The notes below the pieces were generated by a model. The model saw only the letters and a list, made by a program, of their open reading frames with translations, had not been told where the DNA came from and ran no database searches. From a virus, in the IMG/VR virus record IMGVR_UViG_3300045988_070370, positions 1-64,000 of that record: a stretch of DNA of 64,000 bases, one strand, 5' to 3'. Each line of letters opens with the position of its first letter. Positions within the stretch are counted from its first letter, which is position 1. Below, one piece after another: positions 1-64,000 of this stretch. The translations under genes and the position numbers were made by a program.

Positions 1-1
1 T

Positions 2-1858
2 TTTGTTCAAGGAGTAGATGTTTTCCTAACAAAAGGAACTGATTTTCTTTACTTAGATAAAGGGTATGACGCAACATCAACGGAAACGGTTAATAATTTA
101 AAAAAGAGAAAAGGTACTATTACATTTGAACGTTTAAAAAAGTCTTCATTATACAGGGAATTTGATAACCTTACCTTTTATCATTCCATCTATATAACAA
201 AAGAAGACCTTGGAAAAGACATTGATTTGTTGAATGTGCAGGGAACAGAAGAACCTTTGTCGCTTGCAGACATGGGGCGAACCTCTATTGGCAGTTCTTG
301 TGCTATAGCATACAACAATAGACTTCACTTGGCTAACATACAAAACTACATCAACGACATATTTTCACCAAACCCAATATATAAATTTGAACTCAACTCA
401 TCAGGCACTTCTTTCCCAGTTGAGAAAATAAACACGATACTTGGAAATTATATGGATGTTCCTTTGACAGACGAAGGTTGGTACGACCTTGAAAAACAGA
501 GTTCTGATACAGCGGAGGTTATTGCTATCATTGATAACAAGTATTACTATAAAGCAACTGTGCAATACCCTTTAAATCCTATATTTGTAGTTCCATTTCA
601 AGATGCAAAAAGTGTCAAATTATACATCAAACACAAAGGCAAGCTCATGGACGAGATTGGATTTAGAAACATCAACCTTCACCAATCAGAAACATTTGGT
701 ATGTCGTATTATATATTTAATGCTGAGAATGGGATATTCTCTTTTATGCAAAAATACGAACTCTCAAATAATGGAGGTGTATTAACAAGAAGGCAAGGAG
801 ACACCTTTACTTCAACATCAAGCAATTTTTACGATGAAGCTTCCCAAAAATGCGATTCCGATGGAGCGAAAATAGAACAACTTGCTTCCTTAATAAAAGT
901 CAGCGAAGCTGAAAATCCTTTAGTCTTCCCTGCAAAGAATAGCGTACAAGTAGGTTCATCTGTTATCTCTGCACTTGCAGCTAACACCCGACCAATCAGC
1001 GAAGGTCAGTTTGGTGAAGCTCCACTCTACGCTTTTACAGATGAAGGAGTATGGGTATTGATGTTGAGTGGAGAAGGAACCTATGTGGCTCGCCAACCAG
1101 CCAACCGAGAAATCTGTTCCAATCCTAACGGAATCTTGCAGATAGATGATGCAGTACTCTATCCAACCAACAGAGGTATCATGATGCAGCAAGGAAGAAA
1201 TTCTATCTGTATTACAGACCAACTTGATGGTTATCCTTTCAACTTCATGGAAATGAAGTACGCTAAACAGATTATAGCCACCAACGAAACAGAGTCAGGA
1301 GAGATAAGTTATATCCGTTTCAAGGACTATCTTAAATCGGCTGATATGATTTACGACTACTACAATAATCGTATCATTGTCTTCAACCCGAACCAAGCAT
1401 ACGCTTACGTTTATTCGTTGAAGAGTAAGATGTGGGGAGCAATGAAGAATGTGTTCAACAAACGAGTTAACATATACCCTGAGTCATACGCTACCAATAA
1501 GGAAGGCAAGATTCTTAATGTATATGTAGAAGAACCATATTTCAACACTCCTTATTTCCTTTGCAGCAGACCTCTTACTATAAGCGACAAAGAGGTTTAC
1601 AAGACTATATTTACTTGCATAGCAAGAGGATATTTCCGAAAAGAAATAAATGGCAAGTGTGCCATGGTTTTGTATGGAAGTAATAACCTCTTCGACTGGT
1701 ATCTCATTAAGACATCAATCAACGAGTATCTCAGAGGAATAGCCGGCTCTCCATACAAATATTTCAGGGTTGCACTCATTGGCAATCTTGCCACAAACGA
1801 ATCTATAAGCGGTCTATCTGCTGAGTTCCAGGAAAGATTACAAAACAAACTTAGATAA
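2..1858 (+). CDS. hypothetical virion/tail-associated protein, 5'-truncated by window edge
   Basis: The frame of the listed 227..1858 ORF stays open (no stop) back to nt 2, so the gene starts left of the window. It ends at a hairpin shared with the convergent minus-strand virion block. No motif recognised. Confidence 0.5.
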   Translation, partial: FVQGVDVFLTKGTDFLYLDKGYDATSTETVNNLKKRKGTITFERLKKSSLYREFDNLTFYHSIYITKEDLGKDIDLLNVQGTEEPLSLADMGRTSIGSSCAIAYNNRLHLANIQNYINDIFSPNPIYKFELNSSGTSFPVEKINTILGNYMDVPLTDEGWYDLEKQSSDTAEVIAIIDNKYYYKATVQYPLNPIFVVPFQDAKSVKLYIKHKGKLMDEIGFRNINLHQSETFGMSYYIFNAENGIFSFMQKYELSNNGGVLTRRQGDTFTSTSSNFYDEASQKCDSDGAKIEQLASLIKVSEAENPLVFPAKNSVQVGSSVISALAANTRPISEGQFGEAPLYAFTDEGVWVLMLSGEGTYVARQPANREICSNPNGILQIDDAVLYPTNRGIMMQQGRNSICITDQLDGYPFNFMEMKYAKQIIATNETESGEISYIRFKDYLKSADMIYDYYNNRIIVFNPNQAYAYVYSLKSKMWGAMKNVFNKRVNIYPESYATNKEGKILNVYVEEPYFNTPYFLCSRPLTISDKEVYKTIFTCIARGYFRKEINGKCAMVLYGSNNLFDWYLIKTSINEYLRGIAGSPYKYFRVALIGNLATNESISGLSAEFQERLQNKLR

Positions 1859-1885
1859 TAATTTTCTTTTTCATTATAAAAACTA

Positions 1886-1918
1886 AAGGGTAGCAGTCCG
1901 TGATGGATAGCTACCCTT
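1886..1918. terminator. bidirectional hairpin terminator between convergent genes
   Basis: AAGGGTAGC-(15 nt)-GCTACCCTT forms a 9-bp perfect stem between the stops at 1858 (+) and 1940 (-). The 5' flank is A-rich and the 3' flank is T-containing. Confidence 0.6.
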
Positions 1919-1939
1919 GCTTTATCTTAATCAAAAACC

Positions 1940-2500
1940 TTAAAACGGATGCAAAGCAATTCTTGCTCTGCCAGCCGACCGATTGCTTGCTTCCTTAATC
2001 TTCTGCTTCTTATCCTCAGCGAGTGCCCAGAACCTGTCAGCACCATCAGGATAAACAATCATCAGCCACTCATATAAGCACTGGTTTACAATATAATCGT
2101 GAATATATACCGTCATGGTATGAACACTTGTCTTCGAGAAACCTTGCGGTATTCTCATCGCCAAGTAGTAGGCTTCCTCTTCATTGGTAGGAGAACCTAT
2201 ACACTCTTCCCACTCGTTGGAATCAAAGCCGCCACCAAGCATTTTCATCTTGGTGTACCTGAAAAGCATTTCGTTACAGTCTTCTACTGCTGAGTCAAGA
2301 ATCCTTGCCAGTTTATCCCGATTACCATCCTCGCCCACATCATAGATATTGTGAATAGAATGGGAATCCGCTACAGAACTGGATATGGAATCGGCATAGA
2401 CAGCAGCCGTATTCTTGATGTCAAACACCAGTTCTTTCTTTTGAAGCTCTATCATTACCTTGTACCCAAGGTTACAAACTCTACATTCTTTCATATACAC
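1940..2500 (-). CDS. hypothetical virion protein (186 aa)
   Basis: Long ORF, last gene of the minus-strand virion operon, tightly packed with upstream genes. No motif recognised. Confidence 0.6.
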   Translation of the reverse strand: MYMKECRVCNLGYKVMIELQKKELVFDIKNTAAVYADSISSSVADSHSIHNIYDVGEDGNRDKLARILDSAVEDCNEMLFRYTKMKMLGGGFDSNEWEECIGSPTNEEEAYYLAMRIPQGFSKTSVHTMTVYIHDYIVNQCLYEWLMIVYPDGADRFWALAEDKKQKIKEASNRSAGRARIALHPF

Positions 2501-2508
2501 CTCCTTTC

Positions 2509-3012
2509 TTATGCGTTAGGATCCGTTCTGCTTGGTCTCTCACGTCTGTTGAAGACCTCATGCAGGTTCTTGATAGCCGCAACCGACAATTCTGCATACG
2601 TCTTCGACTCGTTAGGGTTGGTAATAATAAACCAGTCCATCACAGCCTTGTTGATAATGTAGTCATGGATAGAACTTGTAAGAGCATCCTTTAAGGCGAG
2701 CGGATAGTTTGATGGAAGGGACAGGCTGATAACAATATTGGTACTATCATCAATCAACTCGTTGGAAGCAGTAGTACCATTGCCTGTTTGAATTGACTCA
2801 CTCAACTCTACAAGCAGTTGACTATACGCATTCTGAATGCTACGCAATGCCTGATTTTTGTCTTCATCATCATCGCTCGCCTGAATATTACTTGCCACCT
2901 CAGCATCCATATCGGCAGCCCTTCTACTACGTCCTGTCAGGAACGCTTTATTTTGGAAGTCGTAGATGAGTTCACTCATATACAACGTAATCGTTAGACT
3001 TTTTCTTGCCAT
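2509..3012 (-). CDS. hypothetical virion protein (start trimmed to MARKS...)
   Basis: The listed ORF 2509..3099 overlaps the upstream gene. An in-frame ATG at 3012 lies 2 nt after the upstream stop (3014). Acidic, helical-looking sequence. Confidence 0.55.
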   Translation of the reverse strand: MARKSLTITLYMSELIYDFQNKAFLTGRSRRAADMDAEVASNIQASDDDEDKNQALRSIQNAYSQLLVELSESIQTGNGTTASNELIDDSTNIVISLSLPSNYPLALKDALTSSIHDYIINKAVMDWFIITNPNESKTYAELSVAAIKNLHEVFNRRERPSRTDPNA

Positions 3013-3013
3013 A

Positions 3014-3472
3014 CTATGATATTTTAGTTCGTGTCGGTTTCTTTTTGTAGAACGCTTTGTCCTTAATATCGAGCAATAATGCAGCAGCATTATCTGCATA
3101 TTCCTTTACCTTGTCGTTTGCGGTAATCTCGCACCACTTCCCTATAATGCTATTTACCATGAACGAGTTGGCTGACGAATTGATGGAACTGAGTAGATTT
3201 TCATCGAATCTGCTTGGCATTTCGAGTTCCCAAGTGATAGTCCCATCTACTCCTGAGCCACCTGAGATAAACCGTTTCAGAACGTTTCTTAGCGAATCCA
3301 ATGACTCATTAAAGAACCGCTCAATCATCGCCAAGTCAGCATCCGTCACGAATATCTGGTCAAAAGCCGATTTGCCATCCTCTACGGTTGTCATCTTACC
3401 TATGTAGGCAGTAGTCTTCGCTACCTCTTCATAGATGTCATTTTTCCTGATTACCAATGTGAAATCTGCCAT
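3014..3472 (-). CDS. hypothetical virion protein (152 aa)
   Basis: ORF in operon context downstream of the lysis cassette. No motif recognised. Confidence 0.55.
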   Translation of the reverse strand: MADFTLVIRKNDIYEEVAKTTAYIGKMTTVEDGKSAFDQIFVTDADLAMIERFFNESLDSLRNVLKRFISGGSGVDGTITWELEMPSRFDENLLSSINSSANSFMVNSIIGKWCEITANDKVKEYADNAAALLLDIKDKAFYKKKPTRTKIS

Positions 3473-3905
3473 TCTTTATCTTTTTATAGAGTTTATAACC
3501 TAATATGATTAGCAGCATACAAAGTGCGCCAAATGACCATACAGCATACTTCAACTGAAACTGCTCCCACTTGGACAACTCCTTCTCTACAGGATAGGGC
3601 ACTGGGACGGAATCTCTTTTCAGGAAGGAATCTACCTTAACCTTATACACATTCTTGAAGATAGTTTTCTCATGCCATCGGTCAAGGTAGCAGGTATCTC
3701 CCTTTTGTCTGAGATATATAGAATCACGCACAAAAACGCTATCGTAAGTATGCAGCGTATCGTGTTTTATCACATCCTGATATACAATTTTTTCCATCGG
3801 AATGTACTTCGTTTTGCATCCCGACAGAAGAAATGCCACCAGCAAGATACCAATCACGTAGAGTGCTACTTGCCAAAAATAAGTATCATACCACTTTGTT
3901 TTCAT
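3438..3905 (-). CDS. spanin-like lysis protein (N-terminal lipoprotein signal plus C-terminal TM helix)
   Basis: Hydrophobic leader ending in the lipobox-like LLSGC (Cys30). Single C-terminal TM segment YAVWSFGALCMLLIILGYKLY. Lies immediately downstream of the endolysin. The architecture matches unimolecular spanins such as T1 gp11. Confidence 0.5.
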   Translation of the reverse strand: MKTKWYDTYFWQVALYVIGILLVAFLLSGCKTKYIPMEKIVYQDVIKHDTLHTYDSVFVRDSIYLRQKGDTCYLDRWHEKTIFKNVYKVKVDSFLKRDSVPVPYPVEKELSKWEQFQLKYAVWSFGALCMLLIILGYKLYKKIKNGRFHIGNQEK

Positions 3906-3908
3906 AGA

Positions 3909-4457
3909 CTAAACATTGAAAACCTTCTTTGCTCTTGTTAGGAACTTTCGCCTTGATTCCAATCCGTTAGTTCCACCATTGATGGTCTTGGTAATAGCCA
4001 CGAAACAATCACTATCAGCCAGTTTGTTCAGGTCGTGCTTCCACCACCACCACATCGCACTCTTTGTTGCACCCAAAGGCTTCTCCAGCAATTCAGGATG
4101 CTCCATGATGTCACCAGTACAGTGCTTGCTATTCTGATAAGCCTGATAGTTCGCCCTGCCTGTAATCTGTATCAATCCCCTACCACGATACTTATACCCG
4201 TCACCATCTTTCAGGTTTCCGAGCATATTCTTCAATCTACCAACATCATACTTACGGAAGTAGTTCCTGTTGCCGAGTTCCTTGGTATATCTCAGTTCGC
4301 CACTCTCATGAGCAATCTGAGCCAAGAAGTGAGCCATACGTATAGGAGTATCAATATGATACGCCTCAGCATACCCATTAATGTAAGGCAGAAAATCATT
4401 CACCCTATCCTTTGCATTCGGCATGATAGCTAGAATCTGTTCTCTTGTTACCTTCAT
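3909..4457 (-). CDS. endolysin, glycoside hydrolase family 19 / chitinase-like lysozyme
   Basis: Motifs HFLAQIAHESGELRY, LGN..DGDGYKYRGRGLIQITGRANY and INGG.NGLESRR match the GH19-type phage endolysin signature (FLAQ.HES ... GDG.YRGRG.IQ.TGR.NY). Confidence 0.8.
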   Translation of the reverse strand: MKVTREQILAIMPNAKDRVNDFLPYINGYAEAYHIDTPIRMAHFLAQIAHESGELRYTKELGNRNYFRKYDVGRLKNMLGNLKDGDGYKYRGRGLIQITGRANYQAYQNSKHCTGDIMEHPELLEKPLGATKSAMWWWWKHDLNKLADSDCFVAITKTINGGTNGLESRRKFLTRAKKVFNV

Positions 4458-4720
4458 TACTTACCCTCCTTTACTTGTTTCAGCATACTTACGAGTTCGT
4501 CCTTCACCTTGCTCTCAAAGTTGCCTAATTTTGTCTTAAAATAAATGTTCACTCCGAATATTGCTCCAGAGTAAACAAGTGCTTGACTGATGTACCAGAG
4601 CACACCATCCGAAATAATATAGTTGTTCAGAAAGAATGATAGGAAGGCAAGGACGATGCCGCTAACTACCATTCCAATGGCTGTACCATATTGCAATCCT
4701 TCACGTACGTTTGGAGTCAT
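4457..4720 (-). CDS. holin-like membrane protein (87 aa)
   Basis: Two hydrophobic helices (AIGMVVSGIVLAFLSFFL, VLWYISQALVYSGAIFGVNIYF) and a charged C-terminus. Its stop overlaps the endolysin start by 1 nt. Confidence 0.6.
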   Translation of the reverse strand: MTPNVREGLQYGTAIGMVVSGIVLAFLSFFLNNYIISDGVLWYISQALVYSGAIFGVNIYFKTKLGNFESKVKDELVSMLKQVKEGK

Positions 4721-4788
4721 AACTTATCTTTTTATACTATTAATATTAATAATATGCAAAAATAAGTTATGCCTTTCAATTCATCATC

Positions 4789-5274
4789 TTATCCGTTAAT
4801 GTTATGCCATATCTTGCTCGTTGGATGCAAACAGTCTGGGTCTTGAAGGTATTCTATCGCCATCAACACTACCATTTCTTTCAGCTCCCCTGCATCCTCA
4901 CTATATCGCTCCAGCAGAACATGATGGTCACTCCTCAGTAAATTCATAGTTACCGCCAAATCATGGATGGTATAGTCTGATATATCATCCTTATGTTTAT
5001 CGAAAACCTCCTTTATTTCTTCGTCCGTGAAGAAAGGAGCCATGTGCTTGGTTCCATCAGCATCCTCATACCACATCTTACTGATAGCATCATCAGCAAA
5101 GTACTTGTCAAAATGTTCTTCACTCAAAACACCATGCACCATCGCACAAAGATGATGCACCTCTACATCGCTCAACTTGTACGAGAGATACTTACCCATA
5201 GCCTTAGCTATACTCAACATCTGTTCAGGAGTCATATCCTGCTGATACTTTTCGACAAACTCTATGAAATTCAT
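4789..5274 (-). CDS. hypothetical protein (161 aa), paralog of 19807..20235
   Basis: Start trimmed to MNFIEF... (ATG at 5274), which lies 30 nt downstream of a TATCTTTG -7 box. The C-terminal half aligns by eye with the 19807..20235 product. Confidence 0.55.
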   Translation of the reverse strand: MNFIEFVEKYQQDMTPEQMLSIAKAMGKYLSYKLSDVEVHHLCAMVHGVLSEEHFDKYFADDAISKMWYEDADGTKHMAPFFTDEEIKEVFDKHKDDISDYTIHDLAVTMNLLRSDHHVLLERYSEDAGELKEMVVLMAIEYLQDPDCLHPTSKIWHNING

Positions 5275-5304
5275 ACCTATAAAATTTAAAAGTTTATGAT
5301 GCTG

Positions 5305-5312
5305 CAAAGATA
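5305..5312 (-). promoter_or_regulatory. Bacteroidota-type -7 promoter box (TATCTTTG on minus strand)
   Basis: The plus-strand CAAAGATA is the reverse complement of TATCTTTG, which matches the Bacteroides TAnnTTTG consensus. It lies 30 nt upstream of the ATG at 5274. Confidence 0.5.
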
Positions 5313-5407
5313 AGAATATCTTCAACGCAGCACCATAAACTCGCAAATATTCCTGTAGCTATCTGAGTATCAGACAAATACAGTTACGATAAAAACACCT
5401 CCTTTCT

Positions 5408-5668
5408 TTATTCGTCCTTATATTTGGTTCGTTTCTCTTTGCCCCTCGCCCAGATGTCGTTTTTCTTGCGTTTCGACACCTTGCCGAGTACATCATTTTC
5501 GTAAAGTTCGGGCTTATCTTCCCTACCTTTAGTCTCTGTAGCTATACCATTATTGGGATTGCTACCTTGGCTGGCATCGGGTTTTCCGTTGCCATACCAT
5601 TCCTTGTCGCTTGGTTTGTCTGCAATCATACTATTATCTATTAAAAGAATAACTAAATTAAGCAGCAA
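5408..5668 (-). CDS. small head-module protein sharing peptide motifs with capsid and scaffold proteins
   Basis: The 86-aa ORF sits directly after the portal gene. It contains GIATETKGRE...LYENDV (also present in the capsid N-extension) and DIWARGKEKRT (also present at the scaffold C-terminus). An alternative start, MIADK, is at 5629. Confidence 0.55.
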   Translation of the reverse strand: MLLNLVILLIDNSMIADKPSDKEWYGNGKPDASQGSNPNNGIATETKGREDKPELYENDVLGKVSKRKKNDIWARGKEKRTKYKDE

Positions 5669-7694
5669 GCGGTGGGGTCTGTCCGTCAGGACTCACTCCC
5701 TGACCGCTCATCATCTGCTGCAACATCGCCTGAGCCTTCGGATTGCTCTGTGATGCCTGAGCCACTTGCGCTTGCAACTGAGGAGAGAATCCTTGTGGAG
5801 TCTCACCATTCTGTATGGCTTGCTGGTTGGATGCAACCGATTGCAGCAACTCCTCTCCAAATGGGAAATCTCCTACTTGCAGCAACTGCTCCAGCGTGAT
5901 AGCCTGATTCTGCCACAAGGTCATAAGGAACTCATTCGCCATCTGTCTATAAACAGGAGTAGCCGTACTTTCCGTGATATTGATGTCAAACTCAACGTCT
6001 CGTATCTTCTTAGGGTCATAGCGTACAATCTGCCCTGCCCTACCAACGATATTGAAGTTGCGAGCCACATCATAGTACTGCTGCATATTCTTCACGGTCT
6101 TGTAAGCACCATCAATGATAAACTGGCTGAAACTCTCCAATATATCAAGCAGCGACATGGTGGCATTCTGAGTCTGCTGGGCATAGAGCGAACCGCTCGT
6201 TCCTGAAACTCCTGGCTTTCCTTGTAGAGCACCATTTACTCCAGATATATCTTCAAAGAACTTCAACTGATAACTGAGCAAATCACCGATACCGATATTC
6301 GTTGAGTTGTTCGCCACTTGCTGAGGAACCTGACCGCTCTTGTTCGGCTTGTATCTCACCACACCATTGAACCTACTCCACTCATCGCAGAAATCATCCC
6401 AACTCATATCGTCAGGCAGACAATCCTCAGGACAGAGCAGCACACCCTTGGCACTTGCACGCATAATGAAGTCGTACATCGTGATAAGTCGGTTAACATA
6501 TCTCTGCTGGTCAATCACATCTTCCACGAAACTGTGAATCTCACCATCTATAAACGGATAGAACTTAAAGCAGTATGGATGCTCACCATGAGCATAAGGA
6601 GTCTCACCCTCTCTCAGAATATCACCGAAAGGAGAAAGATAATAGAAATGCCAGTAATCATCCATGAACCACTCAGCTTCAATCAGAGGAATATCATCTT
6701 CCACCATACCAGCAGCCAATCCTCTCTGTCTTCTGTCCGCATTCTCGGCATCTACAATATCTGCCTTATCCTCAATATCAATCTTGAAATCATCGCCATT
6801 GTTGTAGTCGTGGCATCGGTATCTCGGTTTACTCTCCTTGCGCCAAACCTCAATCACTCGGCAGAGCGAAGGGTTGGCAGGATTCATGAAGTCGATGGTC
6901 TTAGGGTCGAACTCACCAAATCGCTGAGTGCAGTCAGCAATCACGAAATCTCGGTTAGCCGCCAGTCTGTATATCTCCTTCAACTTACGAGCCTCAGCAG
7001 GAGACTTGGCAAACTCTCGCAGTACGTTGCCGATGGTGATGTCATGCACCTCACCTAAGCAACTCACGTCCCAACCACGGAAATCCCTCATATTGTTGTC
7101 TATGAAGAAATTGTTCGGGTTCACGTAGTCCGTCCAGCAATCCAACCTACCTCTTCGCCATCCATACTTTTTCTTATAGATAGCAGCACCGCTTATCAGG
7201 AACTCTTCCATGGTTCGGGCATCCAGCTCCGCCTCTCGGTTCAGTTGTCGGCTACATTGCAGCACCACGCTCATGGTCTCACCATATCGTTTCTCATCCT
7301 TATCTCTGGCGTTGCAGGTTGGTTCCTTGCTCTGGGAGCGATATACACCAAGCACATTCTTCACCAATCTTCTGATAAGGTTGTTCTTCAATGGCTCGCT
7401 ACCCTGCTCACGGATATAGTCTTCCTCCCTGATACGCTTTTTAAAGCCACACTTACTTTTGAACTCAATGGTATCTCCCCACTGGTCTCCATAGCAGTAT
7501 CGCTTGTTTCGTAATCTTCGCTTTCGGAAGTTATCCATGTTGTCGTAATATCGCTGAGCTTCAAACAGGACAGCATACGCTCGTTCATAGGGCTGGTCGT
7601 AGTTTTTGAAACTCTGCTTGACGGTATCAAGCTCATCTCTATCCACCACCTTGCTCAGCGACATCAACTTAGCCTTATCATTTTTCTTTGCCAT
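5658..7694 (-). CDS. portal protein (678 aa)
   Basis: Size and position in the head module. The N-terminal RYCYGDQWGD resembles the Y.G.QW motif of P22/SPP1-type portals. The C-terminal tail is Q/A-rich and looks disordered. Confidence 0.65.
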   Translation of the reverse strand: MAKKNDKAKLMSLSKVVDRDELDTVKQSFKNYDQPYERAYAVLFEAQRYYDNMDNFRKRRLRNKRYCYGDQWGDTIEFKSKCGFKKRIREEDYIREQGSEPLKNNLIRRLVKNVLGVYRSQSKEPTCNARDKDEKRYGETMSVVLQCSRQLNREAELDARTMEEFLISGAAIYKKKYGWRRGRLDCWTDYVNPNNFFIDNNMRDFRGWDVSCLGEVHDITIGNVLREFAKSPAEARKLKEIYRLAANRDFVIADCTQRFGEFDPKTIDFMNPANPSLCRVIEVWRKESKPRYRCHDYNNGDDFKIDIEDKADIVDAENADRRQRGLAAGMVEDDIPLIEAEWFMDDYWHFYYLSPFGDILREGETPYAHGEHPYCFKFYPFIDGEIHSFVEDVIDQQRYVNRLITMYDFIMRASAKGVLLCPEDCLPDDMSWDDFCDEWSRFNGVVRYKPNKSGQVPQQVANNSTNIGIGDLLSYQLKFFEDISGVNGALQGKPGVSGTSGSLYAQQTQNATMSLLDILESFSQFIIDGAYKTVKNMQQYYDVARNFNIVGRAGQIVRYDPKKIRDVEFDINITESTATPVYRQMANEFLMTLWQNQAITLEQLLQVGDFPFGEELLQSVASNQQAIQNGETPQGFSPQLQAQVAQASQSNPKAQAMLQQMMSGQGVSPDGQTPPLAA

Positions 7695-7696
7695 GA

Positions 7697-8356
7697 TTAT
7701 TGTGTTTTAGAAGGTTCTGTTATGTTGGCAAGTCCAAATGCCGTGGACTTCAAACTTGAAGCTGTATCAGTATCACCAAGTGTCGTACAAACCAAAGATG
7801 CAGCCATATAAAGAATTGACTCCTTCAATTTCTTGCACATGAATATGACACCATTGTCTATATAAGGAATAGGTATGTATGTACAGTTGAGCGTTTCCGT
7901 AGCAGTCTTGCAAGTATATAGCTCCAATTGTAAGTCACCATTGCTTTGAACCACGGCAGCGATTGGACGTTGAGGATTTCCACGGACTCCAAAACGATTA
8001 CTCTGCCAACCATACTCATCGTCCAACTCAGAAATTATCTTAGCAGGTCTCTCCCATCCAGACATCCTGACACTCAATAAGCGCAACAAGTCCTTTGGAA
8101 GCGGAACCTTACCAACATACATGCCGTTGTTAGCCTCCATCCGTAAGCTGCCATTGTCCTTGTAAGAATAGCCTGATAACATCTGCAATGGAGCATTGAA
8201 CTCTATCAGTTTCGTTGCGTCAACCAACTTGCTCTTGATAATCTCACCCTGAGAGAGCGTATCGGAATCCGTTGGTATCAACTCTGCATTTTCTTGGTTA
8301 CGGTCAAGTATATTTTTGATTTCCCTAACCAAACCTTCAACCGCATAACTATCCAT
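7697..8356 (-). CDS. hypothetical head-module protein (219 aa)
   Basis: ORF between the capsid and portal genes, with 2-nt spacing on both sides. No motif recognised. Confidence 0.6.
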   Translation of the reverse strand: MDSYAVEGLVREIKNILDRNQENAELIPTDSDTLSQGEIIKSKLVDATKLIEFNAPLQMLSGYSYKDNGSLRMEANNGMYVGKVPLPKDLLRLLSVRMSGWERPAKIISELDDEYGWQSNRFGVRGNPQRPIAAVVQSNGDLQLELYTCKTATETLNCTYIPIPYIDNGVIFMCKKLKESILYMAASLVCTTLGDTDTASSLKSTAFGLANITEPSKTQ

Positions 8357-8357
8357 A

Positions 8358-8765
8358 TTACTCCAGTCCTTCTAGTTCAACACCCTTTTCCTTAGCAATA
8401 GCCAAGATGTCTTCCTTGGTCTTCATCTTGGAACGGCTCACACCATAGGTCTCAGCCAGATAGTCCTTGGCATCCTCAACGTCTGTCACTACGTGTGTCT
8501 TCTTCTCGTCAGCCACTTTCTTCTTTGCCTTGGCAGCGGCCTTCTTCTTTGCCTCAGCAGCTTCCTTCTTCTCGTCAATACTCTCCGCCAAGAAGAACTT
8601 GTCGTTGAACCAATAATGAGACTCGATAGCCTTCTGTACCTTTGGGTCTCTTGTCATATAGACACTGCTGCCCATCGTTTTACCCTCAAAGACAATACGC
8701 ATTCTCTCATCACCTACCATAACGCTGAATGCTAAATCTGTACCAGCTTGATATTTATTAAACAT
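8358..8765 (-). CDS. hypothetical head-module protein with Lys/Ala-rich linker (135 aa)
   Basis: ORF downstream of the capsid gene. It has a central KKEAAEAKKKAAAKAKKK low-complexity tract. Confidence 0.55.
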   Translation of the reverse strand: MFNKYQAGTDLAFSVMVGDERMRIVFEGKTMGSSVYMTRDPKVQKAIESHYWFNDKFFLAESIDEKKEAAEAKKKAAAKAKKKVADEKKTHVVTDVEDAKDYLAETYGVSRSKMKTKEDILAIAKEKGVELEGLE

Positions 8766-8864
8766 GATTATACCTTATTATATATATGTGTTACTAAAAA
8801 AGGGATGGGGCTAGTGCCCACACCCCTCACTATTTGATGAATAAATTTGCAATTCTACTTGCTG

Positions 8865-10403
8865 TTAGGCAGCAGCCTTGGTCTCTCCCGTCTCAGCCAT
8901 ACCATCTGTTGCAGGAACCGCAGCAAGGCGCATACGAGCGTGTGCCTTAGGGTACTTCAAGTACAGACAAGCAACCTCCTGAATGACTACAGCATCGGTG
9001 TTGCGAATACCAGCCTTCTTCAAATCGAGTACGTTACGAGTCCAAGACAAGTGTACTCGCTTAACCAAGAACTCTGGGTCAAGAGCAAAGCCACAGTCGC
9101 TCATACCGAAGATGTCAAACAACTCAGAGTGAATCATCAGAACCTCACCAAAGTCGGTCTCCCAACTCTTGAACTTCAAGTTCCAAACCTCTACGGTGTC
9201 CTTCAAGCGGAACTTGTCAGAATCAATCTTGCTGAATGCACTCACGAAGTCAGAACCAGCGATAATCACCTTGCGCTTGTTGCCGATACCAGTGCCAACA
9301 AACAAGTCCTTGGAAATGTCAACCAACTCCAAATCTGTGATAACTCGCTCATTCTTGTTGTAACCCTTCTTCATATCATCAGCAGTTGCAACATGACCAA
9401 CTTCAATATCCTTACCAGCCATCCACCAGATACCCTTGGTAAACCACTGAGCAGAGTTGTTCTTGGTAGTATGCTTAATACAAGCCATATCACCGAAGAG
9501 GTAAGTACCCTCCATGGCAAGGCGCATATCGTAAATACTATCCTCTTCTATGTCTGAGAAGTCCCAATCCACTCGCTTAGCCGCAATCTTGTTGAAGGTA
9601 CTCTCCTCAATCTGAATCATAAAGTTCTGACAGAACTGAGTCTCAGAATCAGGAAGGTTGTTGAAACGACCAGTCTGAACATCCAACTCGCCGCAACTCT
9701 TCGCCATACGGATAAGCACCTGACCCTTCTTCAAGGCTGGAATGCCGATAGCCTGCTTGTTGACCAATTCACCATTTACTGCAAACACAATAGGATAACC
9801 CTCATTATCCTTGCCGCAAACACAAAGTTCCAAATCAGGAGTAGGAGCATCTTTAATAGTTGAATAAGCAACACCCTTATAGTTGGTAATTGCCTTCACA
9901 TTTACCACTCGGATAGTATCATCCAGTGTGAACATTTCAGGGTCTTCCACCTTCAACACCATAGATGTACCAGTACTCTTCACGGTGTCCTCCTTGACAG
10001 TTGTCTTGATAGGACGAGTGCCGATACTCCAGTATTCTACCACAAACGAACTTGCAGACTTGGTTGTCGCATAGCGTGAAATCTGGTCAACAGGAGTAGC
10101 CATCGGACGAATCTTGGTAATCTTGTCGTTGATGTCGTTCTCATAGAACTCCGTACCTTTCTCGTTATAAGCTTCACGACCCTTGGTTTCGGTAGCGATA
10201 CCATCATCCTGACGAGCCGCACCACCATTGCCAGCTTCATCGGCAGCGGTAGCACCGCCAGCCTCAGCAGCATGACCACTCTCGGTAGTACCGCCATCAG
10301 GCAGAGCAGCCTCAGCCATGACCACATTACCATTCACTCCAAAAATAACTGCCATAACCATCAGAAAAATGGAAAGCAGCCGATTAAATGTACTTTTCTT
10401 CAT
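8865..10403 (-). CDS. major capsid protein candidate with unusual about-100-aa N-terminal extension
   Basis: The 512-aa ORF lies directly downstream of the scaffold-like gene, and its size and beta-rich body fit an HK97-fold coat protein. The first 30 aa look like a signal or TM segment. An internal ATG (M101, nt 10103) gives MATPVDQISRY.... Confidence 0.6.
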   Translation of the reverse strand: MKKSTFNRLLSIFLMVMAVIFGVNGNVVMAEAALPDGGTTESGHAAEAGGATAADEAGNGGAARQDDGIATETKGREAYNEKGTEFYENDINDKITKIRPMATPVDQISRYATTKSASSFVVEYWSIGTRPIKTTVKEDTVKSTGTSMVLKVEDPEMFTLDDTIRVVNVKAITNYKGVAYSTIKDAPTPDLELCVCGKDNEGYPIVFAVNGELVNKQAIGIPALKKGQVLIRMAKSCGELDVQTGRFNNLPDSETQFCQNFMIQIEESTFNKIAAKRVDWDFSDIEEDSIYDMRLAMEGTYLFGDMACIKHTTKNNSAQWFTKGIWWMAGKDIEVGHVATADDMKKGYNKNERVITDLELVDISKDLFVGTGIGNKRKVIIAGSDFVSAFSKIDSDKFRLKDTVEVWNLKFKSWETDFGEVLMIHSELFDIFGMSDCGFALDPEFLVKRVHLSWTRNVLDLKKAGIRNTDAVVIQEVACLYLKYPKAHARMRLAAVPATDGMAETGETKAAA

Positions 10404-10456
10404 TGTTATTTTGAATATTAATTAAACATTATATATTATCTTTTCACCTTGTCGAA

Positions 10457-11272
10457 TTATCGAATGTGTGTTCTCTTCTCGTTTCCACGTTCCCAAATGT
10501 TACCCCTACGTGAAGCCCTACCAAGCGCACCAAGGTCAGGCTGGTTATCCGTCTGCTTGGTCTCTGCATTGGCAGAATCAAGGTCAGCAGTACCATCACC
10601 CTTCTTTCTCAGTTCAAGGTTCTTGACGTGCTTGCTGTTCTTGCCGCGGACTTCACCCTCATGGGCAGCATCAGCCACATCGGTATCATGATTCTTTGCC
10701 TTGATGAACGCAGTAATCATTTCCTCAGTAAACTTGCCAGTCACCACATTGCGCATAGTCTGAAAGCATTGGTCGATAGCATTGTTCACCGCTTCCTCGC
10801 CATACTTCTCTTCCAATTTGTCGAAGACTTCATAGCTGGAAGGCATGTTCTTGTCATACTCCTCCTGCAACTTCTTGCCGTTGGCAGCATTCTGCAAGAA
10901 CTCCGACTGAGCCGATGCAATCTCATCCGCATTGTCAGGGTCTGAATAGTAGTCAATAGCATCCTCGCCATGCGTGCGAATCAACTCAGCGTAAGGACTC
11001 TTGCCAGCCTTCATCGCTTGAAGGAAGGTAGCCGCCTCAGGGTCACTACCCAGCCAATCGCCCATCGCCTTTTCGTTATCCTTGTAACCCTGCAAAGCCT
11101 TCTGGTCGGCATCATAATCATCATTGATTGCCCCATAGATAGACTCATCATCCGCATACTCCGTATCAGGATGGCGGGTCTTCAAACGCTCCAAAGCCAA
11201 GTCTCTCTTGGTCTTGGTGTCTTGCTGTTTTGCAGCACCAGCATTCTGCTCAATATTTGTATTATCGTCCAT
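10457..11272 (-). CDS. scaffolding protein candidate (271 aa)
   Basis: Highly acidic, helical-looking protein encoded immediately upstream of the capsid gene. Start trimmed to MDDNTN... because a -7 box sits at 11304-11311. Confidence 0.5.
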   Translation of the reverse strand: MDDNTNIEQNAGAAKQQDTKTKRDLALERLKTRHPDTEYADDESIYGAINDDYDADQKALQGYKDNEKAMGDWLGSDPEAATFLQAMKAGKSPYAELIRTHGEDAIDYYSDPDNADEIASAQSEFLQNAANGKKLQEEYDKNMPSSYEVFDKLEEKYGEEAVNNAIDQCFQTMRNVVTGKFTEEMITAFIKAKNHDTDVADAAHEGEVRGKNSKHVKNLELRKKGDGTADLDSANAETKQTDNQPDLGALGRASRRGNIWERGNEKRTHIR

Positions 11273-11303
11273 ATATATATGTGTAAATTTATAAATCAAT
11301 GCC

Positions 11304-11311
11304 CAAAAGTA
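11304..11311 (-). promoter_or_regulatory. -7 promoter box (TACTTTTG on minus strand) for head operon
   Basis: The plus-strand CAAAAGTA is the reverse complement of TACTTTTG. It lies in the divergent intergenic region 11273-11413. Confidence 0.45.
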
Positions 11312-11394
11312 ACACTTTTCAACTTATTATTAATCTTATCCGTTAACTATACTTAATCATATCCGATTAATTTGGTTATTTCAATACATTTTTG

Positions 11395-11402
11395 TATCTT
11401 TG
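11395..11402 (+). promoter_or_regulatory. -7 promoter box TATCTTTG
   Basis: Matches TAnnTTTG and lies 11 nt upstream of the ATG at 11414. Confidence 0.5.
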
Positions 11403-11413
11403 CATCATAGACG

Positions 11414-11869
11414 ATGAAACATAAAGGCTCACGATGTGACTTTACAAAAGAACGTGACGCTGACATATTGAGAGCTTACAAAAAGATTATATCAGTAAGA
11501 GACGATATAGGCATCTTGGAGATTGAGCGAAGACTATTGCAATCTCCAAGCAAACGTTTTTGGGTTTCCTCTGACCGAGCATACAATGTCATTCTCAATA
11601 TGCTCAATGGTAAATCCATCAGCAGCATGAATCCACAGAAAAGAGCAATGTTTCAGGAGATTTTCCGAAGATACAAGATTTATTCCAAGGAGCATCCTTC
11701 TCTCACCAAGATGGATGCCATTTGGCATGTGTGCAATCAGGAAGCACCGAGTTTCTATCTCACTCCAAAATCCATGCACGTCATACTTCATCGGGTGAGG
11801 AAGGAGGAGAAGAAAAGATGCTACGAACTTCGTCAGAGAAGATTGCGCTTTATGCAGGGTACATTATAA
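11414..11869 (+). CDS. small basic DNA-binding-like protein (possible small terminase, unproven)
   Basis: The 151-aa basic ORF leads the terminase operon. No diagnostic motif, so the functional suggestion rests on position only. Confidence 0.5.
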   Translation: MKHKGSRCDFTKERDADILRAYKKIISVRDDIGILEIERRLLQSPSKRFWVSSDRAYNVILNMLNGKSISSMNPQKRAMFQEIFRRYKIYSKEHPSLTKMDAIWHVCNQEAPSFYLTPKSMHVILHRVRKEEKKRCYELRQRRLRFMQGTL

Positions 11870-12297
11870 TAATATGTATCACGCTCATAGGATATGATGG
11901 CATGGGTCTCTATGAAGGTTGCTCTATTCAGAACCGACTAAGTTACCCTTTCTTCCATCAGAACATCTTTCATGCAGCCATCAACCTCTATGTGTTTCAC
12001 CAATGTTACCGAGCAATCCCTTGCGGTATCGGTCACATGGTAGCATTCTATCTCATAGCCGTAAGCTATCCTTTTGCATCATCCGCACCAATCATCGGTC
12101 TCAGCGGATTTATCTATGCTTACATGGGCTTTATTGCCCCATACGTTGAGAATAAGGTAAGATACAATCTCACCATTCTCCTATATATCTGTGTTGGAAT
12201 CTTCTTCCCTTGCATGGCTGCTGGAGTCCACATCTATTGCTATGTACTTGGTCTGTTGTGGGGTTATTTAAATGCACCGCTATGCCAAGACAAGTAA
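11818..12297 (+). CDS. rhomboid-family intramembrane serine protease-like protein (159 aa)
   Basis: About six hydrophobic helices carry the three rhomboid signatures in the correct order: RLSYPFFHQNIFHAAINL (R...F.H....HxxxN), GLSGFIYAYMG (GxSG) and VHIYCYVLGLLWG (catalytic His helix). Start trimmed to the ATG at 11818. Confidence 0.65.
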   Translation: MLRTSSEKIALYAGYIIIICITLIGYDGMGLYEGCSIQNRLSYPFFHQNIFHAAINLYVFHQCYRAIPCGIGHMVAFYLIAVSYPFASSAPIIGLSGFIYAYMGFIAPYVENKVRYNLTILLYICVGIFFPCMAAGVHIYCYVLGLLWGYLNAPLCQDK

Positions 12298-14423
12298 AAC
12301 TGACAGATGCTGTAGACAAACATGTACTGGGCATCCTGAAAGAGAACGAGAAACGCATCAAGGAAATCAACACACCATTCAATCCTATCAAGGGTGAAGG
12401 TTGTGGAGATAAGCGATTCCTGCTCTTCCTTCCCGACTTCCCGATTCAGAGACAGCAGCTTCCAGTTTCGATGAAGAAGATTCCGCTCGTCAAGATGCTC
12501 ATCGAGTTGGGTAGCTGCAAGGCAGTAATCGAGGAACTGCACAAGGATATAGACGAGCCGTACAACCTAGAGGAAGAAATGGAGCAACTGGTGGAGCAGT
12601 TCACTCGCATCAGGATGAAACACGACCCCTTCTTCTTCTTTGCGACATTCATCTATATCAAACCGAAAAGTTGCGGTTTACCATTCTTATTCAAACTCAG
12701 AAGACCGCAGCGAAGGCTGCTCAGATGGTTGGAGGAGCGAAGAAAAAAGAATCGCCCTATCCGTCTCATTCTTCTGAAAGCAAGACAATGGGGAGGTTCT
12801 ACGGTTATCCAGATGTACTTCCTTTGGCTACAACTCATGTGGAAGAAAGGTCTTAACTCGCTTATTATCGCTCAGGTTAAGGACACAGCAGAAACCATCC
12901 GAGGTATGTTCGATGAGGCTTTGAAGATGTTTCCTGTAAAGTTCCTGCACGAAATGGGGGAAGCTTATTCTGAAAACGAACAAAAGTTTGTTGGATTCGG
13001 TACATCAGGTAACGTAAAGAAAGTACCTCAGAGATTCTGCAAAATTAAGGTAGGTTCAATGGAACGTCCTAAATCTCTAAATGGTGAAGATTATACGCTA
13101 ATCCACTGCTCCGAGGTTGGTTTATGGGAAGCAACAGATGGAAAAACACCAGAAGATGTTGTTAACAATGCCACAAATGGTGTACTCTACCGACCATATA
13201 CTATGATTGTATATGAATCAACCGCAAACGGTACAGGAAATTTCTTTCATAAGGAATGGTTGGCAGCAGAATCAGGGGAATCACAATTTGAGCCGTTTTT
13301 TGTCCCATGGTTCGAGATTTACGACCTATACCATCTTGATTTTGAAAGCAAGAAACAGAAAGAAGAATTTGCTAGATGGTTATACGAGAATCGCAACAAC
13401 ACCAACACGATGTCCGACCGTGAAGAGCCATGTACATATCTTTGGAAGTTGTGGCAAATGGGTGCGCCTTTAGAGGCGATTAACTGGTACATTATGGAGC
13501 GAAGGAAGTTTTCTGACCATGGTGACATGGCTAGTGGTTATCCATCAAATCCAGTAGAGGCCTTCAAACACTCAGGAGCCAAGGTATTTGCCGAAGACAA
13601 GGTTGACCAGTTCAAGAAAGGTTGCCGTGCACCTAAGTTCATCGGTGATGTTTATGGCGATGGTTATAAGGGTAAGAAGTGCCTACAGAATGTGCGATTC
13701 TCAGAAGACAAGACTGGTCAGTTGTGGATATGGAGCAAGCCTGAGTACTTTGATGATTGCAAGGTAACCAACCGCTATCTGGTTGTTGTGGATATTGGTG
13801 GTAGAGGTAGTAAGGCAGACTGGTCTGTTATCTGTGTCTTCGACCGCTATTGGATGATGGAAGGCGGCAAACCATACGTGGTAGCCCAATGGTACGGACA
13901 CATAGATATGGACTTGCTGGCATGGAAGGCAGCACAGATAGCCAAGTACTACGACAATGCCCTGCTGGTGATTGAATCCAACACCTTGGAGACGAAAGAC
14001 AAGGAGCACATCTTGGAAGGTGGTGACCAGTCTGAGTTCATCCTGAATCAAATCAAGGATGAGTACGATAATCTCTATGCTCGCAAGCAGAGCGAAGCAG
14101 ACATCAAGGAAGGTCTTCCACGTAAGTACGGATTCCATACCAATGTGGCAACCAAGCCGATGGTTATCTCTGTACTGGTTCAGGTAGTCAGAGAACATCT
14201 ATACGTTGAGCGAGACCAGCGATGCCTGAACGAGTTCCTTACCTACGAGCGTAAGAAGAACGGAGCATACGGAGCCATCGACGGAAAGCACGATGATTTG
14301 CTCATGACCAGAGCCATCGGACTCCACATCTGTTTCAATGAAATGGAAATGCCTAAGATGATAGAGAATAAGACAAGAGTAATGACAAGAAAGGTTTCTG
14401 TTTCGGCAGCAACCATCATATAG
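12282..14423 (+). CDS. terL: terminase large subunit
   Basis: Walker A-like KARQWGGST, Walker B-like TLIHCSE, and nuclease-domain acidic motifs VVVDIGGRGSKADWSV and HDDLLMTRA. Start set to MPRQVK (ATG 12282), which overlaps the upstream gene end by 16 nt. Confidence 0.85.
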   Translation: MPRQVKLTDAVDKHVLGILKENEKRIKEINTPFNPIKGEGCGDKRFLLFLPDFPIQRQQLPVSMKKIPLVKMLIELGSCKAVIEELHKDIDEPYNLEEEMEQLVEQFTRIRMKHDPFFFFATFIYIKPKSCGLPFLFKLRRPQRRLLRWLEERRKKNRPIRLILLKARQWGGSTVIQMYFLWLQLMWKKGLNSLIIAQVKDTAETIRGMFDEALKMFPVKFLHEMGEAYSENEQKFVGFGTSGNVKKVPQRFCKIKVGSMERPKSLNGEDYTLIHCSEVGLWEATDGKTPEDVVNNATNGVLYRPYTMIVYESTANGTGNFFHKEWLAAESGESQFEPFFVPWFEIYDLYHLDFESKKQKEEFARWLYENRNNTNTMSDREEPCTYLWKLWQMGAPLEAINWYIMERRKFSDHGDMASGYPSNPVEAFKHSGAKVFAEDKVDQFKKGCRAPKFIGDVYGDGYKGKKCLQNVRFSEDKTGQLWIWSKPEYFDDCKVTNRYLVVVDIGGRGSKADWSVICVFDRYWMMEGGKPYVVAQWYGHIDMDLLAWKAAQIAKYYDNALLVIESNTLETKDKEHILEGGDQSEFILNQIKDEYDNLYARKQSEADIKEGLPRKYGFHTNVATKPMVISVLVQVVREHLYVERDQRCLNEFLTYERKKNGAYGAIDGKHDDLLMTRAIGLHICFNEMEMPKMIENKTRVMTRKVSVSAATII

Positions 14424-14445
14424 TTCAAACTAAATAATTACGATT

Positions 14446-14751
14446 ATGAAAGTAACAAAGATTTTCAAGCGCATCAAGTGCGAAATCATGTACCGCCAAG
14501 CTACGGCTAAGGCAGACTACGCATCCAAGAAGAACAATGGAGAAATCTTCTATGTTCTTCCTACACAGAAGGGCAACCTGATGATTATGAACCGCTCACT
14601 ATTCGAGACGTTCAAGAGAACAAAACTGGTTGACAACGACATGAAGGTTAGAGACCTGTTCAGGGATTGTGTCTATCATACCAACTGCAAGAGCAAGAAG
14701 GGTAAGGCGAGCCGCAAGCGCAAATTCCTAAGATGGAAAGGACTTATTTAA
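14446..14751 (+). CDS. hypothetical basic protein (101 aa)
   Basis: ORF following terL. Lys/Arg-rich C-terminus. Confidence 0.5.
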   Translation: MKVTKIFKRIKCEIMYRQATAKADYASKKNNGEIFYVLPTQKGNLMIMNRSLFETFKRTKLVDNDMKVRDLFRDCVYHTNCKSKKGKASRKRKFLRWKGLI

Positions 14752-14796
14752 CAGTACTTCATTAACTGATAAGGTTATACAATTAGAATAAAAATA

Positions 14797-14804
14797 TAAC
14801 TTTG
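14797..14804 (+). promoter_or_regulatory. -7 promoter box TAACTTTG
   Basis: Matches TAnnTTTG and lies 14 nt upstream of the ATG at 14819. Confidence 0.5.
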
Positions 14805-14818
14805 CAGAAAAAAAGGAC

Positions 14819-16894
14819 ATGGCAGAAACTATCAATACACAGACTACTGGATATGAATGCGTTGGCATTGAAAAGATAGAGCAGACTTACGAAGGTCTGT
14901 TCGACAACAAGCCAAACATCATAACCATATATCTTACAAACGGAGACACTCATCAGTTTAAGGTGATGAATGGCTCACAAGGAGTAGGTATAGACAGGAT
15001 TGAGCAAAGGCAAACGTCCACCGTTAGTGGTGGAAGAAACGAGTTTGCCATTATTCTCACGAATGGAAAGGAATATACGTTCTCTACATACAACGGAAGC
15101 GGTGGCTCTGGGTCAAGTGGTAGTTTCAACCAAGTCCTACAGCAGCTGAACAACTTGTTGATGCCATCAGGAAAAAGCTACCTGTATTATAACGGAAGTG
15201 GCTTTGAGTGGAAATCTCCAGATGGTTCTACAGGTGGTGGCACGGCAGACCTCTCTGAGTACAGTTGGTGGGGAAGAAAGTTTGACCCTGCGTCTAAGTC
15301 GATTACAGGCGAAATGTCTAGTGTCACCTGTATAGAGTTTCAATCAACCAATGGCGAAACAGTCATCAGAAAGAAACTCCATCTTGACAAGAACGGTGAC
15401 TTGTGCTTTGACGGAAACTTATATGCCACTGGTGGAATAACAGCTTTAGGAGTAGGAACTACAACTGGTGGTGGTAGCTCATCTTCATCCCGCTATCCGT
15501 TCACCATCTACAATGGTTCATCGGATAATGACTATATTACTTATGATGGTAGTTCTTCTGCATATTTAAGGTTCAAAAGCGGTTTTTCTATATCAAAAAC
15601 AGGCTTGGGTTATGAGATTTCAGTTTCTGGTGGTGGAAGTGGTGGTTCTATACAAGTTGCACAAACACCAGAATATGCTGGAGAAAGTGAGAATTGGGTT
15701 AGTACAACTAAATTACGTTTTGTAGGTATTACTGGTACAAAACCAACTATTAGAACAAATTCTGAAAAAAGTTGTGTAGATGTTGGTATTCCTGTTGGTG
15801 GTGGAAGTGGCTCTAGTGGTACTACTGCTGGTAAGTTACGTTTCTACCAAGATAGTTCAGAAGAAACGTGGAATGGTGAATCTGACTTCAAGATAATCTT
15901 TGGCAGTGGAATCAACGTAACTTGGGATAGTCATTCACAGATTACTTTATCTGCTTTAGGCGGAAGTGGTGGTTCTACGTCAACAAGTGTATCTTGGTCA
16001 GACGTAACAAACAAGCCGAGCACGTTTACACCTAGCAGTCATACTCATTCAACAAGTGACATCAATGGTCTCTCTAATTACGTGCGGGGCATCACAGTTA
16101 ATAATGCTGACAAAGCAACGCAGTTGGCAAACCCACGACTCATTTGGGGACAGAGCTTCAATGGAACTGGTGACATCAACGGCAACTTGAAAATGGGTTC
16201 GGCAGGAGGTGGTTCTATTCAGCTTTGGATGAACAATGGCAATATGCTCGATCGTACAAACAATATACTCCATATTGGTTATGGACTGAAAGAATCGTCT
16301 TATGCAGAGATAAATTTGGATGCCTATGCAACGAAGGTTTATACCGACAACATGAGCAAGCACTATGATTTCAAGAGCAATGTCTTCGATGTTAATTCAA
16401 ACCAAATACACTTTGGTTCTGAAACTAATGGTGGTAAAATCTCTTGGGATGCAGCTAATAAAGCTTTCAAAATAGAAGGAAATATTTATGCTACTGGAGG
16501 TATAACTGCACTTGGTGTAAGTAATAATGCTACTACAAGCAATAATGTTGACTTTACTTTTAAAAGTGTTACTGCAAATACTTTTAATGTTATAGATAGT
16601 ATTCAACTATCTGATAGTCTTATCTTAAACAGGATTGACAGTAATGTTTACTTAGCTAGTACAGATGTTACTCAGGCTAGTTATATATATCTTGATGGTA
16701 ATGACCAAAATTATTATTTAAGTTCACAAGGAGACGCTTATTTTAATAGTTTAAATTGTGATATTTTTAATTTTTCTGGAGTTACAAATTTTGAAATTGT
16801 TGATGCAAATGATACAGGTTTTAACATTCAATTTAATTATAATGGTAAAACATATAAATTTTTTCCATCTGATAACAGTGTTACTGTAAGTTAA
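14819..16894 (+). CDS. tail fibre protein (691 aa)
   Basis: Multiple Gly/Ser-rich linkers (GGGSGSSG, GGSGGS). The segment N(L/I)YATGGITALGV is duplicated. Modular beta-rich sequence typical of fibres. Confidence 0.65.
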   Translation: MAETINTQTTGYECVGIEKIEQTYEGLFDNKPNIITIYLTNGDTHQFKVMNGSQGVGIDRIEQRQTSTVSGGRNEFAIILTNGKEYTFSTYNGSGGSGSSGSFNQVLQQLNNLLMPSGKSYLYYNGSGFEWKSPDGSTGGGTADLSEYSWWGRKFDPASKSITGEMSSVTCIEFQSTNGETVIRKKLHLDKNGDLCFDGNLYATGGITALGVGTTTGGGSSSSSRYPFTIYNGSSDNDYITYDGSSSAYLRFKSGFSISKTGLGYEISVSGGGSGGSIQVAQTPEYAGESENWVSTTKLRFVGITGTKPTIRTNSEKSCVDVGIPVGGGSGSSGTTAGKLRFYQDSSEETWNGESDFKIIFGSGINVTWDSHSQITLSALGGSGGSTSTSVSWSDVTNKPSTFTPSSHTHSTSDINGLSNYVRGITVNNADKATQLANPRLIWGQSFNGTGDINGNLKMGSAGGGSIQLWMNNGNMLDRTNNILHIGYGLKESSYAEINLDAYATKVYTDNMSKHYDFKSNVFDVNSNQIHFGSETNGGKISWDAANKAFKIEGNIYATGGITALGVSNNATTSNNVDFTFKSVTANTFNVIDSIQLSDSLILNRIDSNVYLASTDVTQASYIYLDGNDQNYYLSSQGDAYFNSLNCDIFNFSGVTNFEIVDANDTGFNIQFNYNGKTYKFFPSDNSVTVS

Positions 16895-16900
16895 AATATT

Positions 16901-17254
16901 ATGAATAAGAATATAAATACAAATGGAAGAGCTGCTTTATATGCGAGTATATATCCAGCTATAGAAAGAACCTGTGTTGCTAATGGGTGGTGTAGTGCAG
17001 TTCATGGTAGTGTAGTTACTGACTTTGACTTAACACTACAACCTTATACAGATAAAGCAATACAAATTAAGGAACTTCTTTATAAGATAAGAGCAGCTTT
17101 AGAACTTGGTAATATTCCAGTTTTATATGCAGGTAAATCTCATCATAATAGATGTATGTTTGGTATTTGTATAACTGAGAATATGTATCTAGATATATCT
17201 GTTATTGATGATGGTACTATAGGTGTTGAACATTTAAAGAAAGGAATGGTATGA
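16901..17254 (+). CDS. hypothetical protein in fibre module (117 aa)
   Basis: ORF with an ATGA overlap to the next gene, in an AT-rich region. Confidence 0.5.
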   Translation: MNKNINTNGRAALYASIYPAIERTCVANGWCSAVHGSVVTDFDLTLQPYTDKAIQIKELLYKIRAALELGNIPVLYAGKSHHNRCMFGICITENMYLDISVIDDGTIGVEHLKKGMV

Positions 17255-17439
17255 AAAAATTTATTCAGTGGTTGGCAAAGGTATTCAATGCCAACATAAC
17301 AACAGAGAAAGTAGTAACCAAGGAGGTAGTAAAATATGTATCTGCTGGTACTATTAGTGGTGATGTTTATGTAGATGGAAATCTTGTTGTAAATGGCAAG
17401 ATTGAAGCTACTGGTGGTATAACTTGTTTAAAGAATTAA
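17251..17439 (+). CDS. small fibre-associated protein (62 aa)
   Basis: The C-terminus KIEATGGITCL repeats the ATGGITAL motif of the tail fibre. Confidence 0.5.
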   Translation: MKKFIQWLAKVFNANITTEKVVTKEVVKYVSAGTISGDVYVDGNLVVNGKIEATGGITCLKN

Positions 17440-17442
17440 GGC

Positions 17443-18873
17443 ATGAGTATAGTAAATGGAATTATAACTGCTCCAGTTAGTATTGAGGATGTAAAGAAAA
17501 TCCTTAATGAGAGTAGTAATGATATTGCTACTCTATGTAAGAACCACAATATAAATATGTGGTCTAAGTATAAGCCAGTAAACCTTAGAAAGAAGTTTGT
17601 GACTGATACTTTAAATTCTGATGGTAGAAGTTGGACTGCACCTAGTGGAAAATTAGGTTGGTGGTTAGGAAATAATACTGTTAATGATGCAGCTTTGGTT
17701 ATTCCTTTAGTGTCTAGAAAATCAGACTTTGATAGCGATAAAGCAAAATGGATATACAACAGACCTTATGGAGGTAATGAATCTCCTTATCGTCTTTCTG
17801 ATTTTGCAGGCTATTATGATGACGCTCAACCACCAATTTATCCAGCATATCCAAATACTAATGAGTTTTTCATATCAGAGACTGCAACATTTAGTATATA
17901 TGCTACTAATACAAGCGATATAGACTATCCTAATCAATGTGTATCATTAAAAGATATATTCCAAATACTTACGCAAATTACAGATGGTGAAGTATATCCT
18001 GCTATTTATCTATATAATGTAACAAAGAAGAGAGGTAGTTATTATTCTAAACCTGACCCTATCGATACAGGTCTTGATGATGAAGGTTATCAATTTTCTG
18101 TCAAGTTTAGCTCTGGTGCTCCTATATCAGAGGGAGGTTGTGGTTTTAGTTGTAATGTTGGTGATGTTATAAGAGTTTATCTTCTTCTATGCACAACTGG
18201 AGGTGTAGAAGATAACTATTTCTTCAATAGTTTTTCGTTGCAACACAGTGTTTATGTAGGATATAAGGAATACACTTTGAAGTCTGACAAAGATAAACCT
18301 TATGATTATGATACAGCAACAATTAATATAAGAGATAAAACTACTAATCAAAGAAATGATTATGCAGGTAAATATGTGCTTAATGGCGATGGAAATCCTA
18401 TGTTGCTTGCTGGTATTCTAGAAGTGTCGGGCAATTTCAACTACACATTCTCTTCCTCTCATCCACCAAAGGGAATGACATATACAATTCTTGCTCAATA
18501 TCAGGATGCTAATGGTGATGTTTCTACTTGTGCTTCTGAAAGCAAATATGTTCGTGCAGCAAGTACTTTGACTGGTTATGATTTTAGTAACTTAGGTGTT
18601 ACAGTATATCAAACTTTAAAAGATGCAGAGAATCAAGAAGGAGGTGTTAGAGTTGAAGGTATTCCACTTATAGAAAAAGAGGCTGGTAGTAGTTCTTCTA
18701 TTGTTGCAACAGATATTAACTTGCATGTATATTTCGACCCTTATGAAGGAGATACACTTATTACTGCATATAATGTATCATATATTGGAAATCCTTTATA
18801 TTCTTATGGTGATTTTACAAAAGCAAAGCCTGTTGAATTTAAACTTATAAATAGTTCTGATAAGATAGAATAA
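17443..18873 (+). CDS. putative receptor-binding / tail spike-like protein (476 aa)
   Basis: Large beta-rich ORF at the distal end of the fibre module, in an AT-rich region. No motif recognised. Confidence 0.5.
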   Translation: MSIVNGIITAPVSIEDVKKILNESSNDIATLCKNHNINMWSKYKPVNLRKKFVTDTLNSDGRSWTAPSGKLGWWLGNNTVNDAALVIPLVSRKSDFDSDKAKWIYNRPYGGNESPYRLSDFAGYYDDAQPPIYPAYPNTNEFFISETATFSIYATNTSDIDYPNQCVSLKDIFQILTQITDGEVYPAIYLYNVTKKRGSYYSKPDPIDTGLDDEGYQFSVKFSSGAPISEGGCGFSCNVGDVIRVYLLLCTTGGVEDNYFFNSFSLQHSVYVGYKEYTLKSDKDKPYDYDTATINIRDKTTNQRNDYAGKYVLNGDGNPMLLAGILEVSGNFNYTFSSSHPPKGMTYTILAQYQDANGDVSTCASESKYVRAASTLTGYDFSNLGVTVYQTLKDAENQEGGVRVEGIPLIEKEAGSSSSIVATDINLHVYFDPYEGDTLITAYNVSYIGNPLYSYGDFTKAKPVEFKLINSSDKIE

Positions 18874-18911
18874 AATATTGAAATAACAATAACAATTTAA
18901 ATATTATAATT

Positions 18912-19181
18912 ATGAAGAAGATTAATTTCGCTGCGTTGCAGATTGCAACAAACATCAAGAAGGACGAGTATATAACCAAAGACATCCGAGAGGAGTTGGC
19001 AAATGCCATGTACCAGAACGCCAGAGGCATCGGCTATATGGCATTGGCTATGAAGATATACAAGTCGGATGGTGAGGTTGAGCTTGACGATAAGGAGTTC
19101 AAGCTGTTGAAGGACTTCGGACAGGGATTCCCTCTCTTCTACCAAGATGCACTTGGACTGCTCGAAGAGGAGAAAAAGTAA
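18912..19181 (+). CDS. hypothetical protein (89 aa)
   Basis: Last ORF of the plus-strand block. Confidence 0.45.
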   Translation: MKKINFAALQIATNIKKDEYITKDIREELANAMYQNARGIGYMALAMKIYKSDGEVELDDKEFKLLKDFGQGFPLFYQDALGLLEEEKK

Positions 19182-19393
19182 CGAGTATTATAAATAACAA
19201 GGTGTAAGATATGATTTACAAGATAGTACAAGGTAACAGCTTCAAGCTTCACATCTTGGTTCGCAAGCCAGATATATAAGTTAGAAAGGTTTGAATTGGA
19301 GGATATTATCAGATACTCTTTTGTGATAATATTAGGCTCTATTATTTGTATTTTATTATGGCAATAATAAATAGCAAATAGCTTTACAGATAA

Positions 19394-19425
19394 AAAGATA
19401 GGTAGATTAAATTTTACCTATCTTT
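19394..19425. terminator. bidirectional hairpin terminator
   Basis: AAAGATAGGTA-(10 nt)-TACCTATCTTT forms an 11-bp perfect stem followed by TTT. It lies between convergent blocks (stop 19181 + and stop 19427 -). Confidence 0.65.
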
Positions 19426-19426
19426 T

Positions 19427-19810
19427 TTATTGTTGCACTACCTGAAAAAGCTGCTCGCACAAACTACCCATCATATAGCATGGTTCTTCGCTCAGCATAT
19501 CTATTCCGTCCCGATCACAGATATGCGCTACCACATGAAGAAGCTCATGACCGATAGTATTGATGATGCCGCCATCAGATTCACACTCCCCAATGGCAAG
19601 AACACTTCTTCTTTCCGATAGGTTGGAATAGGTAAGACCTCTGTCTGCACTCTCCTTGGTTAGATGTTCGTAGGCCTCTGATAGCGGAGTTCCGTTGCAG
19701 CCTATATCAGAAAGAGCATGGCATATCTTATCGGCATCAGGTGGCTGATAACCTATGAAACATACTATGCTCCATTCGTACTTCGGAAGGTATATTTCTC
19801 TTCTCATCAT
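19427..19810 (-). CDS. small HExxH zinc-metallopeptidase-like protein
   Basis: Contains the GHELLHVVAH motif. The start ATGATGA overlaps the stop of the upstream gene, which suggests translational coupling. Confidence 0.5.
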   Translation of the reverse strand: MMRREIYLPKYEWSIVCFIGYQPPDADKICHALSDIGCNGTPLSEAYEHLTKESADRGLTYSNLSERRSVLAIGECESDGGIINTIGHELLHVVAHICDRDGIDMLSEEPCYMMGSLCEQLFQVVQQ

Positions 19811-20235
19811 AACACATCTTCCCAAGGGATAGGCACACCATTATGGCAGCAGTCGGCATAGAATCGGTTGAAGATAAAACCATCCTTCTGGTCGGCATCA
19901 TCCACCATATCCTTGATGAACTGGGCTAACTGCTCCTCATCCTTTATGGAAGACTTGTAGAAGTCAGCCCTCGCCATATTCGCCACATATACATGGTCGT
20001 AGCCTATCTTATTCTTCACCTCAATTCCCTGACCAAGCAGAAGGGAATCCACCTTCTCCTTATCCCAAAACGAGATACTTACATCACGCTTGGAGGAAGG
20101 GTCATACTTGTACATCAGGCTTACCGCCCACTCACACATCTTCTTGCTGAAATGATAGCCATTGTATCTGAGATAGGCAACCATTGCCTCAGGTTTGAGG
20201 TCATACATATCCAATGACATTCTGCATTTTCCCAT
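19807..20235 (-). CDS. hypothetical protein, paralog of 4789..5274
   Basis: The 142-aa ORF has an ambiguous start (M1, M6 or M10). By-eye alignment with the 4789..5274 product: FWDKEKVDSLL with FFTDEEIKEVF, and ANMARADFY with TMNLLRSDH. Confidence 0.55.
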   Translation of the reverse strand: MGKCRMSLDMYDLKPEAMVAYLRYNGYHFSKKMCEWAVSLMYKYDPSSKRDVSISFWDKEKVDSLLLGQGIEVKNKIGYDHVYVANMARADFYKSSIKDEEQLAQFIKDMVDDADQKDGFIFNRFYADCCHNGVPIPWEDVL

Positions 20236-20302
20236 ATTGCTGAATATTAAAGGGAGTCTGGTCCCGACATAAATGTCACTACCAAAACTCCCAAGTTAAA
20301 CA

Positions 20303-20584
20303 TTAGCGACCGCCACCATTGTAGCCGCCACCACCTCTTTCACCATAGCGGTTCGGGTAGTTCCAATCATCGTTGACGTTGTTGAATCTGCGTCTGTTCT
20401 CACGCTCTTCACGCTCCTCACGTTCTCTTCTCCAATCGTCACGATAATCAGGCATACGTTCACCCATACGCTCCTGCTTCATCTTTTTCAGACAAGACAT
20501 AGCCTTGCTGCCAAAACCAAGCATAGACTCGATGTTGTCATACAAATCATCGAACTTATCTTCTGTAATCTCAATCATTACCAT
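20303..20584 (-). CDS. hypothetical protein with Arg/Glu-rich and Gly-rich tail (93 aa)
   Basis: ORF with low-complexity tracts RREREEREERENRRR and RGGGGYNGGGR. Confidence 0.45.
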   Translation of the reverse strand: MVMIEITEDKFDDLYDNIESMLGFGSKAMSCLKKMKQERMGERMPDYRDDWRREREEREERENRRRFNNVNDDWNYPNRYGERGGGGYNGGGR

Positions 20585-20618
20585 AGCTATAAATTAAAGT
20601 GAATAGATAGGTAGGAGA

Positions 20619-21119
20619 TTACTTGCTCATGGTCTGCTGGAGCCATCCCATCATCTTGTCAATCTTGCCCTCAATGCCTGAAACCTTACCTTCCAGTTTG
20701 TTGATTTTCTCGGTCTGTTCCTTCTCCTTGGCTATCTGGGGGTTGAGTTGCTGTAGCATTCCCTCACAAGATTCTACTACCCTCTTGTTGTAATCTACGC
20801 TCTCCAGTATCGCCTTGGATTGTCTCAGCATGGCATCCACCTCGGCACTCATGGCATCCTTATTGTCGCTAACCACAAGGTTCTTGTCGTTGGCTATCTG
20901 TCCGTTTGCTGGAAGTTGCTTGAAATCCACTTCCTCGTCACCCAGCTTCACCTTCACATCAACCACAGTCTCCATAGGCTGAGGTGTGAAGCCGTTATTA
21001 AAGGTAGGGTATTTCGTCTGAGGATTGCTTACCGAAACCACCTGACCGATTCGCAAATTCGGGTTTTCGCCCTTGTCGAGAACATAAAATAAGGAATTAG
21101 TTCTTAAACCTTGAAACAT
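20619..21119 (-). CDS. hypothetical protein with C-terminal coiled coil (166 aa)
   Basis: ORF whose C-terminal third shows a heptad-like pattern (KINKLEGKVSGIEGKIDKMM). Confidence 0.5.
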   Translation of the reverse strand: MFQGLRTNSLFYVLDKGENPNLRIGQVVSVSNPQTKYPTFNNGFTPQPMETVVDVKVKLGDEEVDFKQLPANGQIANDKNLVVSDNKDAMSAEVDAMLRQSKAILESVDYNKRVVESCEGMLQQLNPQIAKEKEQTEKINKLEGKVSGIEGKIDKMMGWLQQTMSK

Positions 21120-21145
21120 AATGTAATCTCCTATATCTATTCTTG

Positions 21146-21490
21146 TTAAACAATACCCGTCATAAGTTGAAGGGTGTTAGTGTCTCTCTCAAACCAGAGT
21201 TGAACTACTCCAGTACCAGGCACATCTGCAACCGTCAATGGTGCGCCATTGAACTTGCTCACAGCTTGTGTCGCTCCGTTGGTCTCGAAAAGGATAGGCA
21301 GCGTACCAGTCGTTCCAGTCGGAATAGCCTGACGTAGATTCACGAAAATCGTTCCTCTATAGTTGGCATTCACGAAAGCGTGATTCTTGAAGGTGAACAC
21401 CACATTGGCAGTATTCACCGTCACACCAGTAGAAGCGATAGCCGCTGAGCCGTTACGATTCACCCAGGTAAATGGTCTTAACCAAAGCAT
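21146..21490 (-). CDS. hypothetical beta-rich (virion?) protein (114 aa)
   Basis: ORF with T/V/N-rich beta-strand-like composition. Confidence 0.5.
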   Translation of the reverse strand: MLWLRPFTWVNRNGSAAIASTGVTVNTANVVFTFKNHAFVNANYRGTIFVNLRQAIPTGTTGTLPILFETNGATQAVSKFNGAPLTVADVPGTGVVQLWFERDTNTLQLMTGIV

Positions 21491-21508
21491 AGCAGCCTCC
21501 TTTCCTTA

Positions 21509-22447
21509 TTAACCCCAGAATCCTGCATTGTTAGCAGCATTCAAACCATACTGATAAGCCACGCAGTTAGGAACCGCAGTAAATGGACTGTAAGGAGTAG
21601 TCACGGTCTCAGGCAACTTACACTTGATACCAGCCACCTCGTTCTGCAATCCAGCCAATACCGCATTGATAGGAGCCACCGCCTGACCAACAATCTGAGA
21701 GGTCATAGCAGAAGACTTGAAGGTGCTGTTCTCCTCACGGAGTGCATCAATCTTGTTCTGCATTTCCCTGAACTCAGCTTGCTTCTGACCATCAACGATA
21801 GTCTGAGTACTTTCCTTGATAGCATTGTGCAAGTCGCAAGTCTGTCGCTGAGTCTCGTAAGCCACGTTAGAGAAGCCACGTTCCTGACCAGTAGCTACGT
21901 TGTTGATTGCATTCTGCAAGGTTCCAGTCTGCTGGCAGATAGCCAAGCGGTTCTCGCAGCAGCAGTTTGCAATCTGCTGAGCAATCTGCATATTACCCTG
22001 CTGCAAGGCATTGATGGTCTGCATACCACTCATGCCTACCTGATTACCTACACTCTGAACCTGAGAGGTCAGGGCAGAAATTGCATTCTGAATCTGACCT
22101 TCTGTACAGTTCAACTGGGTAGCCAAGTTGCTGAGAGCATTGCGGTTGCCACCGATGGCATCCATCAGGAGACCACGACCATAGTCATTGTTAATCTCGT
22201 TTGCGAGACCACCACGACCATTATTACCGAAACCTCCCCAGCCGTTTCCACCCCAGCCCATGAGGAAGAAAAGGAAGATTACCCACATAAACCATCCACC
22301 TTCACCACCGAAACCATTGTTACCCTTCATGGCAAGGAGGACATTTGGGTCAACACCCTGCTTCTGGAGCAGAGGCGCAAGAAGACCAAGCATCCCATTG
22401 TTAGATGTGGAGCCTTCATTTCCGAATACATACGTTTTACTTTCCAT
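21509..22447 (-). CDS. membrane-anchored Gly/Trp-rich, Gln/Asn-rich protein with Cys cluster (312 aa)
   Basis: Features seen: TM helix WFMWVIFLFFLMGW, flanking GGEGG and GGNGWGGFGNNGRGG tracts, a long Q/N-rich helical region and an ANCCCENRLAIC cluster. Confidence 0.55.
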   Translation of the reverse strand: MESKTYVFGNEGSTSNNGMLGLLAPLLQKQGVDPNVLLAMKGNNGFGGEGGWFMWVIFLFFLMGWGGNGWGGFGNNGRGGLANEINNDYGRGLLMDAIGGNRNALSNLATQLNCTEGQIQNAISALTSQVQSVGNQVGMSGMQTINALQQGNMQIAQQIANCCCENRLAICQQTGTLQNAINNVATGQERGFSNVAYETQRQTCDLHNAIKESTQTIVDGQKQAEFREMQNKIDALREENSTFKSSAMTSQIVGQAVAPINAVLAGLQNEVAGIKCKLPETVTTPYSPFTAVPNCVAYQYGLNAANNAGFWG

Positions 22448-22505
22448 ATTATCCTGAATCTTTTGTTAAACATTAATTGATTAATACTCTGTAACGTTAC
22501 GGACA

Positions 22506-22513
22506 CAAAGATA
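22506..22513 (-). promoter_or_regulatory. -7 promoter box (TATCTTTG on minus strand)
   Basis: Plus-strand CAAAGATA, 59 nt upstream of the start at 22447. A perfect 10-bp palindrome GTAACGTTAC lies adjacent at 22491-22500. Confidence 0.45.
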
Positions 22514-22654
22514 CGAATAATATGGATAGGTATTGATAAACTCGTAAAAGGTTGTTTAAGTGTTTGAATAGCAGCGATTTGTGATTACGGAAAAGGTCAT
22601 AAGAGTATAGGAGAGGCTATTTAGTTTCTCCTATATGTATCAGTTTAGCTATTC

Positions 22655-23032
22655 CTAAATATTTATGCTATACTTCTTTGCTTGCTTACGGAAGAAAGCC
22701 TTCTTATTAGCAAAGAATCGGATAAGGGATTTATTCCACTTTTTCTCATGTCCGAACTGGTCATGGATGCCTTCTGGTATCTTGCCATCGTGAACATACT
22801 TCTCGAATGACGAGATAGACTTACCCATTTCGTGGGCGCACCAACCCTTATTGGCTTGCGTATCATTCATCATGGCGGTAAGGAGTGCTACCAGTTCCAA
22901 GTCCCCTTCTGACAGACCACAAGGTATTGGTTTGCCTTCTTCTTGCGCTACTGCTGATTCATGCGCTTTATCAGCAAGAACACGAAGTCCTGCCTCTATG
23001 ATTCTGTAATTTACTAATTGCGACATAAGCAT
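22655..23032 (-). CDS. HTH DNA-binding protein (125 aa)
   Basis: The segment GWCAHEMGKSISSFEKYVHDGKIP looks like a helix-turn-helix. Basic C-terminus. Confidence 0.5.
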   Translation of the reverse strand: MLMSQLVNYRIIEAGLRVLADKAHESAVAQEEGKPIPCGLSEGDLELVALLTAMMNDTQANKGWCAHEMGKSISSFEKYVHDGKIPEGIHDQFGHEKKWNKSLIRFFANKKAFFRKQAKKYSINI

Positions 23033-23450
23033 ATAAAATTAGAATGAGTGTAATCAGGAACATATCACAATAATACATATCGTTTGTGACAACAATAGAA
23101 CCGAACATGATGTGTATCACATTGACTCCTGCAATATACAAGATAGGTATTCGCCATTCTACACACAATCTGTGTAACACCTGCCCTTTCCAAAGGGAAA
23201 TAGGGTAAAGGATATAAGTGATGAAATAGAAGAACCAGACGGGTTCTTCGTTCTCTTCATACCAAAGGGTAATCTCCATATTGTTGTCATAGAATTGAGA
23301 TATACCATACCATCTGATAAGCATGACCAAGATTGGTGCATACTTAAAGTAAAGTAAATCTGTTTTTATTTTACTGCGTTCAGGGAGAAGTTTAGTTATC
23401 TCTCCTATCAATTTCCTGACCCGTTGGTCTTCATCATCATCTTGTTTCAT
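22971..23450 (-). CDS. multi-pass membrane protein (159 aa)
   Basis: At least four hydrophobic helices. Overlaps the downstream gene by about 60 nt. Confidence 0.5.
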   Translation of the reverse strand: MKQDDDEDQRVRKLIGEITKLLPERSKIKTDLLYFKYAPILVMLIRWYGISQFYDNNMEITLWYEENEEPVWFFYFITYILYPISLWKGQVLHRLCVEWRIPILYIAGVNVIHIMFGSIVVTNDMYYCDMFLITLILILYAYVAISKLQNHRGRTSCSC

Positions 23451-23524
23451 AAGCCTTCATTTTTTAGTTTATTTTCGATTAAGAATTTTAAAATTATAGA
23501 ATTTATGAACATTCTTAGATTTGG

Positions 23525-23532
23525 CAAATCTA
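23525..23532 (-). promoter_or_regulatory. possible -7 promoter box (TAGATTTG on minus strand)
   Basis: Plus-strand CAAATCTA in the AT-rich intergenic region, 75 nt upstream of the start at 23450. Confidence 0.3.
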
Positions 23533-23655
23533 ATAAAAATAAATGGAATATATTGATTTATATAAAACTTTAAATATTAAACTTTGCAAATACTAACAGA
23601 TTGAAAGTTTTATCCAAATTAAAGAAACAAAAAGTTTCAGAATGAAAGTAAATAT

Positions 23656-23682
23656 CCCCCGAAAGCCTTATGCTTTCAGGGG
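23656..23682 (-). terminator. hairpin terminator after the giant gene
   Basis: CCCCCGAAAGC-CTTAT-GCTTTCAGGGG (one bulge) lies 10 nt beyond the stop at 23693. A T-rich run follows on the minus strand. Confidence 0.55.
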
Positions 23683-23692
23683 ATAGCCATAT

Positions 23693-26600
23693 TTATTTTT
23701 TCTTAGCATTCGCTTTCTGGTTAGCCACAACTACCTTGTTAGCCTTCTCCAGCACGGAAATAATCTTCTTTCTCAGTTCACGAATCTGTTTCATGTCCTC
23801 AGCGTTGTAGGCATCCTTGCCATCATCCAGAAAACCTTTCTTCAACTCGGAAATCTCCTGCTTATCAAGGGAAATCTCATCAATGGCATCAATGGCAGCC
23901 TTGTTGGTGTTGTAGTAGCCATCACTCTGACTAGGAGCCGTATCAACCAAGAGGTCATAGGAAGTCTTGAATCCGTTCAGTTTGGTGTAGAGTTGTTTCA
24001 GCTTCAAGTCCTCGAAATCATCCTTTGGGGTAGCATGAGCCTTGTATATATCCTCGGCATTCAACTTGTGAGGTCTATACTCCTCCCCACTCTCCTCAGC
24101 ACGTTCCTTCTTCTTGTCTTCCTCATACTTCTTCACCTTCACATCATCCTGCTTATACTGCTTATACTCCTCTGAGCCGTAGAACCGCTCCAGCATAGAG
24201 TAATCTCCATCCACCTTAGCTTGTTTCTTCAACTTGCTCAGGGTATTGGCTGCACGGTCGTGGTTCTCCTTCATATCCCAGAACTCATCACCTTGTTTCT
24301 TTGTAACCGGTCTATCATCAGGATTGCTGACGAACTTGCTGAATAATGGAATATCAGCCACCTTGATTTCCTTCGGGTCGTTGAGTGACTTGGTAAGAAC
24401 ACCGAGCACCTGACTGCCCATGGTGTAAGCACCACCGAGATAAGAAGACAATACATGGTCAACCACAGCAGGGTTATTCAGATTGTATCTTGGGTCACCG
24501 AAAGCATCTATGCTATTCTGCTGCACATCAGGATAGTCGTTTCCGATTGAGTTAACCATCTTGGACGCACGAACCAACCAATCAGGAGTGCCCACGTATG
24601 CCTTGGTAAAGTTAGGATCATACTTGTTGTACTCTGTGTCCTTGAATAATGGCTTGCCAGTGAAGTCAACATTGAAAGCCAACTCAAAGACTGGACGAAT
24701 AGCATTCGGCATCAGACTGACCGCAATATTGCCATCATATCCAGTAGGGTCGAGCGGAAGCATATCCACCACCTGACCGAGCAAGTCTTCACCATACTGA
24801 CTCCAACTCTCCTCAGCCAACTCGCCACCCATCATCTTGGATGCAATCATATCACCCAAGCCATAGAAAGCACGGAACTCCTGAGCAAGAGGAATCTTCA
24901 CAAACTCATGAGTAAACGGAACCCACATAATCAGGTTGTTTCGTCTATCCCACTTGGTGAACTGCCAGTACTTATCCTTATCATCATCACCACCCAACAT
25001 ACTCATCAAGGCAGCATTAACGATAGGAACCAGTACACCACTCGCCAACCATGATGCAGTAACAGCCGTAAACTTGAAAGGATGATGCTTGACAAGCGCA
25101 CCCAAGGTCTGCAAACTCTGTACCGCTGGATTGATGAAGAGATAGAGGTTTCTAATCATCTGCCAGCCATATTCGCCAGTACCCTTGCGGTTGAAGTTCA
25201 GGGTCACGTCCTTGGCATCATTCACCGCCTCATCAATGGAACGTCCATACTGAATAGAGGTCATGTAAACCGCAAATCGGTTACTATCCTCGATTGCTCT
25301 ATTCAGGAACTCGATACCATCCATGATGGTGTGCCCTACCTTTACTGGGTTCGCCTTCCATCTATCCAAATCCTTCAAGTCGTTCTTGAATTTCTTCTTC
25401 AAGTCTTCCACGTCAAGCGAAGAGACAAAGCCAGTCTCGCCACCATTCATCATAAAGTCATAGAACATCTGTTCCTTTGGAGTAGCGTTTCCGTTGTTTA
25501 CCTTCTCTCTCAACTTGCCGTTCTGATAGTCTCTCAGCATGAAACCGAGATTCCAAGAGGTAGCCAGATTCTTTCTTAGCATATAGTTGTATCTTCCATC
25601 CTCACGAATAGCGGTAGATGCAAGGGTCATGGTCAGGTCTCGGAAGTAGTTGGAAGGGATGAAGAGAGGTGAAAGACTGGTATAGGCAGCAGCCATCTTT
25701 CTGCCCAACCAAGCAGCAGCCCTATCAAGTTTGCCGCTCTGAATCTCTCTTACTCGGTGTGCTCTAGTATTGTTCATCGCCTGAGCCAACTGAGGGTCAC
25801 CATTCACATAGATAACGTACTCCTCGCCATCCTTCATCACTCTTACCTCATGTTCTCTCTCCTCGCTGTGAGTCTGAGGATAGGCTATGTTCAATCCGTC
25901 TCTCTTCTGAGTAGCATCGCCAGTCTGAGCCATCTGCTCCATCTTCTTCTCGAAAGCATCAATGGCAGTCTTCACCTGATTACTATTCATCTGAGAAGTA
26001 ATCTGAGGTGTAGCAGGAATCCACTCTTCGTTTCCGTTGGCATCCGTACTCTTCACGTACCAAGCCTTGCTCAGGGTCAGCAGGGAAGTTGGATGATTCT
26101 GAGCCAAGAGCATCAGGTGTTGCTTCACCCAGTTCTTGTTGTTCAGCAGGATTCCACTCTCTGCCATATTCTCGATGTAGGCGATAGGGTCGTCAGCGAT
26201 AGAGGTTCGTCCGTGTGCCGTTTTCAAGGTTTGATTGAACGCACCCTTGCCACCACCAATATAGTCCCATACTTGGTCGGCAGTAGTGCCATCCCAGCCA
26301 CGGAGAGGAATATAATGGCTATACATATCTCGCACATACTGATAAGTATCTTTGCTCATCATGCCAGCCTTATAGCCATCACGGAGAATCTTCTTGGTAG
26401 CCGCATTCGTTGCGTCCCAGAGGTTGTGAGTCTCGGTTATATACTTACTCTCAATATCCTTTATCAGTTTGTGGGCAGCTTCCTCGAAGTCTGAGCCATC
26501 AAATAGAGCAGACAAGCCTGAGTAATCGTAGGCGATACCCATCTTATCATAACGATAGTTCATATAGGATGGAGAGTATTTCACTCTGAGTGCATTATCT

Positions 26601-29600
26601 CTCTGTCTCCAAGTAGTGAAGTCTATGTAGCCAAGTTCAAAGCCGCTATCATTGCCCATTCGGTTCATGTCGCCCTTGTAAGCCCTGTATGCCGCACTTC
26701 TCTGAGCCACGTCCTCATAGTCAGCTTCCAGAGACTTCTTGAAAGCCATCTGAGCATCACGCTCCAAACCATGCTTAGCCATCATGTAGATACGGACATT
26801 GTCATAACTATCACCCAGCACCTTCTTCATCTGATGATAAGCCTTTCTCAATGGCTGCAAGAACTCATTGTTGTACTCCTCGAACTCGTTCTTACCCTTG
26901 CCATGACTTCTGTTCTCGGCAGTATAGGCATCCTCAGCCATGTTCAGGCGGTCAACACCCACTTCCTTCATAATAGCTTCCTGAGCCTTGCGGATAGCCA
27001 GCATACTATCTTGGAAGGCGATTCTTTTGAGCACAGAACCACGCTGCAACTCTCGGTTGAACTCTCCAAGGGCAGTATCATCACTCAGAAGATGCTGTTC
27101 GTAGGTTGGAGCAGTCTTCCACAGAGCCATCTGTTTGCGGTAGTCGTCCACTCTCCTCAGGAAGTCAACGGCACTCTCGCCAGCGTTGCGTTGTGGGATG
27201 GATGGTCGCTTGGCATCCTTAGGCAGATTATTATCCTTCTTCCACTGGTTCAGGTCGTGCTCAAACTGGTCATAGCGCAAGGAGAATCGGGTATTACCAA
27301 CGATATTGGCATTGTTCTCATCGAATATCACGTAGTTGTAATCGCCTTCCTTAGCACCGCCAAATATATTACCAGCCTTATACTTGATACCAGTGAAACC
27401 AATAGAAGACAGGAACTTACTAACTGCACGACTAGCATCTACATCTTTCCACTTTTTTGTTCTTCTTAAAGCATACATTAGAAAATCATAGGCATTACCG
27501 CCAAATGAACCATCAAAAGAAAAACCACGCTTTTTAAAGTCGTCAAAATCTATTTTTAATCGCCTTAATTCTTTAATGATTGTATTCTTCTGTTTATCTG
27601 TCAAAGGAGCATCCCAATCAAGATAATCTCCATTATCATCAGGAATATCCACATCATAAAGATAAGCAATATTATCAGGAACAGCTATTTCCTCATTCTT
27701 CTTTGCAAGAATATTGCTAAGTTCCTTTAAATCATCATCATCAGGGAACATTTCTAGAGCAGAAGGAAGGTCTTTTCTCATAGCATCCAATCCCTTGTTT
27801 ACATCTTTATATTTATAGATATATTGTCTTACCATATCTTTGTTATTGGCAGACATATCTGTCACAAATTCAAAACCGCCATTATCTTTCCTTATCTTGG
27901 CACGTCTTGTGTAGTCCTCAGCAATATCCTTAGAGTTAGTAACATAACCACCCCAGCCAAACGCTTGTGAACCTTCGCCTTCACCCATGTGGCTGAAATC
28001 GAACTTATCAAAGCTAGCCCCAGTACCATGATAGGTGCGGATGCTAAACTTAGGGTCAGAACCAGTAAGCAGTGGAGCAATCACATGCTCGGTCAACTGG
28101 GTAGGGATTCCGTTGCCGATGATGGTATGGCTCAGATTTTCAGAGAATGGCATCTTGTAATCATCGCTCACTCCTGATACTCTTGCGAGCACTCTGCCCA
28201 TAGCACGATACACCTTGCCATCAGGCATAACAATCACATCACCACTCTTGGTTCGGAGCGTTGGCAGGAGTTCGTCAGCAAAGGCATGAGGAATCTTGCC
28301 ATCAGCATAAGCACTACCCATCACATACAATGGCTTGTCAATGTTTCTCCAGTCAATGCCATCAGCCTTCAAGCGAACGTCCATCCAAGGAGCCACACCA
28401 TTCTTCTTCTCGGTCAGTGTCGGGATAATATCAGCCACAGCTTCATACCATCCGCTCTTGTGTGCCATCTTCTTTGGCTTGTCAGGAAGTTTGCCATCAC
28501 GAACCGCACGGACAATCAATCTCTCTCGGTTGGTGTAGCCGCCATAGTCAGCAGCATTATAGACATCAGCATCCCAAGTATAGCCATTGGCATCCAGCGC
28601 ATCCGTGATAGTCTTCATCGCTTCTGAATCCTTATATCCCTTCACGTTTTCAATGGTCACAACCTTTGGCTTGATAGCATTGATGAACTCGGCAGTACTT
28701 GCAGCAGTCTCCTTGTCAAGTTCCAACTCAGCATGGTTACTCTTCGCCTGAGAGTAGTTCTTGCAGACTGGGCTGGCATGGAAGTACTCTACCTCGCCAT
28801 CTATCTGTTTCACCAACTCCTTAGGGTCAACATCACGAACATCAGCAGTAACGATGTGCTGTCCGAAGTTGTTGCGATATACACCGCTTATCTTCTCATC
28901 ATACTCCACTGCCACTACTGGGTCGATGATACCCTTCAAGCCTTCCTCAACAAGACCGCCACCGCTAAAGTATGTTCCAGCCTTAATGAGAGTGCCATCC
29001 TTCAGGGAGAACTTAGGCTCCTCGCCAGCAATCTCTGCCTTGCGGTTCTCGCCCAGAGCCTGAGCAATATGAATCATCTTCCTGTTAGCCATCTGCCAGC
29101 CGCTCGGCATATCATCAATGGCAGTCTTGATAGCATCATCCACCTCATCAGGAGTGTTCAGACTCTTCAAGTCCTCAGCCATATCAGCCGCCCCACTCTC
29201 CTTTCCGTCAGCCATATCACGGAGAGAGAAGGACACATCGCCAACGCCCAAGAAAATCTGGTCTTTGCGAGCCACGTCCTCAGTAGATTCAGCGAGAGTT
29301 TTTCTTCTCTCCTCAGGAGTCATGTTAATTCGGGCAGACACATTACGAGCTTCCACCTCTCCAGCGAGTGACTTGTAACTGTTGTAATCATCATTCGCCT
29401 GATAAGCATTATAAAGACCTCTGTTCTTCTCAACAATAGCCTTAGCCTCATCTTCCTTGCCTTCTGCACGCAACTGGCGAATCTGCTTAGTAACCTCTGC
29501 TAATCTCTTCTTAATCTCACCTCTAACCAATCTAGGGCTACCTCCTCTATCAAAGCCCTCAATAGACTGGATTGCATGCTGAATCTCGTGATTCAATATA

Positions 29601-32600
29601 CTATTCATATATTTCAGCTCGTCAGCATGGATGGTAATGGTGTTTGTCTTGGCATTATATTCACCATTTGAAGGCATATCGTTCATAATGGCATCCGTTT
29701 CAATACGTACATCTTTCAACTGAGGATAAGCCTTAAATAATTCAGGTGCATCAATCACCTTAGATAGTTTGCCGCCATTCCAGAGCATATCCTCCTCATA
29801 ACGCTTAACGATTTGTCCACCGCCTACGTCCATCGTGTCCTTTATCTTGGCATCAGGCATTTCGTATCTCCACTTGCCATCGGCACCACGCTCCCAGCCA
29901 GTAGCCATCTTGATAGCCTTGGCATCCTTCTTCTCCTCTTCCATCTTGCGAGCCACTGAAAGGAAATCCATACGAGCAGTACGCTCCTCTGCCTTGTCAG
30001 CAGCAGCCGCACCACGCTCACCAGCGAGAGAGAAACGAATATCATTGTTGTCGGCAGAGAAATCGCCATTGTTATTCTCGGCAGACTTGATTTGGTTGGC
30101 ATTAAATGCTACATAAGAAGTCCCACCAAACTCCTCATCATCTATAACAACACCATCATATCCATCCCTTATCTGCTCTTCTCTAAAATTATTTCCCGCC
30201 TCAATTATTGGAGCAACATTTTCATAATCTTCCTCGTAAGAATTGAAATCTTCATCGCTTATATAATTATTCAGATAATCAGCAAGACCTTCCAAAGTGT
30301 AGCCATCGAATGGTTCTACTATATTTAGGAAACACGCCATAGGTTTACCCATATATTCAGGTTGTTTTTTATTTGATGTAAACCAATGACCGATAGTTGT
30401 TGTTGCAGCATAACTCGCATTAGTGGCATTGCCAAATGTATTTTTGCCAACTTCTTTATCTTTCCCAAATATAGTAAAGCTCTCATCCGTATAATGGTAC
30501 ATCACCATAGGCTCGCCATTCTCATCCACCACCTTGGAAGCATTCTCAGGGTCATTCTCCCAATCACCGAACCAGTTCTTGAAGTTGGCAGTACGGACGG
30601 TTGCCCATTGTTCTGCATCCAGTTTGGTCTTCTCACCATTAGGAGCCGTCATATAGGTTCCGTTTGACTTGGCATCAGCCACAATCTTCTCCTTCTCTGC
30701 TTTCAGAGAGAATCGTATATTGTCACTACTATTGATAGCTTCATTGAAGGCACGACTGCGGTCACCTTCCTTATTCGGGTCGTAGTCATACATTGGTAAG
30801 CCAGCATCCTCAATGCCCTTGCGTACATCTTCGCCCAAGTTGTCAGGAACCACGGCAGCAGCAAACTCGTTTAGACGGAGAGGTCTGTTGTATTTAGTCT
30901 CAAAGTACGCACTCTTCAACTCAGTCTGTACTGCATTCTTCAAGGCATCCAGTTTCTTCATGAAGGTAGGAGTAAGGGTAATGCCATATTCTTTCTTGGC
31001 ATACTTCTTAGGGTCAGACTGCAATACAATATCGTGAAGTCTCTGCTCACCATAGAACACATCATTATACAAGAACTTGGCAAGGTCATAATAAACCTCA
31101 CTCCATTTCTCGTAAAAAGCTTCCTTATCCTCATTAGAAGATAACTTATCCTTGTTGGCACGCATTTCGTCTGTAGAATCAACACGACTAGCCAACTTTG
31201 CGATAAAGCTACCAAACGAGGTATATTCGCTTCCATTGGTCTGCCCATCTGCTTCTTCCCTCATAGCCTTTGAAACATTTTCAAGAGTCTCAGGCACATA
31301 CTTTCGGGAACCATCCTTAGTATAGCCACGGAAGATACGGTTCTTCGTTCCGAACTCATCCAGTTTGTTCTCCTGCCATCTGATGTAATCATCATAAAGA
31401 CCATTCTTGTTGACGTAATTACTAGCCTTCACCTTAGACAGATAGAAGTCATACTTCTTGGTATCGTTATGCTCCTTCACAATATCCTCAACAACCTTCT
31501 TCACATCTTTTTTTCTTGGACTTCCGTCCTTGTTAAGCAAGGTTGATTTATAGTCACGCTCAAAGATTTCCTTAGTCTGTTTTCTTACTTGTGGATTGAT
31601 AGGGCTAGCCTTAACGCCAGTCTCCTTATACATCTTTCTTCTTACCTCCAAAGAAACCTTTTCCCAAGTAGGATGGATGATGGCATGCTTAGCCAGACTT
31701 GTAACCTTTTCATTCAGTTCAGGGTCATTCTGCATACTGCTCAGAATATCCTCGGCAGTAGGATGGTCATTGATAATCTCTTTCCAGCGATAATCAATTC
31801 TTGAATCATACGCTTTAATATCAATGCCCTTTTCTTTAAGATACATCAACTCCCAAGCAGGAACACCATTGTCTTCCATTACATCCTTGGTCTGTCTCTT
31901 AATCTCTGCCTTAGCAGCACTAGGGTATTCAAGGCTGTCAACCCAGTCTTCAAACTTCTGACTGCCCTTTTCGCTCATTTGCCGCTCTACGGAAGGATAA
32001 CGCTGAGTATAGGCATCAGTTATCCAAGTACCAGCAGTCTTGCCAGTGCGCTTATCTACAAGGGCAGAAGGAGCAATAAAAGAAATCTCTCCAAAGTTGT
32101 CGTGACCACTCTTGTTGGTATCAATCACAGCCAAAGAAGGATTGGCAAAGCCACCCAGTTTCAAAGCCTTTCTCAGCTTCTCCTCTGTAATGTTATGCAC
32201 TCCTGCAAGAGTTTTTTCATCCTTCAATGAAAACTTTTCTCCATTTTCCTTGGCAGTTTCAGAAGAATTGTCTATCTTTGCAGCAGATAAGTCATCCGTA
32301 AGGTTGGAAAGACCACCAACCTCTTCTGATTGTTCAGAAGGCAGTATGAGGACTTGGTCGCCCTCACGGATGGCTTGTTTCTTTATCAATCCCAAATTTT
32401 TATCATTCACAAAGTGCCAATGAACGATTTCCACATTGTCTTTATTAGGATTTACCTCTAATAATACTGTGCGGTTATTGCCCTTCTCGTCCTTCGTGTT
32501 GATAAGCACCCAATTATATGGTCTAGTTTTCTTTTGATTCTGACCATACAAATCAGGATTGTACAAAGCAGACTTAAAGATTACTTTACTCAATTCAGGA

Positions 32601-35600
32601 GTAACGTCCTTATGTCTCATATAATTACGCTCAAAGATATTCTTCTTGATAACAACTGGCTTGCCTTCTGTTCCGATAGCATCAGCAATTTTCTTTGGTA
32701 AACTAGGCAATTCTACATTTCTGGTAGGATGCAAGAAGTCTTCATCCGTCAATTCATCAACGGACTTAATCTTATCCAGCTTCAAAGTACCATCCTGATT
32801 CAGAGGATTCCCCTGATTATCCTTCAACGAGAACTTTACCTTAGTATAGTCTTTAAATGGCTTTAGCTTACGTTTGCTTGTATCAAGCCACTTGTCGAAC
32901 TCATCCTTACTTACTCCAGTAATATTTCCAAGACCTTTCCATCCCTTGCTATAGTTGGCGAGATAAGCCTTTTCTGCATCATCCATGGAGTCATAGCCGT
33001 ACATCACCTTATGCTCATCAAACGAGCCATCAGGATTCACTTGGTCAACGACAAACACATCACCATCCCAATTATCAAGGTCTGCCTTGTCGTTAATAAA
33101 CATATCCAGATGGTCGCCATCCTTACCGAACTTACCACGGATATAGCCATAGGTATCGTGCATGGTTACTTTCCACTCTTTGCCATTAGCATCCTTGCCT
33201 GAGCGAGTCGAACCCTTTGGATTCTCTATAGTATAATCGTAGCCACCGAACTTGATGTGTCCCTTCTTGTAGTTGCCACTCTCTTTCTGTGCGTCAGACG
33301 GATTGGTTTCTGTTTCTTCAATAGCAGACTTCAAACGGAGAGAGAACTTGGTGTGATTAGTAATTTGAGCATTGTTCTCGTCAAAGATAACATAGTTCAT
33401 CTTGCCTTCCTTGTTACCGCCAGTAGTGCGGTCTGCAATAACCTTAACTCCAACAATACCTTGCTTATTTAAAGCCAAAGATGCTAACTTATCGGAATGC
33501 AGGACTTTGGAAAGTTCGCTGTAAAGCCCATTACCTTTTTGTCTATTCCACAACTGCCAATACTGATACTTTCCATTCTCTGTCTTCTCAAAGTAATCGT
33601 AGTTCCCATCAGAATCATACATAGTATAGCCATCTTCCTCCATAACACGTCTCTTTGCTTCGAGCATTTTAGGAGTGATAGGCTCATCCCATCCGATGTA
33701 GTTATCACCAGTATCATCAGGAATATCAACAGAGTAAAGGTTTCGTGGTTTTCCTATGGAATCCAACTTCTTCTGCAAAGCGTCAATCTTAGTCTTTACA
33801 TCTTTGATGTCACTTTCCTTAGTTTTTACATTCTGCTTATATTTTTCAACCTGTTCGCTATAATACATAACATCAGATTCGTACATGTCAACACCAAGAC
33901 CTGTGCCACTTTCCTTTGCCTTTGAAAGTTCTCCCTTAGCCTCATCAAGTCTTGATTGGTACAAATCTACATAGGATTTTGCATCTTTCAACTCATCCTC
34001 CAATAAATCAAGACCAGACTTGGTATCTGCCAAATTCTGTGCGACAGTATCATAGTCTTCATTAATCTTAAAGTCAGAAGGATTCAAACCTTTCAAAACA
34101 TTCAGCTCATCTTGAACTTGCTTGGCTTTCATCTTCGCAAACGGGGTGTCGTCAACGGATGCAAGTTTCTTCTCACCAGCATCTATCATCTGTGATATAG
34201 CCTCTTTAGCGGAAATGTTAAACTTATCCATATTAAAGGCAACTTGATAGATAATTGATGGAGTTTTATACGTCATAGGTTTATCTTGATACATCAGTCT
34301 TGAAGGTGCATTCTTCTTTGCATTCTGCTTAGCATAAGCCTTGGCAATACCTTCCACCTCGCTTACATAGGTTCCCCAGCCATAAGCCTGAGCACCCTCA
34401 CCACTACCCATGAAGGAGTGGTCGAACTTGTCAAACGATGCTTGGGAGCCGTGATAAGTCTTGATGGAGAACTTAGGAGCATCAGCTATCTCCTGATTAA
34501 TGCTGTTCACAACATCATCAGTAACAATATCGCCCTCCTGAATCTGCTGAGGTTCACGACCAGCCTTGCTTACCAAGTCAGCTTGCTCTGCTCTGGTCAA
34601 GATACGGTTCACCTTCATCGCACCAGTAATCACCCAAGGGTCAGTCTCAGGGTTCGGATTGGTACGATACATATAATAGCCATCAGTAGGCAGATGTTTC
34701 AGACCAGCCAATGAATGCTGATACTTACCAGATGGATTGATACCCTCTTGGCGAGCTTCCTCCTGATAATCAACATCAGCAGCATATTCCACCTCAGCGA
34801 AGACGAAGTTCTTAGGAAAAAGAGTCTTGTTTCCCTCAGCATCCTTGCGGTTGAACTGGATAGCGTAAGGCACTACACCAAGATGCCAGCCTGGTCTATA
34901 GGCTAGCTTACCGCTACCGCCTTGTGTTCCCTTGCCGCCCTGCTTAACCTGAGGTCTGCCAGTCTTGCTTTCTCCTGCTATAGGAGCCGCATCGGCATCG
35001 AGCCATACACCAACTGGAGTAGCAGCACCATCAGGGTTCGCTACCATTGGTGGATAGAGTTTGCCATCCTTTAGCACGAACACCTTGTAGCCGACACCCT
35101 TCTTCTTAGGTTCAGGCTTTTGACGGAGAGAGAACGAAACATCTTCGCCAGTCTCAGAGTTTGTCACCTCACCTTTGGCAGTCTTCACGTAGGCTTGTTC
35201 GATAGAGCGGATGATGTTCTTGGTCACATCGCTATACTCAGTACCAAAGAATGCCAACTTAATCTTCTGCAATATCTCATGGATAGCAGCGAGCAGAGGA
35301 TGAGACATCTTCATAGCGAGAGTATGAGCCAAGTTGAGGTCACGAATCATTTCACCTACCGCATCAGCAACAACCTCCTCAGCATAGTAATCTCTAGCAC
35401 GTCCAGAGAATCCAGCATCGGAATATCTCAGCATGGTCTCATCTACCGCCTTGTCGAAGGCATCAGAGCCATAGGTATCAAGCACAAGCTGAGTCAACTC
35501 ATTGTATGCAGCAGGGTTCAGGCTCTTGATTTGGTGAGTCATTTCGTGACCGAAGATGAACTGGGCACCTTCCGTGATGGAAGAGTCTAGAGTGATGAAG

Positions 35601-38600
35601 ATTGTACGATGAACGTTGCCATCAGCATCCTTGGTCTCCTGAATCCAGCCGTTGCCCAACTTGTCGGAGTACTGCCACTGAATGTTGGCACCCATCATCT
35701 TAGCCAGTCTCTCGAAAGCCTTGCGAGTTTTCTGCCCCACGATGTTGTCAACGACCTTCATATCATCCACCTTATTCTTCTCTACGTCGGCTGCACGCTC
35801 GGCAGTTGTCTGCTGCTTGCCATTCTCCTTAGCAGAGAAAGGAAGGTCAGATTCATCAAGTTGTTCACCCAAAGGCTTCTCATCCGTTGCATCCTCGGGA
35901 GCCTCAATAGCATTGCTACCCTCTCTTAGTGTGTCAGGGAACTTTGTCTGCTCATTTACAAAATCTCTAAACTCTTTAGCGGTAGCAGCATCATAGAACG
36001 TTGCACCTTCTGTGATTTCGCTATCTATATTAGAAGAATGATTGAGGTCACGTCCTGCATTGAACTCCTCTTGCAGTTTTCCGAGTTGCTCAACGACTTC
36101 CGCATTGTCTGGGAAATAAATCACTTGGTTTATATTCTTGCCCTCATCAGGAACAAGAGTACTAACACCAAAGCCATCTTTGCACATCAAGAACAAATCA
36201 GCGTAGCTATTTAACTTAGATGTAGGGTCTATCTCTAAGCCTTGCTTCTTTGCCCATTTTGCAAGTTCTATAATATTGTTATTAATAGGTTCTCCTTGTT
36301 TATCAATAGCTGGTAAATCTATATTCTCCTCAGCCTTTTTCTTTTCCTCTTCTGCTTTCTTCTCCAGTTCAGCCTTTTTCTTTTCTTCCTCCTCCTTAGC
36401 TTTCTGTTGCTCGTAATATGCAGCATTCTCAGCAGCAGTCCTTTCTTCTTCAATGAGTTTTTCTGCCTGAGCGATACGAATATTCTCAATAAAACTTCTT
36501 GCTTCCGAAGCCTTGAAACCGCTTGTGAGCACATCAATAAGAGCATTACGAATATCTTGTGTATCGAGAGATTCAAGGTTGGATGGACGATTATCCCACA
36601 GACTATGTACGAGTGCATCTATAGTCGTTCCTTTGCCATCAGCAGCGAGCAACTGGGTCTTGGCAAAGTCTTCTCTGCTCAATCCAGTCTCTTGCTTAAC
36701 ACCCTTGCTTGTTTCTGTTCCCTCATAGTTGAGAGAGTGAGCACCGAGGTTGCTAGCCACATACTCCTCAGCAGTAAGCGGAATGGTATCTGTCACATCA
36801 ATGCCTGTACCATCATACAGACGATGCAGCAGAGTTCCAACCGTCTCCTTATAGATTTGAGCAACAGCCTCTGCATCATCCTTCACCGCACTCTTCAAGC
36901 GAGCAAACTTTCTTCTTGCCTTCTCAATAAGATTCTTTCTGCCCTCAGCAGTATCTTCCACCTTGGCAAGTTGTCGCTCATTATAGGCATCACGGATAGC
37001 GATAGCAGAGTCATAAGCCGCCTGAGCATCAGCAATAGCCTTCTCCTTAGCATCCTTGGAAGCCTTCTGTTCTAAGAAAGTCTTACCCTTCACGGTCATG
37101 TTGTTAGCCTTGTCGAGTGCCTTCTTTGCATCAGACACATATCCAGATACGATACTATCTGCATCCTCACCAAACTGATTATCATATAGCTCAGCAGTCT
37201 GTGCGGCAGTCAGCTTCGAGAAGTCAGGATTGCCATCCTCCAGCATAGGTACGATGGTTCCATCTTCAAGGGTAATGGTAGGAGCAGCAGGAGTCTGTTC
37301 TGTTGCAGGAGTCTCAGTAGTCTCATCAGAAGGAGCAGTAGTCTCTGTATTCTCTGCTACCTCAGGAGTTGTTTCATCCTCTATTGTAGGAGATTCCACC
37401 TCTATCTCACCTCTATTCTCTCCACTATTATCCTCTATCATTGAGGAGGCAGCAAATGCTTGCTTATACTCATCGAGCGACATAGAAGAGATTGTAGCCA
37501 CATCTTCTTTGTTCACAGCATGAGGAACAATAGTACCATCACTCTTCAACTCAACTACCTTAGCCTTAGCACCAGTATCACGAATAAGGAACAACTTGGA
37601 GTCAGGGTATTTAGTGTTACCATCCTCATCAAGTACATCAACGAGCACCACGTTTCCATTATCATTAAGTATTTGATTGAAATCAAATGAAGGTTGAGTC
37701 TCTTCTGTCTCCTGAGTCTGTTGGTCTGCACGTTCCTTCTCCAACTGCTCACGCTGAGCCTTAGCAGCTTCCAGTCTCTTCTGGTCTTCCAAGTCTTTCA
37801 TCTGCTGCAAGTCTGCAAGCGAATAAGGATTCTCCACCACGTTACCATCTATAGAGACAGCAGCAGTACCATCACCATAATCAGCCAACACCTCATAGGT
37901 ATGTTCAATACCATCAGTATCAGTCACATTGAACTGAGAGCCAACCTCTACAGTTCCGTCAATGATGCCAGCAATCTCTTTGATAGCATTCTCTTTTGCA
38001 TCAGCTACCGCCTGAGCCTTCACATCATCAGCAGGAAGTTCTTCACCCAGTTCAGCAAACATCAACGCATCAGCATGTTCTACACTATTCGTTGTCGGGT
38101 CGTAGTAGAGAATCATATCATCACTATTGCTTACATCAATAGAACCATCTTCATGAGTAGCAATATTACCGCTGATAATATACACACCATAATCTTCCAA
38201 ACCGCCTGATGCTTTGATGGTAGCGTTACGAACGGAGCCACGACTTCGGTCTGTGTACATATCCACTTTCTGTGCCGCCTGATGAGCAGCTATATCAACC
38301 TTGTCTTGTGCATCATCAATCACACCTTGGTATCGGGCAGAAGACAACTGATAATCATAGATAGCTTGGTCAAGTTTATCATCCTGTCCTGTCAGGGATT
38401 CCAGTTCCTCATCACTCATGGCAGATAGCTGCTGCTCAGAGATGCCAAATGCTGCTGCAAGAGTCTTCATCTGGTCTTCCTGCTGAATCTGAATATCATG
38501 CTTGTCTGCATCATCTGCATTATGACCTTCCGTATAAGCATCATCAAGGTCGTTTGATAATGTTGGAGCAGTATCACCTTCTTCAACCTTATCTTTTGTC

Positions 38601-40747
38601 TTTGCATCTGATGCCTGATTGAATCCACGAAGTTTGCTAAGGAACATAGCATAATTGATAACTGCACCTTTTTGCTTAGCAGTCATGGAGTCTGAGCGAG
38701 TAGCATCCAAGACAGTCTTAGTCAAGTCTGCATTGGTTGACACATCAATTTTGCTTTTTATTTCGTCCCAATTATCATTAAACAACCATTGACCGAACTT
38801 GTCTGCTTTGTTGACCTGATGCTTAATCTTGAAATATTGAACTGCATTTATAGCGCCAACAGCAGTTCGAGGAGCCTGCATGAAACCAACAGAATAGAAC
38901 ATTCCAAGGCAAGTATCAATCTGCTTTTCTCTCGCATCAGGATTTGTGAAAACATTGAAGTCACTCCAGCTTCCGTCTCCATCACCCCATGCAGCATGAA
39001 GGGCAGTACCAAATTCCTCTTCGGAAATCTCAGCCATCACACCTTGTATTCCAGACTTGTTGGTTGCATTGCTCAACCATTTATAGTAAGCATTATTGCC
39101 TATCTTTTCAAAGAAGGAAGATACTTTTGAAAGACCCAACTTAGACAACAACTTAGACGCACCAGGCAGATACTCACCGAACATTTCCGAGAAGTTCTCT
39201 ATTGTAGCTGAGCCAAAGCCATCCTTGATAGCCTTACCAAGACTGACACCTTCATTGAACTTCAAATCGCCATTCTTGTCTTGGGTCACACCTCCATTCT
39301 CGTTGTTCATTCCAACATAACGTTCTATCACATTATTATATGTAGAACCAAGTTGGTTGGTAGCTGCCAATGCTGCACTACCAGTCATATCACCGAGCAT
39401 ACGACCAGTATTTTTAGTAAACCATTTGCCAAGAGCACCGAGAGCCATTTTCTCTCCAACCTTTTCTCCTGTCTTGGTGAAACCAGTGGTCATAACATTT
39501 CTCCAGCCGCTTAACGCAAAGTCTCCCATGAACTTTAAGGAGCGACCGCTCACATCTCCATACTGATAAGCCTTTGTGCCATACTGCTGCTGTTTAGCAG
39601 CTTCTCCTTGTTGCTGCTGAATAGCACCAAGCATAGCTTGTGCTGCATTTCCTGCATTGGAACCTTTCTTGATTGTTCCATCTTCCATGCCCTTCTTTAC
39701 TTGGAGCAAATTGTTTGATATAGCTGCATCCATAACACCCTGAGAATATAACTTCGGGTCAAGCATGGTATTAAACATCGCACCAAAATAATTGGAAACG
39801 TCATTCCACTTATCTTTCCACCAACCAGCATTTTCATTTCTCTGCTTTTGTTCCTTCAACTCCTGAAGCAGAGTTGTACGCAACATCTGATTGTAAGCCT
39901 TGGCGGTATTATAAGCACCATACTCTACATCAGACAAGCGGTTTGCCTCATTGCTTATAGCTGTATTAAATGAAGAAGGAGCAACTGCTCCACCAGATGC
40001 AACAAAAGGAGAACCCTGCAAGTGCATAGACTCATTCAATTCCTTAGAACGTCTGTCCTGATTCTCGTTAAGCCACTCTTGTCTTCTCTCCATTTGTCGC
40101 ATAGCAACATCTGTGTCGGACAAATCTGGGTCAGCCTTATCCAATTCAGAAGGAACAATGCCCATATCAACTGCATTGTTCCACTCTTCCCCATATTTAT
40201 CCAACTGGTTCTGATACTGGGAAGCATCATACTCGTTGTCGAACTCTACACCATCTGTTGTAGTATAGGTTCCAGTCTTGCCTGTTGTCGAATTGTAGTT
40301 GAACTCATTCTTCTGTACATTCTTATTCTGTAAAGGATTCTTGAAACCGATAGTCACCTTACCACCATTTGCATTAAACTTCTTTGCTCGCTCAACCGTC
40401 TTACGGATATTGCCAGATGCACGCTTAACTTGTCTAGCAGTATTCAGGACAGATTGTGTCACAGACAAGTAACGAGCACGGTCAGCAGCACTCATAGGTA
40501 CACTACCACCCTTCGCCCTTGATGATGTCCTACTACGAGGTACAAAGAGTGCAGAATAGAAACGCTCATAAGTAGATGGAACATCAAAGTTCTGAGCCTT
40601 CAAGTTCTCATAAATAGCGTGTCTGTTATCTGCACCGCTCTTTCCGTCTCTGGTCAGGGCACTTTCAAACTTATTGTAATCATCAGGCACATCATAGTTC
40701 TGTGCTTTCAGATTCTTGTATAAAGTGTATAATGGTCTTTCTGCCAT
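23693..40747 (-). CDS. giant polyvalent (multi-enzyme) virion cargo/ejection protein, 5,684 aa
   Basis: A single uninterrupted 17,055-nt ORF. It contains two HExxH modules, a complete C5-MTase motif set, a PPase-like module, three ART-like modules, acidic and coiled-coil linkers, and a C-terminal region with hydrophobic helices. This architecture matches the polyvalent proteins described for phages and conjugative elements (Iyer, Burroughs, Aravind and co-workers). Confidence 0.9.
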   Translation of the reverse strand: MAERPLYTLYKNLKAQNYDVPDDYNKFESALTRDGKSGADNRHAIYENLKAQNFDVPSTYERFYSALFVPRSRTSSRAKGGSVPMSAADRARYLSVTQSVLNTARQVKRASGNIRKTVERAKKFNANGGKVTIGFKNPLQNKNVQKNEFNYNSTTGKTGTYTTTDGVEFDNEYDASQYQNQLDKYGEEWNNAVDMGIVPSELDKADPDLSDTDVAMRQMERRQEWLNENQDRRSKELNESMHLQGSPFVASGGAVAPSSFNTAISNEANRLSDVEYGAYNTAKAYNQMLRTTLLQELKEQKQRNENAGWWKDKWNDVSNYFGAMFNTMLDPKLYSQGVMDAAISNNLLQVKKGMEDGTIKKGSNAGNAAQAMLGAIQQQQGEAAKQQQYGTKAYQYGDVSGRSLKFMGDFALSGWRNVMTTGFTKTGEKVGEKMALGALGKWFTKNTGRMLGDMTGSAALAATNQLGSTYNNVIERYVGMNNENGGVTQDKNGDLKFNEGVSLGKAIKDGFGSATIENFSEMFGEYLPGASKLLSKLGLSKVSSFFEKIGNNAYYKWLSNATNKSGIQGVMAEISEEEFGTALHAAWGDGDGSWSDFNVFTNPDAREKQIDTCLGMFYSVGFMQAPRTAVGAINAVQYFKIKHQVNKADKFGQWLFNDNWDEIKSKIDVSTNADLTKTVLDATRSDSMTAKQKGAVINYAMFLSKLRGFNQASDAKTKDKVEEGDTAPTLSNDLDDAYTEGHNADDADKHDIQIQQEDQMKTLAAAFGISEQQLSAMSDEELESLTGQDDKLDQAIYDYQLSSARYQGVIDDAQDKVDIAAHQAAQKVDMYTDRSRGSVRNATIKASGGLEDYGVYIISGNIATHEDGSIDVSNSDDMILYYDPTTNSVEHADALMFAELGEELPADDVKAQAVADAKENAIKEIAGIIDGTVEVGSQFNVTDTDGIEHTYEVLADYGDGTAAVSIDGNVVENPYSLADLQQMKDLEDQKRLEAAKAQREQLEKERADQQTQETEETQPSFDFNQILNDNGNVVLVDVLDEDGNTKYPDSKLFLIRDTGAKAKVVELKSDGTIVPHAVNKEDVATISSMSLDEYKQAFAASSMIEDNSGENRGEIEVESPTIEDETTPEVAENTETTAPSDETTETPATEQTPAAPTITLEDGTIVPMLEDGNPDFSKLTAAQTAELYDNQFGEDADSIVSGYVSDAKKALDKANNMTVKGKTFLEQKASKDAKEKAIADAQAAYDSAIAIRDAYNERQLAKVEDTAEGRKNLIEKARRKFARLKSAVKDDAEAVAQIYKETVGTLLHRLYDGTGIDVTDTIPLTAEEYVASNLGAHSLNYEGTETSKGVKQETGLSREDFAKTQLLAADGKGTTIDALVHSLWDNRPSNLESLDTQDIRNALIDVLTSGFKASEARSFIENIRIAQAEKLIEEERTAAENAAYYEQQKAKEEEEKKKAELEKKAEEEKKKAEENIDLPAIDKQGEPINNNIIELAKWAKKQGLEIDPTSKLNSYADLFLMCKDGFGVSTLVPDEGKNINQVIYFPDNAEVVEQLGKLQEEFNAGRDLNHSSNIDSEITEGATFYDAATAKEFRDFVNEQTKFPDTLREGSNAIEAPEDATDEKPLGEQLDESDLPFSAKENGKQQTTAERAADVEKNKVDDMKVVDNIVGQKTRKAFERLAKMMGANIQWQYSDKLGNGWIQETKDADGNVHRTIFITLDSSITEGAQFIFGHEMTHQIKSLNPAAYNELTQLVLDTYGSDAFDKAVDETMLRYSDAGFSGRARDYYAEEVVADAVGEMIRDLNLAHTLAMKMSHPLLAAIHEILQKIKLAFFGTEYSDVTKNIIRSIEQAYVKTAKGEVTNSETGEDVSFSLRQKPEPKKKGVGYKVFVLKDGKLYPPMVANPDGAATPVGVWLDADAAPIAGESKTGRPQVKQGGKGTQGGSGKLAYRPGWHLGVVPYAIQFNRKDAEGNKTLFPKNFVFAEVEYAADVDYQEEARQEGINPSGKYQHSLAGLKHLPTDGYYMYRTNPNPETDPWVITGAMKVNRILTRAEQADLVSKAGREPQQIQEGDIVTDDVVNSINQEIADAPKFSIKTYHGSQASFDKFDHSFMGSGEGAQAYGWGTYVSEVEGIAKAYAKQNAKKNAPSRLMYQDKPMTYKTPSIIYQVAFNMDKFNISAKEAISQMIDAGEKKLASVDDTPFAKMKAKQVQDELNVLKGLNPSDFKINEDYDTVAQNLADTKSGLDLLEDELKDAKSYVDLYQSRLDEAKGELSKAKESGTGLGVDMYESDVMYYSEQVEKYKQNVKTKESDIKDVKTKIDALQKKLDSIGKPRNLYSVDIPDDTGDNYIGWDEPITPKMLEAKRRVMEEDGYTMYDSDGNYDYFEKTENGKYQYWQLWNRQKGNGLYSELSKVLHSDKLASLALNKQGIVGVKVIADRTTGGNKEGKMNYVIFDENNAQITNHTKFSLRLKSAIEETETNPSDAQKESGNYKKGHIKFGGYDYTIENPKGSTRSGKDANGKEWKVTMHDTYGYIRGKFGKDGDHLDMFINDKADLDNWDGDVFVVDQVNPDGSFDEHKVMYGYDSMDDAEKAYLANYSKGWKGLGNITGVSKDEFDKWLDTSKRKLKPFKDYTKVKFSLKDNQGNPLNQDGTLKLDKIKSVDELTDEDFLHPTRNVELPSLPKKIADAIGTEGKPVVIKKNIFERNYMRHKDVTPELSKVIFKSALYNPDLYGQNQKKTRPYNWVLINTKDEKGNNRTVLLEVNPNKDNVEIVHWHFVNDKNLGLIKKQAIREGDQVLILPSEQSEEVGGLSNLTDDLSAAKIDNSSETAKENGEKFSLKDEKTLAGVHNITEEKLRKALKLGGFANPSLAVIDTNKSGHDNFGEISFIAPSALVDKRTGKTAGTWITDAYTQRYPSVERQMSEKGSQKFEDWVDSLEYPSAAKAEIKRQTKDVMEDNGVPAWELMYLKEKGIDIKAYDSRIDYRWKEIINDHPTAEDILSSMQNDPELNEKVTSLAKHAIIHPTWEKVSLEVRRKMYKETGVKASPINPQVRKQTKEIFERDYKSTLLNKDGSPRKKDVKKVVEDIVKEHNDTKKYDFYLSKVKASNYVNKNGLYDDYIRWQENKLDEFGTKNRIFRGYTKDGSRKYVPETLENVSKAMREEADGQTNGSEYTSFGSFIAKLASRVDSTDEMRANKDKLSSNEDKEAFYEKWSEVYYDLAKFLYNDVFYGEQRLHDIVLQSDPKKYAKKEYGITLTPTFMKKLDALKNAVQTELKSAYFETKYNRPLRLNEFAAAVVPDNLGEDVRKGIEDAGLPMYDYDPNKEGDRSRAFNEAINSSDNIRFSLKAEKEKIVADAKSNGTYMTAPNGEKTKLDAEQWATVRTANFKNWFGDWENDPENASKVVDENGEPMVMYHYTDESFTIFGKDKEVGKNTFGNATNASYAATTTIGHWFTSNKKQPEYMGKPMACFLNIVEPFDGYTLEGLADYLNNYISDEDFNSYEEDYENVAPIIEAGNNFREEQIRDGYDGVVIDDEEFGGTSYVAFNANQIKSAENNNGDFSADNNDIRFSLAGERGAAAADKAEERTARMDFLSVARKMEEEKKDAKAIKMATGWERGADGKWRYEMPDAKIKDTMDVGGGQIVKRYEEDMLWNGGKLSKVIDAPELFKAYPQLKDVRIETDAIMNDMPSNGEYNAKTNTITIHADELKYMNSILNHEIQHAIQSIEGFDRGGSPRLVRGEIKKRLAEVTKQIRQLRAEGKEDEAKAIVEKNRGLYNAYQANDDYNSYKSLAGEVEARNVSARINMTPEERRKTLAESTEDVARKDQIFLGVGDVSFSLRDMADGKESGAADMAEDLKSLNTPDEVDDAIKTAIDDMPSGWQMANRKMIHIAQALGENRKAEIAGEEPKFSLKDGTLIKAGTYFSGGGLVEEGLKGIIDPVVAVEYDEKISGVYRNNFGQHIVTADVRDVDPKELVKQIDGEVEYFHASPVCKNYSQAKSNHAELELDKETAASTAEFINAIKPKVVTIENVKGYKDSEAMKTITDALDANGYTWDADVYNAADYGGYTNRERLIVRAVRDGKLPDKPKKMAHKSGWYEAVADIIPTLTEKKNGVAPWMDVRLKADGIDWRNIDKPLYVMGSAYADGKIPHAFADELLPTLRTKSGDVIVMPDGKVYRAMGRVLARVSGVSDDYKMPFSENLSHTIIGNGIPTQLTEHVIAPLLTGSDPKFSIRTYHGTGASFDKFDFSHMGEGEGSQAFGWGGYVTNSKDIAEDYTRRAKIRKDNGGFEFVTDMSANNKDMVRQYIYKYKDVNKGLDAMRKDLPSALEMFPDDDDLKELSNILAKKNEEIAVPDNIAYLYDVDIPDDNGDYLDWDAPLTDKQKNTIIKELRRLKIDFDDFKKRGFSFDGSFGGNAYDFLMYALRRTKKWKDVDASRAVSKFLSSIGFTGIKYKAGNIFGGAKEGDYNYVIFDENNANIVGNTRFSLRYDQFEHDLNQWKKDNNLPKDAKRPSIPQRNAGESAVDFLRRVDDYRKQMALWKTAPTYEQHLLSDDTALGEFNRELQRGSVLKRIAFQDSMLAIRKAQEAIMKEVGVDRLNMAEDAYTAENRSHGKGKNEFEEYNNEFLQPLRKAYHQMKKVLGDSYDNVRIYMMAKHGLERDAQMAFKKSLEADYEDVAQRSAAYRAYKGDMNRMGNDSGFELGYIDFTTWRQRDNALRVKYSPSYMNYRYDKMGIAYDYSGLSALFDGSDFEEAAHKLIKDIESKYITETHNLWDATNAATKKILRDGYKAGMMSKDTYQYVRDMYSHYIPLRGWDGTTADQVWDYIGGGKGAFNQTLKTAHGRTSIADDPIAYIENMAESGILLNNKNWVKQHLMLLAQNHPTSLLTLSKAWYVKSTDANGNEEWIPATPQITSQMNSNQVKTAIDAFEKKMEQMAQTGDATQKRDGLNIAYPQTHSEEREHEVRVMKDGEEYVIYVNGDPQLAQAMNNTRAHRVREIQSGKLDRAAAWLGRKMAAAYTSLSPLFIPSNYFRDLTMTLASTAIREDGRYNYMLRKNLATSWNLGFMLRDYQNGKLREKVNNGNATPKEQMFYDFMMNGGETGFVSSLDVEDLKKKFKNDLKDLDRWKANPVKVGHTIMDGIEFLNRAIEDSNRFAVYMTSIQYGRSIDEAVNDAKDVTLNFNRKGTGEYGWQMIRNLYLFINPAVQSLQTLGALVKHHPFKFTAVTASWLASGVLVPIVNAALMSMLGGDDDKDKYWQFTKWDRRNNLIMWVPFTHEFVKIPLAQEFRAFYGLGDMIASKMMGGELAEESWSQYGEDLLGQVVDMLPLDPTGYDGNIAVSLMPNAIRPVFELAFNVDFTGKPLFKDTEYNKYDPNFTKAYVGTPDWLVRASKMVNSIGNDYPDVQQNSIDAFGDPRYNLNNPAVVDHVLSSYLGGAYTMGSQVLGVLTKSLNDPKEIKVADIPLFSKFVSNPDDRPVTKKQGDEFWDMKENHDRAANTLSKLKKQAKVDGDYSMLERFYGSEEYKQYKQDDVKVKKYEEDKKKERAEESGEEYRPHKLNAEDIYKAHATPKDDFEDLKLKQLYTKLNGFKTSYDLLVDTAPSQSDGYYNTNKAAIDAIDEISLDKQEISELKKGFLDDGKDAYNAEDMKQIRELRKKIISVLEKANKVVVANQKANAKKK
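23696..27274 (-). other. giant protein aa 4492-5684: C-terminal helical region with hydrophobic (membrane-insertion?) helices
   Basis: Contains DSNRFAVYM...AKDVTLNFNRKG and the hydrophobic stretch HHPFKFTAVTASWLASGVLVPIVNAALMSML (about nt 24985-25090). Ends in a Lys/Glu-rich coiled coil. Confidence 0.4.
27275..28048 (-). other. giant protein aa 4234-4491: ART-like module copy 3
   Basis: KFSIRTYHGTGASFDKFDFSHMGEGEGSQAFGWGGY ... YDVDIPDDNGDYLDWDAP ... DYNYVIFDENNANIVGNTRFSLR is collinear with copy 1. Confidence 0.35.
28058..28999 (-). other. giant protein aa 3917-4230: embedded DNA (cytosine-5) methyltransferase domain
   Basis: Motif I is YFSGGGL (nt 28955-28969). Motif IV variant is ASPVCKNYS (Cys3995). 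Motif VI is TIENVKGY (nt 28643-28651). Motif VIII variant is YTNRERL. Motif X is GNGIP (nt 28103-28117). Confidence 0.8.
29219..30022 (-). other. giant protein aa 3576-3843: zincin-like HExxH module 2
   Basis: GWERGADGKWRYE...AYPQLKDV...SILNHEIQHAIQSIEGF (HEIQH at nt 29576-29590, aa 3720-3724) ... SLAGEVEARNVSAR. This is a signature common in polyvalent proteins. Confidence 0.5.
30023..30712 (-). other. giant protein aa 3346-3575: ART-like module copy 2
   Basis: NFKNWFGDWEND...VVDENGEPMVMYHYTDESFTIFG ... DGYDGVVID ... TSYVAFNANQIKSAENNNGDFS...DIRFSL. The pattern matches what I recall of the ART-PolyVal family (WFGDS.VVDE.G.P.VVYHGT ... QIKSA.N.G.F). Confidence 0.4.
30713..32221 (-). other. 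giant protein aa 2843-3345: conserved-looking module of unknown function (LAGVHNITEEKLRKALKLGGFANPSLAVID...)
   Basis: About 500 aa between two KFSLK/RFSLK boundaries. No catalytic motif recognised. Confidence 0.35.
32222..32821 (-). other. giant protein aa 2643-2842: possible PBECR-type (Barnase/EndoU/RelE-fold) nuclease module
   Basis: The pattern VVIKKNIFERNYMRHKDVTPE...RTVLLEVN...NVEIVHWHF resembles phage PBECR domains. Assignment is from memory only. Confidence 0.25.
32822..33334 (-). other. giant protein aa 2472-2642: inorganic-pyrophosphatase-like module
   Basis: IENPKGSTRSGKDANGKEW...YGYIRGKFGKDGDHLDMFI...DEHKVMYGY...AEKAYLANYSK parallels the family I PPase signature (EIP.G...KYE.D...G ... 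YG(F/Y)I..T...DGDP.DVLV). Confidence 0.45.
33335..34471 (-). other. giant protein aa 2093-2471: ART-like module copy 1
   Basis: Begins KFSIKTYHGSQASFDKFD and ends MNYVIFDENNAQITNHTKFSLR. This is a paralog of aa 4234-4491. The HG[ST]...F..F start and YV.F end recall PARP/ART-PolyVal-type ADP-ribosyltransferase folds, an assignment made from motif memory only. Confidence 0.35.
34472..35122 (-). other. giant protein aa 1876-2092: module of unknown function (GYKVF..DGKLYPP ... AYRPGWH)
   Basis: Delimited by FSLR (aa 1872) and FSIK (aa 2093). No enzymatic motif recognised. Confidence 0.4.
35135..35839 (-). other. giant protein aa 1637-1871: zincin-like HExxH module 1
   Basis: FIFGHEMTHQIK (HEMTH at nt 35534-35548, aa 1734-1738), bounded by the FSAK and FSLR boundary motifs. 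Confidence 0.5.
40544..40732 (-). other. giant protein aa 6-68: tandem peptide repeat
   Basis: LYKNLKAQNYDVPDDYNKFESAL and IYENLKAQNFDVPSTYERFYSAL are two copies of a roughly 23-aa unit separated by about 14 aa. Confidence 0.7.
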
Positions 40748-40766
40748 GATATATGTATATTATTAA

Positions 40767-41903
40767 TTAACACAACCAGTTCACACCAGTCTTCTTCTTA
40801 CCACCTTTGTTGGATGATGGCTTATGGTTCAGTTTACCCTTACCATGCTTACGCTGATAAGCAATCTTCTGAGCCTTCTTTCCAGCAGCAGTCTTCGGTG
40901 AGTAACCCATCTTCTTCACTTCCCTTGCAGCCTCAGCCATGCCCTCAGGGTCTTTTTCCATCAAATCCATGTACTCATCTACCTCTCCTGAGTATGAGCC
41001 AGTTCTCGAACTGCCACCGCCCGACGACTTGTTAGCACGAATACGACCAGTCTCAGCATTCATACGCTGGATAGCCTCCTGCGCTTGCCAATGAGAAATC
41101 TGCCCATCAGCCAGAGCCTTCTTGATAGCTAAGACAGACTTCTTATAATCAGCATCAGTATCATACTTCATCTTCGATAAGTCAAGTCTTCTGTTACCTT
41201 GGTCAATTCTCTGTTGACTCTGGTCTAGCTTTGTTTTAGCGATACCCTCATTCTCCACGTTATGTCTAATCTGCTCACCGAGAGTCAGGTTATTCTTTCG
41301 AGCTTCCTCATCAAGAGCCATCGCCCTCTGATAACCAGCCAGCCATGCCGCCCGATTCCTTTCTCTCTGAGCATCCATGTACTCCTTGCGCTTATTCACT
41401 ACCTTAGTCATATCCGACTCAGGATTGTGTACCACCTTGGCACCTTTGGTAGAGAAGTAGATATTAGAGAGCGCACGGAGACCATCACCCAGTGCAGCGA
41501 TACGAGCCTTGGTACGTTCCTTCTTCTCTCTATTCGCCTTCTGTTCGGCAGTCTCTTCACGCTCAGGATTCAGTATCTTATACATATCTGCATAAGATAA
41601 CTGCTTAGGCTGAGGTTTCTGCTCATCCTTCTTCACGATAGGAACGGAAGGCTTGTCTGTAGGAATAGAGCCATTGAGCATACCCTCAGCAGTCTGCTGG
41701 TTCATCCTTGCAGCCTGTTCGTGTGCATTCTTGGGAGGAGTAAGTTGTTCTCCTTTCCCTTGCAACATAGCTTGTGCAGTATTCATATTCATCTGCTCAG
41801 GACTCGCCTTTTGTGCAGCATCTACACCGCTCTGCTGCTTGTTGAGTACACTCTGTGTAGTCTTCAAGCCATTGTTGTTACGTAACATATCTGATGCTTT
41901 CAT
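40767..41903 (-). CDS. hypothetical Lys/Gln-rich internal virion protein (378 aa)
   Basis: Start trimmed to MKASDML (ATG 41903), 4 nt after the upstream stop. Charged, coiled-coil-like, with a basic tail. Lies directly upstream of the giant gene. Confidence 0.55.
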   Translation of the reverse strand: MKASDMLRNNNGLKTTQSVLNKQQSGVDAAQKASPEQMNMNTAQAMLQGKGEQLTPPKNAHEQAARMNQQTAEGMLNGSIPTDKPSVPIVKKDEQKPQPKQLSYADMYKILNPEREETAEQKANREKKERTKARIAALGDGLRALSNIYFSTKGAKVVHNPESDMTKVVNKRKEYMDAQRERNRAAWLAGYQRAMALDEEARKNNLTLGEQIRHNVENEGIAKTKLDQSQQRIDQGNRRLDLSKMKYDTDADYKKSVLAIKKALADGQISHWQAQEAIQRMNAETGRIRANKSSGGGSSRTGSYSGEVDEYMDLMEKDPEGMAEAAREVKKMGYSPKTAAGKKAQKIAYQRKHGKGKLNHKPSSNKGGKKKTGVNWLC

Positions 41904-41907
41904 AAGG

Positions 41908-42567
41908 CTATGCATTAATCTTCTTTGGCGCATTATCGCCAACCATATCATTCAATTCACTCGCTACCTGCTGCTGGGAAGGAGCCGCACCAACCTTGGC
42001 ATCCAACTTAGCCATGTCTGAATCAGTAGGCGATGTCACGTCAGGACGCTTAGGAGTCTTGCTACTACCACCACTATCAAGCGTAGCAGCGATGTTGGCA
42101 GCAGTACCAGCCACACCAGCTGCAACGTTAGCAGTATCAGCAGACTTCTCGGCTTCCATCTGCATCTGTTGCCCCTGAATAGAACGCTTATTCTGCTGAT
42201 ACTGCTGCTCGATAGCATCCTTACGAGATTCGTTTGCAGCTACAATCTGAGAGGTCGTATCAGCAAGAGTCTTGTTGTTCGCCTCCTTCACCGCAGTAGT
42301 AGAATCTTCCGTACCGCCCATTACGGCTTGTCTGCCCTTAGCTGCTCTGTTTCTGTTCTTAATCTGCTCCTGCATCTGAGTGAGCAACCTGACTGTATCG
42401 GCACGTTTGGTAGGGTCTTCGTTATACTTTCTATCATACCATGCCTGATTATCTCTCTGCTGCTGGGCAAGCATCTGCTCCTGCTTTTTTCTCGCCTTGC
42501 GGTTAGCTATACCGCCAGCGATACTGCTTGCAAGCCCAAGCCCAGCACCTATTAATGTACCAATCAT
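41908..42567 (-). CDS. pilot/ejection-like protein with Gly-rich N-terminal helix (219 aa)
   Basis: The N-terminus MIGTLIGAGLGLASSIAGGIANRKARKKQEQ is followed by a Q/N-rich helical region. This resembles small-phage DNA pilot proteins by composition only. Confidence 0.4.
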   Translation of the reverse strand: MIGTLIGAGLGLASSIAGGIANRKARKKQEQMLAQQQRDNQAWYDRKYNEDPTKRADTVRLLTQMQEQIKNRNRAAKGRQAVMGGTEDSTTAVKEANNKTLADTTSQIVAANESRKDAIEQQYQQNKRSIQGQQMQMEAEKSADTANVAAGVAGTAANIAATLDSGGSSKTPKRPDVTSPTDSDMAKLDAKVGAAPSQQQVASELNDMVGDNAPKKINA

Positions 42568-42598
42568 ATATATGAAATTAAAATTATTAATAATGATA

Positions 42599-42606
42599 CA
42601 AAGATA
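42599..42606 (-). promoter_or_regulatory. -7 promoter box (TATCTTTG on minus strand) for the giant-gene operon
   Basis: Plus-strand CAAAGATA, 32 nt upstream of the start at 42567. A second candidate, TAACTTTG, is at 42662-42669. Confidence 0.5.
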
Positions 42607-42701
42607 ATCATACCTTATATTATAGTAACCTTATCTATTAATTAAGGTGTCTGCAATTCCACAAAGTTAATGGATAAGGTTTACACATATCAGGATATAG
42701 C

Positions 42702-42709
42702 TAACTTTG
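42702..42709 (+). promoter_or_regulatory. -7 promoter box TAACTTTG
   Basis: Lies 19 nt upstream of the ATG at 42729. Confidence 0.5.
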
Positions 42710-42728
42710 CAGCAAAATAGTTTTGATA

Positions 42729-43037
42729 ATGGCAGCAGACAGAAACACTAAAGGTCAGTTCGAGAAAGGTAGAGCAAAAACTGGCGGCAAACAAAAAGGT
42801 TACGAGTCTCCTATCACAAAGGAGTTTCGTGAACTGTGTGCTGACTTTTCTAGAGAGGCTTGGGAAGATTTCATGGCTGCTTGGTATAAGTGTGAGCCTA
42901 AGGATAAGGTGGCAACATTTATCAAGATATTGGAGTTCAACTGTCCTAAGCTACAGACTGTCACTCTTGACGATAAGCGTGAGGTTCACAACGCTCTCAC
43001 CGAGAAGTTAAAACAGATGTCAGAAGAAGAAGGTTAG
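42729..43037 (+). CDS. hypothetical protein with basic Gly-rich N-terminus (102 aa)
   Basis: ATG at 42729 (the listed 42723 start is TTG). The N-terminus is RNTKGQFEKGRAKTGGKQKG. A solitary plus-strand gene flanked by a promoter and a terminator. Confidence 0.5.
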   Translation: MAADRNTKGQFEKGRAKTGGKQKGYESPITKEFRELCADFSREAWEDFMAAWYKCEPKDKVATFIKILEFNCPKLQTVTLDDKREVHNALTEKLKQMSEEEG

Positions 43038-43105
43038 TGTTGTTTTCAAACATAAGTTTTTGAGTTATAGGTTTTTGATTAAGGTTAAAAGATTATTAGG
43101 ACGAC

Positions 43106-43133
43106 AATGGGGAATGCGTGAGCACTCCCCATT
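43106..43133. terminator. hairpin terminator with GTGA tetraloop
   Basis: AATGGGGAATGC-GTGA-GCACTCCCCATT (one mismatch) followed by TTATTTAT. It lies between convergent genes. Confidence 0.6.
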
Positions 43134-43168
43134 TTATTTATCACTATCAGCGACCACCTCTTGCCCTT

Positions 43169-43549
43169 CTATCTCCAATAAAGTTCACGATGTTCCTTCT
43201 TTAACAAATTCCCAGTTCTACACCACCAGTCATTCGGACTCATTTTAAGATACTCCTCAAACTCAGGGCAGTACTCTTCGTGAGTAAGATCAGGATGAGA
43301 GGTTGGTTTGAACTGATGCACACACAGAAAGTCTGCATGATTGCCGCCATAAATACTTGGCGGCATAACATCTTTCGCCTGATGCCAAACCTTGTTGAGG
43401 TCAATGAGGTCAACCCCATCCAGTTCTTTCAGGACATTATCAATCTTATCTAGCACACGATTCAGGACTTCTGCCCTATCCGTGCCACCCTTGGCAATTA
43501 ACCACTGAGCATCACTCAGGGCATCTCTAATCAACATATCAAGTTCCAT
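43169..43549 (-). CDS. hypothetical protein (126 aa)
   Basis: ORF downstream of the RNase H gene. No motif recognised. Confidence 0.5.
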   Translation of the reverse strand: MELDMLIRDALSDAQWLIAKGGTDRAEVLNRVLDKIDNVLKELDGVDLIDLNKVWHQAKDVMPPSIYGGNHADFLCVHQFKPTSHPDLTHEEYCPEFEEYLKMSPNDWWCRTGNLLKKEHRELYWR

Positions 43550-43560
43550 AAGCCAAAATT

Positions 43561-44265
43561 TTAATGTCTTTTCGATTTCTCGATGTTATATTGGTCGCAA
43601 ATGTCGCAGTATGCGCCATAAGCCAAGCTATCAACCATTTCATTGTACTTGTCACCATTGTGACCTTTCACCCAGTGGAAACGGACTCCTGCCAAATGAG
43701 CAGAACATTTCTTGTATAACTCGTAGAGGTCAGGATTCTTCTTTGGCGGAGTACTCTTCCCCAACACAAGTATGCAGTACTGACTATCCGTATAAATATC
43801 AAGATAAGCACCATCAGGACAAGACTTAGCTGCACTAATGATAGCAAGCAACTCCATACGGTTGTTGGTTGTCTGCAATCTGCCGTGATTCTTCATCTTG
43901 ACAATATCGCCATCCTTCAACACGATGTAAGCCGAACCTCCAGCCTTATACTTAGAGTTATTATCACAACTTCCATCCGTATAGGCAACATAGTTCATGC
44001 CATTATCTGGAAAAGGCTCTACTGGGTCAAAATCATCCGACTTTTCTGCCATTTTTTCTCTGATAGTCTTAGAAAATTTCCCTTTAGCGTTGAACACTCC
44101 ATAATTGGCATCCGTGAGAATCATCCAATTTACAGGTTCTTCTCCATTTGCCTTCTTCCATTTTCTATCATCAAGATAATCATAAAGACTTTTGATGAAT
44201 TTATCAGTTCCATAGTTCTTAGATACACAATATCTTTTGAACTTTTCATAAGTTGGTTTATCCAT
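43561..44265 (-). CDS. ribonuclease HI with about-90-aa N-terminal extension
   Basis: The DEDD signature appears in order: AYTDGSC, NNRMELLAI, IYTDSQY, and WVKGHNGDKYNEMVDSLA. Confidence 0.85.
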   Translation of the reverse strand: MDKPTYEKFKRYCVSKNYGTDKFIKSLYDYLDDRKWKKANGEEPVNWMILTDANYGVFNAKGKFSKTIREKMAEKSDDFDPVEPFPDNGMNYVAYTDGSCDNNSKYKAGGSAYIVLKDGDIVKMKNHGRLQTTNNRMELLAIISAAKSCPDGAYLDIYTDSQYCILVLGKSTPPKKNPDLYELYKKCSAHLAGVRFHWVKGHNGDKYNEMVDSLAYGAYCDICDQYNIEKSKRH

Positions 44266-44331
44266 AACTAATAATTTACTTAATATATTTTCTTTCTTTC
44301 AATGTAGGTTACCAGAATAAACACATAAGAA

Positions 44332-45135
44332 TTAACAGAAAAATCCGTCAGGGATTCCTCCAATATTCATGCCTCTCTGGATAACCTTTTCACTCTGCTT
44401 GCCATAGATAAGATGTCTGAATCCATCCGACACCGCTCTATCAGCGATAGAATAGGAACAGGCAAGAACTACAAAACCAAGAGTACCAATAATGAAATCA
44501 GCTTTTGTTTTTCTCGTTCTCAGCAAAGTTCTCTTTGTTTCTTCGTTATTCCTTATGTCAAAGGAATGTTTCTCTGAAAGAGTAGAATTAATTCTTCCAC
44601 TGGCAATGAGCCTTTTCTTGACTCTTGAAACAGAACTAATACTTGTATTGAGAGCCTTATGAAATTGCTTTAATGTGATTGCTTTACCTTTGGCACCGAC
44701 TTTTTCACCCTCAGGTGCTTTCATGCAACAGTCCTTATGCTCGGCAGCACAAATCTGAAACTCAAAAAGCTTCTCATTAATAAGATTGAATAATTCCTTC
44801 AATGTATATTCTTTCACCTCAAACTTACAGACCATAGCACCACGATACTCATGCCCCTTACGAGTCCACTTTATCGTGTTGTCACGGAATGAATGAACAA
44901 TAACCTTGTTTCCGTCAACGGTAAACAAGTCATCATCCTTCATATCTTGAATAAGTCTTTCTGCTTTTGGCTTTCCAATATGTAACTCCTTTCTTAATCT
45001 ATATTCCGTAACATTCCACATTACAGAATTACTATGCTGCATCTTTATCCAAATAGCAACTGCAAGAAGTTCTTTCATGCTCTTGCTTGAAGAGTATGCT
45101 TTCAAAAGTTCTATAGTTATATTTATATACTGCAT
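44332..45135 (-). CDS. hypothetical DNA-binding protein (winged-helix-like segments)
   Basis: Start trimmed to MQYINIT (ATG 45135). The listed longer start would run through an upstream 8-bp inverted repeat (GGAATCCC...GGGATTCC, 45150-45188). The function call is weak. Confidence 0.45.
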   Translation of the reverse strand: MQYINITIELLKAYSSSKSMKELLAVAIWIKMQHSNSVMWNVTEYRLRKELHIGKPKAERLIQDMKDDDLFTVDGNKVIVHSFRDNTIKWTRKGHEYRGAMVCKFEVKEYTLKELFNLINEKLFEFQICAAEHKDCCMKAPEGEKVGAKGKAITLKQFHKALNTSISSVSRVKKRLIASGRINSTLSEKHSFDIRNNEETKRTLLRTRKTKADFIIGTLGFVVLACSYSIADRAVSDGFRHLIYGKQSEKVIQRGMNIGGIPDGFFC

Positions 45136-45329
45136 AGCATAAAAAAAGAGGAATCCCAAGGTCATGTTGCGCTAACCAAGGGATTCCATATCTAAAAAGG
45201 CATAAAGCCTGAAAGGAGGACAAATCTGTATGTGTCAATCGCAACTTTGACGATGCAAATATAGAGGCTTTTTCCGAAACTACCAAATGTGAAAAATCAC
45301 TAAATTGTAAAACATTGAGATTTTAGCAT

Positions 45330-45356
45330 TAGTGGATATGTAGTGGATATATAGTA
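45330..45356. repeat. repeat family R1, proximal copies (TAGTGGATAT x2, then TAGTGGATATATAGTA)
   Basis: TAGTGGATAT occurs at 45330 and 45341. The 16-mer at 45341-45356 recurs with one mismatch at 45680-45695. Confidence 0.7.
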
Positions 45357-45467
45357 CAACATATTTTTAGAATGGTTAATCTTGGTTAAAGTAGTTGTCG
45401 GTATAAAATATAATCACTACTTTTGCAATGATACAAATGTGTTACTTTTCAAAATTTAACATTTGAA

Positions 45468-45486
45468 TGTTACTATTTTGTTACTC
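45468..45486. repeat. repeat family R2 copy 1 (TGTTACTATTTTGTTACTC)
   Basis: A 19-bp perfect direct repeat of 45711-45729. Additional GTTACT and TTAACATTT units lie nearby. Confidence 0.8.
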
Positions 45487-45679
45487 ACGCAAAGCTAATG
45501 AACACATAAGTGTCTGATTATTAGTACTTTACAATAGAAATACAAATTGATGGAATTTACCGCTCAGCAATCAAAGAAAAATAGCTTACTAATACCTATT
45601 ACATAGCTAATAACACCTAAAATACTTATTATCAACCACTTACAAATAGCAATCTGATAAATATCTCCGTTTTAGATAT

Positions 45680-45695
45680 TAGTAGATATATAGTA
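45680..45695. repeat. repeat family R1, distal copy (TAGTAGATATATAGTA)
   Basis: Matches 45341-45356 at 15 of 16 positions. Confidence 0.7.
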
Positions 45696-45710
45696 GGTAT
45701 TAGCATATCT

Positions 45711-45729
45711 TGTTACTATTTTGTTACTC
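45711..45729. repeat. repeat family R2 copy 2 (TGTTACTATTTTGTTACTC)
   Basis: Perfect copy of 45468-45486, 50 nt upstream of the integrase -7 box. Confidence 0.8.
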
Positions 45730-45778
45730 GTTCTTAACATTTATCTCCCATTTTCTTGCAAGTAACAAAAAATATAAT

Positions 45779-45786
45779 TATCTTTG
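45779..45786 (+). promoter_or_regulatory. -7 promoter box TATCTTTG for integrase
   Basis: Lies 26 nt upstream of the ATG at 45813. It falls inside the longer listed ORF (45756), which argues for the downstream start. Confidence 0.5.
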
Positions 45787-45812
45787 CAGCGAAAACCATA
45801 ATAAGGAGGCTT

Positions 45813-46973
45813 ATGAAAGAAAAGAACAATTCAAAAGAACCAGTCACTATCAGATACAAGGAGTTAGCCAATGGCAACCTCAGTATCTACCTTGACATCT
45901 ACAAGGATGGCAAGAGGGCATACGAATTTCTCAAACTTTATCTCCTGCCCGAAACAGGTAAGGATAGAATGGAGCACAAGAGGAAGAACAAGGAGACCAG
46001 GGAAGTAGCCAATCTCATCAAATCACAACGCATCCTTGACATCAAGAACGGAATGGCAGGGATAGAGAGCAAAAACAAAGGAAAAATGAAACTCTCTGAC
46101 TACATAGACAAATTCATAAAATACAAGAAGGGAGTAAACCCTACCTATAATGACTCCTTCCTTAATCGAACGAAATCGCTTGTTGTAGAATACAAAGGCG
46201 ATAATGTACTTATGAAGGATATAAACAAAGAATGGTGCTTAGGCTACATTAGATTCCTGAATACAACAACCTCTCACAGAGGTAAACCGCTCGGTAAGAA
46301 CTCAATAAAGACATACTACAGATACTTTGGTTCTGTTATCATCAAGGCTGCAAAGGATGAAATCATACAGAAGAATCCTTTGGATCAGATTGAAACAGAA
46401 GAAAAGCCAAAGGCAAATGATGATGCAGGAAGGGTGTACCTGACCATAGACGAGATAAGAAAGATGGCAGAGACTGAATGCGAGAAAGAGGTCATTAAAC
46501 GTGCATTCATGTTTTCCTGTTTTTGCGGATTGCGAATATCAGACATCAGGAAGCTGAAATGGACAGATATAGAGCAGACAACAGATGGCGATGGAAATAC
46601 TCACTACCGCCTTTCAACGACCATGCAGAAGACTCAGAAGACCATCACCTACCAGTTATCCAATGAAGCTGTCAAATGGCTACCTGAAAGAAGTGAAGGC
46701 GAACTTGTGTTCGACCATCTTACCAAGAAGTCCAAGTTGAGTATGGTAGTGAAAGACTGGGCAAAGGCAGCAGGAATAGATAAGTATGTTACATTCCATA
46801 CCGCCAGACATTCTTTTGCCACAATGATGCTGACACTTGGAGCAGACATCTACACTACCAGCAAGTTACTTGGGCACTCCAAGATACAGACAACCGAGAT
46901 ATATGCTAAGATAATTGATAAGAAGAAGGATGAAGCCATGGGACTCATTGATAAGTTCTTTGATAAAGGTTAA
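45813..46973 (+). CDS. int: tyrosine recombinase / phage integrase
   Basis: Catalytic residues appear in order: GLRISDI (Arg), HTARHSFAT (His-x-x-Arg) and LGHSKIQTTEIYAKI (His...Tyr). The N-terminal arm-binding-type segment VTIRYKELANGNLSIYLDIYKDGKR is typical of Bacteroidota integrases. Confidence 0.9.
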   Translation: MKEKNNSKEPVTIRYKELANGNLSIYLDIYKDGKRAYEFLKLYLLPETGKDRMEHKRKNKETREVANLIKSQRILDIKNGMAGIESKNKGKMKLSDYIDKFIKYKKGVNPTYNDSFLNRTKSLVVEYKGDNVLMKDINKEWCLGYIRFLNTTTSHRGKPLGKNSIKTYYRYFGSVIIKAAKDEIIQKNPLDQIETEEKPKANDDAGRVYLTIDEIRKMAETECEKEVIKRAFMFSCFCGLRISDIRKLKWTDIEQTTDGDGNTHYRLSTTMQKTQKTITYQLSNEAVKWLPERSEGELVFDHLTKKSKLSMVVKDWAKAAGIDKYVTFHTARHSFATMMLTLGADIYTTSKLLGHSKIQTTEIYAKIIDKKKDEAMGLIDKFFDKG

Positions 46974-47017
46974 TAGTTAAACTATGTAATTTGCTTCTGA
47001 TTCTCAGGAGAAAACCG

Positions 47018-47025
47018 TAATTTTG
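47018..47025 (+). promoter_or_regulatory. -7 promoter box TAATTTTG
   Basis: Lies 28 nt upstream of the ATG at 47054. Confidence 0.45.
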
Positions 47026-47053
47026 CCTCATAAACTTTATAAACTCATTGCTT

Positions 47054-47458
47054 ATGAATGCTTTAGATGTAGATTTATATGTGCTTCTTGATTTTCAGTA
47101 CCAAAAAAGCGAAAAAGAAATCAGGGCATACCGTTACTTGCACGAAAGTCAGCGTGTATTTAGCGACCTTCTTTACAAAGACAGAGTAAAATGTCTAACA
47201 AAGCTTGGCTACCTTGCTCATGGTATCGGAATGAGCGATGATGGTGTCAGAGACCATTGGTGGGTTACCGAAGAAGGAAAAGAAAAAATCAAGGAGTGTA
47301 TGGAACGCTCTTCAATATACAAAATAAGAAGACTCTCCAAAAAGTATGGAGTTGTAAGAGACCAGCTACATATCTTTTGGGAAAGCCTTCCTTATGCGTT
47401 CATTATATACTTCATCGGTCTAATTATATTTAGCTTCATCAGAAAATGGATATTCTAA
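47054..47458 (+). CDS. TM-anchored small protein, paralog of 47501..47926
   Basis: Soluble N-domain (LYVLLD...) plus a C-terminal TM helix LPYAFIIYFIGLIIFSFI. Same layout as the convergent neighbour. Confidence 0.55.
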   Translation: MNALDVDLYVLLDFQYQKSEKEIRAYRYLHESQRVFSDLLYKDRVKCLTKLGYLAHGIGMSDDGVRDHWWVTEEGKEKIKECMERSSIYKIRRLSKKYGVVRDQLHIFWESLPYAFIIYFIGLIIFSFIRKWIF

Positions 47459-47500
47459 ATGATAAGATAGCATTAGGCGCAATAATTGGGATTTCTTTAG

Positions 47501-47926
47501 CTATCGTTGTTTCAGTACTATATATGTAACTACAGAACCGACAATAGCCCCAATGAAAGCGTCTGCAACCATCCACATAATCTTGTAGATTACACCATGT
47601 TGTTCCTTAAATGAAGACTCCTTCTTTAGAGCCTTCACTTCCTCCTCATGCTCCTTTTTTAACATACTGCCATTCCAAAGGATTGGTATCTGGCTCCTGC
47701 CCTGCTTGGTAACACTATACACCACCCTGGATTCTTGGTTACTATAGGCATACCCTCGGTTGAGGTATTCGCTCTTCACCAATAGTTCTGCAACACCCTC
47801 TTTCCAAGCACCATCAGGAGATACGTTATCATAAATGATACTCCATATCTCCTGCTCATACTCAGACTTGTCTCGGATGCTATCCAGCAGCACGTAAAGC
47901 TTCTGTTCATTTGTTATCTCAGCCAT
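47501..47926 (-). CDS. TM-anchored small protein, last gene of repressor operon
   Basis: Soluble N-domain (KLYVLLDSIRDKSEYE...) plus a C-terminal TM helix IMWMVADAFIGAIVGSVVTYIVL. Its start overlaps the upstream stop (TAATG). Confidence 0.6.
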   Translation of the reverse strand: MAEITNEQKLYVLLDSIRDKSEYEQEIWSIIYDNVSPDGAWKEGVAELLVKSEYLNRGYAYSNQESRVVYSVTKQGRSQIPILWNGSMLKKEHEEEVKALKKESSFKEQHGVIYKIMWMVADAFIGAIVGSVVTYIVLKQR

Positions 47927-49116
47927 TATTTTATCCCCAAACTTTGTATTTGATTTTTTAAGATTTTTGATTTTGTTATATAATCAATGTTATTTAAACG
48001 GCAATGATTTATGGTTACATCATTGCCAGACATTGCGCCAAAAACCAAACTACAAATATACCCATTATAATCACCTCGTTTCTGAGAAATAGTTGCCATC
48101 ATAAGAAAACAACTTCCTATTGTATCGTTAACTCGACCTTTTCCATCAAGTACATCTATTTTGGATAAGCCATATCTATCTTGTAATACAGACAAACTTT
48201 TCTCGAAACAAGAATTTGCTAACGTGTACGCATTTTTGTCGTAATATGCAAAGCCTTGCATATAATATGCATCTCCCAAAAGTTCATTCAACAAATTAGA
48301 GGAAAGAGATAAGTATTGTCTCTTGTGCTCAATACAATCTATCAGTTTTTCCGAATATAATATCGTGTTATCTCTATCCTTTAAACCGTCATAGGCTATC
48401 ATTCGATAATAATATGAATAGAAATAAGAATCGTCTGACAAATATATATAAGGGTCATCAATCCATTCGTTACATACATCAATACACTCTCTATCTTTAT
48501 GTGTACTAAGATAACATCTTGCTAAGTATCTGTAGCCTTTATCCGTTAAAAGGTTTTTATATTTAAAATCTTCCATTTGATGAATAATCATACTATAACT
48601 TCCAGAAGAAAAATTAGATTCTAAACCTTCATATACTTTATCTATATACTCAGGGCTATAATTTGCCGTTGATTTATTTATAATAAGCTTGTTCCCATCT
48701 ATACCAACCTTACCAATTTTCTGAATTGCAGACAAACCTAACAATAAAGGTGCTCTTTGACTATCCAATATAACAGCCTCGACATCATCAATTTTAATAC
48801 CACCTATCTCTAATCTTTTTATTTTAACAACAATATGGTCTATACTTTCACCAGACGCAATAGTAGAAGACCCCTCGCCAATAACGTCTGTTTCACGCAA
48901 CAATCCATTACGGAACATATAAGACGCAACCTTAGAAGACAGACTAACATCGGATGCTCCTGTGTCAAATATCATACTAACTTTATAGCCATTAACTGTA
49001 CACGGAACCGTAAAAACACCACCATCTTTTGTCATTTCTATAACTGTTTGTGAAAAAACACATAAGCTAATTAACATAAAAGACAAAACAAACATTACTC
49101 TTTTCATACCTACCAC
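47926..49116 (-). CDS. secreted/lipoprotein retropepsin-like aspartic protease fused to TPR-like repeats (396 aa)
   Basis: Signal peptide MKRVMFVLSFMLISLCVFSQ. Clan AA signature VNGYKVSMIFDTGASDVSLS ... IGGIKIDDVEAVILD...APLLLGLSAI. The C-terminal about 230 aa are Tyr/Leu-rich and helical-repeat-like. Confidence 0.65.
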   Translation of the reverse strand: MVGMKRVMFVLSFMLISLCVFSQTVIEMTKDGGVFTVPCTVNGYKVSMIFDTGASDVSLSSKVASYMFRNGLLRETDVIGEGSSTIASGESIDHIVVKIKRLEIGGIKIDDVEAVILDSQRAPLLLGLSAIQKIGKVGIDGNKLIINKSTANYSPEYIDKVYEGLESNFSSGSYSMIIHQMEDFKYKNLLTDKGYRYLARCYLSTHKDRECIDVCNEWIDDPYIYLSDDSYFYSYYYRMIAYDGLKDRDNTILYSEKLIDCIEHKRQYLSLSSNLLNELLGDAYYMQGFAYYDKNAYTLANSCFEKSLSVLQDRYGLSKIDVLDGKGRVNDTIGSCFLMMATISQKRGDYNGYICSLVFGAMSGNDVTINHCRLNNIDYITKSKILKNQIQSLGIK

Positions 49117-49123
49117 ACATTAA

Positions 49124-49507
49124 TTATCCTACACTTCTCTTACCCATAACACCGCCAAGATTAGACACCAACATATCGTAGCAATCCTTAATAGCTTCGT
49201 ACTTCGCCTTCCAGACAGAATCATGTTCTACTACATCAGATTCTCTTCCTTTAGTATCTTGCATTTTTGCAAGAGTCATTTGTTCACTAATAAGCATTTC
49301 GCCTTTTCCACGCAATAACCATTCGGCAGAAACGTCAGGAAAGACAGAAAGGACTCCCTCTATCACCTTAGATGACAAAGCTTGGTCTCCTTTTAATTGT
49401 CTATTAACCGTACTCGGAATCATTTCAAGCATATTTGCAAGACCATTTGGAGTTTTACAAAAATGCTTTAAAACAACGTTAATACGTTCAATTACAGATA
49501 CTTCCAT
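49124..49507 (-). CDS. CI-like phage repressor (HTH)
   Basis: The N-terminal pattern ERINVVLKHF...PNGLANMLEMIPSTVNRQLKG...VLSVFPDVSAEWLLRGKGEM is typical of Bacteroidota CI-repressor-type HTH domains. It is divergent from a Cro-like gene. Confidence 0.6.
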   Translation of the reverse strand: MEVSVIERINVVLKHFCKTPNGLANMLEMIPSTVNRQLKGDQALSSKVIEGVLSVFPDVSAEWLLRGKGEMLISEQMTLAKMQDTKGRESDVVEHDSVWKAKYEAIKDCYDMLVSNLGGVMGKRSVG

Positions 49508-49569
49508 ACATTTTACATTTTTATACCATAATTAAATATTGTTAATTTGCGCAACTTTTTCGACAAAAG

Positions 49570-49586
49570 CTTGCATTTTTTGCAAG
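49570..49586. promoter_or_regulatory. operator-like inverted repeat in the switch region
   Basis: CTTGCA-TTTTT-TGCAAG is a perfect 6-bp-arm palindrome, 9 nt upstream of the Cro-side -7 box. Confidence 0.45.
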
Positions 49587-49594
49587 ATATTATA

Positions 49595-49602
49595 TACCTT
49601 TG
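49595..49602 (+). promoter_or_regulatory. -7 promoter box TACCTTTG (lytic/early rightward promoter candidate)
   Basis: Lies 59 nt upstream of the ATG at 49662. Confidence 0.45.
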
Positions 49603-49661
49603 CACTCGTAATCAATAAGTGCTTAATTATTAAAAGCAAAAATACAACAAAAAATTAAGTT

Positions 49662-49859
49662 ATGCAAGCAAAAAAGATAAAAATTATCAAAGTTCCGCTT
49701 GAAGGACGAAAAAAACTTGCAGAGCGATATGGTTGTTGCAGAGAGACAATCTTCAACGCTCTTGCATTTAGGAGTCAGAGCAAGCAGTCCGAGGACATCA
49801 GGCAAGATGCTCTGAATGACTTCGGAGGAGTGGAGACTGACAAGGTTGTGTTCTATTAA
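49662..49859 (+). CDS. Cro-like small HTH regulator (65 aa)
   Basis: Small basic ORF divergent from the CI-like gene. The segment LAERYGCCRETIFNAL is HTH-like. Confidence 0.5.
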   Translation: MQAKKIKIIKVPLEGRKKLAERYGCCRETIFNALAFRSQSKQSEDIRQDALNDFGGVETDKVVFY

Positions 49860-49873
49860 AAAAGGAGGTGAGC

Positions 49874-50113
49874 ATGATTAAAAGATTATTCAGAACATGG
49901 CTGAGGTATAAACTCGTAAGAATGATTGGCGAACGTGAAACCAACTTTGAAGAAGTTTTTGAATGGATTTACAATTCGCCAATCACGGATTGGAAGATAA
50001 TGCTCTACTTGGCAAACAAATTCGATGGGTGTATAGATTCACAATCGCATCCGAACAAATTTAAAGTTGATTTGGATAGAGCAAAGGAAGTTTTAAATTT
50101 TATCAAGAACTAA
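49874..50113 (+). CDS. hypothetical protein (79 aa)
   Basis: ATG at 49874 (the listed start at 49868 is GTG). Confidence 0.45.
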   Translation: MIKRLFRTWLRYKLVRMIGERETNFEEVFEWIYNSPITDWKIMLYLANKFDGCIDSQSHPNKFKVDLDRAKEVLNFIKN

Positions 50114-50293
50114 CAATATTGTTATTCTGGTATTTTCACTTCCACCTCGTGTAACTTGCGTACTATTACAAGTTGATACGCTTGATACTTTCCAACCATC
50201 AAGATTGGATTGACTGACAATAGAGTTAAGATAACTCTCCAAATCATTTAGCTCATCTATTGAGCGTGTGATTGCAACGATTTTCTGTTTCAT
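50093..50293 (-). CDS. hypothetical small protein (66 aa)
   Basis: Start trimmed to MKQKIVAITR (ATG 50293), 40 nt downstream of a TACCTTTG box. Convergent with 49874..50113, overlapping it by 21 nt. Confidence 0.4.
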   Translation of the reverse strand: MKQKIVAITRSIDELNDLESYLNSIVSQSNLDGWKVSSVSTCNSTQVTRGGSENTRITILLVLDKI

Positions 50294-50332
50294 ACGAAAT
50301 TGAATTAAGTTAAAATAAAAATTTGTCAACCG

Positions 50333-50340
50333 CAAAGGTA
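50333..50340 (-). promoter_or_regulatory. -7 promoter box (TACCTTTG on minus strand)
   Basis: Plus-strand CAAAGGTA upstream of the start at 50293. Confidence 0.4.
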
Positions 50341-50449
50341 CAAAATAAAAACTACAATCGGGCAACGGTAGATATAATAATGTATAAAATGAAAATTTGT
50401 CACTTTCTGTTTCATACACTACCGCCCGATTTTAAAACTGGAGGAAAAT

Positions 50450-51325
50450 ATGAATGAAATTGTTTACAGAGGTGAAAGCAACCAACCTCTAACAAATAGC
50501 AAACTGGTTGCTGAGGTCTTCGGCAAAGAGCACCGCAATGTTGTAAGAGACATTAAAAACCTCATCGAAGGGGGTGTGCTCAAAAATGAGCAGACCCCGA
50601 TGTTTGAAGAAACTACCTACATCAACGAGCAGAACAAACAGAGTTATCCTATGTTCATCATGAACCAAGATGGTTTCACCTTGCTGGCGATGGGATTCAA
50701 TGGCAAGAAAGCGATGGAGTTCAAACTTAAATACATTGAAGCCTTCAACGCTATGAAGAGACAGATTGAGCAATCCAAGCCATCAGTCCCTCAGAACTAT
50801 CTCGAAGCTCTCAAATCTCTGGTCAAGGCAGAAGAGGAGAAACAGCAGTTAGCCTTGGAGAACAAGCAGCAGCAAGCAACCATCCTCACTATCAGCAAGG
50901 AGAACATGGAACTTGGGAACAAGATTACCGAAATGCTGCCTAAGGTAAGCTACTACGACCAAATCCTGCAAAGCAATGCCACCATGACCATCACCCAGAT
51001 AGCGCAGGACTACGGAATGAGTGCGGTGAGAATGAACAAAGAGTTGGAATCTATGAGAATCCAGCATAAGGTTCGAGGTCAGTGGATATTGTACGGACAG
51101 TTCCTTACTGGCGGCTACGTTCATAGCAGAGCAGTTGACATCATCCGTTCAGACGGAAGGCATGACGTGAAGTATAACACCGAGTGGACAACCAAGGGAA
51201 GAATCTTCCTTTATGATGCACTCAAAGCGAAGGGCATTCTCCCCTTAATAGAGCAGGAATGTACTCCCAGTAGTAAAGGCACTGGTAGAACAGAGTCGTC
51301 AAAGACAACTGGTGCCTGTCAGTAA
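50450..51325 (+). CDS. antirepressor: Rha-family N-domain plus KilAC/ANT C-domain
   Basis: The N-terminal LTNSKLVAEVFGKEHRNVVRDIKNL...FTLLAMGFNGKKAMEFKLKYIEAFN fits the Rha pattern. The C-terminal YDQILQSN..MTITQIAQDYGMSAVRMNKEL fits the KilAC pattern. Confidence 0.75.
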   Translation: MNEIVYRGESNQPLTNSKLVAEVFGKEHRNVVRDIKNLIEGGVLKNEQTPMFEETTYINEQNKQSYPMFIMNQDGFTLLAMGFNGKKAMEFKLKYIEAFNAMKRQIEQSKPSVPQNYLEALKSLVKAEEEKQQLALENKQQQATILTISKENMELGNKITEMLPKVSYYDQILQSNATMTITQIAQDYGMSAVRMNKELESMRIQHKVRGQWILYGQFLTGGYVHSRAVDIIRSDGRHDVKYNTEWTTKGRIFLYDALKAKGILPLIEQECTPSSKGTGRTESSKTTGACQ

Positions 51326-51626
51326 ACCATCAAATTCAACTGATATGATAGACCCACAGATTAAGGAGCAGTTAGACCGCATCGAGCAGTATTCGATGAT
51401 AGCTGCAAAGAATGTGCTCAACATTCAGGAAGCTGCAATCATCCTTGGCATGACGGTAGAAGGTGTGAGGTATAATGTTAGAAACAACAAACTTCCCTGC
51501 TACAAACCGAACGTCAACCGACTCTACTTCAAGAAGAGTGAGCTGGAAGACTGGATGATGCAGAACCGCTCGAAGAGTATGGCAGAGATAGAATCAGAGG
51601 CAGCAGCCTATTGTACAACCCATTAA
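51312..51626 (+). CDS. excisionase-like / MerR-type HTH protein
   Basis: LNIQEAAIILGMTVEGVRYNVRNNKLPCYK...LYFKKSELEDWM fits the excisionase-family HTH pattern. An alternative start, MIDPQ, is at 51345. Confidence 0.55.
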   Translation: MPVSKPSNSTDMIDPQIKEQLDRIEQYSMIAAKNVLNIQEAAIILGMTVEGVRYNVRNNKLPCYKPNVNRLYFKKSELEDWMMQNRSKSMAEIESEAAAYCTTH

Positions 51627-51871
51627 AAATATAGAATATGTTCTCAACAGTTATGTTATTATTGTCAATTATCACTTTTTGCGTGATGACAAACGAGATT
51701 TACCGCTCATTCAAGGAATGGGGCAAATAAGAGACATGGTGAGTGAACCTCAAATAAAGTTCATATAGATAAAAATTTAGTTAGCGTTATTGATATTGTT
51801 TAAGTGGAGGTTTTTGAAGTTCACTACTTCCACTCACCACAAGCCAGAAATGTTTTATGTTGATGCGTAAG

Positions 51872-51949
51872 ACGCAAGTAGTTCAGTTGGTAGAACAGAA
51901 GGTTCCCCATCCTTCGATGTCGTGGGTTCGAGTCCCACCTTGCGTCCCA
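51872..51949 (+). tRNA. tRNA with 8-nt anticodon loop UUCCCCAU (isotype undetermined; CCC/Gly-like or CCCC quadruplet); CCA encoded
   Basis: Hand-folded cloverleaf. Acceptor ACGCAAG/CTTGCGT. D-arm GTTC-AGTTGGTA-GAAC. Anticodon stem GAAGG/CCTTC around TTCCCCAT (51903-51910). Variable region GATGTC. T-arm GTGGG-TTCGAGT-CCCAC. Discriminator C, then CCA. Confidence 0.8.
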
Positions 51950-52525
51950 ATAGCCTGATTCCAAGGCTTCATATCGGATAGGATAAACCTTCCTGAAGAG
52001 GTACTCGCAGCCAAGAGCAGCGTATGCAACCACAACATACGATTAGACGAGGAAGTGGCAAGACTATTACCTGCACCGCAACAGGTGGAATTGGGAACGT
52101 CTTGGAGTTCACTTGTGAAGATGCAGACCTGATGCCGTGACCATTATTATATAAGGTAGCATTAAGAGGTAGGAGCGCACAACTACAATTCGGTTCTAAT
52201 GCAGCCAGCATGAAACAGAATAGATGAAATATTGTAACTACATATTTTAATTTTGCTCTTTAATCATTTATAATGTATGCGGAAATAGTGCTGGGAGTCC
52301 TAAGCCTCCATGAATGCAGAAGGGAACTTGAAGACACATGTCCTTAGGCGAAAGCGTGGCTCGGCTTGTGTCTTTGGGCGCACGGATTGGATCAAAGGCC
52401 TCGGACGTGCGCCCTTTTCAATAGAAGTTTTTTCATTAGATTCCATACATTTTGCGGTAGCGACCGCTCAGGTGATAAAGAAAACACTCGCCCCACCATT
52501 CGTGAGAATCGTGGGGTTTTATTTT
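51950..52525 (+). ncRNA. candidate structured non-coding RNA(s), unclassified
   Basis: About 580 nt with no convincing ORF, and visibly GC-richer than its flanks. Hairpins: 52021-52041, 52069-52086, 52331-52374 (8 bp), 52376-52414 (9-bp GGGCGCACG/CGTGCGCCC, then TTTT) and 52454-52467. The region ends in a strong intrinsic terminator. Orientation is inferred from the terminators. Confidence 0.4.
52491..52525 (+). terminator. intrinsic terminator (GNRA-capped hairpin plus U-tract)
   Basis: CCCCACCATTC-GTGA-GAATCGTGGGG (one C.C mismatch) followed by TTTTATTTT. Confidence 0.75.
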
Positions 52526-52554
52526 GAAAGTCAAACAATTAAATATTATAGCTT

Positions 52555-52893
52555 ATGAACAACTCAGCAAGTGGAAACTATCCACCAGGCGCAGCCAACG
52601 ACCCTTCTGCACCTTACAATCAGCCAGAATATCCTGAGTATCAGGACTACGATGTTACGGCATCATTCGTACTTGACAAGTCGTTTACAGTTACCTCTTC
52701 TTCTGATGATGAGGAAGGCATCAAGCAAGACCTCATTGAAGACTACATGACACCTTTAGACCTCATCAAAGAGTTGAAAAAAAGGCTGCAAGGCGAGTTG
52801 AAATTAGACCCGACAAACAAAGTAACCAAGAGTCTTATCAAGGAGTGTGATGGATGGACGTGTGACTGTGACATCTGTGTTGACAACATTTAA
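52555..52893 (+). CDS. acidic hypothetical protein (112 aa)
   Basis: First ORF after the terminator. Asp/Glu-rich, with a Cys-rich C-terminus CDGWTCDCDIC. Confidence 0.5.
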   Translation: MNNSASGNYPPGAANDPSAPYNQPEYPEYQDYDVTASFVLDKSFTVTSSSDDEEGIKQDLIEDYMTPLDLIKELKKRLQGELKLDPTNKVTKSLIKECDGWTCDCDICVDNI

Positions 52894-52904
52894 ATAATAT
52901 AGGT

Positions 52905-53570
52905 ATGGGCAACTTAGACTTATACAACAAACTCAAAGTCGTACCAGCGGAAGCAATAAAACCAATCCAGAATGGGCGACTTAAAGGCAAGAGTGACATC
53001 AATCCGATGTGGCGCATCAAGACGATAACAGAACATTTTGGTGTTTGCGGAATTGGTTGGAAGTATGTTATTACAAAGCAATGGACTGAAACGTATGGCA
53101 CGGAGACTAAAGCGTACTGCAATATAGACCTTTTCGTCAAGGTTGATGGTCAATGGTCAGATGCTATTCAGGGAACTGGAGGTTCATCTGAGGTTACGAT
53201 GGAACGTAATGGTTCATACGTATCTGACGAATGCTACAAAATGGCACTCACAGACGCACTCTCTGTAGCAATGAAGGCACTTGGTGTTGGAGCAGACATT
53301 TACTTTGAGAAAGGAAAGCAAATGGACTATTCATCAAAGTACGATATGCAAGAGGATTTAGCAAAAACTCAGCAGCAAGAAGCCAAGACGCAGCAGCAGA
53401 CCGCTACACAGTATCACCCTAACGAACTGAATGAAGGATTGTGTTATCTGAGCAGATGTGTCAACAAGGACAATCTGATATGGGTAGTTCAGACATACAA
53501 GCCGCTTACCGCCAACCCTCAGTTTATGCAAGCAGTATCGGCTAAGAAGAAACAATTAGGAATACAATAA
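52905..53570 (+). CDS. Rad52/Sak-like single-strand annealing protein
   Basis: NGRLKGKSDINPMWRIKTITEHFGVCGIGW and KMALTDALSVAMKALGVGADIYF resemble the Rad52-family signatures (FG..G.GW ... K.A.TDA.KRA...LG.G..LY). Confidence 0.6.
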   Translation: MGNLDLYNKLKVVPAEAIKPIQNGRLKGKSDINPMWRIKTITEHFGVCGIGWKYVITKQWTETYGTETKAYCNIDLFVKVDGQWSDAIQGTGGSSEVTMERNGSYVSDECYKMALTDALSVAMKALGVGADIYFEKGKQMDYSSKYDMQEDLAKTQQQEAKTQQQTATQYHPNELNEGLCYLSRCVNKDNLIWVVQTYKPLTANPQFMQAVSAKKKQLGIQ

Positions 53571-54490
53571 TGACAGAAGTAAAGAAAATTACATTGAATG
53601 AACCAAAGGTTACATTCATTGAAGAATCTCATCAGTACTTCCTCGGAAAGAAGGAACTGAAAGGTGTAACAGGAACGCTCATCAAGAAAGCCTTCCCTGA
53701 CACATACAAGAATATTCCAGAGTCTGTACTGATGAAGGCAGCAGAGCGTGGAGGTCTCATCCACAACACGTTTGAAACCTTCTGTTCCATCTTCGATGCA
53801 GACATCAAACAGTACCCGAACCCTACCGAAGAGATTCAAGCCTTCCATAGTATGTTAGTCGCATACGATTTACACTATGTAGCATCCGAGTATCTTGTTA
53901 CAGATGGAGAGAACTTTGCATCTGCTATAGATGGTATCTTCTCTGATAATGAAGGCAACATCTATCTGGTAGATTACAAGACCACCTCCACTCTCCATTA
54001 CGACAATGTATCTCTCCAGTTATCCATCTATGCAAAATGGTTCGAGGAGCAGAATCCCGACTTGAAAGTGAAGGAGATTGTTTGTATGTGGTTTAAGAAC
54101 GGACAGAGCAAGTTCCAGCCTCTCCCAAGGGTAGCGGATGAGCAGATAGACGAGTTAATTAACGCTTATCTCACAGACGATGCAGACTATCAGTATAAGG
54201 TAGAAGTACCTGAACAGTTCTCGGCACTGGAGCAAGAGTATCGCCTGATAACTGCCCGTATTGATGCGATGAAAATTGTGCAGGACGGATTGAAGGAGAA
54301 GATAATGAAAATGATGGAGGCTAACAAGCAGAAATCCATCAAGACTAATATCGGTTCCTACTCTTATGTGGCAGCTACCACCAAGAAGGTCTTCGACACG
54401 AAGCTGTTCAAAGATACGGAGCCAGACCATTACGAGTATTATCTGAAGGAAACGGCTACCAAGCCATCGTTAAGAATCAAACTTAATTAA
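53570..54490 (+). CDS. PD-(D/E)XK exonuclease (recombination partner)
   Basis: SAIDGIF...IYLVDYKTT supplies the D...(D/E)xK motif. Lies adjacent to the annealase, with an ATGA-type overlap at 53570. Confidence 0.6.
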   Translation: MTEVKKITLNEPKVTFIEESHQYFLGKKELKGVTGTLIKKAFPDTYKNIPESVLMKAAERGGLIHNTFETFCSIFDADIKQYPNPTEEIQAFHSMLVAYDLHYVASEYLVTDGENFASAIDGIFSDNEGNIYLVDYKTTSTLHYDNVSLQLSIYAKWFEEQNPDLKVKEIVCMWFKNGQSKFQPLPRVADEQIDELINAYLTDDADYQYKVEVPEQFSALEQEYRLITARIDAMKIVQDGLKEKIMKMMEANKQKSIKTNIGSYSYVAATTKKVFDTKLFKDTEPDHYEYYLKETATKPSLRIKLN

Positions 54491-54494
54491 GAAT

Positions 54495-54914
54495 ATGAAC
54501 GTAAAGTTTACAGGCAAGATTATTGCAGCAGGGCAAGTTCAAATGGGAACTTCCCAAAACGGAACTCCATGGAGTTCTTGTGAGTATGTTATCGAAGAAT
54601 TGAACGAGCAGTACCCTTCAAGAGCCGTTATCCAAGTGTATGGCTCTGACAAGTTGCAGCAGTTCAATATCCAGTTAGGAGAAATCATCACCGCTCACAT
54701 CGGACTGAAAGCACGTCAGTCTAAGGAAGGACGCTGGTTCAATCAGTTAGACTGCTGGAAAGTTGAACGACCTAATGTTCAGCAGCAAGGTCAGGTTGCT
54801 CAGAACCCTCAGCAACAATTTCCCCCACAGGTTAATGCGAGCGGTCAAGCTACTCAGCAGGGTGTTCAATATTCAGGAGGTCAGCAACAAAATATCCCAT
54901 TCCCTCAACGTTAA
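54495..54914 (+). CDS. OB-fold SSB-like protein (DUF3127-like) with C-terminal IPF tail
   Basis: The N-terminal about 95 aa resemble the Bacteroidota DUF3127 family. A Q/G-rich linker ends in QQQNIPFPQR, which echoes the SSB acidic-tip IPF motif. Confidence 0.5.
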   Translation: MNVKFTGKIIAAGQVQMGTSQNGTPWSSCEYVIEELNEQYPSRAVIQVYGSDKLQQFNIQLGEIITAHIGLKARQSKEGRWFNQLDCWKVERPNVQQQGQVAQNPQQQFPPQVNASGQATQQGVQYSGGQQQNIPFPQR

Positions 54915-54924
54915 TATATAAGGT

Positions 54925-55362
54925 ATGGAAATCCATCTTGTACGAACATCAACAGGTCTTCGTCCATACTCGGATGATGATTACGAGGAAATGAAAAAGA
55001 TAAAGGTTGGTTCCATCGTCAAGGCAAACATAGTTCGACCAAGGAACATCAAGTTTCATCGCAAATTCTTCTCCCTTATCCGTGCGGCATGGGATTGTCT
55101 TACAGAGCAGCAGCGCACCAACCTACGCTCAGTAGATACATTTCGTGAGCAACTTCTGATAACATCAGGATTCAGCGAACCGCTCTACGACCTGAACGGA
55201 CAGAAGTTCTTAGAGAGAGCAAAATCTATCTCCTTCGCCAAGATGGATGAGCCAGCCTTTAATGAAGTATATTCCAAGGTCTTAGACACCATTCTTACCA
55301 TCATGGTAGCCAATGGTGTTACAGAAGACGAGTTTAATAACATATTACAAAATTATAGTTGA
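54925..55362 (+). CDS. DUF1367-like phage protein
   Basis: RNIKFHRKFFSLIRAAW resembles the DUF1367 pattern. Assignment is from memory. Confidence 0.4.
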   Translation: MEIHLVRTSTGLRPYSDDDYEEMKKIKVGSIVKANIVRPRNIKFHRKFFSLIRAAWDCLTEQQRTNLRSVDTFREQLLITSGFSEPLYDLNGQKFLERAKSISFAKMDEPAFNEVYSKVLDTILTIMVANGVTEDEFNNILQNYS

Positions 55363-55363
55363 T

Positions 55364-56116
55364 ATGACACGTAGAAACGACAAGCGCAACAACAGACATA
55401 ATCGTCAGCGCAACAACAAAACAGAGTTATCACCATTTGCATCAATGCTTTTCGGAGCACTACTTGGCAAGGGTACGGAAATGATTGCTAAAAAAATGGC
55501 AGAAGAAGCAAAAAAGACTCCTGATATTCATGCAGAAGGCATCAACAATGAGGACATCAACAACATCAACAATGGAAATGCAACCTTATCTAAGTTGCGC
55601 ATTCCTGCTGATGGTTCGGCAGTTGAGTACCCTATCCCTGATGGTCTTTCTTTCTTCTTCAACGAAGAAGGCAAGTTGATGGTGCACAAGAAGCAGGAAC
55701 AAGAATCCGCTCCTGATACTAAGAATGGCGACCCTATTACTTACGATGATATTTGCAAGGAACTCTTCTTTGGAAAGAACGCATACTGGGTTCATTATAA
55801 CAAAATCAAGAAAGGTGTTATAAGATATTCTTATAGCGATATAGACAACTACACCAGTCTCGCTCAGGCGAAACGCACGCTTGCTTTTAACAAGTTGCAG
55901 AACATCGCCAAGTATCTCAACAAGGGATGGAAACCTGACTTTCGCAGCCCCGAAAAAAAATGGTATATCGTTAAGGGTGGAAAAAGTTACTCTCCTGTAT
56001 ATGTTCTGGCAATAAACGACGCAAACGTTTACTTCAAGAGTAAAGACCTTGCACTCGAAGCCATCCGTCTGATGGGCGAAGAATCTCTCAACGACCTTTT
56101 CTCAACTGACTGGTAA
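55364..56116 (+). CDS. hypothetical protein with basic N-terminus (250 aa)
   Basis: Start trimmed to MTRRNDKRNN (ATG 55364), directly after the upstream stop. Confidence 0.5.
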   Translation: MTRRNDKRNNRHNRQRNNKTELSPFASMLFGALLGKGTEMIAKKMAEEAKKTPDIHAEGINNEDINNINNGNATLSKLRIPADGSAVEYPIPDGLSFFFNEEGKLMVHKKQEQESAPDTKNGDPITYDDICKELFFGKNAYWVHYNKIKKGVIRYSYSDIDNYTSLAQAKRTLAFNKLQNIAKYLNKGWKPDFRSPEKKWYIVKGGKSYSPVYVLAINDANVYFKSKDLALEAIRLMGEESLNDLFSTDW

Positions 56117-56535
56117 TGACAAGTTACGCTGAAATAAAAGCAAAGTTAGAACAGGAAGGCAAGAAGATACGCAAGCGTTCATCCTATGATGAGCACAACT
56201 TGCAAGCCGCAGAGGTCAGGTATATCCGTGGGGTATATCCTGACCTTGAAGGTGTCTTCTTTGCCGTTCCGAATGGCGGCAAGCGAACCTCACGACAAGC
56301 CGCATGGCTGAAAGAAGAAGGTATGAAGGCAGGAGTTTCTGATATGCTACTCCTGAAGCGCACCTCCCAATATGGATTCCTATGTATAGAGAACAAGACT
56401 CCCAAGGGCAGGCAGGAACCAGCGCAGAGAGTATTTCAGTTTGAAGTAGAACGGCATGGTGGCAAGTATATCATCGTCCGCTCTATAGATGAATTTATGG
56501 AAGCTATCGACAATTATCTAAATGGTGAACTATGA
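56116..56535 (+). CDS. VRR-NUC family nuclease
   Basis: GVSDMLLL ... GFLCIENKT gives D...ExK. The downstream Q..F......G.. pattern is typical of VRR-NUC. Confidence 0.6.
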   Translation: MTSYAEIKAKLEQEGKKIRKRSSYDEHNLQAAEVRYIRGVYPDLEGVFFAVPNGGKRTSRQAAWLKEEGMKAGVSDMLLLKRTSQYGFLCIENKTPKGRQEPAQRVFQFEVERHGGKYIIVRSIDEFMEAIDNYLNGEL

Positions 56536-57074
56536 CAGAAGAAATCAGACAAGCCATCCAACTTCTTGAAGAAAACGGCTACAAGGTTACTGCTCCTCCC
56601 AAGGAAGTCAAAGACGAATATACCTTTGAGCGAGCATGGAACTTGTACGACAAAAAGGTAGGCTGCAAAGCCAAACTCGAAAAGAAGTGGAACTCCATGA
56701 GCCAAAAAGACCGCAAGGCAGCTATAGAGTATATTCCATTATATGTGATTGCAACCGAGGATAAAAAGTATCGCAAGAACTTCCAAACTTTCCTCAATCA
56801 GCGAGGATGGGAAGACGAACTTATCGGAGCGACACCACCGCCAGCAGTTATCAACGAGCAACCATCTGAGATAAGCCAACTTATCGCCAAAACAAGGGCA
56901 GAACAGGAGCGTAATACGGACGATGCAAAGAATCATGCCCTTCGACAACGCATCTTTGGCATGATAGAGGTTCTTGAAAAGAATCCAAAGAGCTTCTGTA
57001 AATCTCTGTTGGAGATATATCGTGAAAATGGTACGTTAGAGCGTTTGGGTATAGAATGGAATCCACAGACATAA
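56532..57074 (+). CDS. hypothetical conserved phage protein (180 aa)
   Basis: ORF with an ATGA overlap to the upstream gene. No enzymatic motif. Confidence 0.5.
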   Translation: MTEEIRQAIQLLEENGYKVTAPPKEVKDEYTFERAWNLYDKKVGCKAKLEKKWNSMSQKDRKAAIEYIPLYVIATEDKKYRKNFQTFLNQRGWEDELIGATPPPAVINEQPSEISQLIAKTRAEQERNTDDAKNHALRQRIFGMIEVLEKNPKSFCKSLLEIYRENGTLERLGIEWNPQT

Positions 57075-57079
57075 ATAAA

Positions 57080-57838
57080 ATGATAGCAATCAACAAATAC
57101 AACAAGCAGCATCCTCTAAGAGTATTCGAGGCATTCGCTGGTTATGGCAGCCAGAGTCTCGCCTTCAAGTACCTTCAAGAGAACCATCCTGAGTTTGACT
57201 TCAAGGTAGTAGGATATTCGGAGATAGAACCTTCTGCCATTCAAGCCTACAGGCTCCTGCATGGGTGGAATATTCCTAATTTCGGAGACGTGACAAGAAT
57301 TGACTGGAACGAGGTTCCCGACTTCGACTTCATCAGTTGGTCTTCTCCATGCCAAGACTTCTCAAATGCTGGTCTCAGGCAAGGTGGCGAGGAAGGGAGC
57401 GGTACACGTTCATCCCTTATCTTTCAGGAGAAGAGGATGCTGACAGTCAAGAAACCGAAATATGTAATGCTGGAGAACGTGAAAGGTCTCCTATCCGAGA
57501 AAATGAGAAAGTACTTCTTCCAATATCTCAGAGACCTCGACTCTTTCGGCTACACGTCATTTTACAAGGTTCTTAATTCTAAGGACTATGGAATACCACA
57601 GAATCGTGAACGTATCTTCGTAATCTCTATCCTAAGAACAGAAGACGAGCCGAACCCTGAGTATCATTTCCCTTCTCCTATCAAGTTAGAGACTACGGTT
57701 GAGGATATGTTAGAAGACAATGTTTCTCCCGAATATTTCATGTCCCAACAACTCCTCGAAAAGTATCTATCCAAAGCAGACATCAATGAAGCAATCCAAA
57801 AACTATACCCAGAAGATAGCGATACCGAAAACGGCTGA
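57080..57838 (+). CDS. DNA (cytosine-5) methyltransferase, N-terminal catalytic part (motifs I-VIII)
   Basis: Motif I VFEAFAGYGSQ, motif IV SSPCQDFSNAG, motif VI LENVKGL, motif VIII QNRERIF. The ORF stops at TGA 57836-57838 before any target-recognition domain. An alternative start is at 57056. Confidence 0.85.
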   Translation: MIAINKYNKQHPLRVFEAFAGYGSQSLAFKYLQENHPEFDFKVVGYSEIEPSAIQAYRLLHGWNIPNFGDVTRIDWNEVPDFDFISWSSPCQDFSNAGLRQGGEEGSGTRSSLIFQEKRMLTVKKPKYVMLENVKGLLSEKMRKYFFQYLRDLDSFGYTSFYKVLNSKDYGIPQNRERIFVISILRTEDEPNPEYHFPSPIKLETTVEDMLEDNVSPEYFMSQQLLEKYLSKADINEAIQKLYPEDSDTENG

Positions 57839-57947
57839 TGGATGCTCTGTTGCAGTTACAGCCAGTATAGGTATGTCAAGTGTAATGAACTTCATTGATA
57901 CGGCTCATTATCCGAAAGGTGGAGTTTTAATCATCAAACCAGTATGA
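57837..57947 (+). other. TRD-like segment in +1 frame, no ATG (MTase piece 2)
   Basis: The +1 frame reads DGCSVAVTASIGMSSVMNFID...GGVLIIKPV*, which is TRD-like (DG.S..(L/V)TAS). It could only join piece 1 by a +1 shift at GGC-TGA-T. Confidence 0.4.
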
Positions 57948-58081
57948 TAATATACAGAAATAAACACGGAAGTTTTAAAGGTGGTTTGTTTGAAACAAAA
58001 ATATCACCAACCATAACAATAGCATCCTTTGAACATAACACATTTATCTTAAAAATAAAAGAATGTGCGACAAAATTATAA
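57944..58081 (+). CDS. mini-ORF encoding a TRD-like unit (MTase piece 3, 45 aa)
   Basis: MIIYRNKHGSFKGGLFETKISPTITIA.... The ATG overlaps the previous TGA (GTATGA). Contains the SPT(L/I)T-type TRD hallmark. Confidence 0.45.
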   Translation: MIIYRNKHGSFKGGLFETKISPTITIASFEHNTFILKIKECATKL

Positions 58082-58224
58082 AGCTGGCAAACCTCCAAAT
58101 CAAAGGCAGAATAGAGCAGCAGACCAGAGTCTATTCCACCAAGGGAATCTCTCCTACTCTCAATTCTGCTATGGGTCACGGAGGTAACTGCATTCCACTA
58201 TTCTTAATTGTCAAAGAGATATGA
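58063..58224 (+). CDS. mini-ORF encoding a TRD-like unit (MTase piece 4, 53 aa)
   Basis: MCDKII...QTRVYSTKGISPTLNSAMGHGGNCIPLF...VKEI*. Contains the classic RVY...G.SPTL...GG motif of C5-MTase TRDs. Confidence 0.5.
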   Translation: MCDKIIKLANLQIKGRIEQQTRVYSTKGISPTLNSAMGHGGNCIPLFLIVKEI

Positions 58225-58406
58225 GAAAAGCCATCCTCTACAAGGAACGAACAGCCGATGGAAGGATGCTACGCAAAGCATACGACACTCATAAGTGCAG
58301 CTTCCACGCAAAGATGAAACATAGAACACCACGTACAGACGGACTCAGTAATACCATCACAAGTTTCTTCACTGACAACTTAGTATTAATCGTAAGCGAG
58401 ATATGA
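58221..58406 (+). CDS. mini-ORF encoding a TRD-like unit (MTase piece 5, 61 aa)
   Basis: MRKAILYKERTADGRMLRKAY...PRTDGLSNTITSF...VSEI*. It starts within GAGATATGA, and the same 9-mer forms the next junction. Confidence 0.5.
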   Translation: MRKAILYKERTADGRMLRKAYDTHKCSFHAKMKHRTPRTDGLSNTITSFFTDNLVLIVSEI

Positions 58407-58855
58407 TAACTGGAGGAAAACGTATGAAATCCCTACTCCTATCAGGGAAGGTCAAGCCTGATATGGGGGGGCAAGTCTTAGACCTCTATAACCAGCAAGT
58501 CTATGACAATATTGCTCCAACAATGCTAACAACCATTGATTCTTCATCAATGACATTCGTAACCATCATGAACAAAGAAATCATTCACACCGCTCCCAAC
58601 GGCAAGAAATACTCCATCCAAATCAGGAAGTACACTCCAAGAGATTGTTTCCGCCTGATGGGAGTGCATGAAGCTGACATAGATAAACTCCTGAGCAAGG
58701 AGAAGTCTGGTCAACTCATTATCTGTAAGAGCAAACTCTACGCACTTGCAGGAAACTCAATAGTCACCAACTGCCTGACTGCCATGTTCGAGGAACTGAT
58801 ATTTCCATCAGGGAATCACTATCACGACAAGAGCGGTCAGCTTTCACTCTTTTAG
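58403..58855 (+). CDS. DNA (cytosine-5) methyltransferase, C-terminal part (TRD plus motifs IX-X)
   Basis: A fifth TRD hallmark is NIAPTMLTT. RKYTPRDCFRLMGV corresponds to motif IX and YALAGNSIVTNC to motif X. Contains a G7 tract at 58465-58471. Confidence 0.8.
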   Translation: MITGGKRMKSLLLSGKVKPDMGGQVLDLYNQQVYDNIAPTMLTTIDSSSMTFVTIMNKEIIHTAPNGKKYSIQIRKYTPRDCFRLMGVHEADIDKLLSKEKSGQLIICKSKLYALAGNSIVTNCLTAMFEELIFPSGNHYHDKSGQLSLF

Positions 58856-58858
58856 CTT

Positions 58859-59116
58859 ATGAATAATTTCGGATATATCAAGATAGGCAAGCGCATCAGC
58901 AAAGCGCACAAAGCCCTCTTTACCCACAAGACCATGGTACTATGGTACAAAGGCAACCCAATCATCGGGACAATGCACGATGATTTGTGGTACCAACAAG
59001 ACATGAACGGAAAATTGGAGCAATTAATGTTCCAGCAACAAGTAACTCACGTATCATTCTTACCATCCCCACCAAATGAAGACAGAAAAAGAACAAATCT
59101 TAGCCATCATCGCTGA
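58859..59116 (+). CDS. hypothetical protein (85 aa)
   Basis: ORF in the early-gene array. Confidence 0.45.
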   Translation: MNNFGYIKIGKRISKAHKALFTHKTMVLWYKGNPIIGTMHDDLWYQQDMNGKLEQLMFQQQVTHVSFLPSPPNEDRKRTNLSHHR

Positions 59117-59288
59117 GATTCAGGAAGAGCGTAAGGCAGCGCATATCGTGCCAAATCATGTTCTTGCCAAAGAAATCATCAACCGAGGATTCCATCAGCC
59201 GCAGCAAGCCCTCAACGAATTATGCGCAGAAGGCAAGATAGACTGGTGCAGAACCCTCAACGATATAGCATTCACTATCAGGTCATAG
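59076..59288 (+). CDS. hypothetical protein (70 aa)
   Basis: ORF that overlaps the previous one by 41 nt. Confidence 0.4.
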   Translation: MKTEKEQILAIIAEIQEERKAAHIVPNHVLAKEIINRGFHQPQQALNELCAEGKIDWCRTLNDIAFTIRS

Positions 59289-59343
59289 CAAAGCTATGTG
59301 GATTGAAACAAATACTATCAGAAATTTATAAATCAAAAACAAT

Positions 59344-59949
59344 ATGGAAGAAAAGTTAGAAATAATCACAAAGGAAGACTTGGAGGTATTATCTAAGCAA
59401 GCCTACGAGTCAGCAAAGGATAAGGGCTTCTACCCTGGTATTAGTACTACATTTCACCTGATGTTCATTATCGTAGAAATGGGTGAAGTGCTGCAAGCGG
59501 ACAGAAAAGATAGACATGGCTCCATCGAAGACTACGAAAGCGAAATTGAAATTGGCAGGGATATTCCTACCGCCTACAAAAACACGCTTGAAGGTACAGT
59601 AGAGTCTGAGTTTGCCGACATCGCTATTCGTATTCTCTCGCTCTTGGGTAGCATCATATCAAGCGAGAAAATCGAACTAACAGAAGACGAAGACCTGACA
59701 GACGAATACAAATTGGCTAAATTTATCTTTGGGTTTGATTTAGTCGAAGACCTATACAGACTCATCGAAAAGATAGGAGTCTGTGACTTGGATGATTCTC
59801 CAAACTGGTATCTCGTCAAGCATTTACAAGAAATACTGATGGATATTTTTGCGATTGCCCATAGTAACAATATCAACCTGATGGAGCACATCAAACTGAA
59901 AATGAAGTACAACGAAACTCGTCCGTATCTACACGGATATAAATATTAG
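59344..59949 (+). CDS. MazG-like all-alpha nucleoside triphosphate pyrophosphohydrolase
   Basis: The paired acidic helices IIVEMGEVLQADRK and ESEFADIAIRILSL match the MazG E..E / E..D pattern. Confidence 0.55.
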   Translation: MEEKLEIITKEDLEVLSKQAYESAKDKGFYPGISTTFHLMFIIVEMGEVLQADRKDRHGSIEDYESEIEIGRDIPTAYKNTLEGTVESEFADIAIRILSLLGSIISSEKIELTEDEDLTDEYKLAKFIFGFDLVEDLYRLIEKIGVCDLDDSPNWYLVKHLQEILMDIFAIAHSNNINLMEHIKLKMKYNETRPYLHGYKY

Positions 59950-59960
59950 GAGGACAAAAT

Positions 59961-60161
59961 ATGTTTGGAATAGAACAGATTTCAAGAAGATGCTTAATGA
60001 CTTTGAGTGATTGTAGCAAGATTCAAGCTACCATCACCATCCCAAAGCCGACCAAACCCATCTTTCCTGAGCAGATGGAAAGAGAGTTTATCAAGAACAT
60101 AAACAACTCACAACCTCTTGCAAAAAACAAGGTTGTAAAGTTACATATAATGAGGAATTAA
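59961..60161 (+). CDS. hypothetical protein (66 aa)
   Basis: ORF in the array. Confidence 0.4.
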   Translation: MFGIEQISRRCLMTLSDCSKIQATITIPKPTKPIFPEQMEREFIKNINNSQPLAKNKVVKLHIMRN

Positions 60162-60165
60162 GCTT

Positions 60166-60342
60166 ATGGAAGATTTACCTATTGGTTCTGAGATTACACT
60201 GAAAGTGGTTGAAAGTAATAGTTGTGATGGTTGCTTTTTCGCTGAGTTAGCTACCGATATTTATGAAAATGTTTGCAAGCGCATTAAATGTACGGCTAAC
60301 GAGCGTAAGGACGGTAAAAATGTTCAATTCAAAAAGAGTTAA
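60166..60342 (+). CDS. hypothetical small Cys-containing protein (58 aa, below ORF-track cutoff)
   Basis: Hand-translated as MEDLPIGSEITLKVVESNSCDGCFFAEL...KCTANERKDGKNVQFKKS*. It fills the gap between neighbouring ORFs. Confidence 0.4.
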   Translation: MEDLPIGSEITLKVVESNSCDGCFFAELATDIYENVCKRIKCTANERKDGKNVQFKKS

Positions 60343-60347
60343 ATGAT

Positions 60348-61343
60348 ATGGAAGAAAAGATTAATATAGCAGAGATACTAAAGGATAAGCCGCAAGGAAC
60401 GAAGTTATATGACTTATTACGGAATATTGACGTAGAGTTAGATAAAGTTCATATAACAGATGTTGGGTCTTACATTGTATGTACAGCAACCAATGAAGCG
60501 GGCAGCACTCGTTCGTTTGGTTATTCAAAATTAGGTACAGAAGAATGTTGGCTTGATGGTTTACAGATTCTCTTTCCTTCAAAATCAATGCAAGATTGGT
60601 CTAAGTTCGTTTGGAAGAAAGGCGATGTCTTGATTTGTAAAGATAACACACACATTATCTTTGAAAAGTTTGAGGATAATACCTACACAAGATTTAAAGG
60701 CAAGTATTATCTTTCTAAATTATATGCTAAAGAAGATTTTTATGAATCTTGTAAAGAGATACCCAAAATGTTTACTTCTTCGTTTGAGAAAGCCAACGAT
60801 TATGATGCTCAGACCTACATCAAAACCGTCGAGGAACGCTTGGGTGGCAAGCTCAATCTTGAATCTTTAGAGATTGAAAAGCAGCCAGAGTTCAAGGATG
60901 GGGATATTCTCTATGCAGAAAAAGATGAATCACATACAGATACGATATTTATTTTAAGAATAGTTGAAGGAGAAAGAAAAGATTACGCTTGTCTAATTCT
61001 TAATCGATGTCCGACGTGTGACTATAGTGGCTTTGGTTTTATAGGCAATGAAACACTTCGCTATGCTACAGAAGAAGAGAAGCGTCAGCTCTTTGATGCT
61101 TTAGCAAAGAAAGGCAAGGCTTGGGATGCTGAGCATAAAATGATTGTGGACTTGAAGCCAAAGGTCGAGCTGAAACCATTCGATAAGGTACTTGTCAAAG
61201 ATAATCCTTATGGAAGTTGGGAGCCTGCTCTCTTTTGGAAAAGAGTGGACGTAAAAGACATTCACACCTACAAGATTATAGGAGGTAAAAGATATAGATA
61301 TTGTGAACCTTACGAAGGTAATGAGCACTTGTTGGACAATTAA
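60348..61343 (+). CDS. hypothetical protein (331 aa)
   Basis: Long ORF. No motif recognised. Confidence 0.55.
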   Translation: MEEKINIAEILKDKPQGTKLYDLLRNIDVELDKVHITDVGSYIVCTATNEAGSTRSFGYSKLGTEECWLDGLQILFPSKSMQDWSKFVWKKGDVLICKDNTHIIFEKFEDNTYTRFKGKYYLSKLYAKEDFYESCKEIPKMFTSSFEKANDYDAQTYIKTVEERLGGKLNLESLEIEKQPEFKDGDILYAEKDESHTDTIFILRIVEGERKDYACLILNRCPTCDYSGFGFIGNETLRYATEEEKRQLFDALAKKGKAWDAEHKMIVDLKPKVELKPFDKVLVKDNPYGSWEPALFWKRVDVKDIHTYKIIGGKRYRYCEPYEGNEHLLDN

Positions 61344-61495
61344 AGATGTGGAGGGCTAATTATGGGCAATGAAGATTTAACGAATTGCATACCTTGGTAT
61401 TGTAAACCACACTTTAAATGTGAAGATATACAAGATGGTAAGACGCAGAGAAGAATGCATAGAAAGAATCAACTTAGAAAAAGAAAGGGTAGATT

Positions 61496-61834
61496 ATGAT
61501 TGACGAAAATAAAATAAAAAATGCAGCACGAAGATATTGTAAAGCTACTTATGGCACTGTCGATGACAATCCTTTCATAGCAGAATCTTTTAGGAAAGGT
61601 GCTAAGTGGGCTATCAACAAGTTCTTGAAAGACTTGTGGCATCCTGCTGAGGAAGAGCCTAATCACGAAGCGATAAGAACCTATATCTTGGGGGAAACAG
61701 AAGCAAGTGAGTCAGGTACACTTCCTATGCTATTAAGACCAAACACAAATTGGAAAGAGTTTGTTGTATCTCATAGTGTTACTCACTGGCTTTACGTTGA
61801 CGATTTGCTTCCAAAGGAAGGAGGAAAACTATGA
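61496..61834 (+). CDS. hypothetical protein (112 aa)
   Basis: ORF with an ATGA overlap to the next gene. Confidence 0.5.
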   Translation: MIDENKIKNAARRYCKATYGTVDDNPFIAESFRKGAKWAINKFLKDLWHPAEEEPNHEAIRTYILGETEASESGTLPMLLRPNTNWKEFVVSHSVTHWLYVDDLLPKEGGKL

Positions 61835-62046
61835 TTAAGCCAGTAACAATGTACTCTGTCGTATGTGACAGATGTGGAAAGACCTTCACTGATGAGTTTA
61901 ATGGCATTGTGGCTTGGGTGGACGAAGGAACTGCAAAAGAACAAGCAATGGAAAGCGAATGGGCAGAGATAGGCGATAAGCACTACTGCCCAGACTGCTA
62001 TGAATTTGACGATAAGTTAGATGAGTATATTCCTAAAAAGAAATGA
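61831..62046 (+). CDS. zinc-ribbon protein (71 aa)
   Basis: The CDRCGK ... CPDC pair of CxxC motifs. Confidence 0.5.
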   Translation: MIKPVTMYSVVCDRCGKTFTDEFNGIVAWVDEGTAKEQAMESEWAEIGDKHYCPDCYEFDDKLDEYIPKKK

Positions 62047-62339
62047 GTAAGAAAATGAAACAGAAATTATTAAATATCAGGCACAAGTTAATCGCTTTGT
62101 GGTGGTTCTTGACAAGAAAAAACTACTATCTTTTGTCTTACAATGGAAGAAAAAGTGAATTCTTGGAAAGCGGTAATGTTGTAATTCCAGAGTTCATCGA
62201 ATGGGTAAGAAAGAAGCATGGTGTTCCTACCAATCACGAGATAATCATGGAGTTGAAGAATATTGGAAACCTCTGTAGAAGCACAGATATTCTTGCATAT
62301 AATGAGATTAAGGCATTGATCAAGAAACTTGAAAAGTAA
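62043..62339 (+). CDS. hypothetical protein (98 aa)
   Basis: ORF with an ATGA overlap to the upstream gene. Confidence 0.45.
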   Translation: MSKKMKQKLLNIRHKLIALWWFLTRKNYYLLSYNGRKSEFLESGNVVIPEFIEWVRKKHGVPTNHEIIMELKNIGNLCRSTDILAYNEIKALIKKLEK

Positions 62340-62343
62340 GCGT

Positions 62344-62613
62344 ATGGATAAGTTAGAATACATTCCAGGAGATTTGGTAAATTATATATCTTTGTATAAA
62401 GAACCAGTGGCAGAAATCTGTGAGGTTTGTGAGACATCTTATCTTATAAGATTTATGAAAGGGAATTTTTCGAGAGTAGCAAAAGAAGAACTCAAACCAA
62501 TTCCTTTAACTCCAGAGATTTTAGAAAAGAATGGATGGGAATATGATGATGCAACATGGATTTTTAAAAAAGGAAATATTAGTATATTTATACTTCTTGA
62601 TGATAAAACTTAA
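62344..62613 (+). CDS. hypothetical protein (89 aa)
   Basis: Start trimmed to MDKLEY (ATG 62344), just after the upstream stop. Confidence 0.45.
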   Translation: MDKLEYIPGDLVNYISLYKEPVAEICEVCETSYLIRFMKGNFSRVAKEELKPIPLTPEILEKNGWEYDDATWIFKKGNISIFILLDDKT

Positions 62614-62717
62614 GCCGCATATCTATTAGGAGTGCGAGTTTTAGAATTTCATTTTGTGCATCAGCTTCAACATCTTCTCTTCGGTCTTGGTATTAATAAC
62701 GAAATGGAGGTGTAGGT

Positions 62718-62879
62718 ATGGCAAGATTATATACAAACCATGACCATTATTGCAATATCTGTGGTAAGCGCATAGATGATGGTGAGGATTATTACAGATG
62801 TTCAAGAAACATTGAAGTATGTCTTCCATGCAACGAAAAATACGGAATATGTAATAGTTGCACATTATGTAATAGATAA
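62718..62879 (+). CDS. Cys-rich zinc-finger mini-protein (53 aa, below ORF-track cutoff)
   Basis: Hand-translated as MARLYTNHDHYCNICGKRIDDGEDYYRCSRNIEVCLPCNEKYGICNSCTLCNR*, with several CxxC pairs. The listed minus-strand ORF 62641..62865 is the less plausible reading. Confidence 0.45.
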   Translation: MARLYTNHDHYCNICGKRIDDGEDYYRCSRNIEVCLPCNEKYGICNSCTLCNR

Positions 62880-62913
62880 TTGTTTAACGCCTTCGGGCAT
62901 AAATAGATAGAAT

Positions 62914-63954
62914 ATGAATGAAAAAGTAATCACCTCGTACAAGGCTTTCAACAAGAATATGCAATGCCGTAATTTCCAGTACGAAGTTGGAAAAGAGTAT
63001 GAAATGGACGGAGAAATTAAGTGTTGTAACCGAGGTTTCCACGCTTGCAAGTCTCCAATGGAAGTGTGGGACCACTACGATATGCTTAACTCTCGCTATG
63101 CAGAGGTAGAACAGTCTGGTAAAATTGATGAAGAAGGAGATTCGACAAAGGTTTGTTCTTCGCATATCAAGATTAAGGCTGAGTTGAAGCTGGCAGACAT
63201 CATTAAGGTTGGTGTCGAGTGGCTGAAAGATATTACCTCACCATCAAAGTTTAAGACAGATGGTGCGTTGTATGATAACGGAGACAGAAACAAACAGATT
63301 GGTTCAAGCGGTGACTATGCTCAGATTGGTTCAAGCGGTTACTCTGCTAAGATTGGTTCAAGCGGTGACTCTGCTCAGATTGGTTCAAGCGGTGACTCTG
63401 CTCAGATTGGTTCAAGCGGTTACTCTGCTAAGATTGGTTCAAGCGGTGACTATGCTAAGATTGGTTCAAGCGGTGACTATGCTCAGATTGGTTCAAGCGG
63501 TGACTCTGCTCAGAATGGTTCAAGCGGTGACTCTGCTCAGATTGGTTCAAGCGGTGACAATGCTCAGATTGGTTCAAGCGGTGACTCTGCTCAGATTGGT
63601 TCAAGCGGTGACTCTGCTCAGATTGGTTCAAGCGGTGACTCTGCTCAGATTGGTTCAAGCGGTTACTCTGCTAAGATTGGTTCAAGCGGTGACTATGCTA
63701 AGATTGGTTCAAGCGGTGACTATGCTAAGATTGATAGCACTGGAGAAGATTCTGTTATTATGTGTGCTGGAAACAAATCCAAAGTCAAAGCAAAGGTAGG
63801 CTCATGGATAACGCTGGCAGAGTGGAAATGGAGCGATGAGAAAAATCATAATGTTCCAGTATGCGTTAAGACAGAGTACGTTGACGGAGAAAACATCAAG
63901 GCTGATACTTGGTATCAACTTAAAAACGGAAAATTTGTTGAAGTTCAGAAGTAA
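62914..63954 (+). CDS. nonapeptide-repeat (IGSSGD[SY]A[QK]) beta-helix-like protein
   Basis: The N-domain is YKAFNKNMQCRNFQYEVGKEYEM...CNRGFHAC. It is followed by 16 consecutive 9-aa repeats and a C-terminal domain. Confidence 0.7.
   Translation: MNEKVITSYKAFNKNMQCRNFQYEVGKEYEMDGEIKCCNRGFHACKSPMEVWDHYDMLNSRYAEVEQSGKIDEEGDSTKVCSSHIKIKAELKLADIIKVGVEWLKDITSPSKFKTDGALYDNGDRNKQIGSSGDYAQIGSSGYSAKIGSSGDSAQIGSSGDSAQIGSSGYSAKIGSSGDYAKIGSSGDYAQIGSSGDSAQNGSSGDSAQIGSSGDNAQIGSSGDSAQIGSSGDSAQIGSSGDSAQIGSSGYSAKIGSSGDYAKIGSSGDYAKIDSTGEDSVIMCAGNKSKVKAKVGSWITLAEWKWSDEKNHNVPVCVKTEYVDGENIKADTWYQLKNGKFVEVQK
63298..63729 (+). repeat. 16 x 27-bp in-frame tandem repeat (ATTGGTTCAAGCGGTGACTCTGCTCAG consensus)
   Basis: Directly visible head-to-tail units differ only at 2-4 positions (GAC/TAC, TCT/TAT/AAT, CAG/AAG). 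A degenerate 17th unit follows. Confidence 0.95.
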
Positions 63955-64000
63955 CTAACCATCCTCTCCTTGGCAACAGGGAGAGGGTAAAAAGAAGAGA

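Follow-up and report, generated by a model that had tools for sequence, protein, structure and literature searches.

A minimal rhomboid protease encoded in the packaging operon of a Prevotella/Segatella phage and the leader of the capsid protein as its candidate substrate

The stretch of DNA analysed here (64,000 nucleotides of the IMG/VR virus record IMGVR_UViG_3300045988_070370, in the following called the window) comes from a Prevotella/Segatella phage that carries a rhomboid membrane protease within its DNA-packaging operon. The 159-aa product of the respective gene is a real rhomboid; across a large lineage of gut Bacteroidales phages the gene travels together with a capsid protein that bears a hydrophobic N-terminal leader, which suggests, as far as sequence comparison can tell, a membrane step in capsid maturation. 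The reading preferred in this study, with a confidence that falls just short of even, is that the minimal rhomboid is expressed together with the packaging genes and processes the phage's own capsid protein in head morphogenesis. The more general proposal, that a large lineage of tailed phages of gut Bacteroidales makes its HK97-type capsid protein as a membrane-targeted precursor that is freed by the phage rhomboid, is advanced more tentatively still. Bacterial rhomboids are widespread and, to our knowledge, very few of them have a known natural substrate; a minimal rhomboid that is genetically linked to a candidate substrate, which in turn bears a sharply conserved motif as the candidate cleavage site, renders this question directly testable.

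A preliminary description of the window had read the 159-aa product as a bare rhomboid core of six transmembrane (TM) helices with the HxxxN, GxSG and His-helix signatures in canonical order, and profile, fold and catalytic residues now agree on this assignment. The single sequence yielded no significant family in Pfam, NCBIfam or PHROGs: the rhomboid profile PF01694 was its top match (profile positions 8-135 of 143), at an E-value of 0.15 and a score of 12.7 bits that lies under the Pfam gathering threshold of 22.6, and the sole PDB match was the GlpG of H. influenzae (E=0.052). For the homologue P0060, a precomputed PF01694 match exists. In contrast to the Pfam result, a profile built from 56 homologues matched 17 PDB sequences, all of them GlpG (best match 2nr9, E=5.5e-7), and the three motifs all aligned in register. 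The AF2 model (pLDDT 81.1, pTM 0.79) consists of six long helices (residues 2-24, 50-66, 71-83, 96-109, 113-129 and 135-152) and a short L1 helix (37-45); its top 28 Foldseek matches in the PDB were all GlpG or iRhom1 (query-normalised TM-score 0.51-0.70), and its best matches in BFVD were entries named 'GlpG-like protein [Podoviridae sp.]'. Membership in the rhomboid family is based on the profile-to-PDB search and the fold results. The family comprises 626 clusters at E<=1e-3, and the protein cluster closest to the window's rhomboid has 3,702 member sequences.

The reading frame extends from ATG 11818 to the stop codon at 12295-12297; this ATG was preferred to TTG 11722 as the start, given that homologues conserve M1 and the N-terminal 'MLRxxKE'. 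The first signature, H47-x4-H52-x3-N56 in TM2 (nt 11956-11985), supplies oxyanion and structural residues; the second, G94-L-S96-G97 in TM4 (nt 12097-12108), contains the catalytic Ser96 (codon 12103-12105), and the third, H138-x6-G145 in TM6, the catalytic His138 (codon 12229-12231). H52-A-A-I-N56 is in register with the H-x-x-x-N of GlpG (H150/N154, oxyanion stabilisation), G94-L-S96-G97 aligns with its GLSG, and H138 with its catalytic histidine. As regards the 'WR' motif of loop L1, which here has only approximately 21 residues, R40 aligns with GlpG R137 and is kept in 124/145 representatives of 50%-identity clusters and in 139/179 distinct phage-locus sequences; the preceding Trp is absent (N39). 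Close-family members share the cysteines C35, C63, C141 and C156 and a C-terminal YLNAPLC-x-D.

Table 1. Coordinates of the rhomboid operon, the divergent head module and the capsid leader in the window.
Feature	Position	Strand	Remarks
Portal gene	5658-7694	-	head module
219-aa protein gene	7697-8356	-	phrog_22135; head module
135-aa protein gene	8358-8765	-	phrog_23743; head module
Major capsid protein gene	8865..10403	-	512 aa; SU10_MCP domain aa 82-491; phrog_26635
Capsid leader	10308..10403	-	aa 1-32: MKKSTFNR-LLSIFLMVMAVIFGV-NGNVVMA-EA
Scaffold-like protein gene	10457..11272	-	acidic, 271 aa; phrog_22323; upstream of the capsid gene, same operon
Divergent intergenic region	11273..11413	.	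two TAnnTTTG matches (Bacteroidetes -7 promoter motif)
151-aa basic protein gene	11414..11869	+	phrog_27246, function unknown; first gene of the packaging operon
Mini-rhomboid gene	11818..12297	+	159 aa; six TM helices; short L1 loop
Terminase large subunit (TerL) gene	12282..14423	+	713 aa; phrog_2; start codon within the last codons of the rhomboid gene

The rhomboid gene shares 52 nt at its 5' end with the gene of the 151-aa protein and 16 nt at its 3' end with that of TerL (Table 1). The downstream gene had been named as the large terminase on first inspection, and the match to phrog_2 (E=2e-19) as well as tblastn hits to annotated terminases bear this out. The 151-aa protein is always encoded directly upstream of the rhomboid, in an overlapping gene, and contains two related segments of the form 'AP-x-(R)F(W/Y)(V/L)(S/T)-x-x-x-A'; it had no match in Pfam or the PDB, the profile search included, so that the DNA-binding role named in the preliminary description is putative, and it is by position alone a candidate for the terminase small subunit (TerS). 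On the opposite strand, the scaffold-like protein carries a C-terminal basic motif, IWERGNEKRT. The two TAnnTTTG matches of the divergent region are putative promoters: that at 11395-11402(+) lies 12 nt before the ATG of the 151-aa gene, that at 11304-11311(-) 31 nt before the ATG of the scaffold-like gene; the window as a whole contains more copies of this motif than expected (84 versus 53).

This layout, in which a small protein - rhomboid - TerL operon diverges from a scaffold-like - capsid operon, is fixed and recurs in hundreds of contigs of Bacteroidales phages and prophages; the small protein, rhomboid and TerL genes are arranged in the same manner in three cultured Bacteroides phages. 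Relatives of the rhomboid were found on 209 IMG/VR contigs, and relatives of the capsid protein on 368 genome contigs. Diverse rhomboid loci were retrieved with a degenerate DNA pattern for FFHANxxHxxxN: within the DNA available for 108 such IMG/VR loci, TerL was present in 99, the small protein in 99, the scaffold-like protein in 85 and the capsid gene in 72. The starts of the rhomboid and capsid genes lie approximately 1.8 kb apart on opposite strands (47 genome loci).

The capsid gene, situated between the scaffold-like gene and the portal gene, was identified by its match to PF17236 (SU10-type HK97-fold capsid; E=3.5e-28, 99.4 bits at a cut-off of 24.1); its AF2 model (pLDDT 54) gave meaningless Foldseek matches, and a capsid profile found nothing in the PDB. 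The hydrophobic segment at its N-terminus, pointed out in the preliminary description, is real and conserved in relatives. In the window it is composed of a basic n-region, a hydrophobic core, a G-x-x-G breaker and a conserved V-x-M-A-x-A; the general plan comprises basic residues and approximately 15 hydrophobic residues, followed by G-A-S-S-G-V-M-M-A-x-A. The logo of 44 non-redundant leaders reads G-A-S-S-G-V(42/44)-M-M(34/44)-A(41/44)-x-A(42/44), then S/A/T-N/D-L-P-D-A-G. By inspection and logo, the leaders have the layout of Sec-type cleavable signal peptides (N-terminal K/R, a median 12-residue hydropathy of 2.6, and the two conserved alanines at -3 and -1), and their h-regions contain the helix-destabilising residues G, S and T. 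The motif occurred in 76 capsid ORFs, and the five other ORFs with the motif all look like non-coding frames. The register of its core, G-[V/F]-x-M-A, is the same in different clades, including the one whose rhomboid has G-F-S-N in place of G-L-S-G and whose leader is GADPGFAMAVDP, whereas the register of A-x-A moves between clades. Bacterial rhomboids reportedly follow a rule of a hydrophobic P4 and a small P1 residue; the core motif matches this specificity. A point against it is P2', which is Ala or Asp and not a large hydrophobic residue as preferred by GlpG and AarA. Two cuts are predicted as candidates in the window's leader, one of rhomboid type after A30 and one by signal peptidase, at A-x-A, after A32.

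According to the proposed pathway, the rhomboid would be produced together with the packaging proteins from the small-protein/rhomboid/TerL operon, and the signal-peptide-like leader of approximately 32 residues would bring the capsid protein to the inner membrane; the rhomboid would recognise G-[V/F]-x-M-A at the outer end of the leader helix (hydrophobic P4, V27; small P1, A30) and remove the anchor by a cut at this element; the mature capsid protein, starting just before 'LPDGG', would then co-assemble with the scaffold-like protein and the portal. For this pathway, we infer the protease activity, the membrane insertion of the leader, the rhomboid instead of the host signal peptidase as the cutting enzyme, the position of the cut and the return of the mature capsid protein to the cytoplasm. 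The last step poses a topological difficulty: The basic N-terminus and the acidic C-flank of the leader predict an N-in/C-out orientation, and the charge distribution of the rhomboid loops (8.5 K+R per sequence in the predicted cytoplasmic loops versus 1.6 in the opposite ones) predicts the canonical N-in topology with an active site facing the periplasm. In consequence, a cut at the outer end would strand the capsid domain on the wrong side of the membrane, unless translocation aborts and the chain slides back; an active site that faces the periplasm does not fit easily with a capsid protein that belongs in the cytoplasm.

The same alanines that give the leader its Sec-like appearance would also serve host signal peptidase I, which might remove the leader at A-x-A and leave to the rhomboid another step of the same pathway, e.g. 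the degradation, in the manner of a signal-peptide peptidase, of the tens of thousands of leader peptides left over in the membrane, or the release of translocon-stalled precursors. Sec signal peptides typically have this n-h-c layout, the active sites of both enzymes would be located at the outer membrane face, the helix-destabilising residues of the h-regions are compatible with such a role, and the association of rhomboid and hydrophobic leader would be explained equally well. However, V(-6) and M(-4)/M(-5) show strong conservation, at positions for which no preference of signal peptidase I is known, and it is the A-x-A register that shifts among clades and not that of the core motif; furthermore, bacteria already own signal-peptide peptidases, so that the need for a phage copy is unclear, and the topological paradox of the capsid protein stays. 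This division of labour between host enzyme and rhomboid is regarded as rather unlikely.

The case for the rhomboid as the processing enzyme draws on the co-distribution of gene and leader. The leader was present in all but three of 92 distinct capsid N-termini (the exceptions being apparent mis-called starts or truncation). Among loci retrieved via the rhomboid, the complete capsid N-termini reached a KD of at least 2.0 in 84/84 close relatives and 52/54 diverse loci; the two remaining leaders had values of 1.58 (probably a mis-called start) and 1.95. Among loci retrieved via the capsid protein, a leader was found in 47/47 rhomboid-positive cases, with a hydropathy of at least 2.0 in 44/47, and a strongly hydrophobic leader in 0/20 rhomboid-negative cases (Fisher p=3e-14 for the latter two proportions, uncorrected for phylogeny). 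The capsid-core protein search, from which the leaderless variants originate, covered close relatives only (68% identity or more); distant rhomboid-negative capsid loci came from a scan of genome contigs. In the rhomboid-less loci the leader is weakened or absent, and leaderless orthologues, with at least 8 different start contexts, begin exactly at the conserved 'MA'; these are considered true starts because in-frame stops and a -7 promoter motif are located just upstream. The weak leaders of rhomboid-less loci still keep G-A-D-x-G-V-L-M-A-A-A, which points to some rhomboid-independent role of the motif. Moreover, the rhomboid-negative loci represent essentially one rumen Prevotellaceae clade that is also devoid of scaffold, TerL and portal; as a result, the association lacks specificity for the rhomboid. 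The outgroup SU10, founder of PF17236, has a leaderless capsid protein and no rhomboid between gp04 and TerL. The initial suggestion that the capsid leader is a rhomboid substrate is strengthened and stays circumstantial: co-occurrence and the confinement of the motif to the capsid protein speak for it, and the A-x-A site, the periplasmic active site and the single rhomboid-less clade speak against it. A covariation of rhomboid residue 97 with the leader was considered and discarded, as it amounted to a two-clade pattern (G-F-S-N together with GFAMAVDP leaders) with too few independent events.

Shared ancestry might produce the same co-occurrence if the rhomboid cut a protein of the host envelope or another phage membrane protein, e.g. 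in host takeover, superinfection exclusion or lysis timing. The rhomboid-positive loci all come from a single lineage in which the head module is the same, and the association is hence phylogenetically confounded; a rhomboid is annotated outside the head module in the unrelated Stenotrophomonas phage DLP3, with an orthologue in DLP5, and the window encodes several other membrane proteins (a holin-like 87-aa protein, 4457-4720; a lipoprotein with a C-terminal TM helix, 3438-3905; a 393-aa signal-peptide protein, 47926-49107; and proteins with a C-terminal TM helix at 22971-23450, 47054-47458 and 47501-47926). A different substrate is nevertheless deemed unlikely: the gene is wedged between those of the small protein and TerL with overlapping codons, which is neither a lysis-cassette nor a moron position, no protein but the capsid protein has the leader motif, and decay or loss of the leader occurred repeatedly where the rhomboid context is absent, as the multiple leaderless start contexts indicate.

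The readings that keep a protease depend on catalytic competence. The residues H47, H52, N56, G94, S96 and H138 are invariant in 145/145 representatives; in the 179 locus sequences, a set that reaches down to approximately 25% identity, H47, H52, G94, S96 and H138 are present in 179/179, N56 in 178/179 and G145 in 174/179, and residue 97 is variable (G 137, A 17, N 13, C 7). A loss of the catalytic Ser or His was thus not seen in the relatives surveyed. The rhomboid is probably active, proteolytic activity being deduced solely from this invariance. A membrane scaffold of rhomboid fold comparable to Derlin or iRhom, which would anchor packaging or assembly complexes and not be used as a protease, is very improbable: rhomboid pseudoproteases exist, iRhom1 is among the fold matches, and the metagenomic ORF P0069, the single case of a 151-aa-type small protein fused to the rhomboid, would tether a packaging-operon protein to the membrane, but known pseudoproteases have lost the equivalents of Ser96, His138, His52 and Asn56, and the lone fusion may reflect a frameshift introduced by assembly within the 50-nt overlap of the two genes.

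Other candidates of the head module were weighed as well. The 86-aa protein had likewise been put forward as a possible substrate, a proposal that was abandoned: its hydrophobic N-terminus requires a doubtful TTG start at 5668, which overlaps the end of the portal gene, and the alternative ATG 5629 results in a 73-aa product without this segment; homologues were found in close relatives only. The lack of a canonical prohead protease noted at the outset was reproduced, none of the types S78, U9/U35, ClpP and S49 being recognised among 30 window proteins, rhomboid included (10 compared with Pfam and PHROGs, 20 with PHROGs only). It lends weak support to a role of the rhomboid, because the head module of SU10 contains an annotated scaffolding protein and no annotated protease either; scaffold-using podoviruses such as P22 are also not known to have a prohead protease. 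In the window, the conserved internal ATG of the capsid gene is preceded, at a distance of 21 nt, by a TAnnTTTG match (10340-10347, minus strand); an internal promoter yielding a leaderless capsid mRNA was rejected as a general mechanism, since the motif was present in only 3/58 non-redundant leaders.

Since capsid assembly and DNA packaging take place in the cytoplasm, one would not expect an HK97-fold capsid protein to bear a Sec-type leader. Should the link between leader and rhomboid hold, it would constitute a membrane-dependent checkpoint in head assembly; it would further represent the first maturation route of a tailed-phage capsid via the cytoplasmic membrane and regulated intramembrane proteolysis, and would for the first time define a class of substrates for a viral rhomboid. 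In human and rumen microbiomes, phages with this rhomboid are very common. The rhomboid fold has already been noticed in phages, as documented by 'rhomboid' labels in GenBank and by the 'GlpG-like protein' of uncultured Podoviridae in UniProt/BFVD; a functional study of the related phage rhomboids labelled in GenBank was not found, and the rhomboid gene does not appear in the text of the paper that describes the cultured Bacteroides phages. The present analysis also corrects the GenBank annotation of these cultured relatives, in which TerL bears the wrong label 'tail spike protein' and one rhomboid orthologue the wrong label 'glycoside hydrolase'.

In comparison with GlpG (E. coli, H. influenzae) and AarA, the phage protein has the same six-TM core with H-x4-H-x3-N in TM2, G-x-S-G in TM4 and H-x6-G in TM6 in register; the fold is that of GlpG (TM-score approximately 0.65), and the K/R bias predicts the same N-in topology. 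It differs by its small size without a cytoplasmic domain, by the L1 loop of about 21 residues and the missing Trp of 'WR', and by its location in a packaging operon. AarA of Providencia stuartii activates TatA by removing a short N-terminal extension; the site in TatA, as known from the literature, likewise combines a hydrophobic P4 and a small P1 with adjacent helix-breaking glycines. Unlike classical type-I rhomboid substrates, the capsid leader is predicted to be N-in/C-out, i.e. in the opposite orientation, and carries its motif after the helix and not before it. The logic resembles that of rhombosortase and GlyGly-CTERM, where a dedicated rhomboid-family enzyme is co-distributed with a conserved membrane-spanning tag of small residues; however, the phage rhomboid is not a member of the rhombosortase family (TIGR03902; 10.3 bits versus a cut-off of 84), and the capsid tag is N-terminal, restricted to a single protein family and of other sequence, no GlyGly-CTERM being present. 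With the prohead proteases (HK97 gp4/S78, T4 gp21/U9, ClpP- and S49-like) the rhomboid shares the proposed N-terminal trimming of the capsid protein and a gene in the head/packaging cluster; in contrast to them, it has an unrelated fold and is membrane-embedded instead of being packaged inside the prohead. Since a closed shell cannot enclose an N-terminus that is anchored in the membrane, the cut would have to be made before assembly. Precedents from the literature exist for the single steps, neither of them with an HK97-fold capsid: cleavage by PARL, the mitochondrial rhomboid, lets the C-terminal domain of PINK1, a type-I-like substrate, return to the cytosol (cis-side release), and the M13 procoat is a phage coat protein with a signal peptide that is cut by leader peptidase, the coat staying in the membrane and assembling by extrusion. 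The 'rhomboid membrane protein' of the Stenotrophomonas phages DLP3 and DLP5 is likened to the present one by annotation only; its gene (175 aa in DLP3) lies outside the head module, among genes called morons in the DLP5 report. True relatives in cultivation are the Bacteroides phages BF1-TP2 (PQ571263), BS-TP4 (PQ571277) and BKO1-TP3 (PQ571269), whose rhomboids have 29-37% identity to that of the window and which possess the same synteny and the same capsid leader.

The 159-aa protein is a minimal rhomboid, since profile, fold, conserved catalytic residues and topology agree. Searches with the single sequence gave marginal scores: Pfam PF01694 matched over the whole domain at E=0.15 (12.7 bits; cut-off 22.6), NCBIfam rhombosortase at E=0.49 and, as the sole PDB match, H. 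influenzae GlpG at E=0.052; PHROGs yielded no match. This is a problem of sensitivity, not of identity: of 68 homologues from a large protein collection, 56 were used for an alignment and profile that matched 17 distinct PDB sequences, all of them GlpG (best 2nr9, E=5.5e-7), with H-x4-H-x3-N, G-L-S-G and the TM6 histidine in register with GlpG H145/H150/N154, S201 and H254. The Pfam assignment envisaged in the preliminary description thus fell below the cut-off for the single sequence but found its counterpart at the profile level; family membership is given by fold and catalytic motifs, not by the Pfam gathering score. The six-TM core was borne out by the AlphaFold2 model from the 56-homologue alignment (pLDDT 81.1, pTM 0.79; six long helices and a short L1 helix) and by Foldseek, in which the first 28 PDB matches were GlpG or iRhom1 (query-normalised TM-score 0.51-0.70); among predicted viral structures (BFVD), the model most resembled "GlpG-like protein" of uncultured Podoviridae.

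When 1.84 billion cluster representatives were searched exhaustively with the profile, 626 clusters scored E<=1e-3; nearly all of the best 150 were ~160 aa in length. H47, H52, N56, G94, S96 and H138 were invariant in all of 145 representatives that share <=50% identity with each other. Among 179 distinct rhomboids read from phage and prophage loci, H47, H52, G94, S96 and H138 were present in all and N56 in 178, so that the proposed survey of the catalytic pair found S96 and H138 unchanged (145/145 clusters; 179/179 loci sequences). Judged by this residue conservation, the protein is very probably an active protease. Lysine and arginine are concentrated in the N-terminus, L2, L4 and C-terminus (8.5 per sequence versus 1.6 in L1, L3 and L5); therefore, the canonical N-in topology is predicted, in which the active site is open towards the periplasm.

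With ~64 kb, the window comprises essentially an entire phage genome; the capsid genes closest to its own are 91% identical (contig of an uncultured Prevotella) and 88% identical (chromosome of Segatella copri HDE04). The head operon is found leftwards of the rhomboid operon and on the other strand, and the 141-nt divergent intergenic region contains one Bacteroidetes -7 motif (TAnnTTTG) per direction (11395-11402(+) and 11304-11311(-)). As described before, the rhomboid gene is situated between a small gene and the large terminase gene (TerL), overlapping both: its 5' part shares 52 nt with the former, and the TerL start codon is inside its last codons. Position 11818 is the conserved start, because M1 and "MLRxxKE" are common to the homologues. 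The 151-aa small protein, called DNA-binding in the preliminary description, had no Pfam or PDB match, even with a profile, so that this label gained no support; it is a candidate TerS by position only. It contains two related segments ("SPSKRFWVSSDRAYNVI" and "EAPSFYLTPKSMHVIL"), so that a helix-turn-helix-like unit may have been duplicated within the protein; among 18 diverse homologues, only A111 and P112 were invariant. In the metagenomic protein P0069 (292 aa), the small protein (~135 aa) is joined to the rhomboid in one ORF, either as a true Rosetta-stone fusion or by a frameshift in the ~50-nt overlap of both genes. Further to the right, one ORF of 5,684 codons occupies 23693-40747(-); giant genes of comparable size occur in related Bacteroides phages, one of them annotated as "DarB-like antirestriction".

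Features of the window and rhomboid-less islands
Feature	Position or loci	Strand	Remarks
Lysis cassette	3438-4720	-	three genes
Lipoprotein, 155 aa	3438-3905	-	lipobox (LSGC) and C-terminal TM helix; resembles unimolecular spanin
GH19-type endolysin	3909-4457	-	phrog_181
Holin-like membrane protein, 87 aa	4457-4720	-	lysis cassette
Portal, P22-type	5658-7694	-	head operon
135-aa and 219-aa proteins		-	head operon, between capsid and portal
Major capsid protein	8865-10403	-	PF17236 SU10_MCP, E=3.5e-28
Scaffold-like acidic protein	10457-11272	-	phrog_22323
Small protein, 151 aa	11414-11869	+	first gene of rhomboid operon
Rhomboid	11818-12297	+	ATG start, 159 codons
TerL, 713 aa	ATG 12282	+	phrog_2, E=2e-19; tblastn to annotated terminases
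Rhomboid-less islands	L208-L210, L215-L223, L226-L232, L235-L238, L241, L249, L255, L288		rumen Prevotellaceae genome and metagenome contigs

The order "scaffold-like, capsid / small protein, rhomboid, TerL" is shared by the cultured Bacteroides phages BS-TP4, BKO1-TP3 and BF1-TP2 (Gut Microbes 2025, PMC12694917, where the rhomboid gene goes unmentioned). Close relatives of the rhomboid were present on 209 IMG/VR contigs; distant members were reached via a degenerate DNA pattern for FFHANxxHxxxN (120 loci, 108 with a mini-rhomboid), and the DNA available for these 108 encoded TerL in 99, the small protein in 99, the scaffold-like protein in 85 and the capsid protein in 72. As the same neighbours recur across these loci and the cultured phages, the rhomboid gene is a hallmark of a single large lineage of Bacteroidales phages and keeps a constant position in it. 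Phage rhomboids have been annotated before (GenBank PQ571263 and PQ571277, UniProt/BFVD, Stenotrophomonas phages DLP3 and DLP5); full-text searches revealed no paper on the function of any phage rhomboid. In GenBank, two of the three cultured-phage genes are labelled rhomboid (structure-based annotation), and that of BKO1-TP3 is mislabelled "glycoside hydrolase"; all three records (L001 PQ571277, L002 PQ571263, L003 PQ571269) mislabel TerL as "tail spike protein" and annotate the capsid protein as "DUF2951" or "DUF5309".

The capsid protein of the window starts with MKKSTFNRLLSIFLMVMAVIFGVNGNVVMAEAALPDGG, and its Pfam domain begins at residue 82. All but three of 92 distinct capsid N-termini beside a rhomboid shared one layout (the exceptions look like mis-called starts or a truncation): 2-4 basic residues, ~15 hydrophobic residues, a glycine-rich breaker and a sharply conserved element, followed by "LPDAGKT", a Gly/acidic linker, "GIATETxGRE" and the capsid fold. 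The logo of 44 non-redundant leaders reads G-A-S-S-G-V(42/44)-M-M(34/44)-A(41/44)-x-A(42/44) and continues S/A/T-N/D-L-P-D-A-G. A regular expression for the element and the preceding hydrophobic stretch, applied to every ORF of all loci, retrieved 76 capsid ORFs and five others, all of which look like non-coding frames; judged from the sequences, only the capsid protein bears the tag. In a rhomboid sub-lineage with G-F-S-N for G-L-S-G and "ATTHIAAF" for "HLYCY" around the catalytic histidine (IMG/VR loci L093, L136, L146, L161, L162, L171, L172), the capsids readable in 5/7 loci had a differing leader end, GADPGFAMAVDPVEL; this may reflect protease-substrate covariation, but just two clades are involved.

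The 86-aa protein, likewise put forward as a substrate, is hardly credible as such in view of its doubtful start and narrow distribution: its hydrophobic N-terminus depends on a TTG at 5668 that overlaps the portal stop, the ATG at 5629 yields a 73-aa product (5408-5629(-)) without this segment, and homologues are restricted to close relatives. Residues 26-55 of the 73-aa ORF resemble capsid residues 66-99 (GIATETKGRE...YEND; E=1e-6) and residues 31-71 the C-terminus of the scaffold-like protein (IWxRGxEKRT; E=2e-6), so that by sequence it is a mosaic of both.

Loci chosen without regard to the rhomboid were obtained by a leaderless capsid-core search and a capsid alignment against 185,579 species genomes (368 contigs, 80 kept); leader hydropathy was scored over 12 residues, and rhomboid-negative loci required >=3 kb visible upstream. 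Hydropathy was >=2.0 in 44 of 47 rhomboid-present loci (the others 1.63, 1.89 and 1.95, at least two Ala-rich) and in none of 20 rhomboid-absent loci. All 47 had scaffold-like protein, small protein and TerL, with ~1.8 kb from rhomboid to capsid start. The association (Fisher's exact p=3e-14, kinship among loci ignored) is overstated by this value, because the loci without a rhomboid amount, in essence, to a single clade of rumen Prevotellaceae that lacks other phage genes, too. Thirteen of the 20 had a weak leader whose hydrophobic stretch is interrupted midway by a polar or charged residue (e.g. LPQVALQGAALVAGADTGVLMAMA, LLPLAVKGIALAAAGVDAG) and seven had none (e.g. MSNMTNLPDAGKT, MSTTSSPLPDAG, MEPNYLPDAG), their start aligning with the "M" of "MA"; in the three loci read, the start is closely preceded by in-frame stops and a -7 promoter motif, which marks such starts as true. 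The rhomboid-less loci are chromosomal islands in which the capsid gene, those of the 135-aa and 219-aa proteins and one for a large protein (800-1,270 aa) have been kept (L223 adds an M15 peptidase); within 10 kb, no terminase or rhomboid was found and a portal only in L241, and all but one of the loci lack the scaffold. Their neighbours are genes for dockerin or giant BspA-LRR/EF-hand proteins, an integrase or housekeeping genes (e.g. glycine cleavage system); such islands could stem from capsid domestication, from a satellite or from a GTA-like element. Where the phage-specific context, of which the rhomboid is one part, has disappeared, leaders degenerate and have repeatedly been lost (at least eight different start contexts among leaderless capsids).

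Does the rhomboid cut the leader? Rhomboid substrates are characterised by helix-destabilising glycines beside a hydrophobic-x-x-small motif, to which the leader conforms; within the head and packaging cluster, the rhomboid is the sole membrane protein and the leader the sole membrane-targeting segment, and the two always go together in this lineage. The core G-[V/F]-x-M-A retains its register in every clade (including the G-F-S-N clade with leader GADPGFAMAVDP), whereas that of A-x-A shifts by two residues. However, the leader is a textbook Sec signal peptide with A-x-A, so that host signal peptidase I would suffice to explain cleavage. Its charge predicts N-in/C-out insertion, opposite to the chain direction of classical type-I rhomboid substrates, and since the active site is predicted to face the periplasm, a simple cut would strand the capsid protein on the periplasmic side. 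Moreover, weak-leader capsids of rhomboid-less loci retain G-A-D-x-G-V-L-M-A-A-A, and the motif therefore has some rhomboid-independent role. On balance, direct processing of the leader is given a nearly even chance. The topology conflict could be resolved, by likeness to PARL-PINK1 and as pure inference, if translocation of the acidic flexible linker aborted, upon which the rhomboid would cut at the outer face of the membrane and the new capsid N-terminus would slide back to the cytoplasmic side.

Internal translation initiation may possibly produce a leaderless capsid isoform: by the scoring used, 54 of 58 non-redundant leaders have a methionine at -4/-5 relative to A-x-A (Met29 codon, 10317-10319(-); most of the remaining four are register slips in the anchoring motif), and leaderless orthologues begin at that position, but a TAnnTTTG 21 nt upstream, as in the window (10340-10347(-)), occurs in just 3/58 leaders. 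It is rather unlikely that the rhomboid follows signal peptidase in a common pathway, and unlikely that it cuts an unrelated substrate; a non-catalytic role is highly improbable.

The preliminary description is confirmed in its observation and partly supported in its interpretation: the capsid protein has the conserved hydrophobic leader with glycine breaker expected of a rhomboid-type substrate and is a candidate for direct cleavage. No known prohead protease was recognised among the 30 window proteins scanned (Pfam and/or PHROGs), in agreement with that description; this point carries little weight, being unremarkable since scaffold-using podoviruses often have none. The sequences point to a viral subfamily of minimal rhomboids, the candidate substrate of which is conserved and genetically linked. 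If true, the rhomboid-leader link would constitute a pathway new for tailed phages; full-text searches yielded nothing on signal peptides or intramembrane proteases taking part in the capsid maturation of tailed phages. In coliphage SU10, a distant outgroup and the founder of PF17236, the capsid has no leader and no gene separates the TerS-like gp04 from TerL. The 159-aa protein is not a rhombosortase, and it is unrelated to the known prohead proteases, though it may work like one.

What the first reader, a model, noticed from the sequence alone, without database searches (positions are those of the whole stretch)
23693..40747. Single 5,684-aa polyvalent protein occupying 27% of the window
One uninterrupted 17-kb ORF strings together at least ten modules. 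In order they are:
- an N-terminal peptide repeat followed by about 1,600 aa of Gly/Gln-rich and acidic linker sequence
- HExxH module 1
- an unknown YKVF/RPGWH module
- ART-like module 1
- a PPase-like module
- a possible PBECR nuclease module
- an unknown module of about 500 aa
- ART-like module 2
- HExxH module 2
- a C5-MTase domain
- ART-like module 3
- a C-terminal region of about 1,190 aa with hydrophobic helices

The gene is co-transcribed with two small Q/K-rich proteins (41908-42567 and 40767-41903) from one -7 box. This fits the polyvalent-protein concept: effector arrays delivered with the DNA to pre-empt host defence. The size and domain combination are at the extreme end of what has been described. 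No separate tape-measure or ejection gene is visible in the window.
Basis: partly seen in the sequence, partly recalled or inferred. Interest (0 to 1): 0.75.

Follow-up and report, generated by a model that had tools for sequence, protein, structure and literature searches.

The report
Giant cassette-built phage ejection protein
A 5,684-residue gene in a gut Prevotella-type temperate phage belongs to an already known and very common class of virion-carried multi-enzyme "polyvalent" proteins; its unusual feature is that its enzyme modules are joined by one repeated five-residue motif that looks like a cutting site.

Summary
The ORF is real: 23693-40747 (-), 5,684 aa, about 638 kDa, 26.6% of the window. 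At least 10 independent metagenome assemblies recover it at full length.

It is a member of the known LPD38-type phage polyvalent proteins. I found 5,333 family representatives; 19 of the best 146 are longer, up to 7,236 aa, so the size is high but not extreme.

Homologues in phages JC1 and phi24B are found in virions by proteomics. The phi24B authors propose theirs is an ejection protein.

The gene is last in a three-gene unit bounded by a -7 box and a terminator hairpin. The first gene is T7 gp14-like, so an ejection gene is visible.

The "1,600-aa linker" is wrong. Residues about 400-900 are a widely conserved N-terminal module. The protein is built as conserved N module, variable cassette array, conserved C module.

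New here: a motif [K/R]-[F/Y]-S-[L/I]-[K/R] marks all 11-12 module boundaries (0.29 expected by chance). Relatives swap modules exactly at it. It occurs only in the clade that also carries the first HExxH module. I infer self-processing into about 10 effectors; this is untested.

The parts
42599..42606 (-). Bacteroidetes-type -7 box TATCTTTG, 32 nt upstream of the first gene of the unit. It is a candidate promoter only.
   Evidence: The pattern occurs 84 times in the window against 52.7 expected, so a single match is weak evidence; only its position is suggestive.
41908..42567 (-). Gene 1, 219 aa: T7 gp14-family internal virion (ejection) protein candidate. It has an N-terminal Gly-zipper hydrophobic segment (residues 2-20) and a Q-rich helical body.
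   Evidence: PF24072 T7_gp14: E 1.1e-5, 25.8 bits against GA 27, protein residues 3-173 on profile positions 3-176 of 187. BKO1-TP3 gp57 (52% identical) hits the same family at E 6e-5. Most of the 120 listed near relatives carry precomputed PF24072. Hydrophobic segment.
40767..41903 (-). Gene 2, 378 aa: Q/K-rich, no family assignment. It occupies the position of the virion proteins found just upstream of the giant gene in related phages.
   Evidence: Homologous to BKO1-TP3 gp56 (31% over 133 aa). No Pfam, PHROG or PDB hit. JC1 gp68, in the same position, is detected in virions.
23693..40747 (-). Giant polyvalent protein gene: 5,684 aa, about 638 kDa.
40547..40729 (-). N-terminal tandem peptide repeat, residues 7-31 and 43-67. 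It is the most invariant part of the N-terminus among relatives.
   Evidence: 14 of 25 positions identical. Residues 1-78 are largely invariant in an 18-sequence alignment that reaches down to 26% identity. BKO1-TP3 gp55 shows an analogous doubled motif.
35840..40747 (-). N segment, residues 1-1636. It contains the widely conserved N-terminal core (about residues 400-900, including a weak LPD14 match at 514-591), followed by acidic, less conserved sequence.
   Evidence: The AF2 model is unusable (pLDDT 48.8).
35135..35839 (-). HExxH-1 cassette, residues 1637-1871. It starts at PFSAK and has HEMTH at 1734-1738 (nt 35534-35548) and EEVVAD about 55 residues downstream. Candidate gluzincin processing peptidase.
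   Evidence: H, E, H and EExxAD are invariant in 10 clade members. 4 of 10 members weakly hit DUF6782 'putative metallopeptidase' (best E 5e-4). The module is present in 11 of 12 motif-clade representatives plus P0285, and in 0 of the other ~136. No PDB sequence hit.
34472..35134 (-). Cassette M1, residues 1872-2092: YKVF/RPGWH module of unknown function. Starts at S-FSLR.
   Evidence: phrog_30118, E 1.6e-34. Junction motif.
33347..34471 (-). Cassette M2, residues 2093-2467: ART-like module 1 with a coiled-coil insert. Starts at K-FSIK.
   Evidence: ART-PolyVal E 1e-6, 30.1 bits, below GA 31.2; DUF3990 E 0.003. Paralogous to M10.
32834..33346 (-). Cassette M3, residues 2468-2638: family-I inorganic pyrophosphatase of the polyvalent type. 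Starts at K-FSLR.
   Evidence: PF18823: E 1e-52, full length. It also matches the C-terminus of a solved phage portal, 9b41_L (E 2.5e-25). 48% identical to the InPase of BKO1-TP3 gp55.
32234..32833 (-). Cassette M4, residues 2639-2838: LPD13. Starts at K-FSLK.
   Evidence: PF18825: E 1e-48, full length.
30713..32233 (-). Cassette M5, residues 2839-3345: PBECR5 RNase-like N-terminal part plus about 400 aa of unknown function. Starts at K-FSLK.
   Evidence: PF18814: E 1e-19, profile positions 12-108 of 239. phrog_22978: E 1.7e-21.
30035..30712 (-). Cassette M6, residues 3346-3571: ART-PolyVal module 2. Starts at R-FSLK.
   Evidence: PF18760: E 3e-18, 67 bits, full length.
29231..30034 (-). Cassette M7, residues 3572-3839: LPD23 plus HExxH-2 (HEIQH at 3720-3724, nt 29576-29590; GEVEAR downstream). 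Starts at R-FSLA.
   Evidence: PF18838: E 1e-11. DUF6782: E 0.023. phrog_13543. No PDB hit.
29012..29230 (-). Cassette M8, residues 3840-3912: short acidic 73-aa segment with no assignment. Starts at S-FSLR.
   Evidence: It is found only inside the motif clade.
28049..29011 (-). Cassette M9, residues 3913-4233: C5 cytosine DNA methyltransferase. Starts at K-FSLK.
   Evidence: PF00145: E 5e-30. Motifs FSGGG, SPVC, ENVKG, RERLIV and GNGIP align to M.HaeIII.
27287..28048 (-). Cassette M10, residues 4234-4487: ART-like module 3, a paralogue of M2. Starts at K-FSIR.
   Evidence: ART-PolyVal E 1.2e-5 and DUF3990 E 9e-4, over the N-terminal ~45 residues only. Alignment to M2.
23696..27286 (-). C-terminal module, residues 4488-5684, starting at R-FSLR. 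Mostly helical. It contains one TM-like helix (5234-5252, nt 24992-25048) and the Pfam LPD38 core (5258-5468, nt 24344-24976). This is the family-defining anchor of the giant podophage proteins.
   Evidence: PF18857: E 9e-23. phrog_14770: E 1e-92. 337 phage records. 5,333 representatives, always at the extreme C-terminus. AF2 pLDDT 72. The fold is shared with at least 70 viral models and with no PDB entry. TM-like helix.
23653..23685 (-). Intrinsic-terminator-like hairpin (14-bp stem, 7 G-C pairs) with a T-rich tail, 8 nt after the giant gene's stop codon.
   Evidence: 4 such sites in 1.5 kb against 0.8 expected.

Best explanation
**What it is.** The window is essentially one ~64-kb temperate podovirus-like phage of a Bacteroidales host, most likely Prevotella. 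Genes 41908-42567, 40767-41903 and 23693-40747 form one late transcription unit that encodes the internal, ejected virion proteins.

**The giant protein.** It is an LPD38-type polyvalent protein built in three parts:
1. A conserved N-terminal module.
2. A variable array of about 11 cassettes.
3. A conserved ~1,200-aa helical C-terminal module with one membrane-type helix.

**How it most likely works (inferred).**
- It is packaged in the capsid.
- At infection it leaves through the tail together with the gp14-like protein and gene 2's product.
- The conserved end modules serve packaging and conduit or membrane insertion.
- The cassettes act in the new host as early effectors. A C5 methylase could protect incoming DNA. 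ART-like modules could modify host defence or expression factors. InPase could clear PPi or nucleotide signals. A PBECR RNase could cut RNA.

**Specific to this Prevotella-phage clade.** Every cassette begins with [K/R]-[F/Y]-S-[L/I]-[K/R]. I infer that this is a processing site. The clade-specific HExxH-1 gluzincin cassette, which always immediately precedes the first full site, would cut there. The 638-kDa precursor would then be released as about 10 separate 8-58-kDa effectors plus the N and C structural fragments. The same junction makes cassettes exchangeable between phages.

**Shown versus inferred.**
- Shown: architecture, family membership, motif statistics, breakpoints, co-distribution.
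- Inferred: packaging (from homologues), ejection, cleavage, and which peptidase does it.

**Sub-probabilities.** Polyvalent LPD38-family member 0.95; packaged and ejected 0.75; motif is a cleavage site 0.45; HExxH-1 is the enzyme 0.35.
For: **Family.**
- Pfam and PHROG hits.
- The C-terminal module is found in 337 phage records, including BKO1-TP3 gp55 (5,553 aa), Bcep22 gp75 and 933W p72.
- It is found in 5,333 representatives, always at the C-terminus.
- Its fold is shared with at least 70 viral models.

**Packaging.**
- JC1 gp69 and the two genes upstream of it are detected in CsCl-purified virions.
- phi24B gp47 is abundant in virions and absent from the external cryo-EM density. Its authors propose it is an ejection protein.
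- An InPase of this type is fused to a solved phage portal.

**Ejection context.**
- T7_gp14 hits for gene 1 and its orthologue.
- A TM-like helix at a conserved position in this protein, BKO1-TP3 gp55 and Bcep22 gp75.
- Bcep22 gp75 has an N-terminal SLT domain, as T7 gp16 does (the T7 gp16 comparison is from my own knowledge).
- LT_GEWL-bearing relatives appear in the fold search.

**Transcription unit.**

**Three-part build.** N core. Variable middle.

**Junction motif.**
- 11 FS[LI][RKA] sites against 0.29 expected (maximum 3 in 2,000 shuffles). Every FS[LI] in the protein lies at a domain boundary. A 12th variant, PFSAK, starts the HExxH-1 cassette.
- Codons for the motif differ between sites, including AGC versus TCN for Ser, so selection acts on the peptide.
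- Relatives join different cassettes exactly at the motif: breakpoints 2096|2638, 3574|4485 and 4237|4484.
- 108 instances in 14 clade proteins, median spacing 234 aa.
- Enrichment occurs only in the clade with at least 53% C-terminal identity.
- The HExxH-1 module has the same distribution: 11 of 12 clade representatives plus P0285, against 0 of ~136 others.
- The first full site always lies 132-154 residues after the HExxH-1 histidines.
- H, E, H and EExxAD are invariant.

**No competing protease.** No prohead protease was found in the structural module.
Against: - There are no direct data for this phage: no virion proteomics, and no evidence that any site is cut.
- The co-distribution of motif and HExxH-1 may reflect a single evolutionary event in one clade, so it is confounded by phylogeny.
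- The HExxH-1 peptidase assignment rests on motifs and sub-threshold DUF6782 hits. There is no PDB or Pfam MPTase-PolyVal match.
- For the ART-like cassettes the motif abuts the first strand of the domain (FSIKTYHG). It could therefore be a structural N-cap rather than a cleavage site.
- Most family members (more than 130 representatives, plus BKO1-TP3 gp55 and 933W p72) have no such motif. Processing at this motif is clearly not required for the family's function.
- The gp14 hit is below Pfam's threshold. Gene 2 and the giant protein show no similarity to T7 gp15 or gp16.
- The C-terminal model matches nothing in the PDB.
- The effector targets are all inferred from family names.
Confidence: 0.7

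Rival explanations
1. The protein is packaged and ejected but is not cleaved at the motif. The pentapeptide would be a structural start-of-module element (a first beta-strand or N-cap), or a neutral linker that tolerates in-frame recombination. It would persist because cassettes are copied together with their own N-terminal edge.
For: - In M2 and M10 the motif runs straight into the ART first strand, FSI[KR]TYHG.
- Over 130 other family members function without it.
- ArdC and TraC1-type polyvalent proteins are transferred full length (PMC5512222).
- phi24B gp47 is reported as a large virion protein, and the passages I read do not mention any processing of it.
Against: - The motif precedes modules of entirely unrelated folds: InPase OB fold, Rossmann-fold methylase, LPD13, and the helical C module. 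A shared structural role is unlikely.
- It sits in short linkers 3-17 residues before the first profile-matched residue of most domains.
- Codon variation shows selection on the peptide itself.
- Its strict co-distribution with a zincin-like cassette is unexplained under this view.
Confidence: 0.35
2. The motif is a cleavage site but is cut by another protease: HExxH-2 (M7), an unrecognised phage maturation protease, or a host protease. HExxH-1 would be an effector aimed at host proteins or peptidoglycan.
For: - A second HExxH cassette exists.
- Iyer et al. note that the metallopeptidase (MPTase) domains of polyvalent proteins may act as effectors.
- The phi24B authors assign the MuF-C metallopeptidase a cell-wall role.
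Against: - M7-type cassettes occur in 18 representatives outside the motif clade and in only 7 of 12 inside it. HExxH-2 therefore does not track the motif.
- No maturation protease was detectable near the capsid genes.
- The only other protease in the window (47926-49116) has a signal peptide and lies in the lysogeny region.
Confidence: 0.12
3. The protein is not packaged. It would act in the producing cell late in infection, for example to methylate progeny DNA or to shut down abortive-infection responses.
For: - It is encoded with late and structural genes.
- A C5 methylase could protect progeny DNA before packaging.
- There are no direct virion data for this phage.
Against: - Homologues sharing the C-terminal module are virion components in two independent proteomic studies.
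- The gene is co-transcribed with a gp14-like internal virion protein.
- The C-terminal module and its position are conserved across thousands of phage proteins whatever the enzymes.
Confidence: 0.08
4. The ORF is an assembly chimera or a decaying pseudogene.
For: None beyond its unusual length.
Against: - The identical 5,684-aa product occurs in at least 10 independent assemblies, with 5,681-5,734-aa variants.
- All catalytic motifs checked are intact.
- Relatives over 4,000 aa occur in dozens of genomes.
Confidence: 0.01

Closest known systems
LPD38-type phage polyvalent proteins (Iyer, Burroughs, Anand, de Souza & Aravind 2017, PMC5512222). Examples: Burkholderia phages Bcep22 gp75 and JC1 gp69 ('DarB-like'), Stx phages 933W p72 and phi24B gp47, Bacteroides phage BKO1-TP3 gp55.
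   Same: - The same ~1,000-1,200-aa C-terminal module with the LPD38 core and a TM-like helix, at the extreme C-terminus.
- The giant gene lies at the end of a structural operon, preceded by one or two small virion-protein genes.
- A variable enzyme array in the middle.
- A podovirus-type portal and capsid context.
- BKO1-TP3 gp55 also shares the N-terminal module and the InPase.
   Different: - The enzyme set differs. There is no SNF2 helicase, N6-methylase, SLT, LPD5/LPD1 or MuF_C here. Instead there are three ART-like modules, a C5 methylase, InPase, LPD13 and PBECR5.
- The regular [KR][FY]S[LI][KR] junction motif and the HExxH-1 cassette are absent from all four named comparators and from over 130 other representatives. 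Bcep22 gp75 has three possibly related [K/A/R]-FSV sites.
T7 internal core / ejectosome proteins gp14, gp15 and gp16.
   Same: - A three-gene arrangement of small, medium and large proteins.
- Gene 1 matches the T7_gp14 family end to end.
- Virion-internal location in homologues.
- Some family members carry an N-terminal lytic transglycosylase, as gp16 does (the gp16 feature is from my own knowledge).
   Different: - There is no detectable sequence or fold similarity of gene 2 to gp15, or of the giant protein to gp16.
- The large protein is over 4 times longer and carries cytoplasm-directed enzymes.
Phage P1 DarB and the Dar antirestriction system.
   Same: A very large, capsid-packaged, DNA-protecting enzyme injected with the genome. 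The database label 'DarB-like' is applied to homologues.
   Different: DarB is an N6-methylase plus helicase fusion that depends on DarA and Hdf for packaging (background cited in PMC9144972). This protein has neither domain, and no Dar partners were seen. The label does not fit this member.
N4-like virion RNA polymerase (e.g. DEV vRNAP, 3,398 aa) with its ejection proteins.
   Same: A giant protein that is packaged and translocated through a conduit made by co-encoded ejection proteins (PMC11445570, abstract). Iyer et al. list the N4-like virion polymerase domain among the domains of phage-type polyvalent proteins.
   Different: There is no RNA polymerase module here, and the end modules are unrelated.
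Viral polyproteins and T4/phiKZ head proteins cut at short consensus sites.
   Same: If the inference holds: a short recurring consensus at every module boundary, with an embedded or co-packaged protease.
   Different: The motif and the candidate enzyme (a gluzincin-like HExxH...EExxAD cassette) are unrelated to those systems, and cleavage is not demonstrated here. This comparison rests on my own knowledge, not on a tool result.

Membership tests
Phage polyvalent protein (sensu Iyer et al. 2017) | Several unrelated effector or enzyme domains in one polypeptide, including LPD domains. | tested here: met
   InPase, LPD13, PBECR5, ART-PolyVal, LPD23, DNA_methylase and LPD38 are all above Pfam thresholds.
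Phage polyvalent protein (sensu Iyer et al. 2017) | Encoded by a phage or prophage with a portal-terminase packaging system, among late or structural genes. | tested here: met
   P22-like portal, SU10-like capsid protein and large terminase. Integrase and Rha/Ant.
Phage polyvalent protein (sensu Iyer et al. 2017) | Zincin-like MPTase domain for processing (frequent, but not universal). | tested here: inconclusive
   Two HExxH cassettes with a downstream conserved Glu. Only sub-threshold DUF6782 hits, no MPTase-PolyVal hit, and no PDB hit.
Phage polyvalent protein (sensu Iyer et al. 2017) | Packaged in the virion and delivered with the DNA. | not testable with these tools
   Only homologue evidence is available: JC1 gp69 and phi24B gp47.
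LPD38-terminal giant podophage proteins | About 1,000-aa helical module with the LPD38 core at the extreme C-terminus. | tested here: met
   PF18857, E 9e-23. phrog_14770, E 1e-92. Foldseek E 3e-47 to a Podoviridae LPD38 protein. 5,333 representatives.
T7 gp14 internal virion protein family (gene 1) | Match to PF24072 above the gathering score. | tested here: inconclusive
   25.8 bits against 27 for gene 1 and 23.4 bits for the BKO1-TP3 orthologue, both full length. Precomputed PF24072 on most near relatives. Marked 'weak'. No hit to PDB T7 gp14 by phmmer.
T7 gp15 / gp16 (gene 2 / giant protein) | Sequence or fold similarity to gp15 or gp16. | tested here: not met
   No Pfam or PDB sequence hits. 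The C-terminal model has no PDB fold match.
P1 DarB | N6-adenine methylase plus DExH/SNF2 helicase. | tested here: not met
   Neither domain was found in this protein. They are present in Bcep22 gp75, and the helicase is present in BKO1-TP3 gp55.
C5 cytosine DNA methyltransferase | Motifs I (FxGxG), IV (PC), VI (ENV), VIII (RxR) and X (GNxVP). | tested here: met
   FSGGG, SPVC (Cys aligned to the HaeIII PPC), ENVKG, RERLIV and GNGIP. PF00145, E 5e-30.
ART-PolyVal | Full-length match above GA 31.2. | tested here: met
   Module 2 scores 67.4 bits over profile positions 1-140 of 140. Modules 1 (30.1 bits) and 3 (26.6 bits, first ~45 residues only) are below threshold, so they are inconclusive.
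PBECR5 RNase | Match to PF18814 including the catalytic core. | tested here: inconclusive
   71 bits, above GA 25, but only profile positions 12-108 of 239 are covered. Catalytic residues were not checked.

The most novel reading that the evidence does not exclude
In one clade of Prevotella-type phages the giant ejection protein is a true self-processing polyprotein. A clade-specific gluzincin cassette (HExxH-1) would cut at about 12 copies of [K/R]-[F/Y]-S-[L/I]-[K/R], releasing about 10 independent effectors inside the newly infected cell (or inside the capsid). The same portable junction would work as a plug-and-play splice point, letting phages swap effector cassettes in frame. That would give the first defined cleavage code for a polyvalent protein.
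Probability: 0.4. Interest if true: 0.7.

Novelty: new variant of a known kind. Interest (0 to 1): 0.5.

Why it matters
Polyvalent proteins are thought to be the first phage weapons to reach a new host. Whether and how they are cut into working units has remained a proposal since 2017 (PMC5512222).

This clade offers a concrete and cheap test:
- about 12 predicted cut sites;
- a candidate enzyme with identifiable catalytic residues;
- predicted fragment sizes of 8-58 kDa for the effectors, plus about 180-, 26- and 137-kDa pieces.

The family is also very abundant in gut Bacteroidales: 216 stretches in GTDB species genomes and 5,333 representative clusters. A quarter of each such phage genome is therefore spent on these arrays. 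The cassette junction would explain how the arrays diversify.

If the motif is not a cleavage site, the finding is simply another large member of a well-populated family.

Tried and rejected
**Searches that gave nothing**
- Megablast of the gene against 50,697 phage records: no match.
- PDB sequence searches for gene 1, gene 2 and both HExxH cassettes, including a 10-sequence profile: nothing meaningful.
- Foldseek of the C-terminal AF2 model against the PDB: best E 0.66, noise hits to helical transporters.
- AF2 of residues 1-1200 with 18 homologues: pLDDT 48.8, so it was not used for fold search.
- Profile search with alignment A1 failed because the profile had more than 1,200 positions. It was rerun with the single sequence.
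- The search for homologous proteins lists only proteins under about 2,300 aa, so it could not give the size distribution.
- Literature search for polyvalent plus ejection proteins, and for a Prevotella DarB-like prophage: nothing specific.

**Ideas considered and rejected**
- The junction as a DNA-level recombination sequence: rejected because the codons vary between sites.
- A family-wide junction code: rejected. A de novo 4-mer search found no recurrent motif in BKO1-TP3 gp55, 933W p72 or 12 other Bacteroidales giants.
- HExxH-2 as the cognate protease: disfavoured by its distribution.
- The retropepsin-like protease at 47926-49116 as the processing enzyme: rejected because of its signal peptide and its location in the lysogeny region.
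- A prohead protease near the capsid genes: none found.
- The 'DarB-like' label: rejected for this member because it has neither a helicase nor an N6-methylase.

Full report
**1.

ORF 23693-40747 on the minus strand encodes 5,684 residues without a stop. That is about 638 kDa and 26.6% of the window. The exact sequence is present in JGI/IMG, ENA and Logan assemblies. Its 90%-identity cluster holds at least 10 independent full-length copies (5,681-5,734 aa) on contigs up to 78 kb. No NCBI full-length copy was seen. Megablast against 50,697 phage genomes finds nothing.

**2. Domain content**

Pfam confirms these domains, in protein residues:

| Residues | Family | Support |
|---|---|---|
| 2096-2209 | ART-PolyVal-like 1 | 30.1 bits, just under the threshold of 31.2 |
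| 2485-2621 | InPase | E 1e-52 |
| 2651-2792 | LPD13 | E 1e-48 |
| 2843-2940 | PBECR5 | E 1e-19, N-terminal 40% of the profile |
| 3408-3563 | ART-PolyVal 2 | E 3e-18 |
| 3582-3635 | LPD23 | E 1e-11 |
| 3927-4223 | C5 DNA methylase | E 5e-30 |
| 4237-4290 | ART/DUF3990-like 3 | weak |
| 5258-5468 | LPD38 | E 9e-23 |

- The methylase has motifs I, IV (Cys aligned), VI, VIII and X.
- PHROGs adds phrog_30118 for the 'YKVF' module and phrog_22978 for the ~500-aa unknown. It also matches the last ~1,100 residues to the C-termini of several giant-protein families, one of them labelled 'DarB-like'.
- HExxH motifs lie at 1734 and 3720. Support for a peptidase fold is only sub-threshold (DUF6782).
- ART-like modules 1 and 3 are paralogues.
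- The N-terminal two-copy repeat is real. It is the most invariant stretch of the N-terminus among relatives.

**3. Context**

The window is a temperate, podovirus-like phage.
- Structural genes: P22-type portal (5658-7694), SU10-type capsid protein (8865-10403) and large terminase (12210-14423).
- Other genes: endolysin, a Bacteroidetes-type tyrosine integrase (45756-46973), Rha/Ant and RNase H.
- No tail tube, sheath or tape-measure hits were seen.
- The nearest genomic relatives of the C-terminal module lie on contigs labelled Prevotella (91%, 74% and 73% identity). 216 stretches in GTDB species genomes encode relatives, mostly Bacteroidales.
- The nearest cultured relatives are the Bacteroides temperate phages BKO1-TP3, BS-TP4 and BF1-TP2 (PMC12694917).
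- BKO1-TP3 has the same local order: integrase, two small genes (159 and 371 aa), then a 5,553-aa giant. Both small genes are homologous to those here.

**4. The transcription unit**

Gene 1 (41908-42567), gene 2 (40767-41903) and the giant gene are separated by 4 and 19 nt. A TATCTTTG -7 box lies 32 nt upstream of gene 1. This is a short motif that is common in the window, so it is only suggestive. A strong terminator-like hairpin follows the giant gene's stop codon by 8 nt.

**5. There is an ejection gene**

- Gene 1 matches Pfam T7_gp14 end to end (E 1e-5, 25.8 bits against threshold 27).
- Its 52%-identical BKO1-TP3 orthologue does so independently (E 6e-5).
- Most near relatives carry that precomputed assignment ('weak').
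- It has an N-terminal Gly-zipper hydrophobic segment.
- Gene 2 has no detectable family.

**6. The family, and what is known about it**

- The C-terminal ~1,100 residues have tblastn homologues in 337 phage records: Vibrio, Ralstonia, Burkholderia Bcep22-like and Stx phages.
- Bcep22 gp75 (4,602 aa) is SLT + Eco57I-type methylase + SNF2 helicase + LPD3 + LPD38.
- 933W p72 (2,806 aa) is LPD5 + LPD1 + MuF_C + LPD38.
- BKO1-TP3 gp55 is ddrB-ParB + InPase + SNF2 + LPD38.
- In JC1, virion mass spectrometry detected the giant protein and the two proteins encoded just upstream of it (PMC9144972).
- In phi24B, the 2,811-aa homologue is abundant in virions and invisible in the external cryo-EM structure. 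Its authors propose that it is a capsid-packaged ejection protein (bioRxiv 10.64898/2026.04.10.717836).
- Iyer et al. list LPD38 and InPase as phage-only polyvalent domains. They predict packaging and MPTase-mediated processing (PMC5512222).
- An InPase of this type is fused to a structurally solved portal (9b41_L).

**7. Size is not extreme**

phmmer of the C-terminal module against 1.84 billion representatives gives 5,333 hits (1,381 at E ≤ 1e-30), always at the C-terminal end of the target. Among the best 146, the median length is 4,370 aa. Nineteen exceed 5,684 aa and the longest is 7,236 aa. In the genome loci, most giant ORFs run off a 10-kb upstream flank, meaning more than 4,100-4,470 aa.

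**8. Architecture: two conserved ends and a variable middle**

- Residues about 400-900 are BLAST-detectable in about 90-99 of 149 other family giants, near their N-termini. They show 25% identity to BKO1-TP3 gp55 over about 1,100 residues.
- The C-terminal module (4488-5684) models as mostly helical (pLDDT 72). It shares its fold with at least 70 viral models and with nothing in the PDB.
- It carries one TM-like helix (5234-5252) at a position conserved in BKO1-TP3 gp55 and Bcep22 gp75.
- The middle differs between even close relatives.

**9. The junction motif (new observation)**

- FS[LI][RKA] occurs 11 times, against 0.29 expected and a maximum of 3 in 2,000 shuffles. There is no other FS[LI] anywhere in the protein.
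- All 11 sites lie between residues 1872 and 4488, and each sits at a Pfam or PHROG domain boundary.
- A 12th variant (PFSAK, residue 1637) opens the HExxH-1 cassette and is conserved in relatives.
- The resulting segments are 1,636, 235, 221, 375, 171, 200, 507, 226, 268, 73, 321, 254 and 1,197 aa.
- Codons differ from site to site, including AGC versus TCN for Ser, so the peptide is under selection rather than a DNA sequence.
- Close relatives carry the same motif but different cassette orders, joined exactly at it. YKVF joins directly to LPD13 (giant coordinates 2096|2638). ART2 joins directly to the C module (3574|4485). The methylase joins directly to the C module (4237|4484).
- Across 14 clade proteins there are 108 instances. 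The consensus is [DEN][DN][PITV][KR]-[FY]-S-[LI]-[KR] and the median spacing is 234 aa.
- The motif is enriched only in the clade whose C module is at least 53% identical to this one. It is absent from BKO1-TP3 gp55, 933W p72 and 12 other Bacteroidales giants, in which no recurrent 4-mer exists at all.
- Bcep22 gp75 has three [K/A/R]-FSV sites of unclear relation.

**10. A candidate cognate peptidase**

- The HExxH-1 cassette (1637-1871) is found in 11 of 12 motif-clade representatives plus P0285, which also has motif sites. It is found in none of about 136 other family representatives.
- InPase, the ART cassettes, LPD23+HExxH-2 and the N core are all widespread outside the clade.
- The first full junction always lies 132-154 residues after the HExxH-1 histidines.
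- H, E, H and a downstream EExxAD are invariant.
- Weak DUF6782 and M13 hits are the only family evidence.
- No capsid maturation protease was found. The only other protease in the window is exported.
- This co-distribution may reflect a single ancestral event, so it is suggestive, not decisive.

**11. Mechanism proposed**

*Shown:* a three-gene late unit; a gp14-like first gene; an LPD38-family giant with conserved ends and a cassette array; a junction motif with the statistics and breakpoints given above.

*Inferred from homologues:* the giant protein is packaged inside the capsid and leaves with the DNA.

*Inferred from family knowledge:*
- The end modules serve packaging and conduit or membrane insertion.
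- The cassettes act early in the recipient: C5 methylation of incoming DNA, ADP-ribosylation of host factors, PPi or nucleotide-signal hydrolysis, and RNA cleavage.

*Inferred from section 9-10:* HExxH-1 cuts at the junctions, probably N-terminal to the aromatic residue, as is usual for zincins with a hydrophobic P1' residue. That last point rests on my own knowledge and was not tested.

**12. Verdict**

However, the object belongs to a large, already described and partly experimentally characterised family, and it is not exceptional in size. The linker and 'no ejection gene' statements are wrong. What is worth following up is the clade-specific junction motif with its co-distributed zincin cassette. 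It turns the long-standing 'MPTase processes polyvalent proteins' proposal into a directly testable prediction.

Noticed in passing
window 51872-51946 (+): A phage-encoded tRNA (Rfam 52 bits) with a perfect 5-bp anticodon stem and an 8-nt loop, TTCCCCAT. ARAGORN reads a 4-base anticodon CCCC. This resembles sufD-type +1 frameshift-suppressor tRNAs (my recollection). The gene ends in an encoded CCA.
   Followed up: partly
window 47926-49116 (-): A 396-aa retropepsin-like aspartyl protease (gag-asp_proteas, E 2e-15) with TPR repeats and a clear N-terminal signal peptide. It lies in a low-GC (0.34-0.39) stretch between the integrase and the Rha/Ant gene. It is probably a lysogenic-conversion (moron) gene, and unusual cargo for a phage.
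   Followed up: partly
L003 3858-4109 (933W p70) and the phi24B preprint: The 83-aa Gly-zipper 'bacteriocin' gene lies two genes upstream of the 933W giant protein. The phi24B authors dismissed a homologue of a bacteriocin found in virions as a contaminant. By position and its Gly-zipper it may be the small gp14-like ejection protein of Stx phages.
   Followed up: no
window 40547-40729 (-), giant protein residues 7-67: The doubled ~25-aa N-terminal motif ([LI]Y.NLKAQN[YF]DVP..Y..F.SAL) is nearly invariant even in 26%-identity relatives. BKO1-TP3 gp55 has an analogue. It is a candidate capsid-targeting or portal-docking signal.
   Followed up: partly
window 62914-63954 (+): A 346-aa protein with DUF7666 (E 1e-33) followed by collagen-like Gly-X-Y repeats, possibly a fibre or decoration protein.
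   Followed up: no
window 19807-20235 (-) and 4789-5346 (-); also 1940-2500 (-) and 2509-3099 (-): Two pairs of paralogous small structural-region genes: DUF7841 twice, and phrog_19255 twice in tandem.
   Followed up: no
giant protein residue 975 (window ~37820): A P-[FY]-S-L-[ANS] site recurs at a conserved position in the N segment of clade members, about 250-760 residues before HExxH-1. It is unclear whether it is a further junction or part of a fold.
   Followed up: no
L002 (Bcep22 gp75 residues 3208, 3433, 3685): Three [K/A/R]-FSV sites, preceded by low-complexity linkers, occur in the Burkholderia giant protein. They hint that related junction peptides may exist outside the Prevotella-phage clade.
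   Followed up: no
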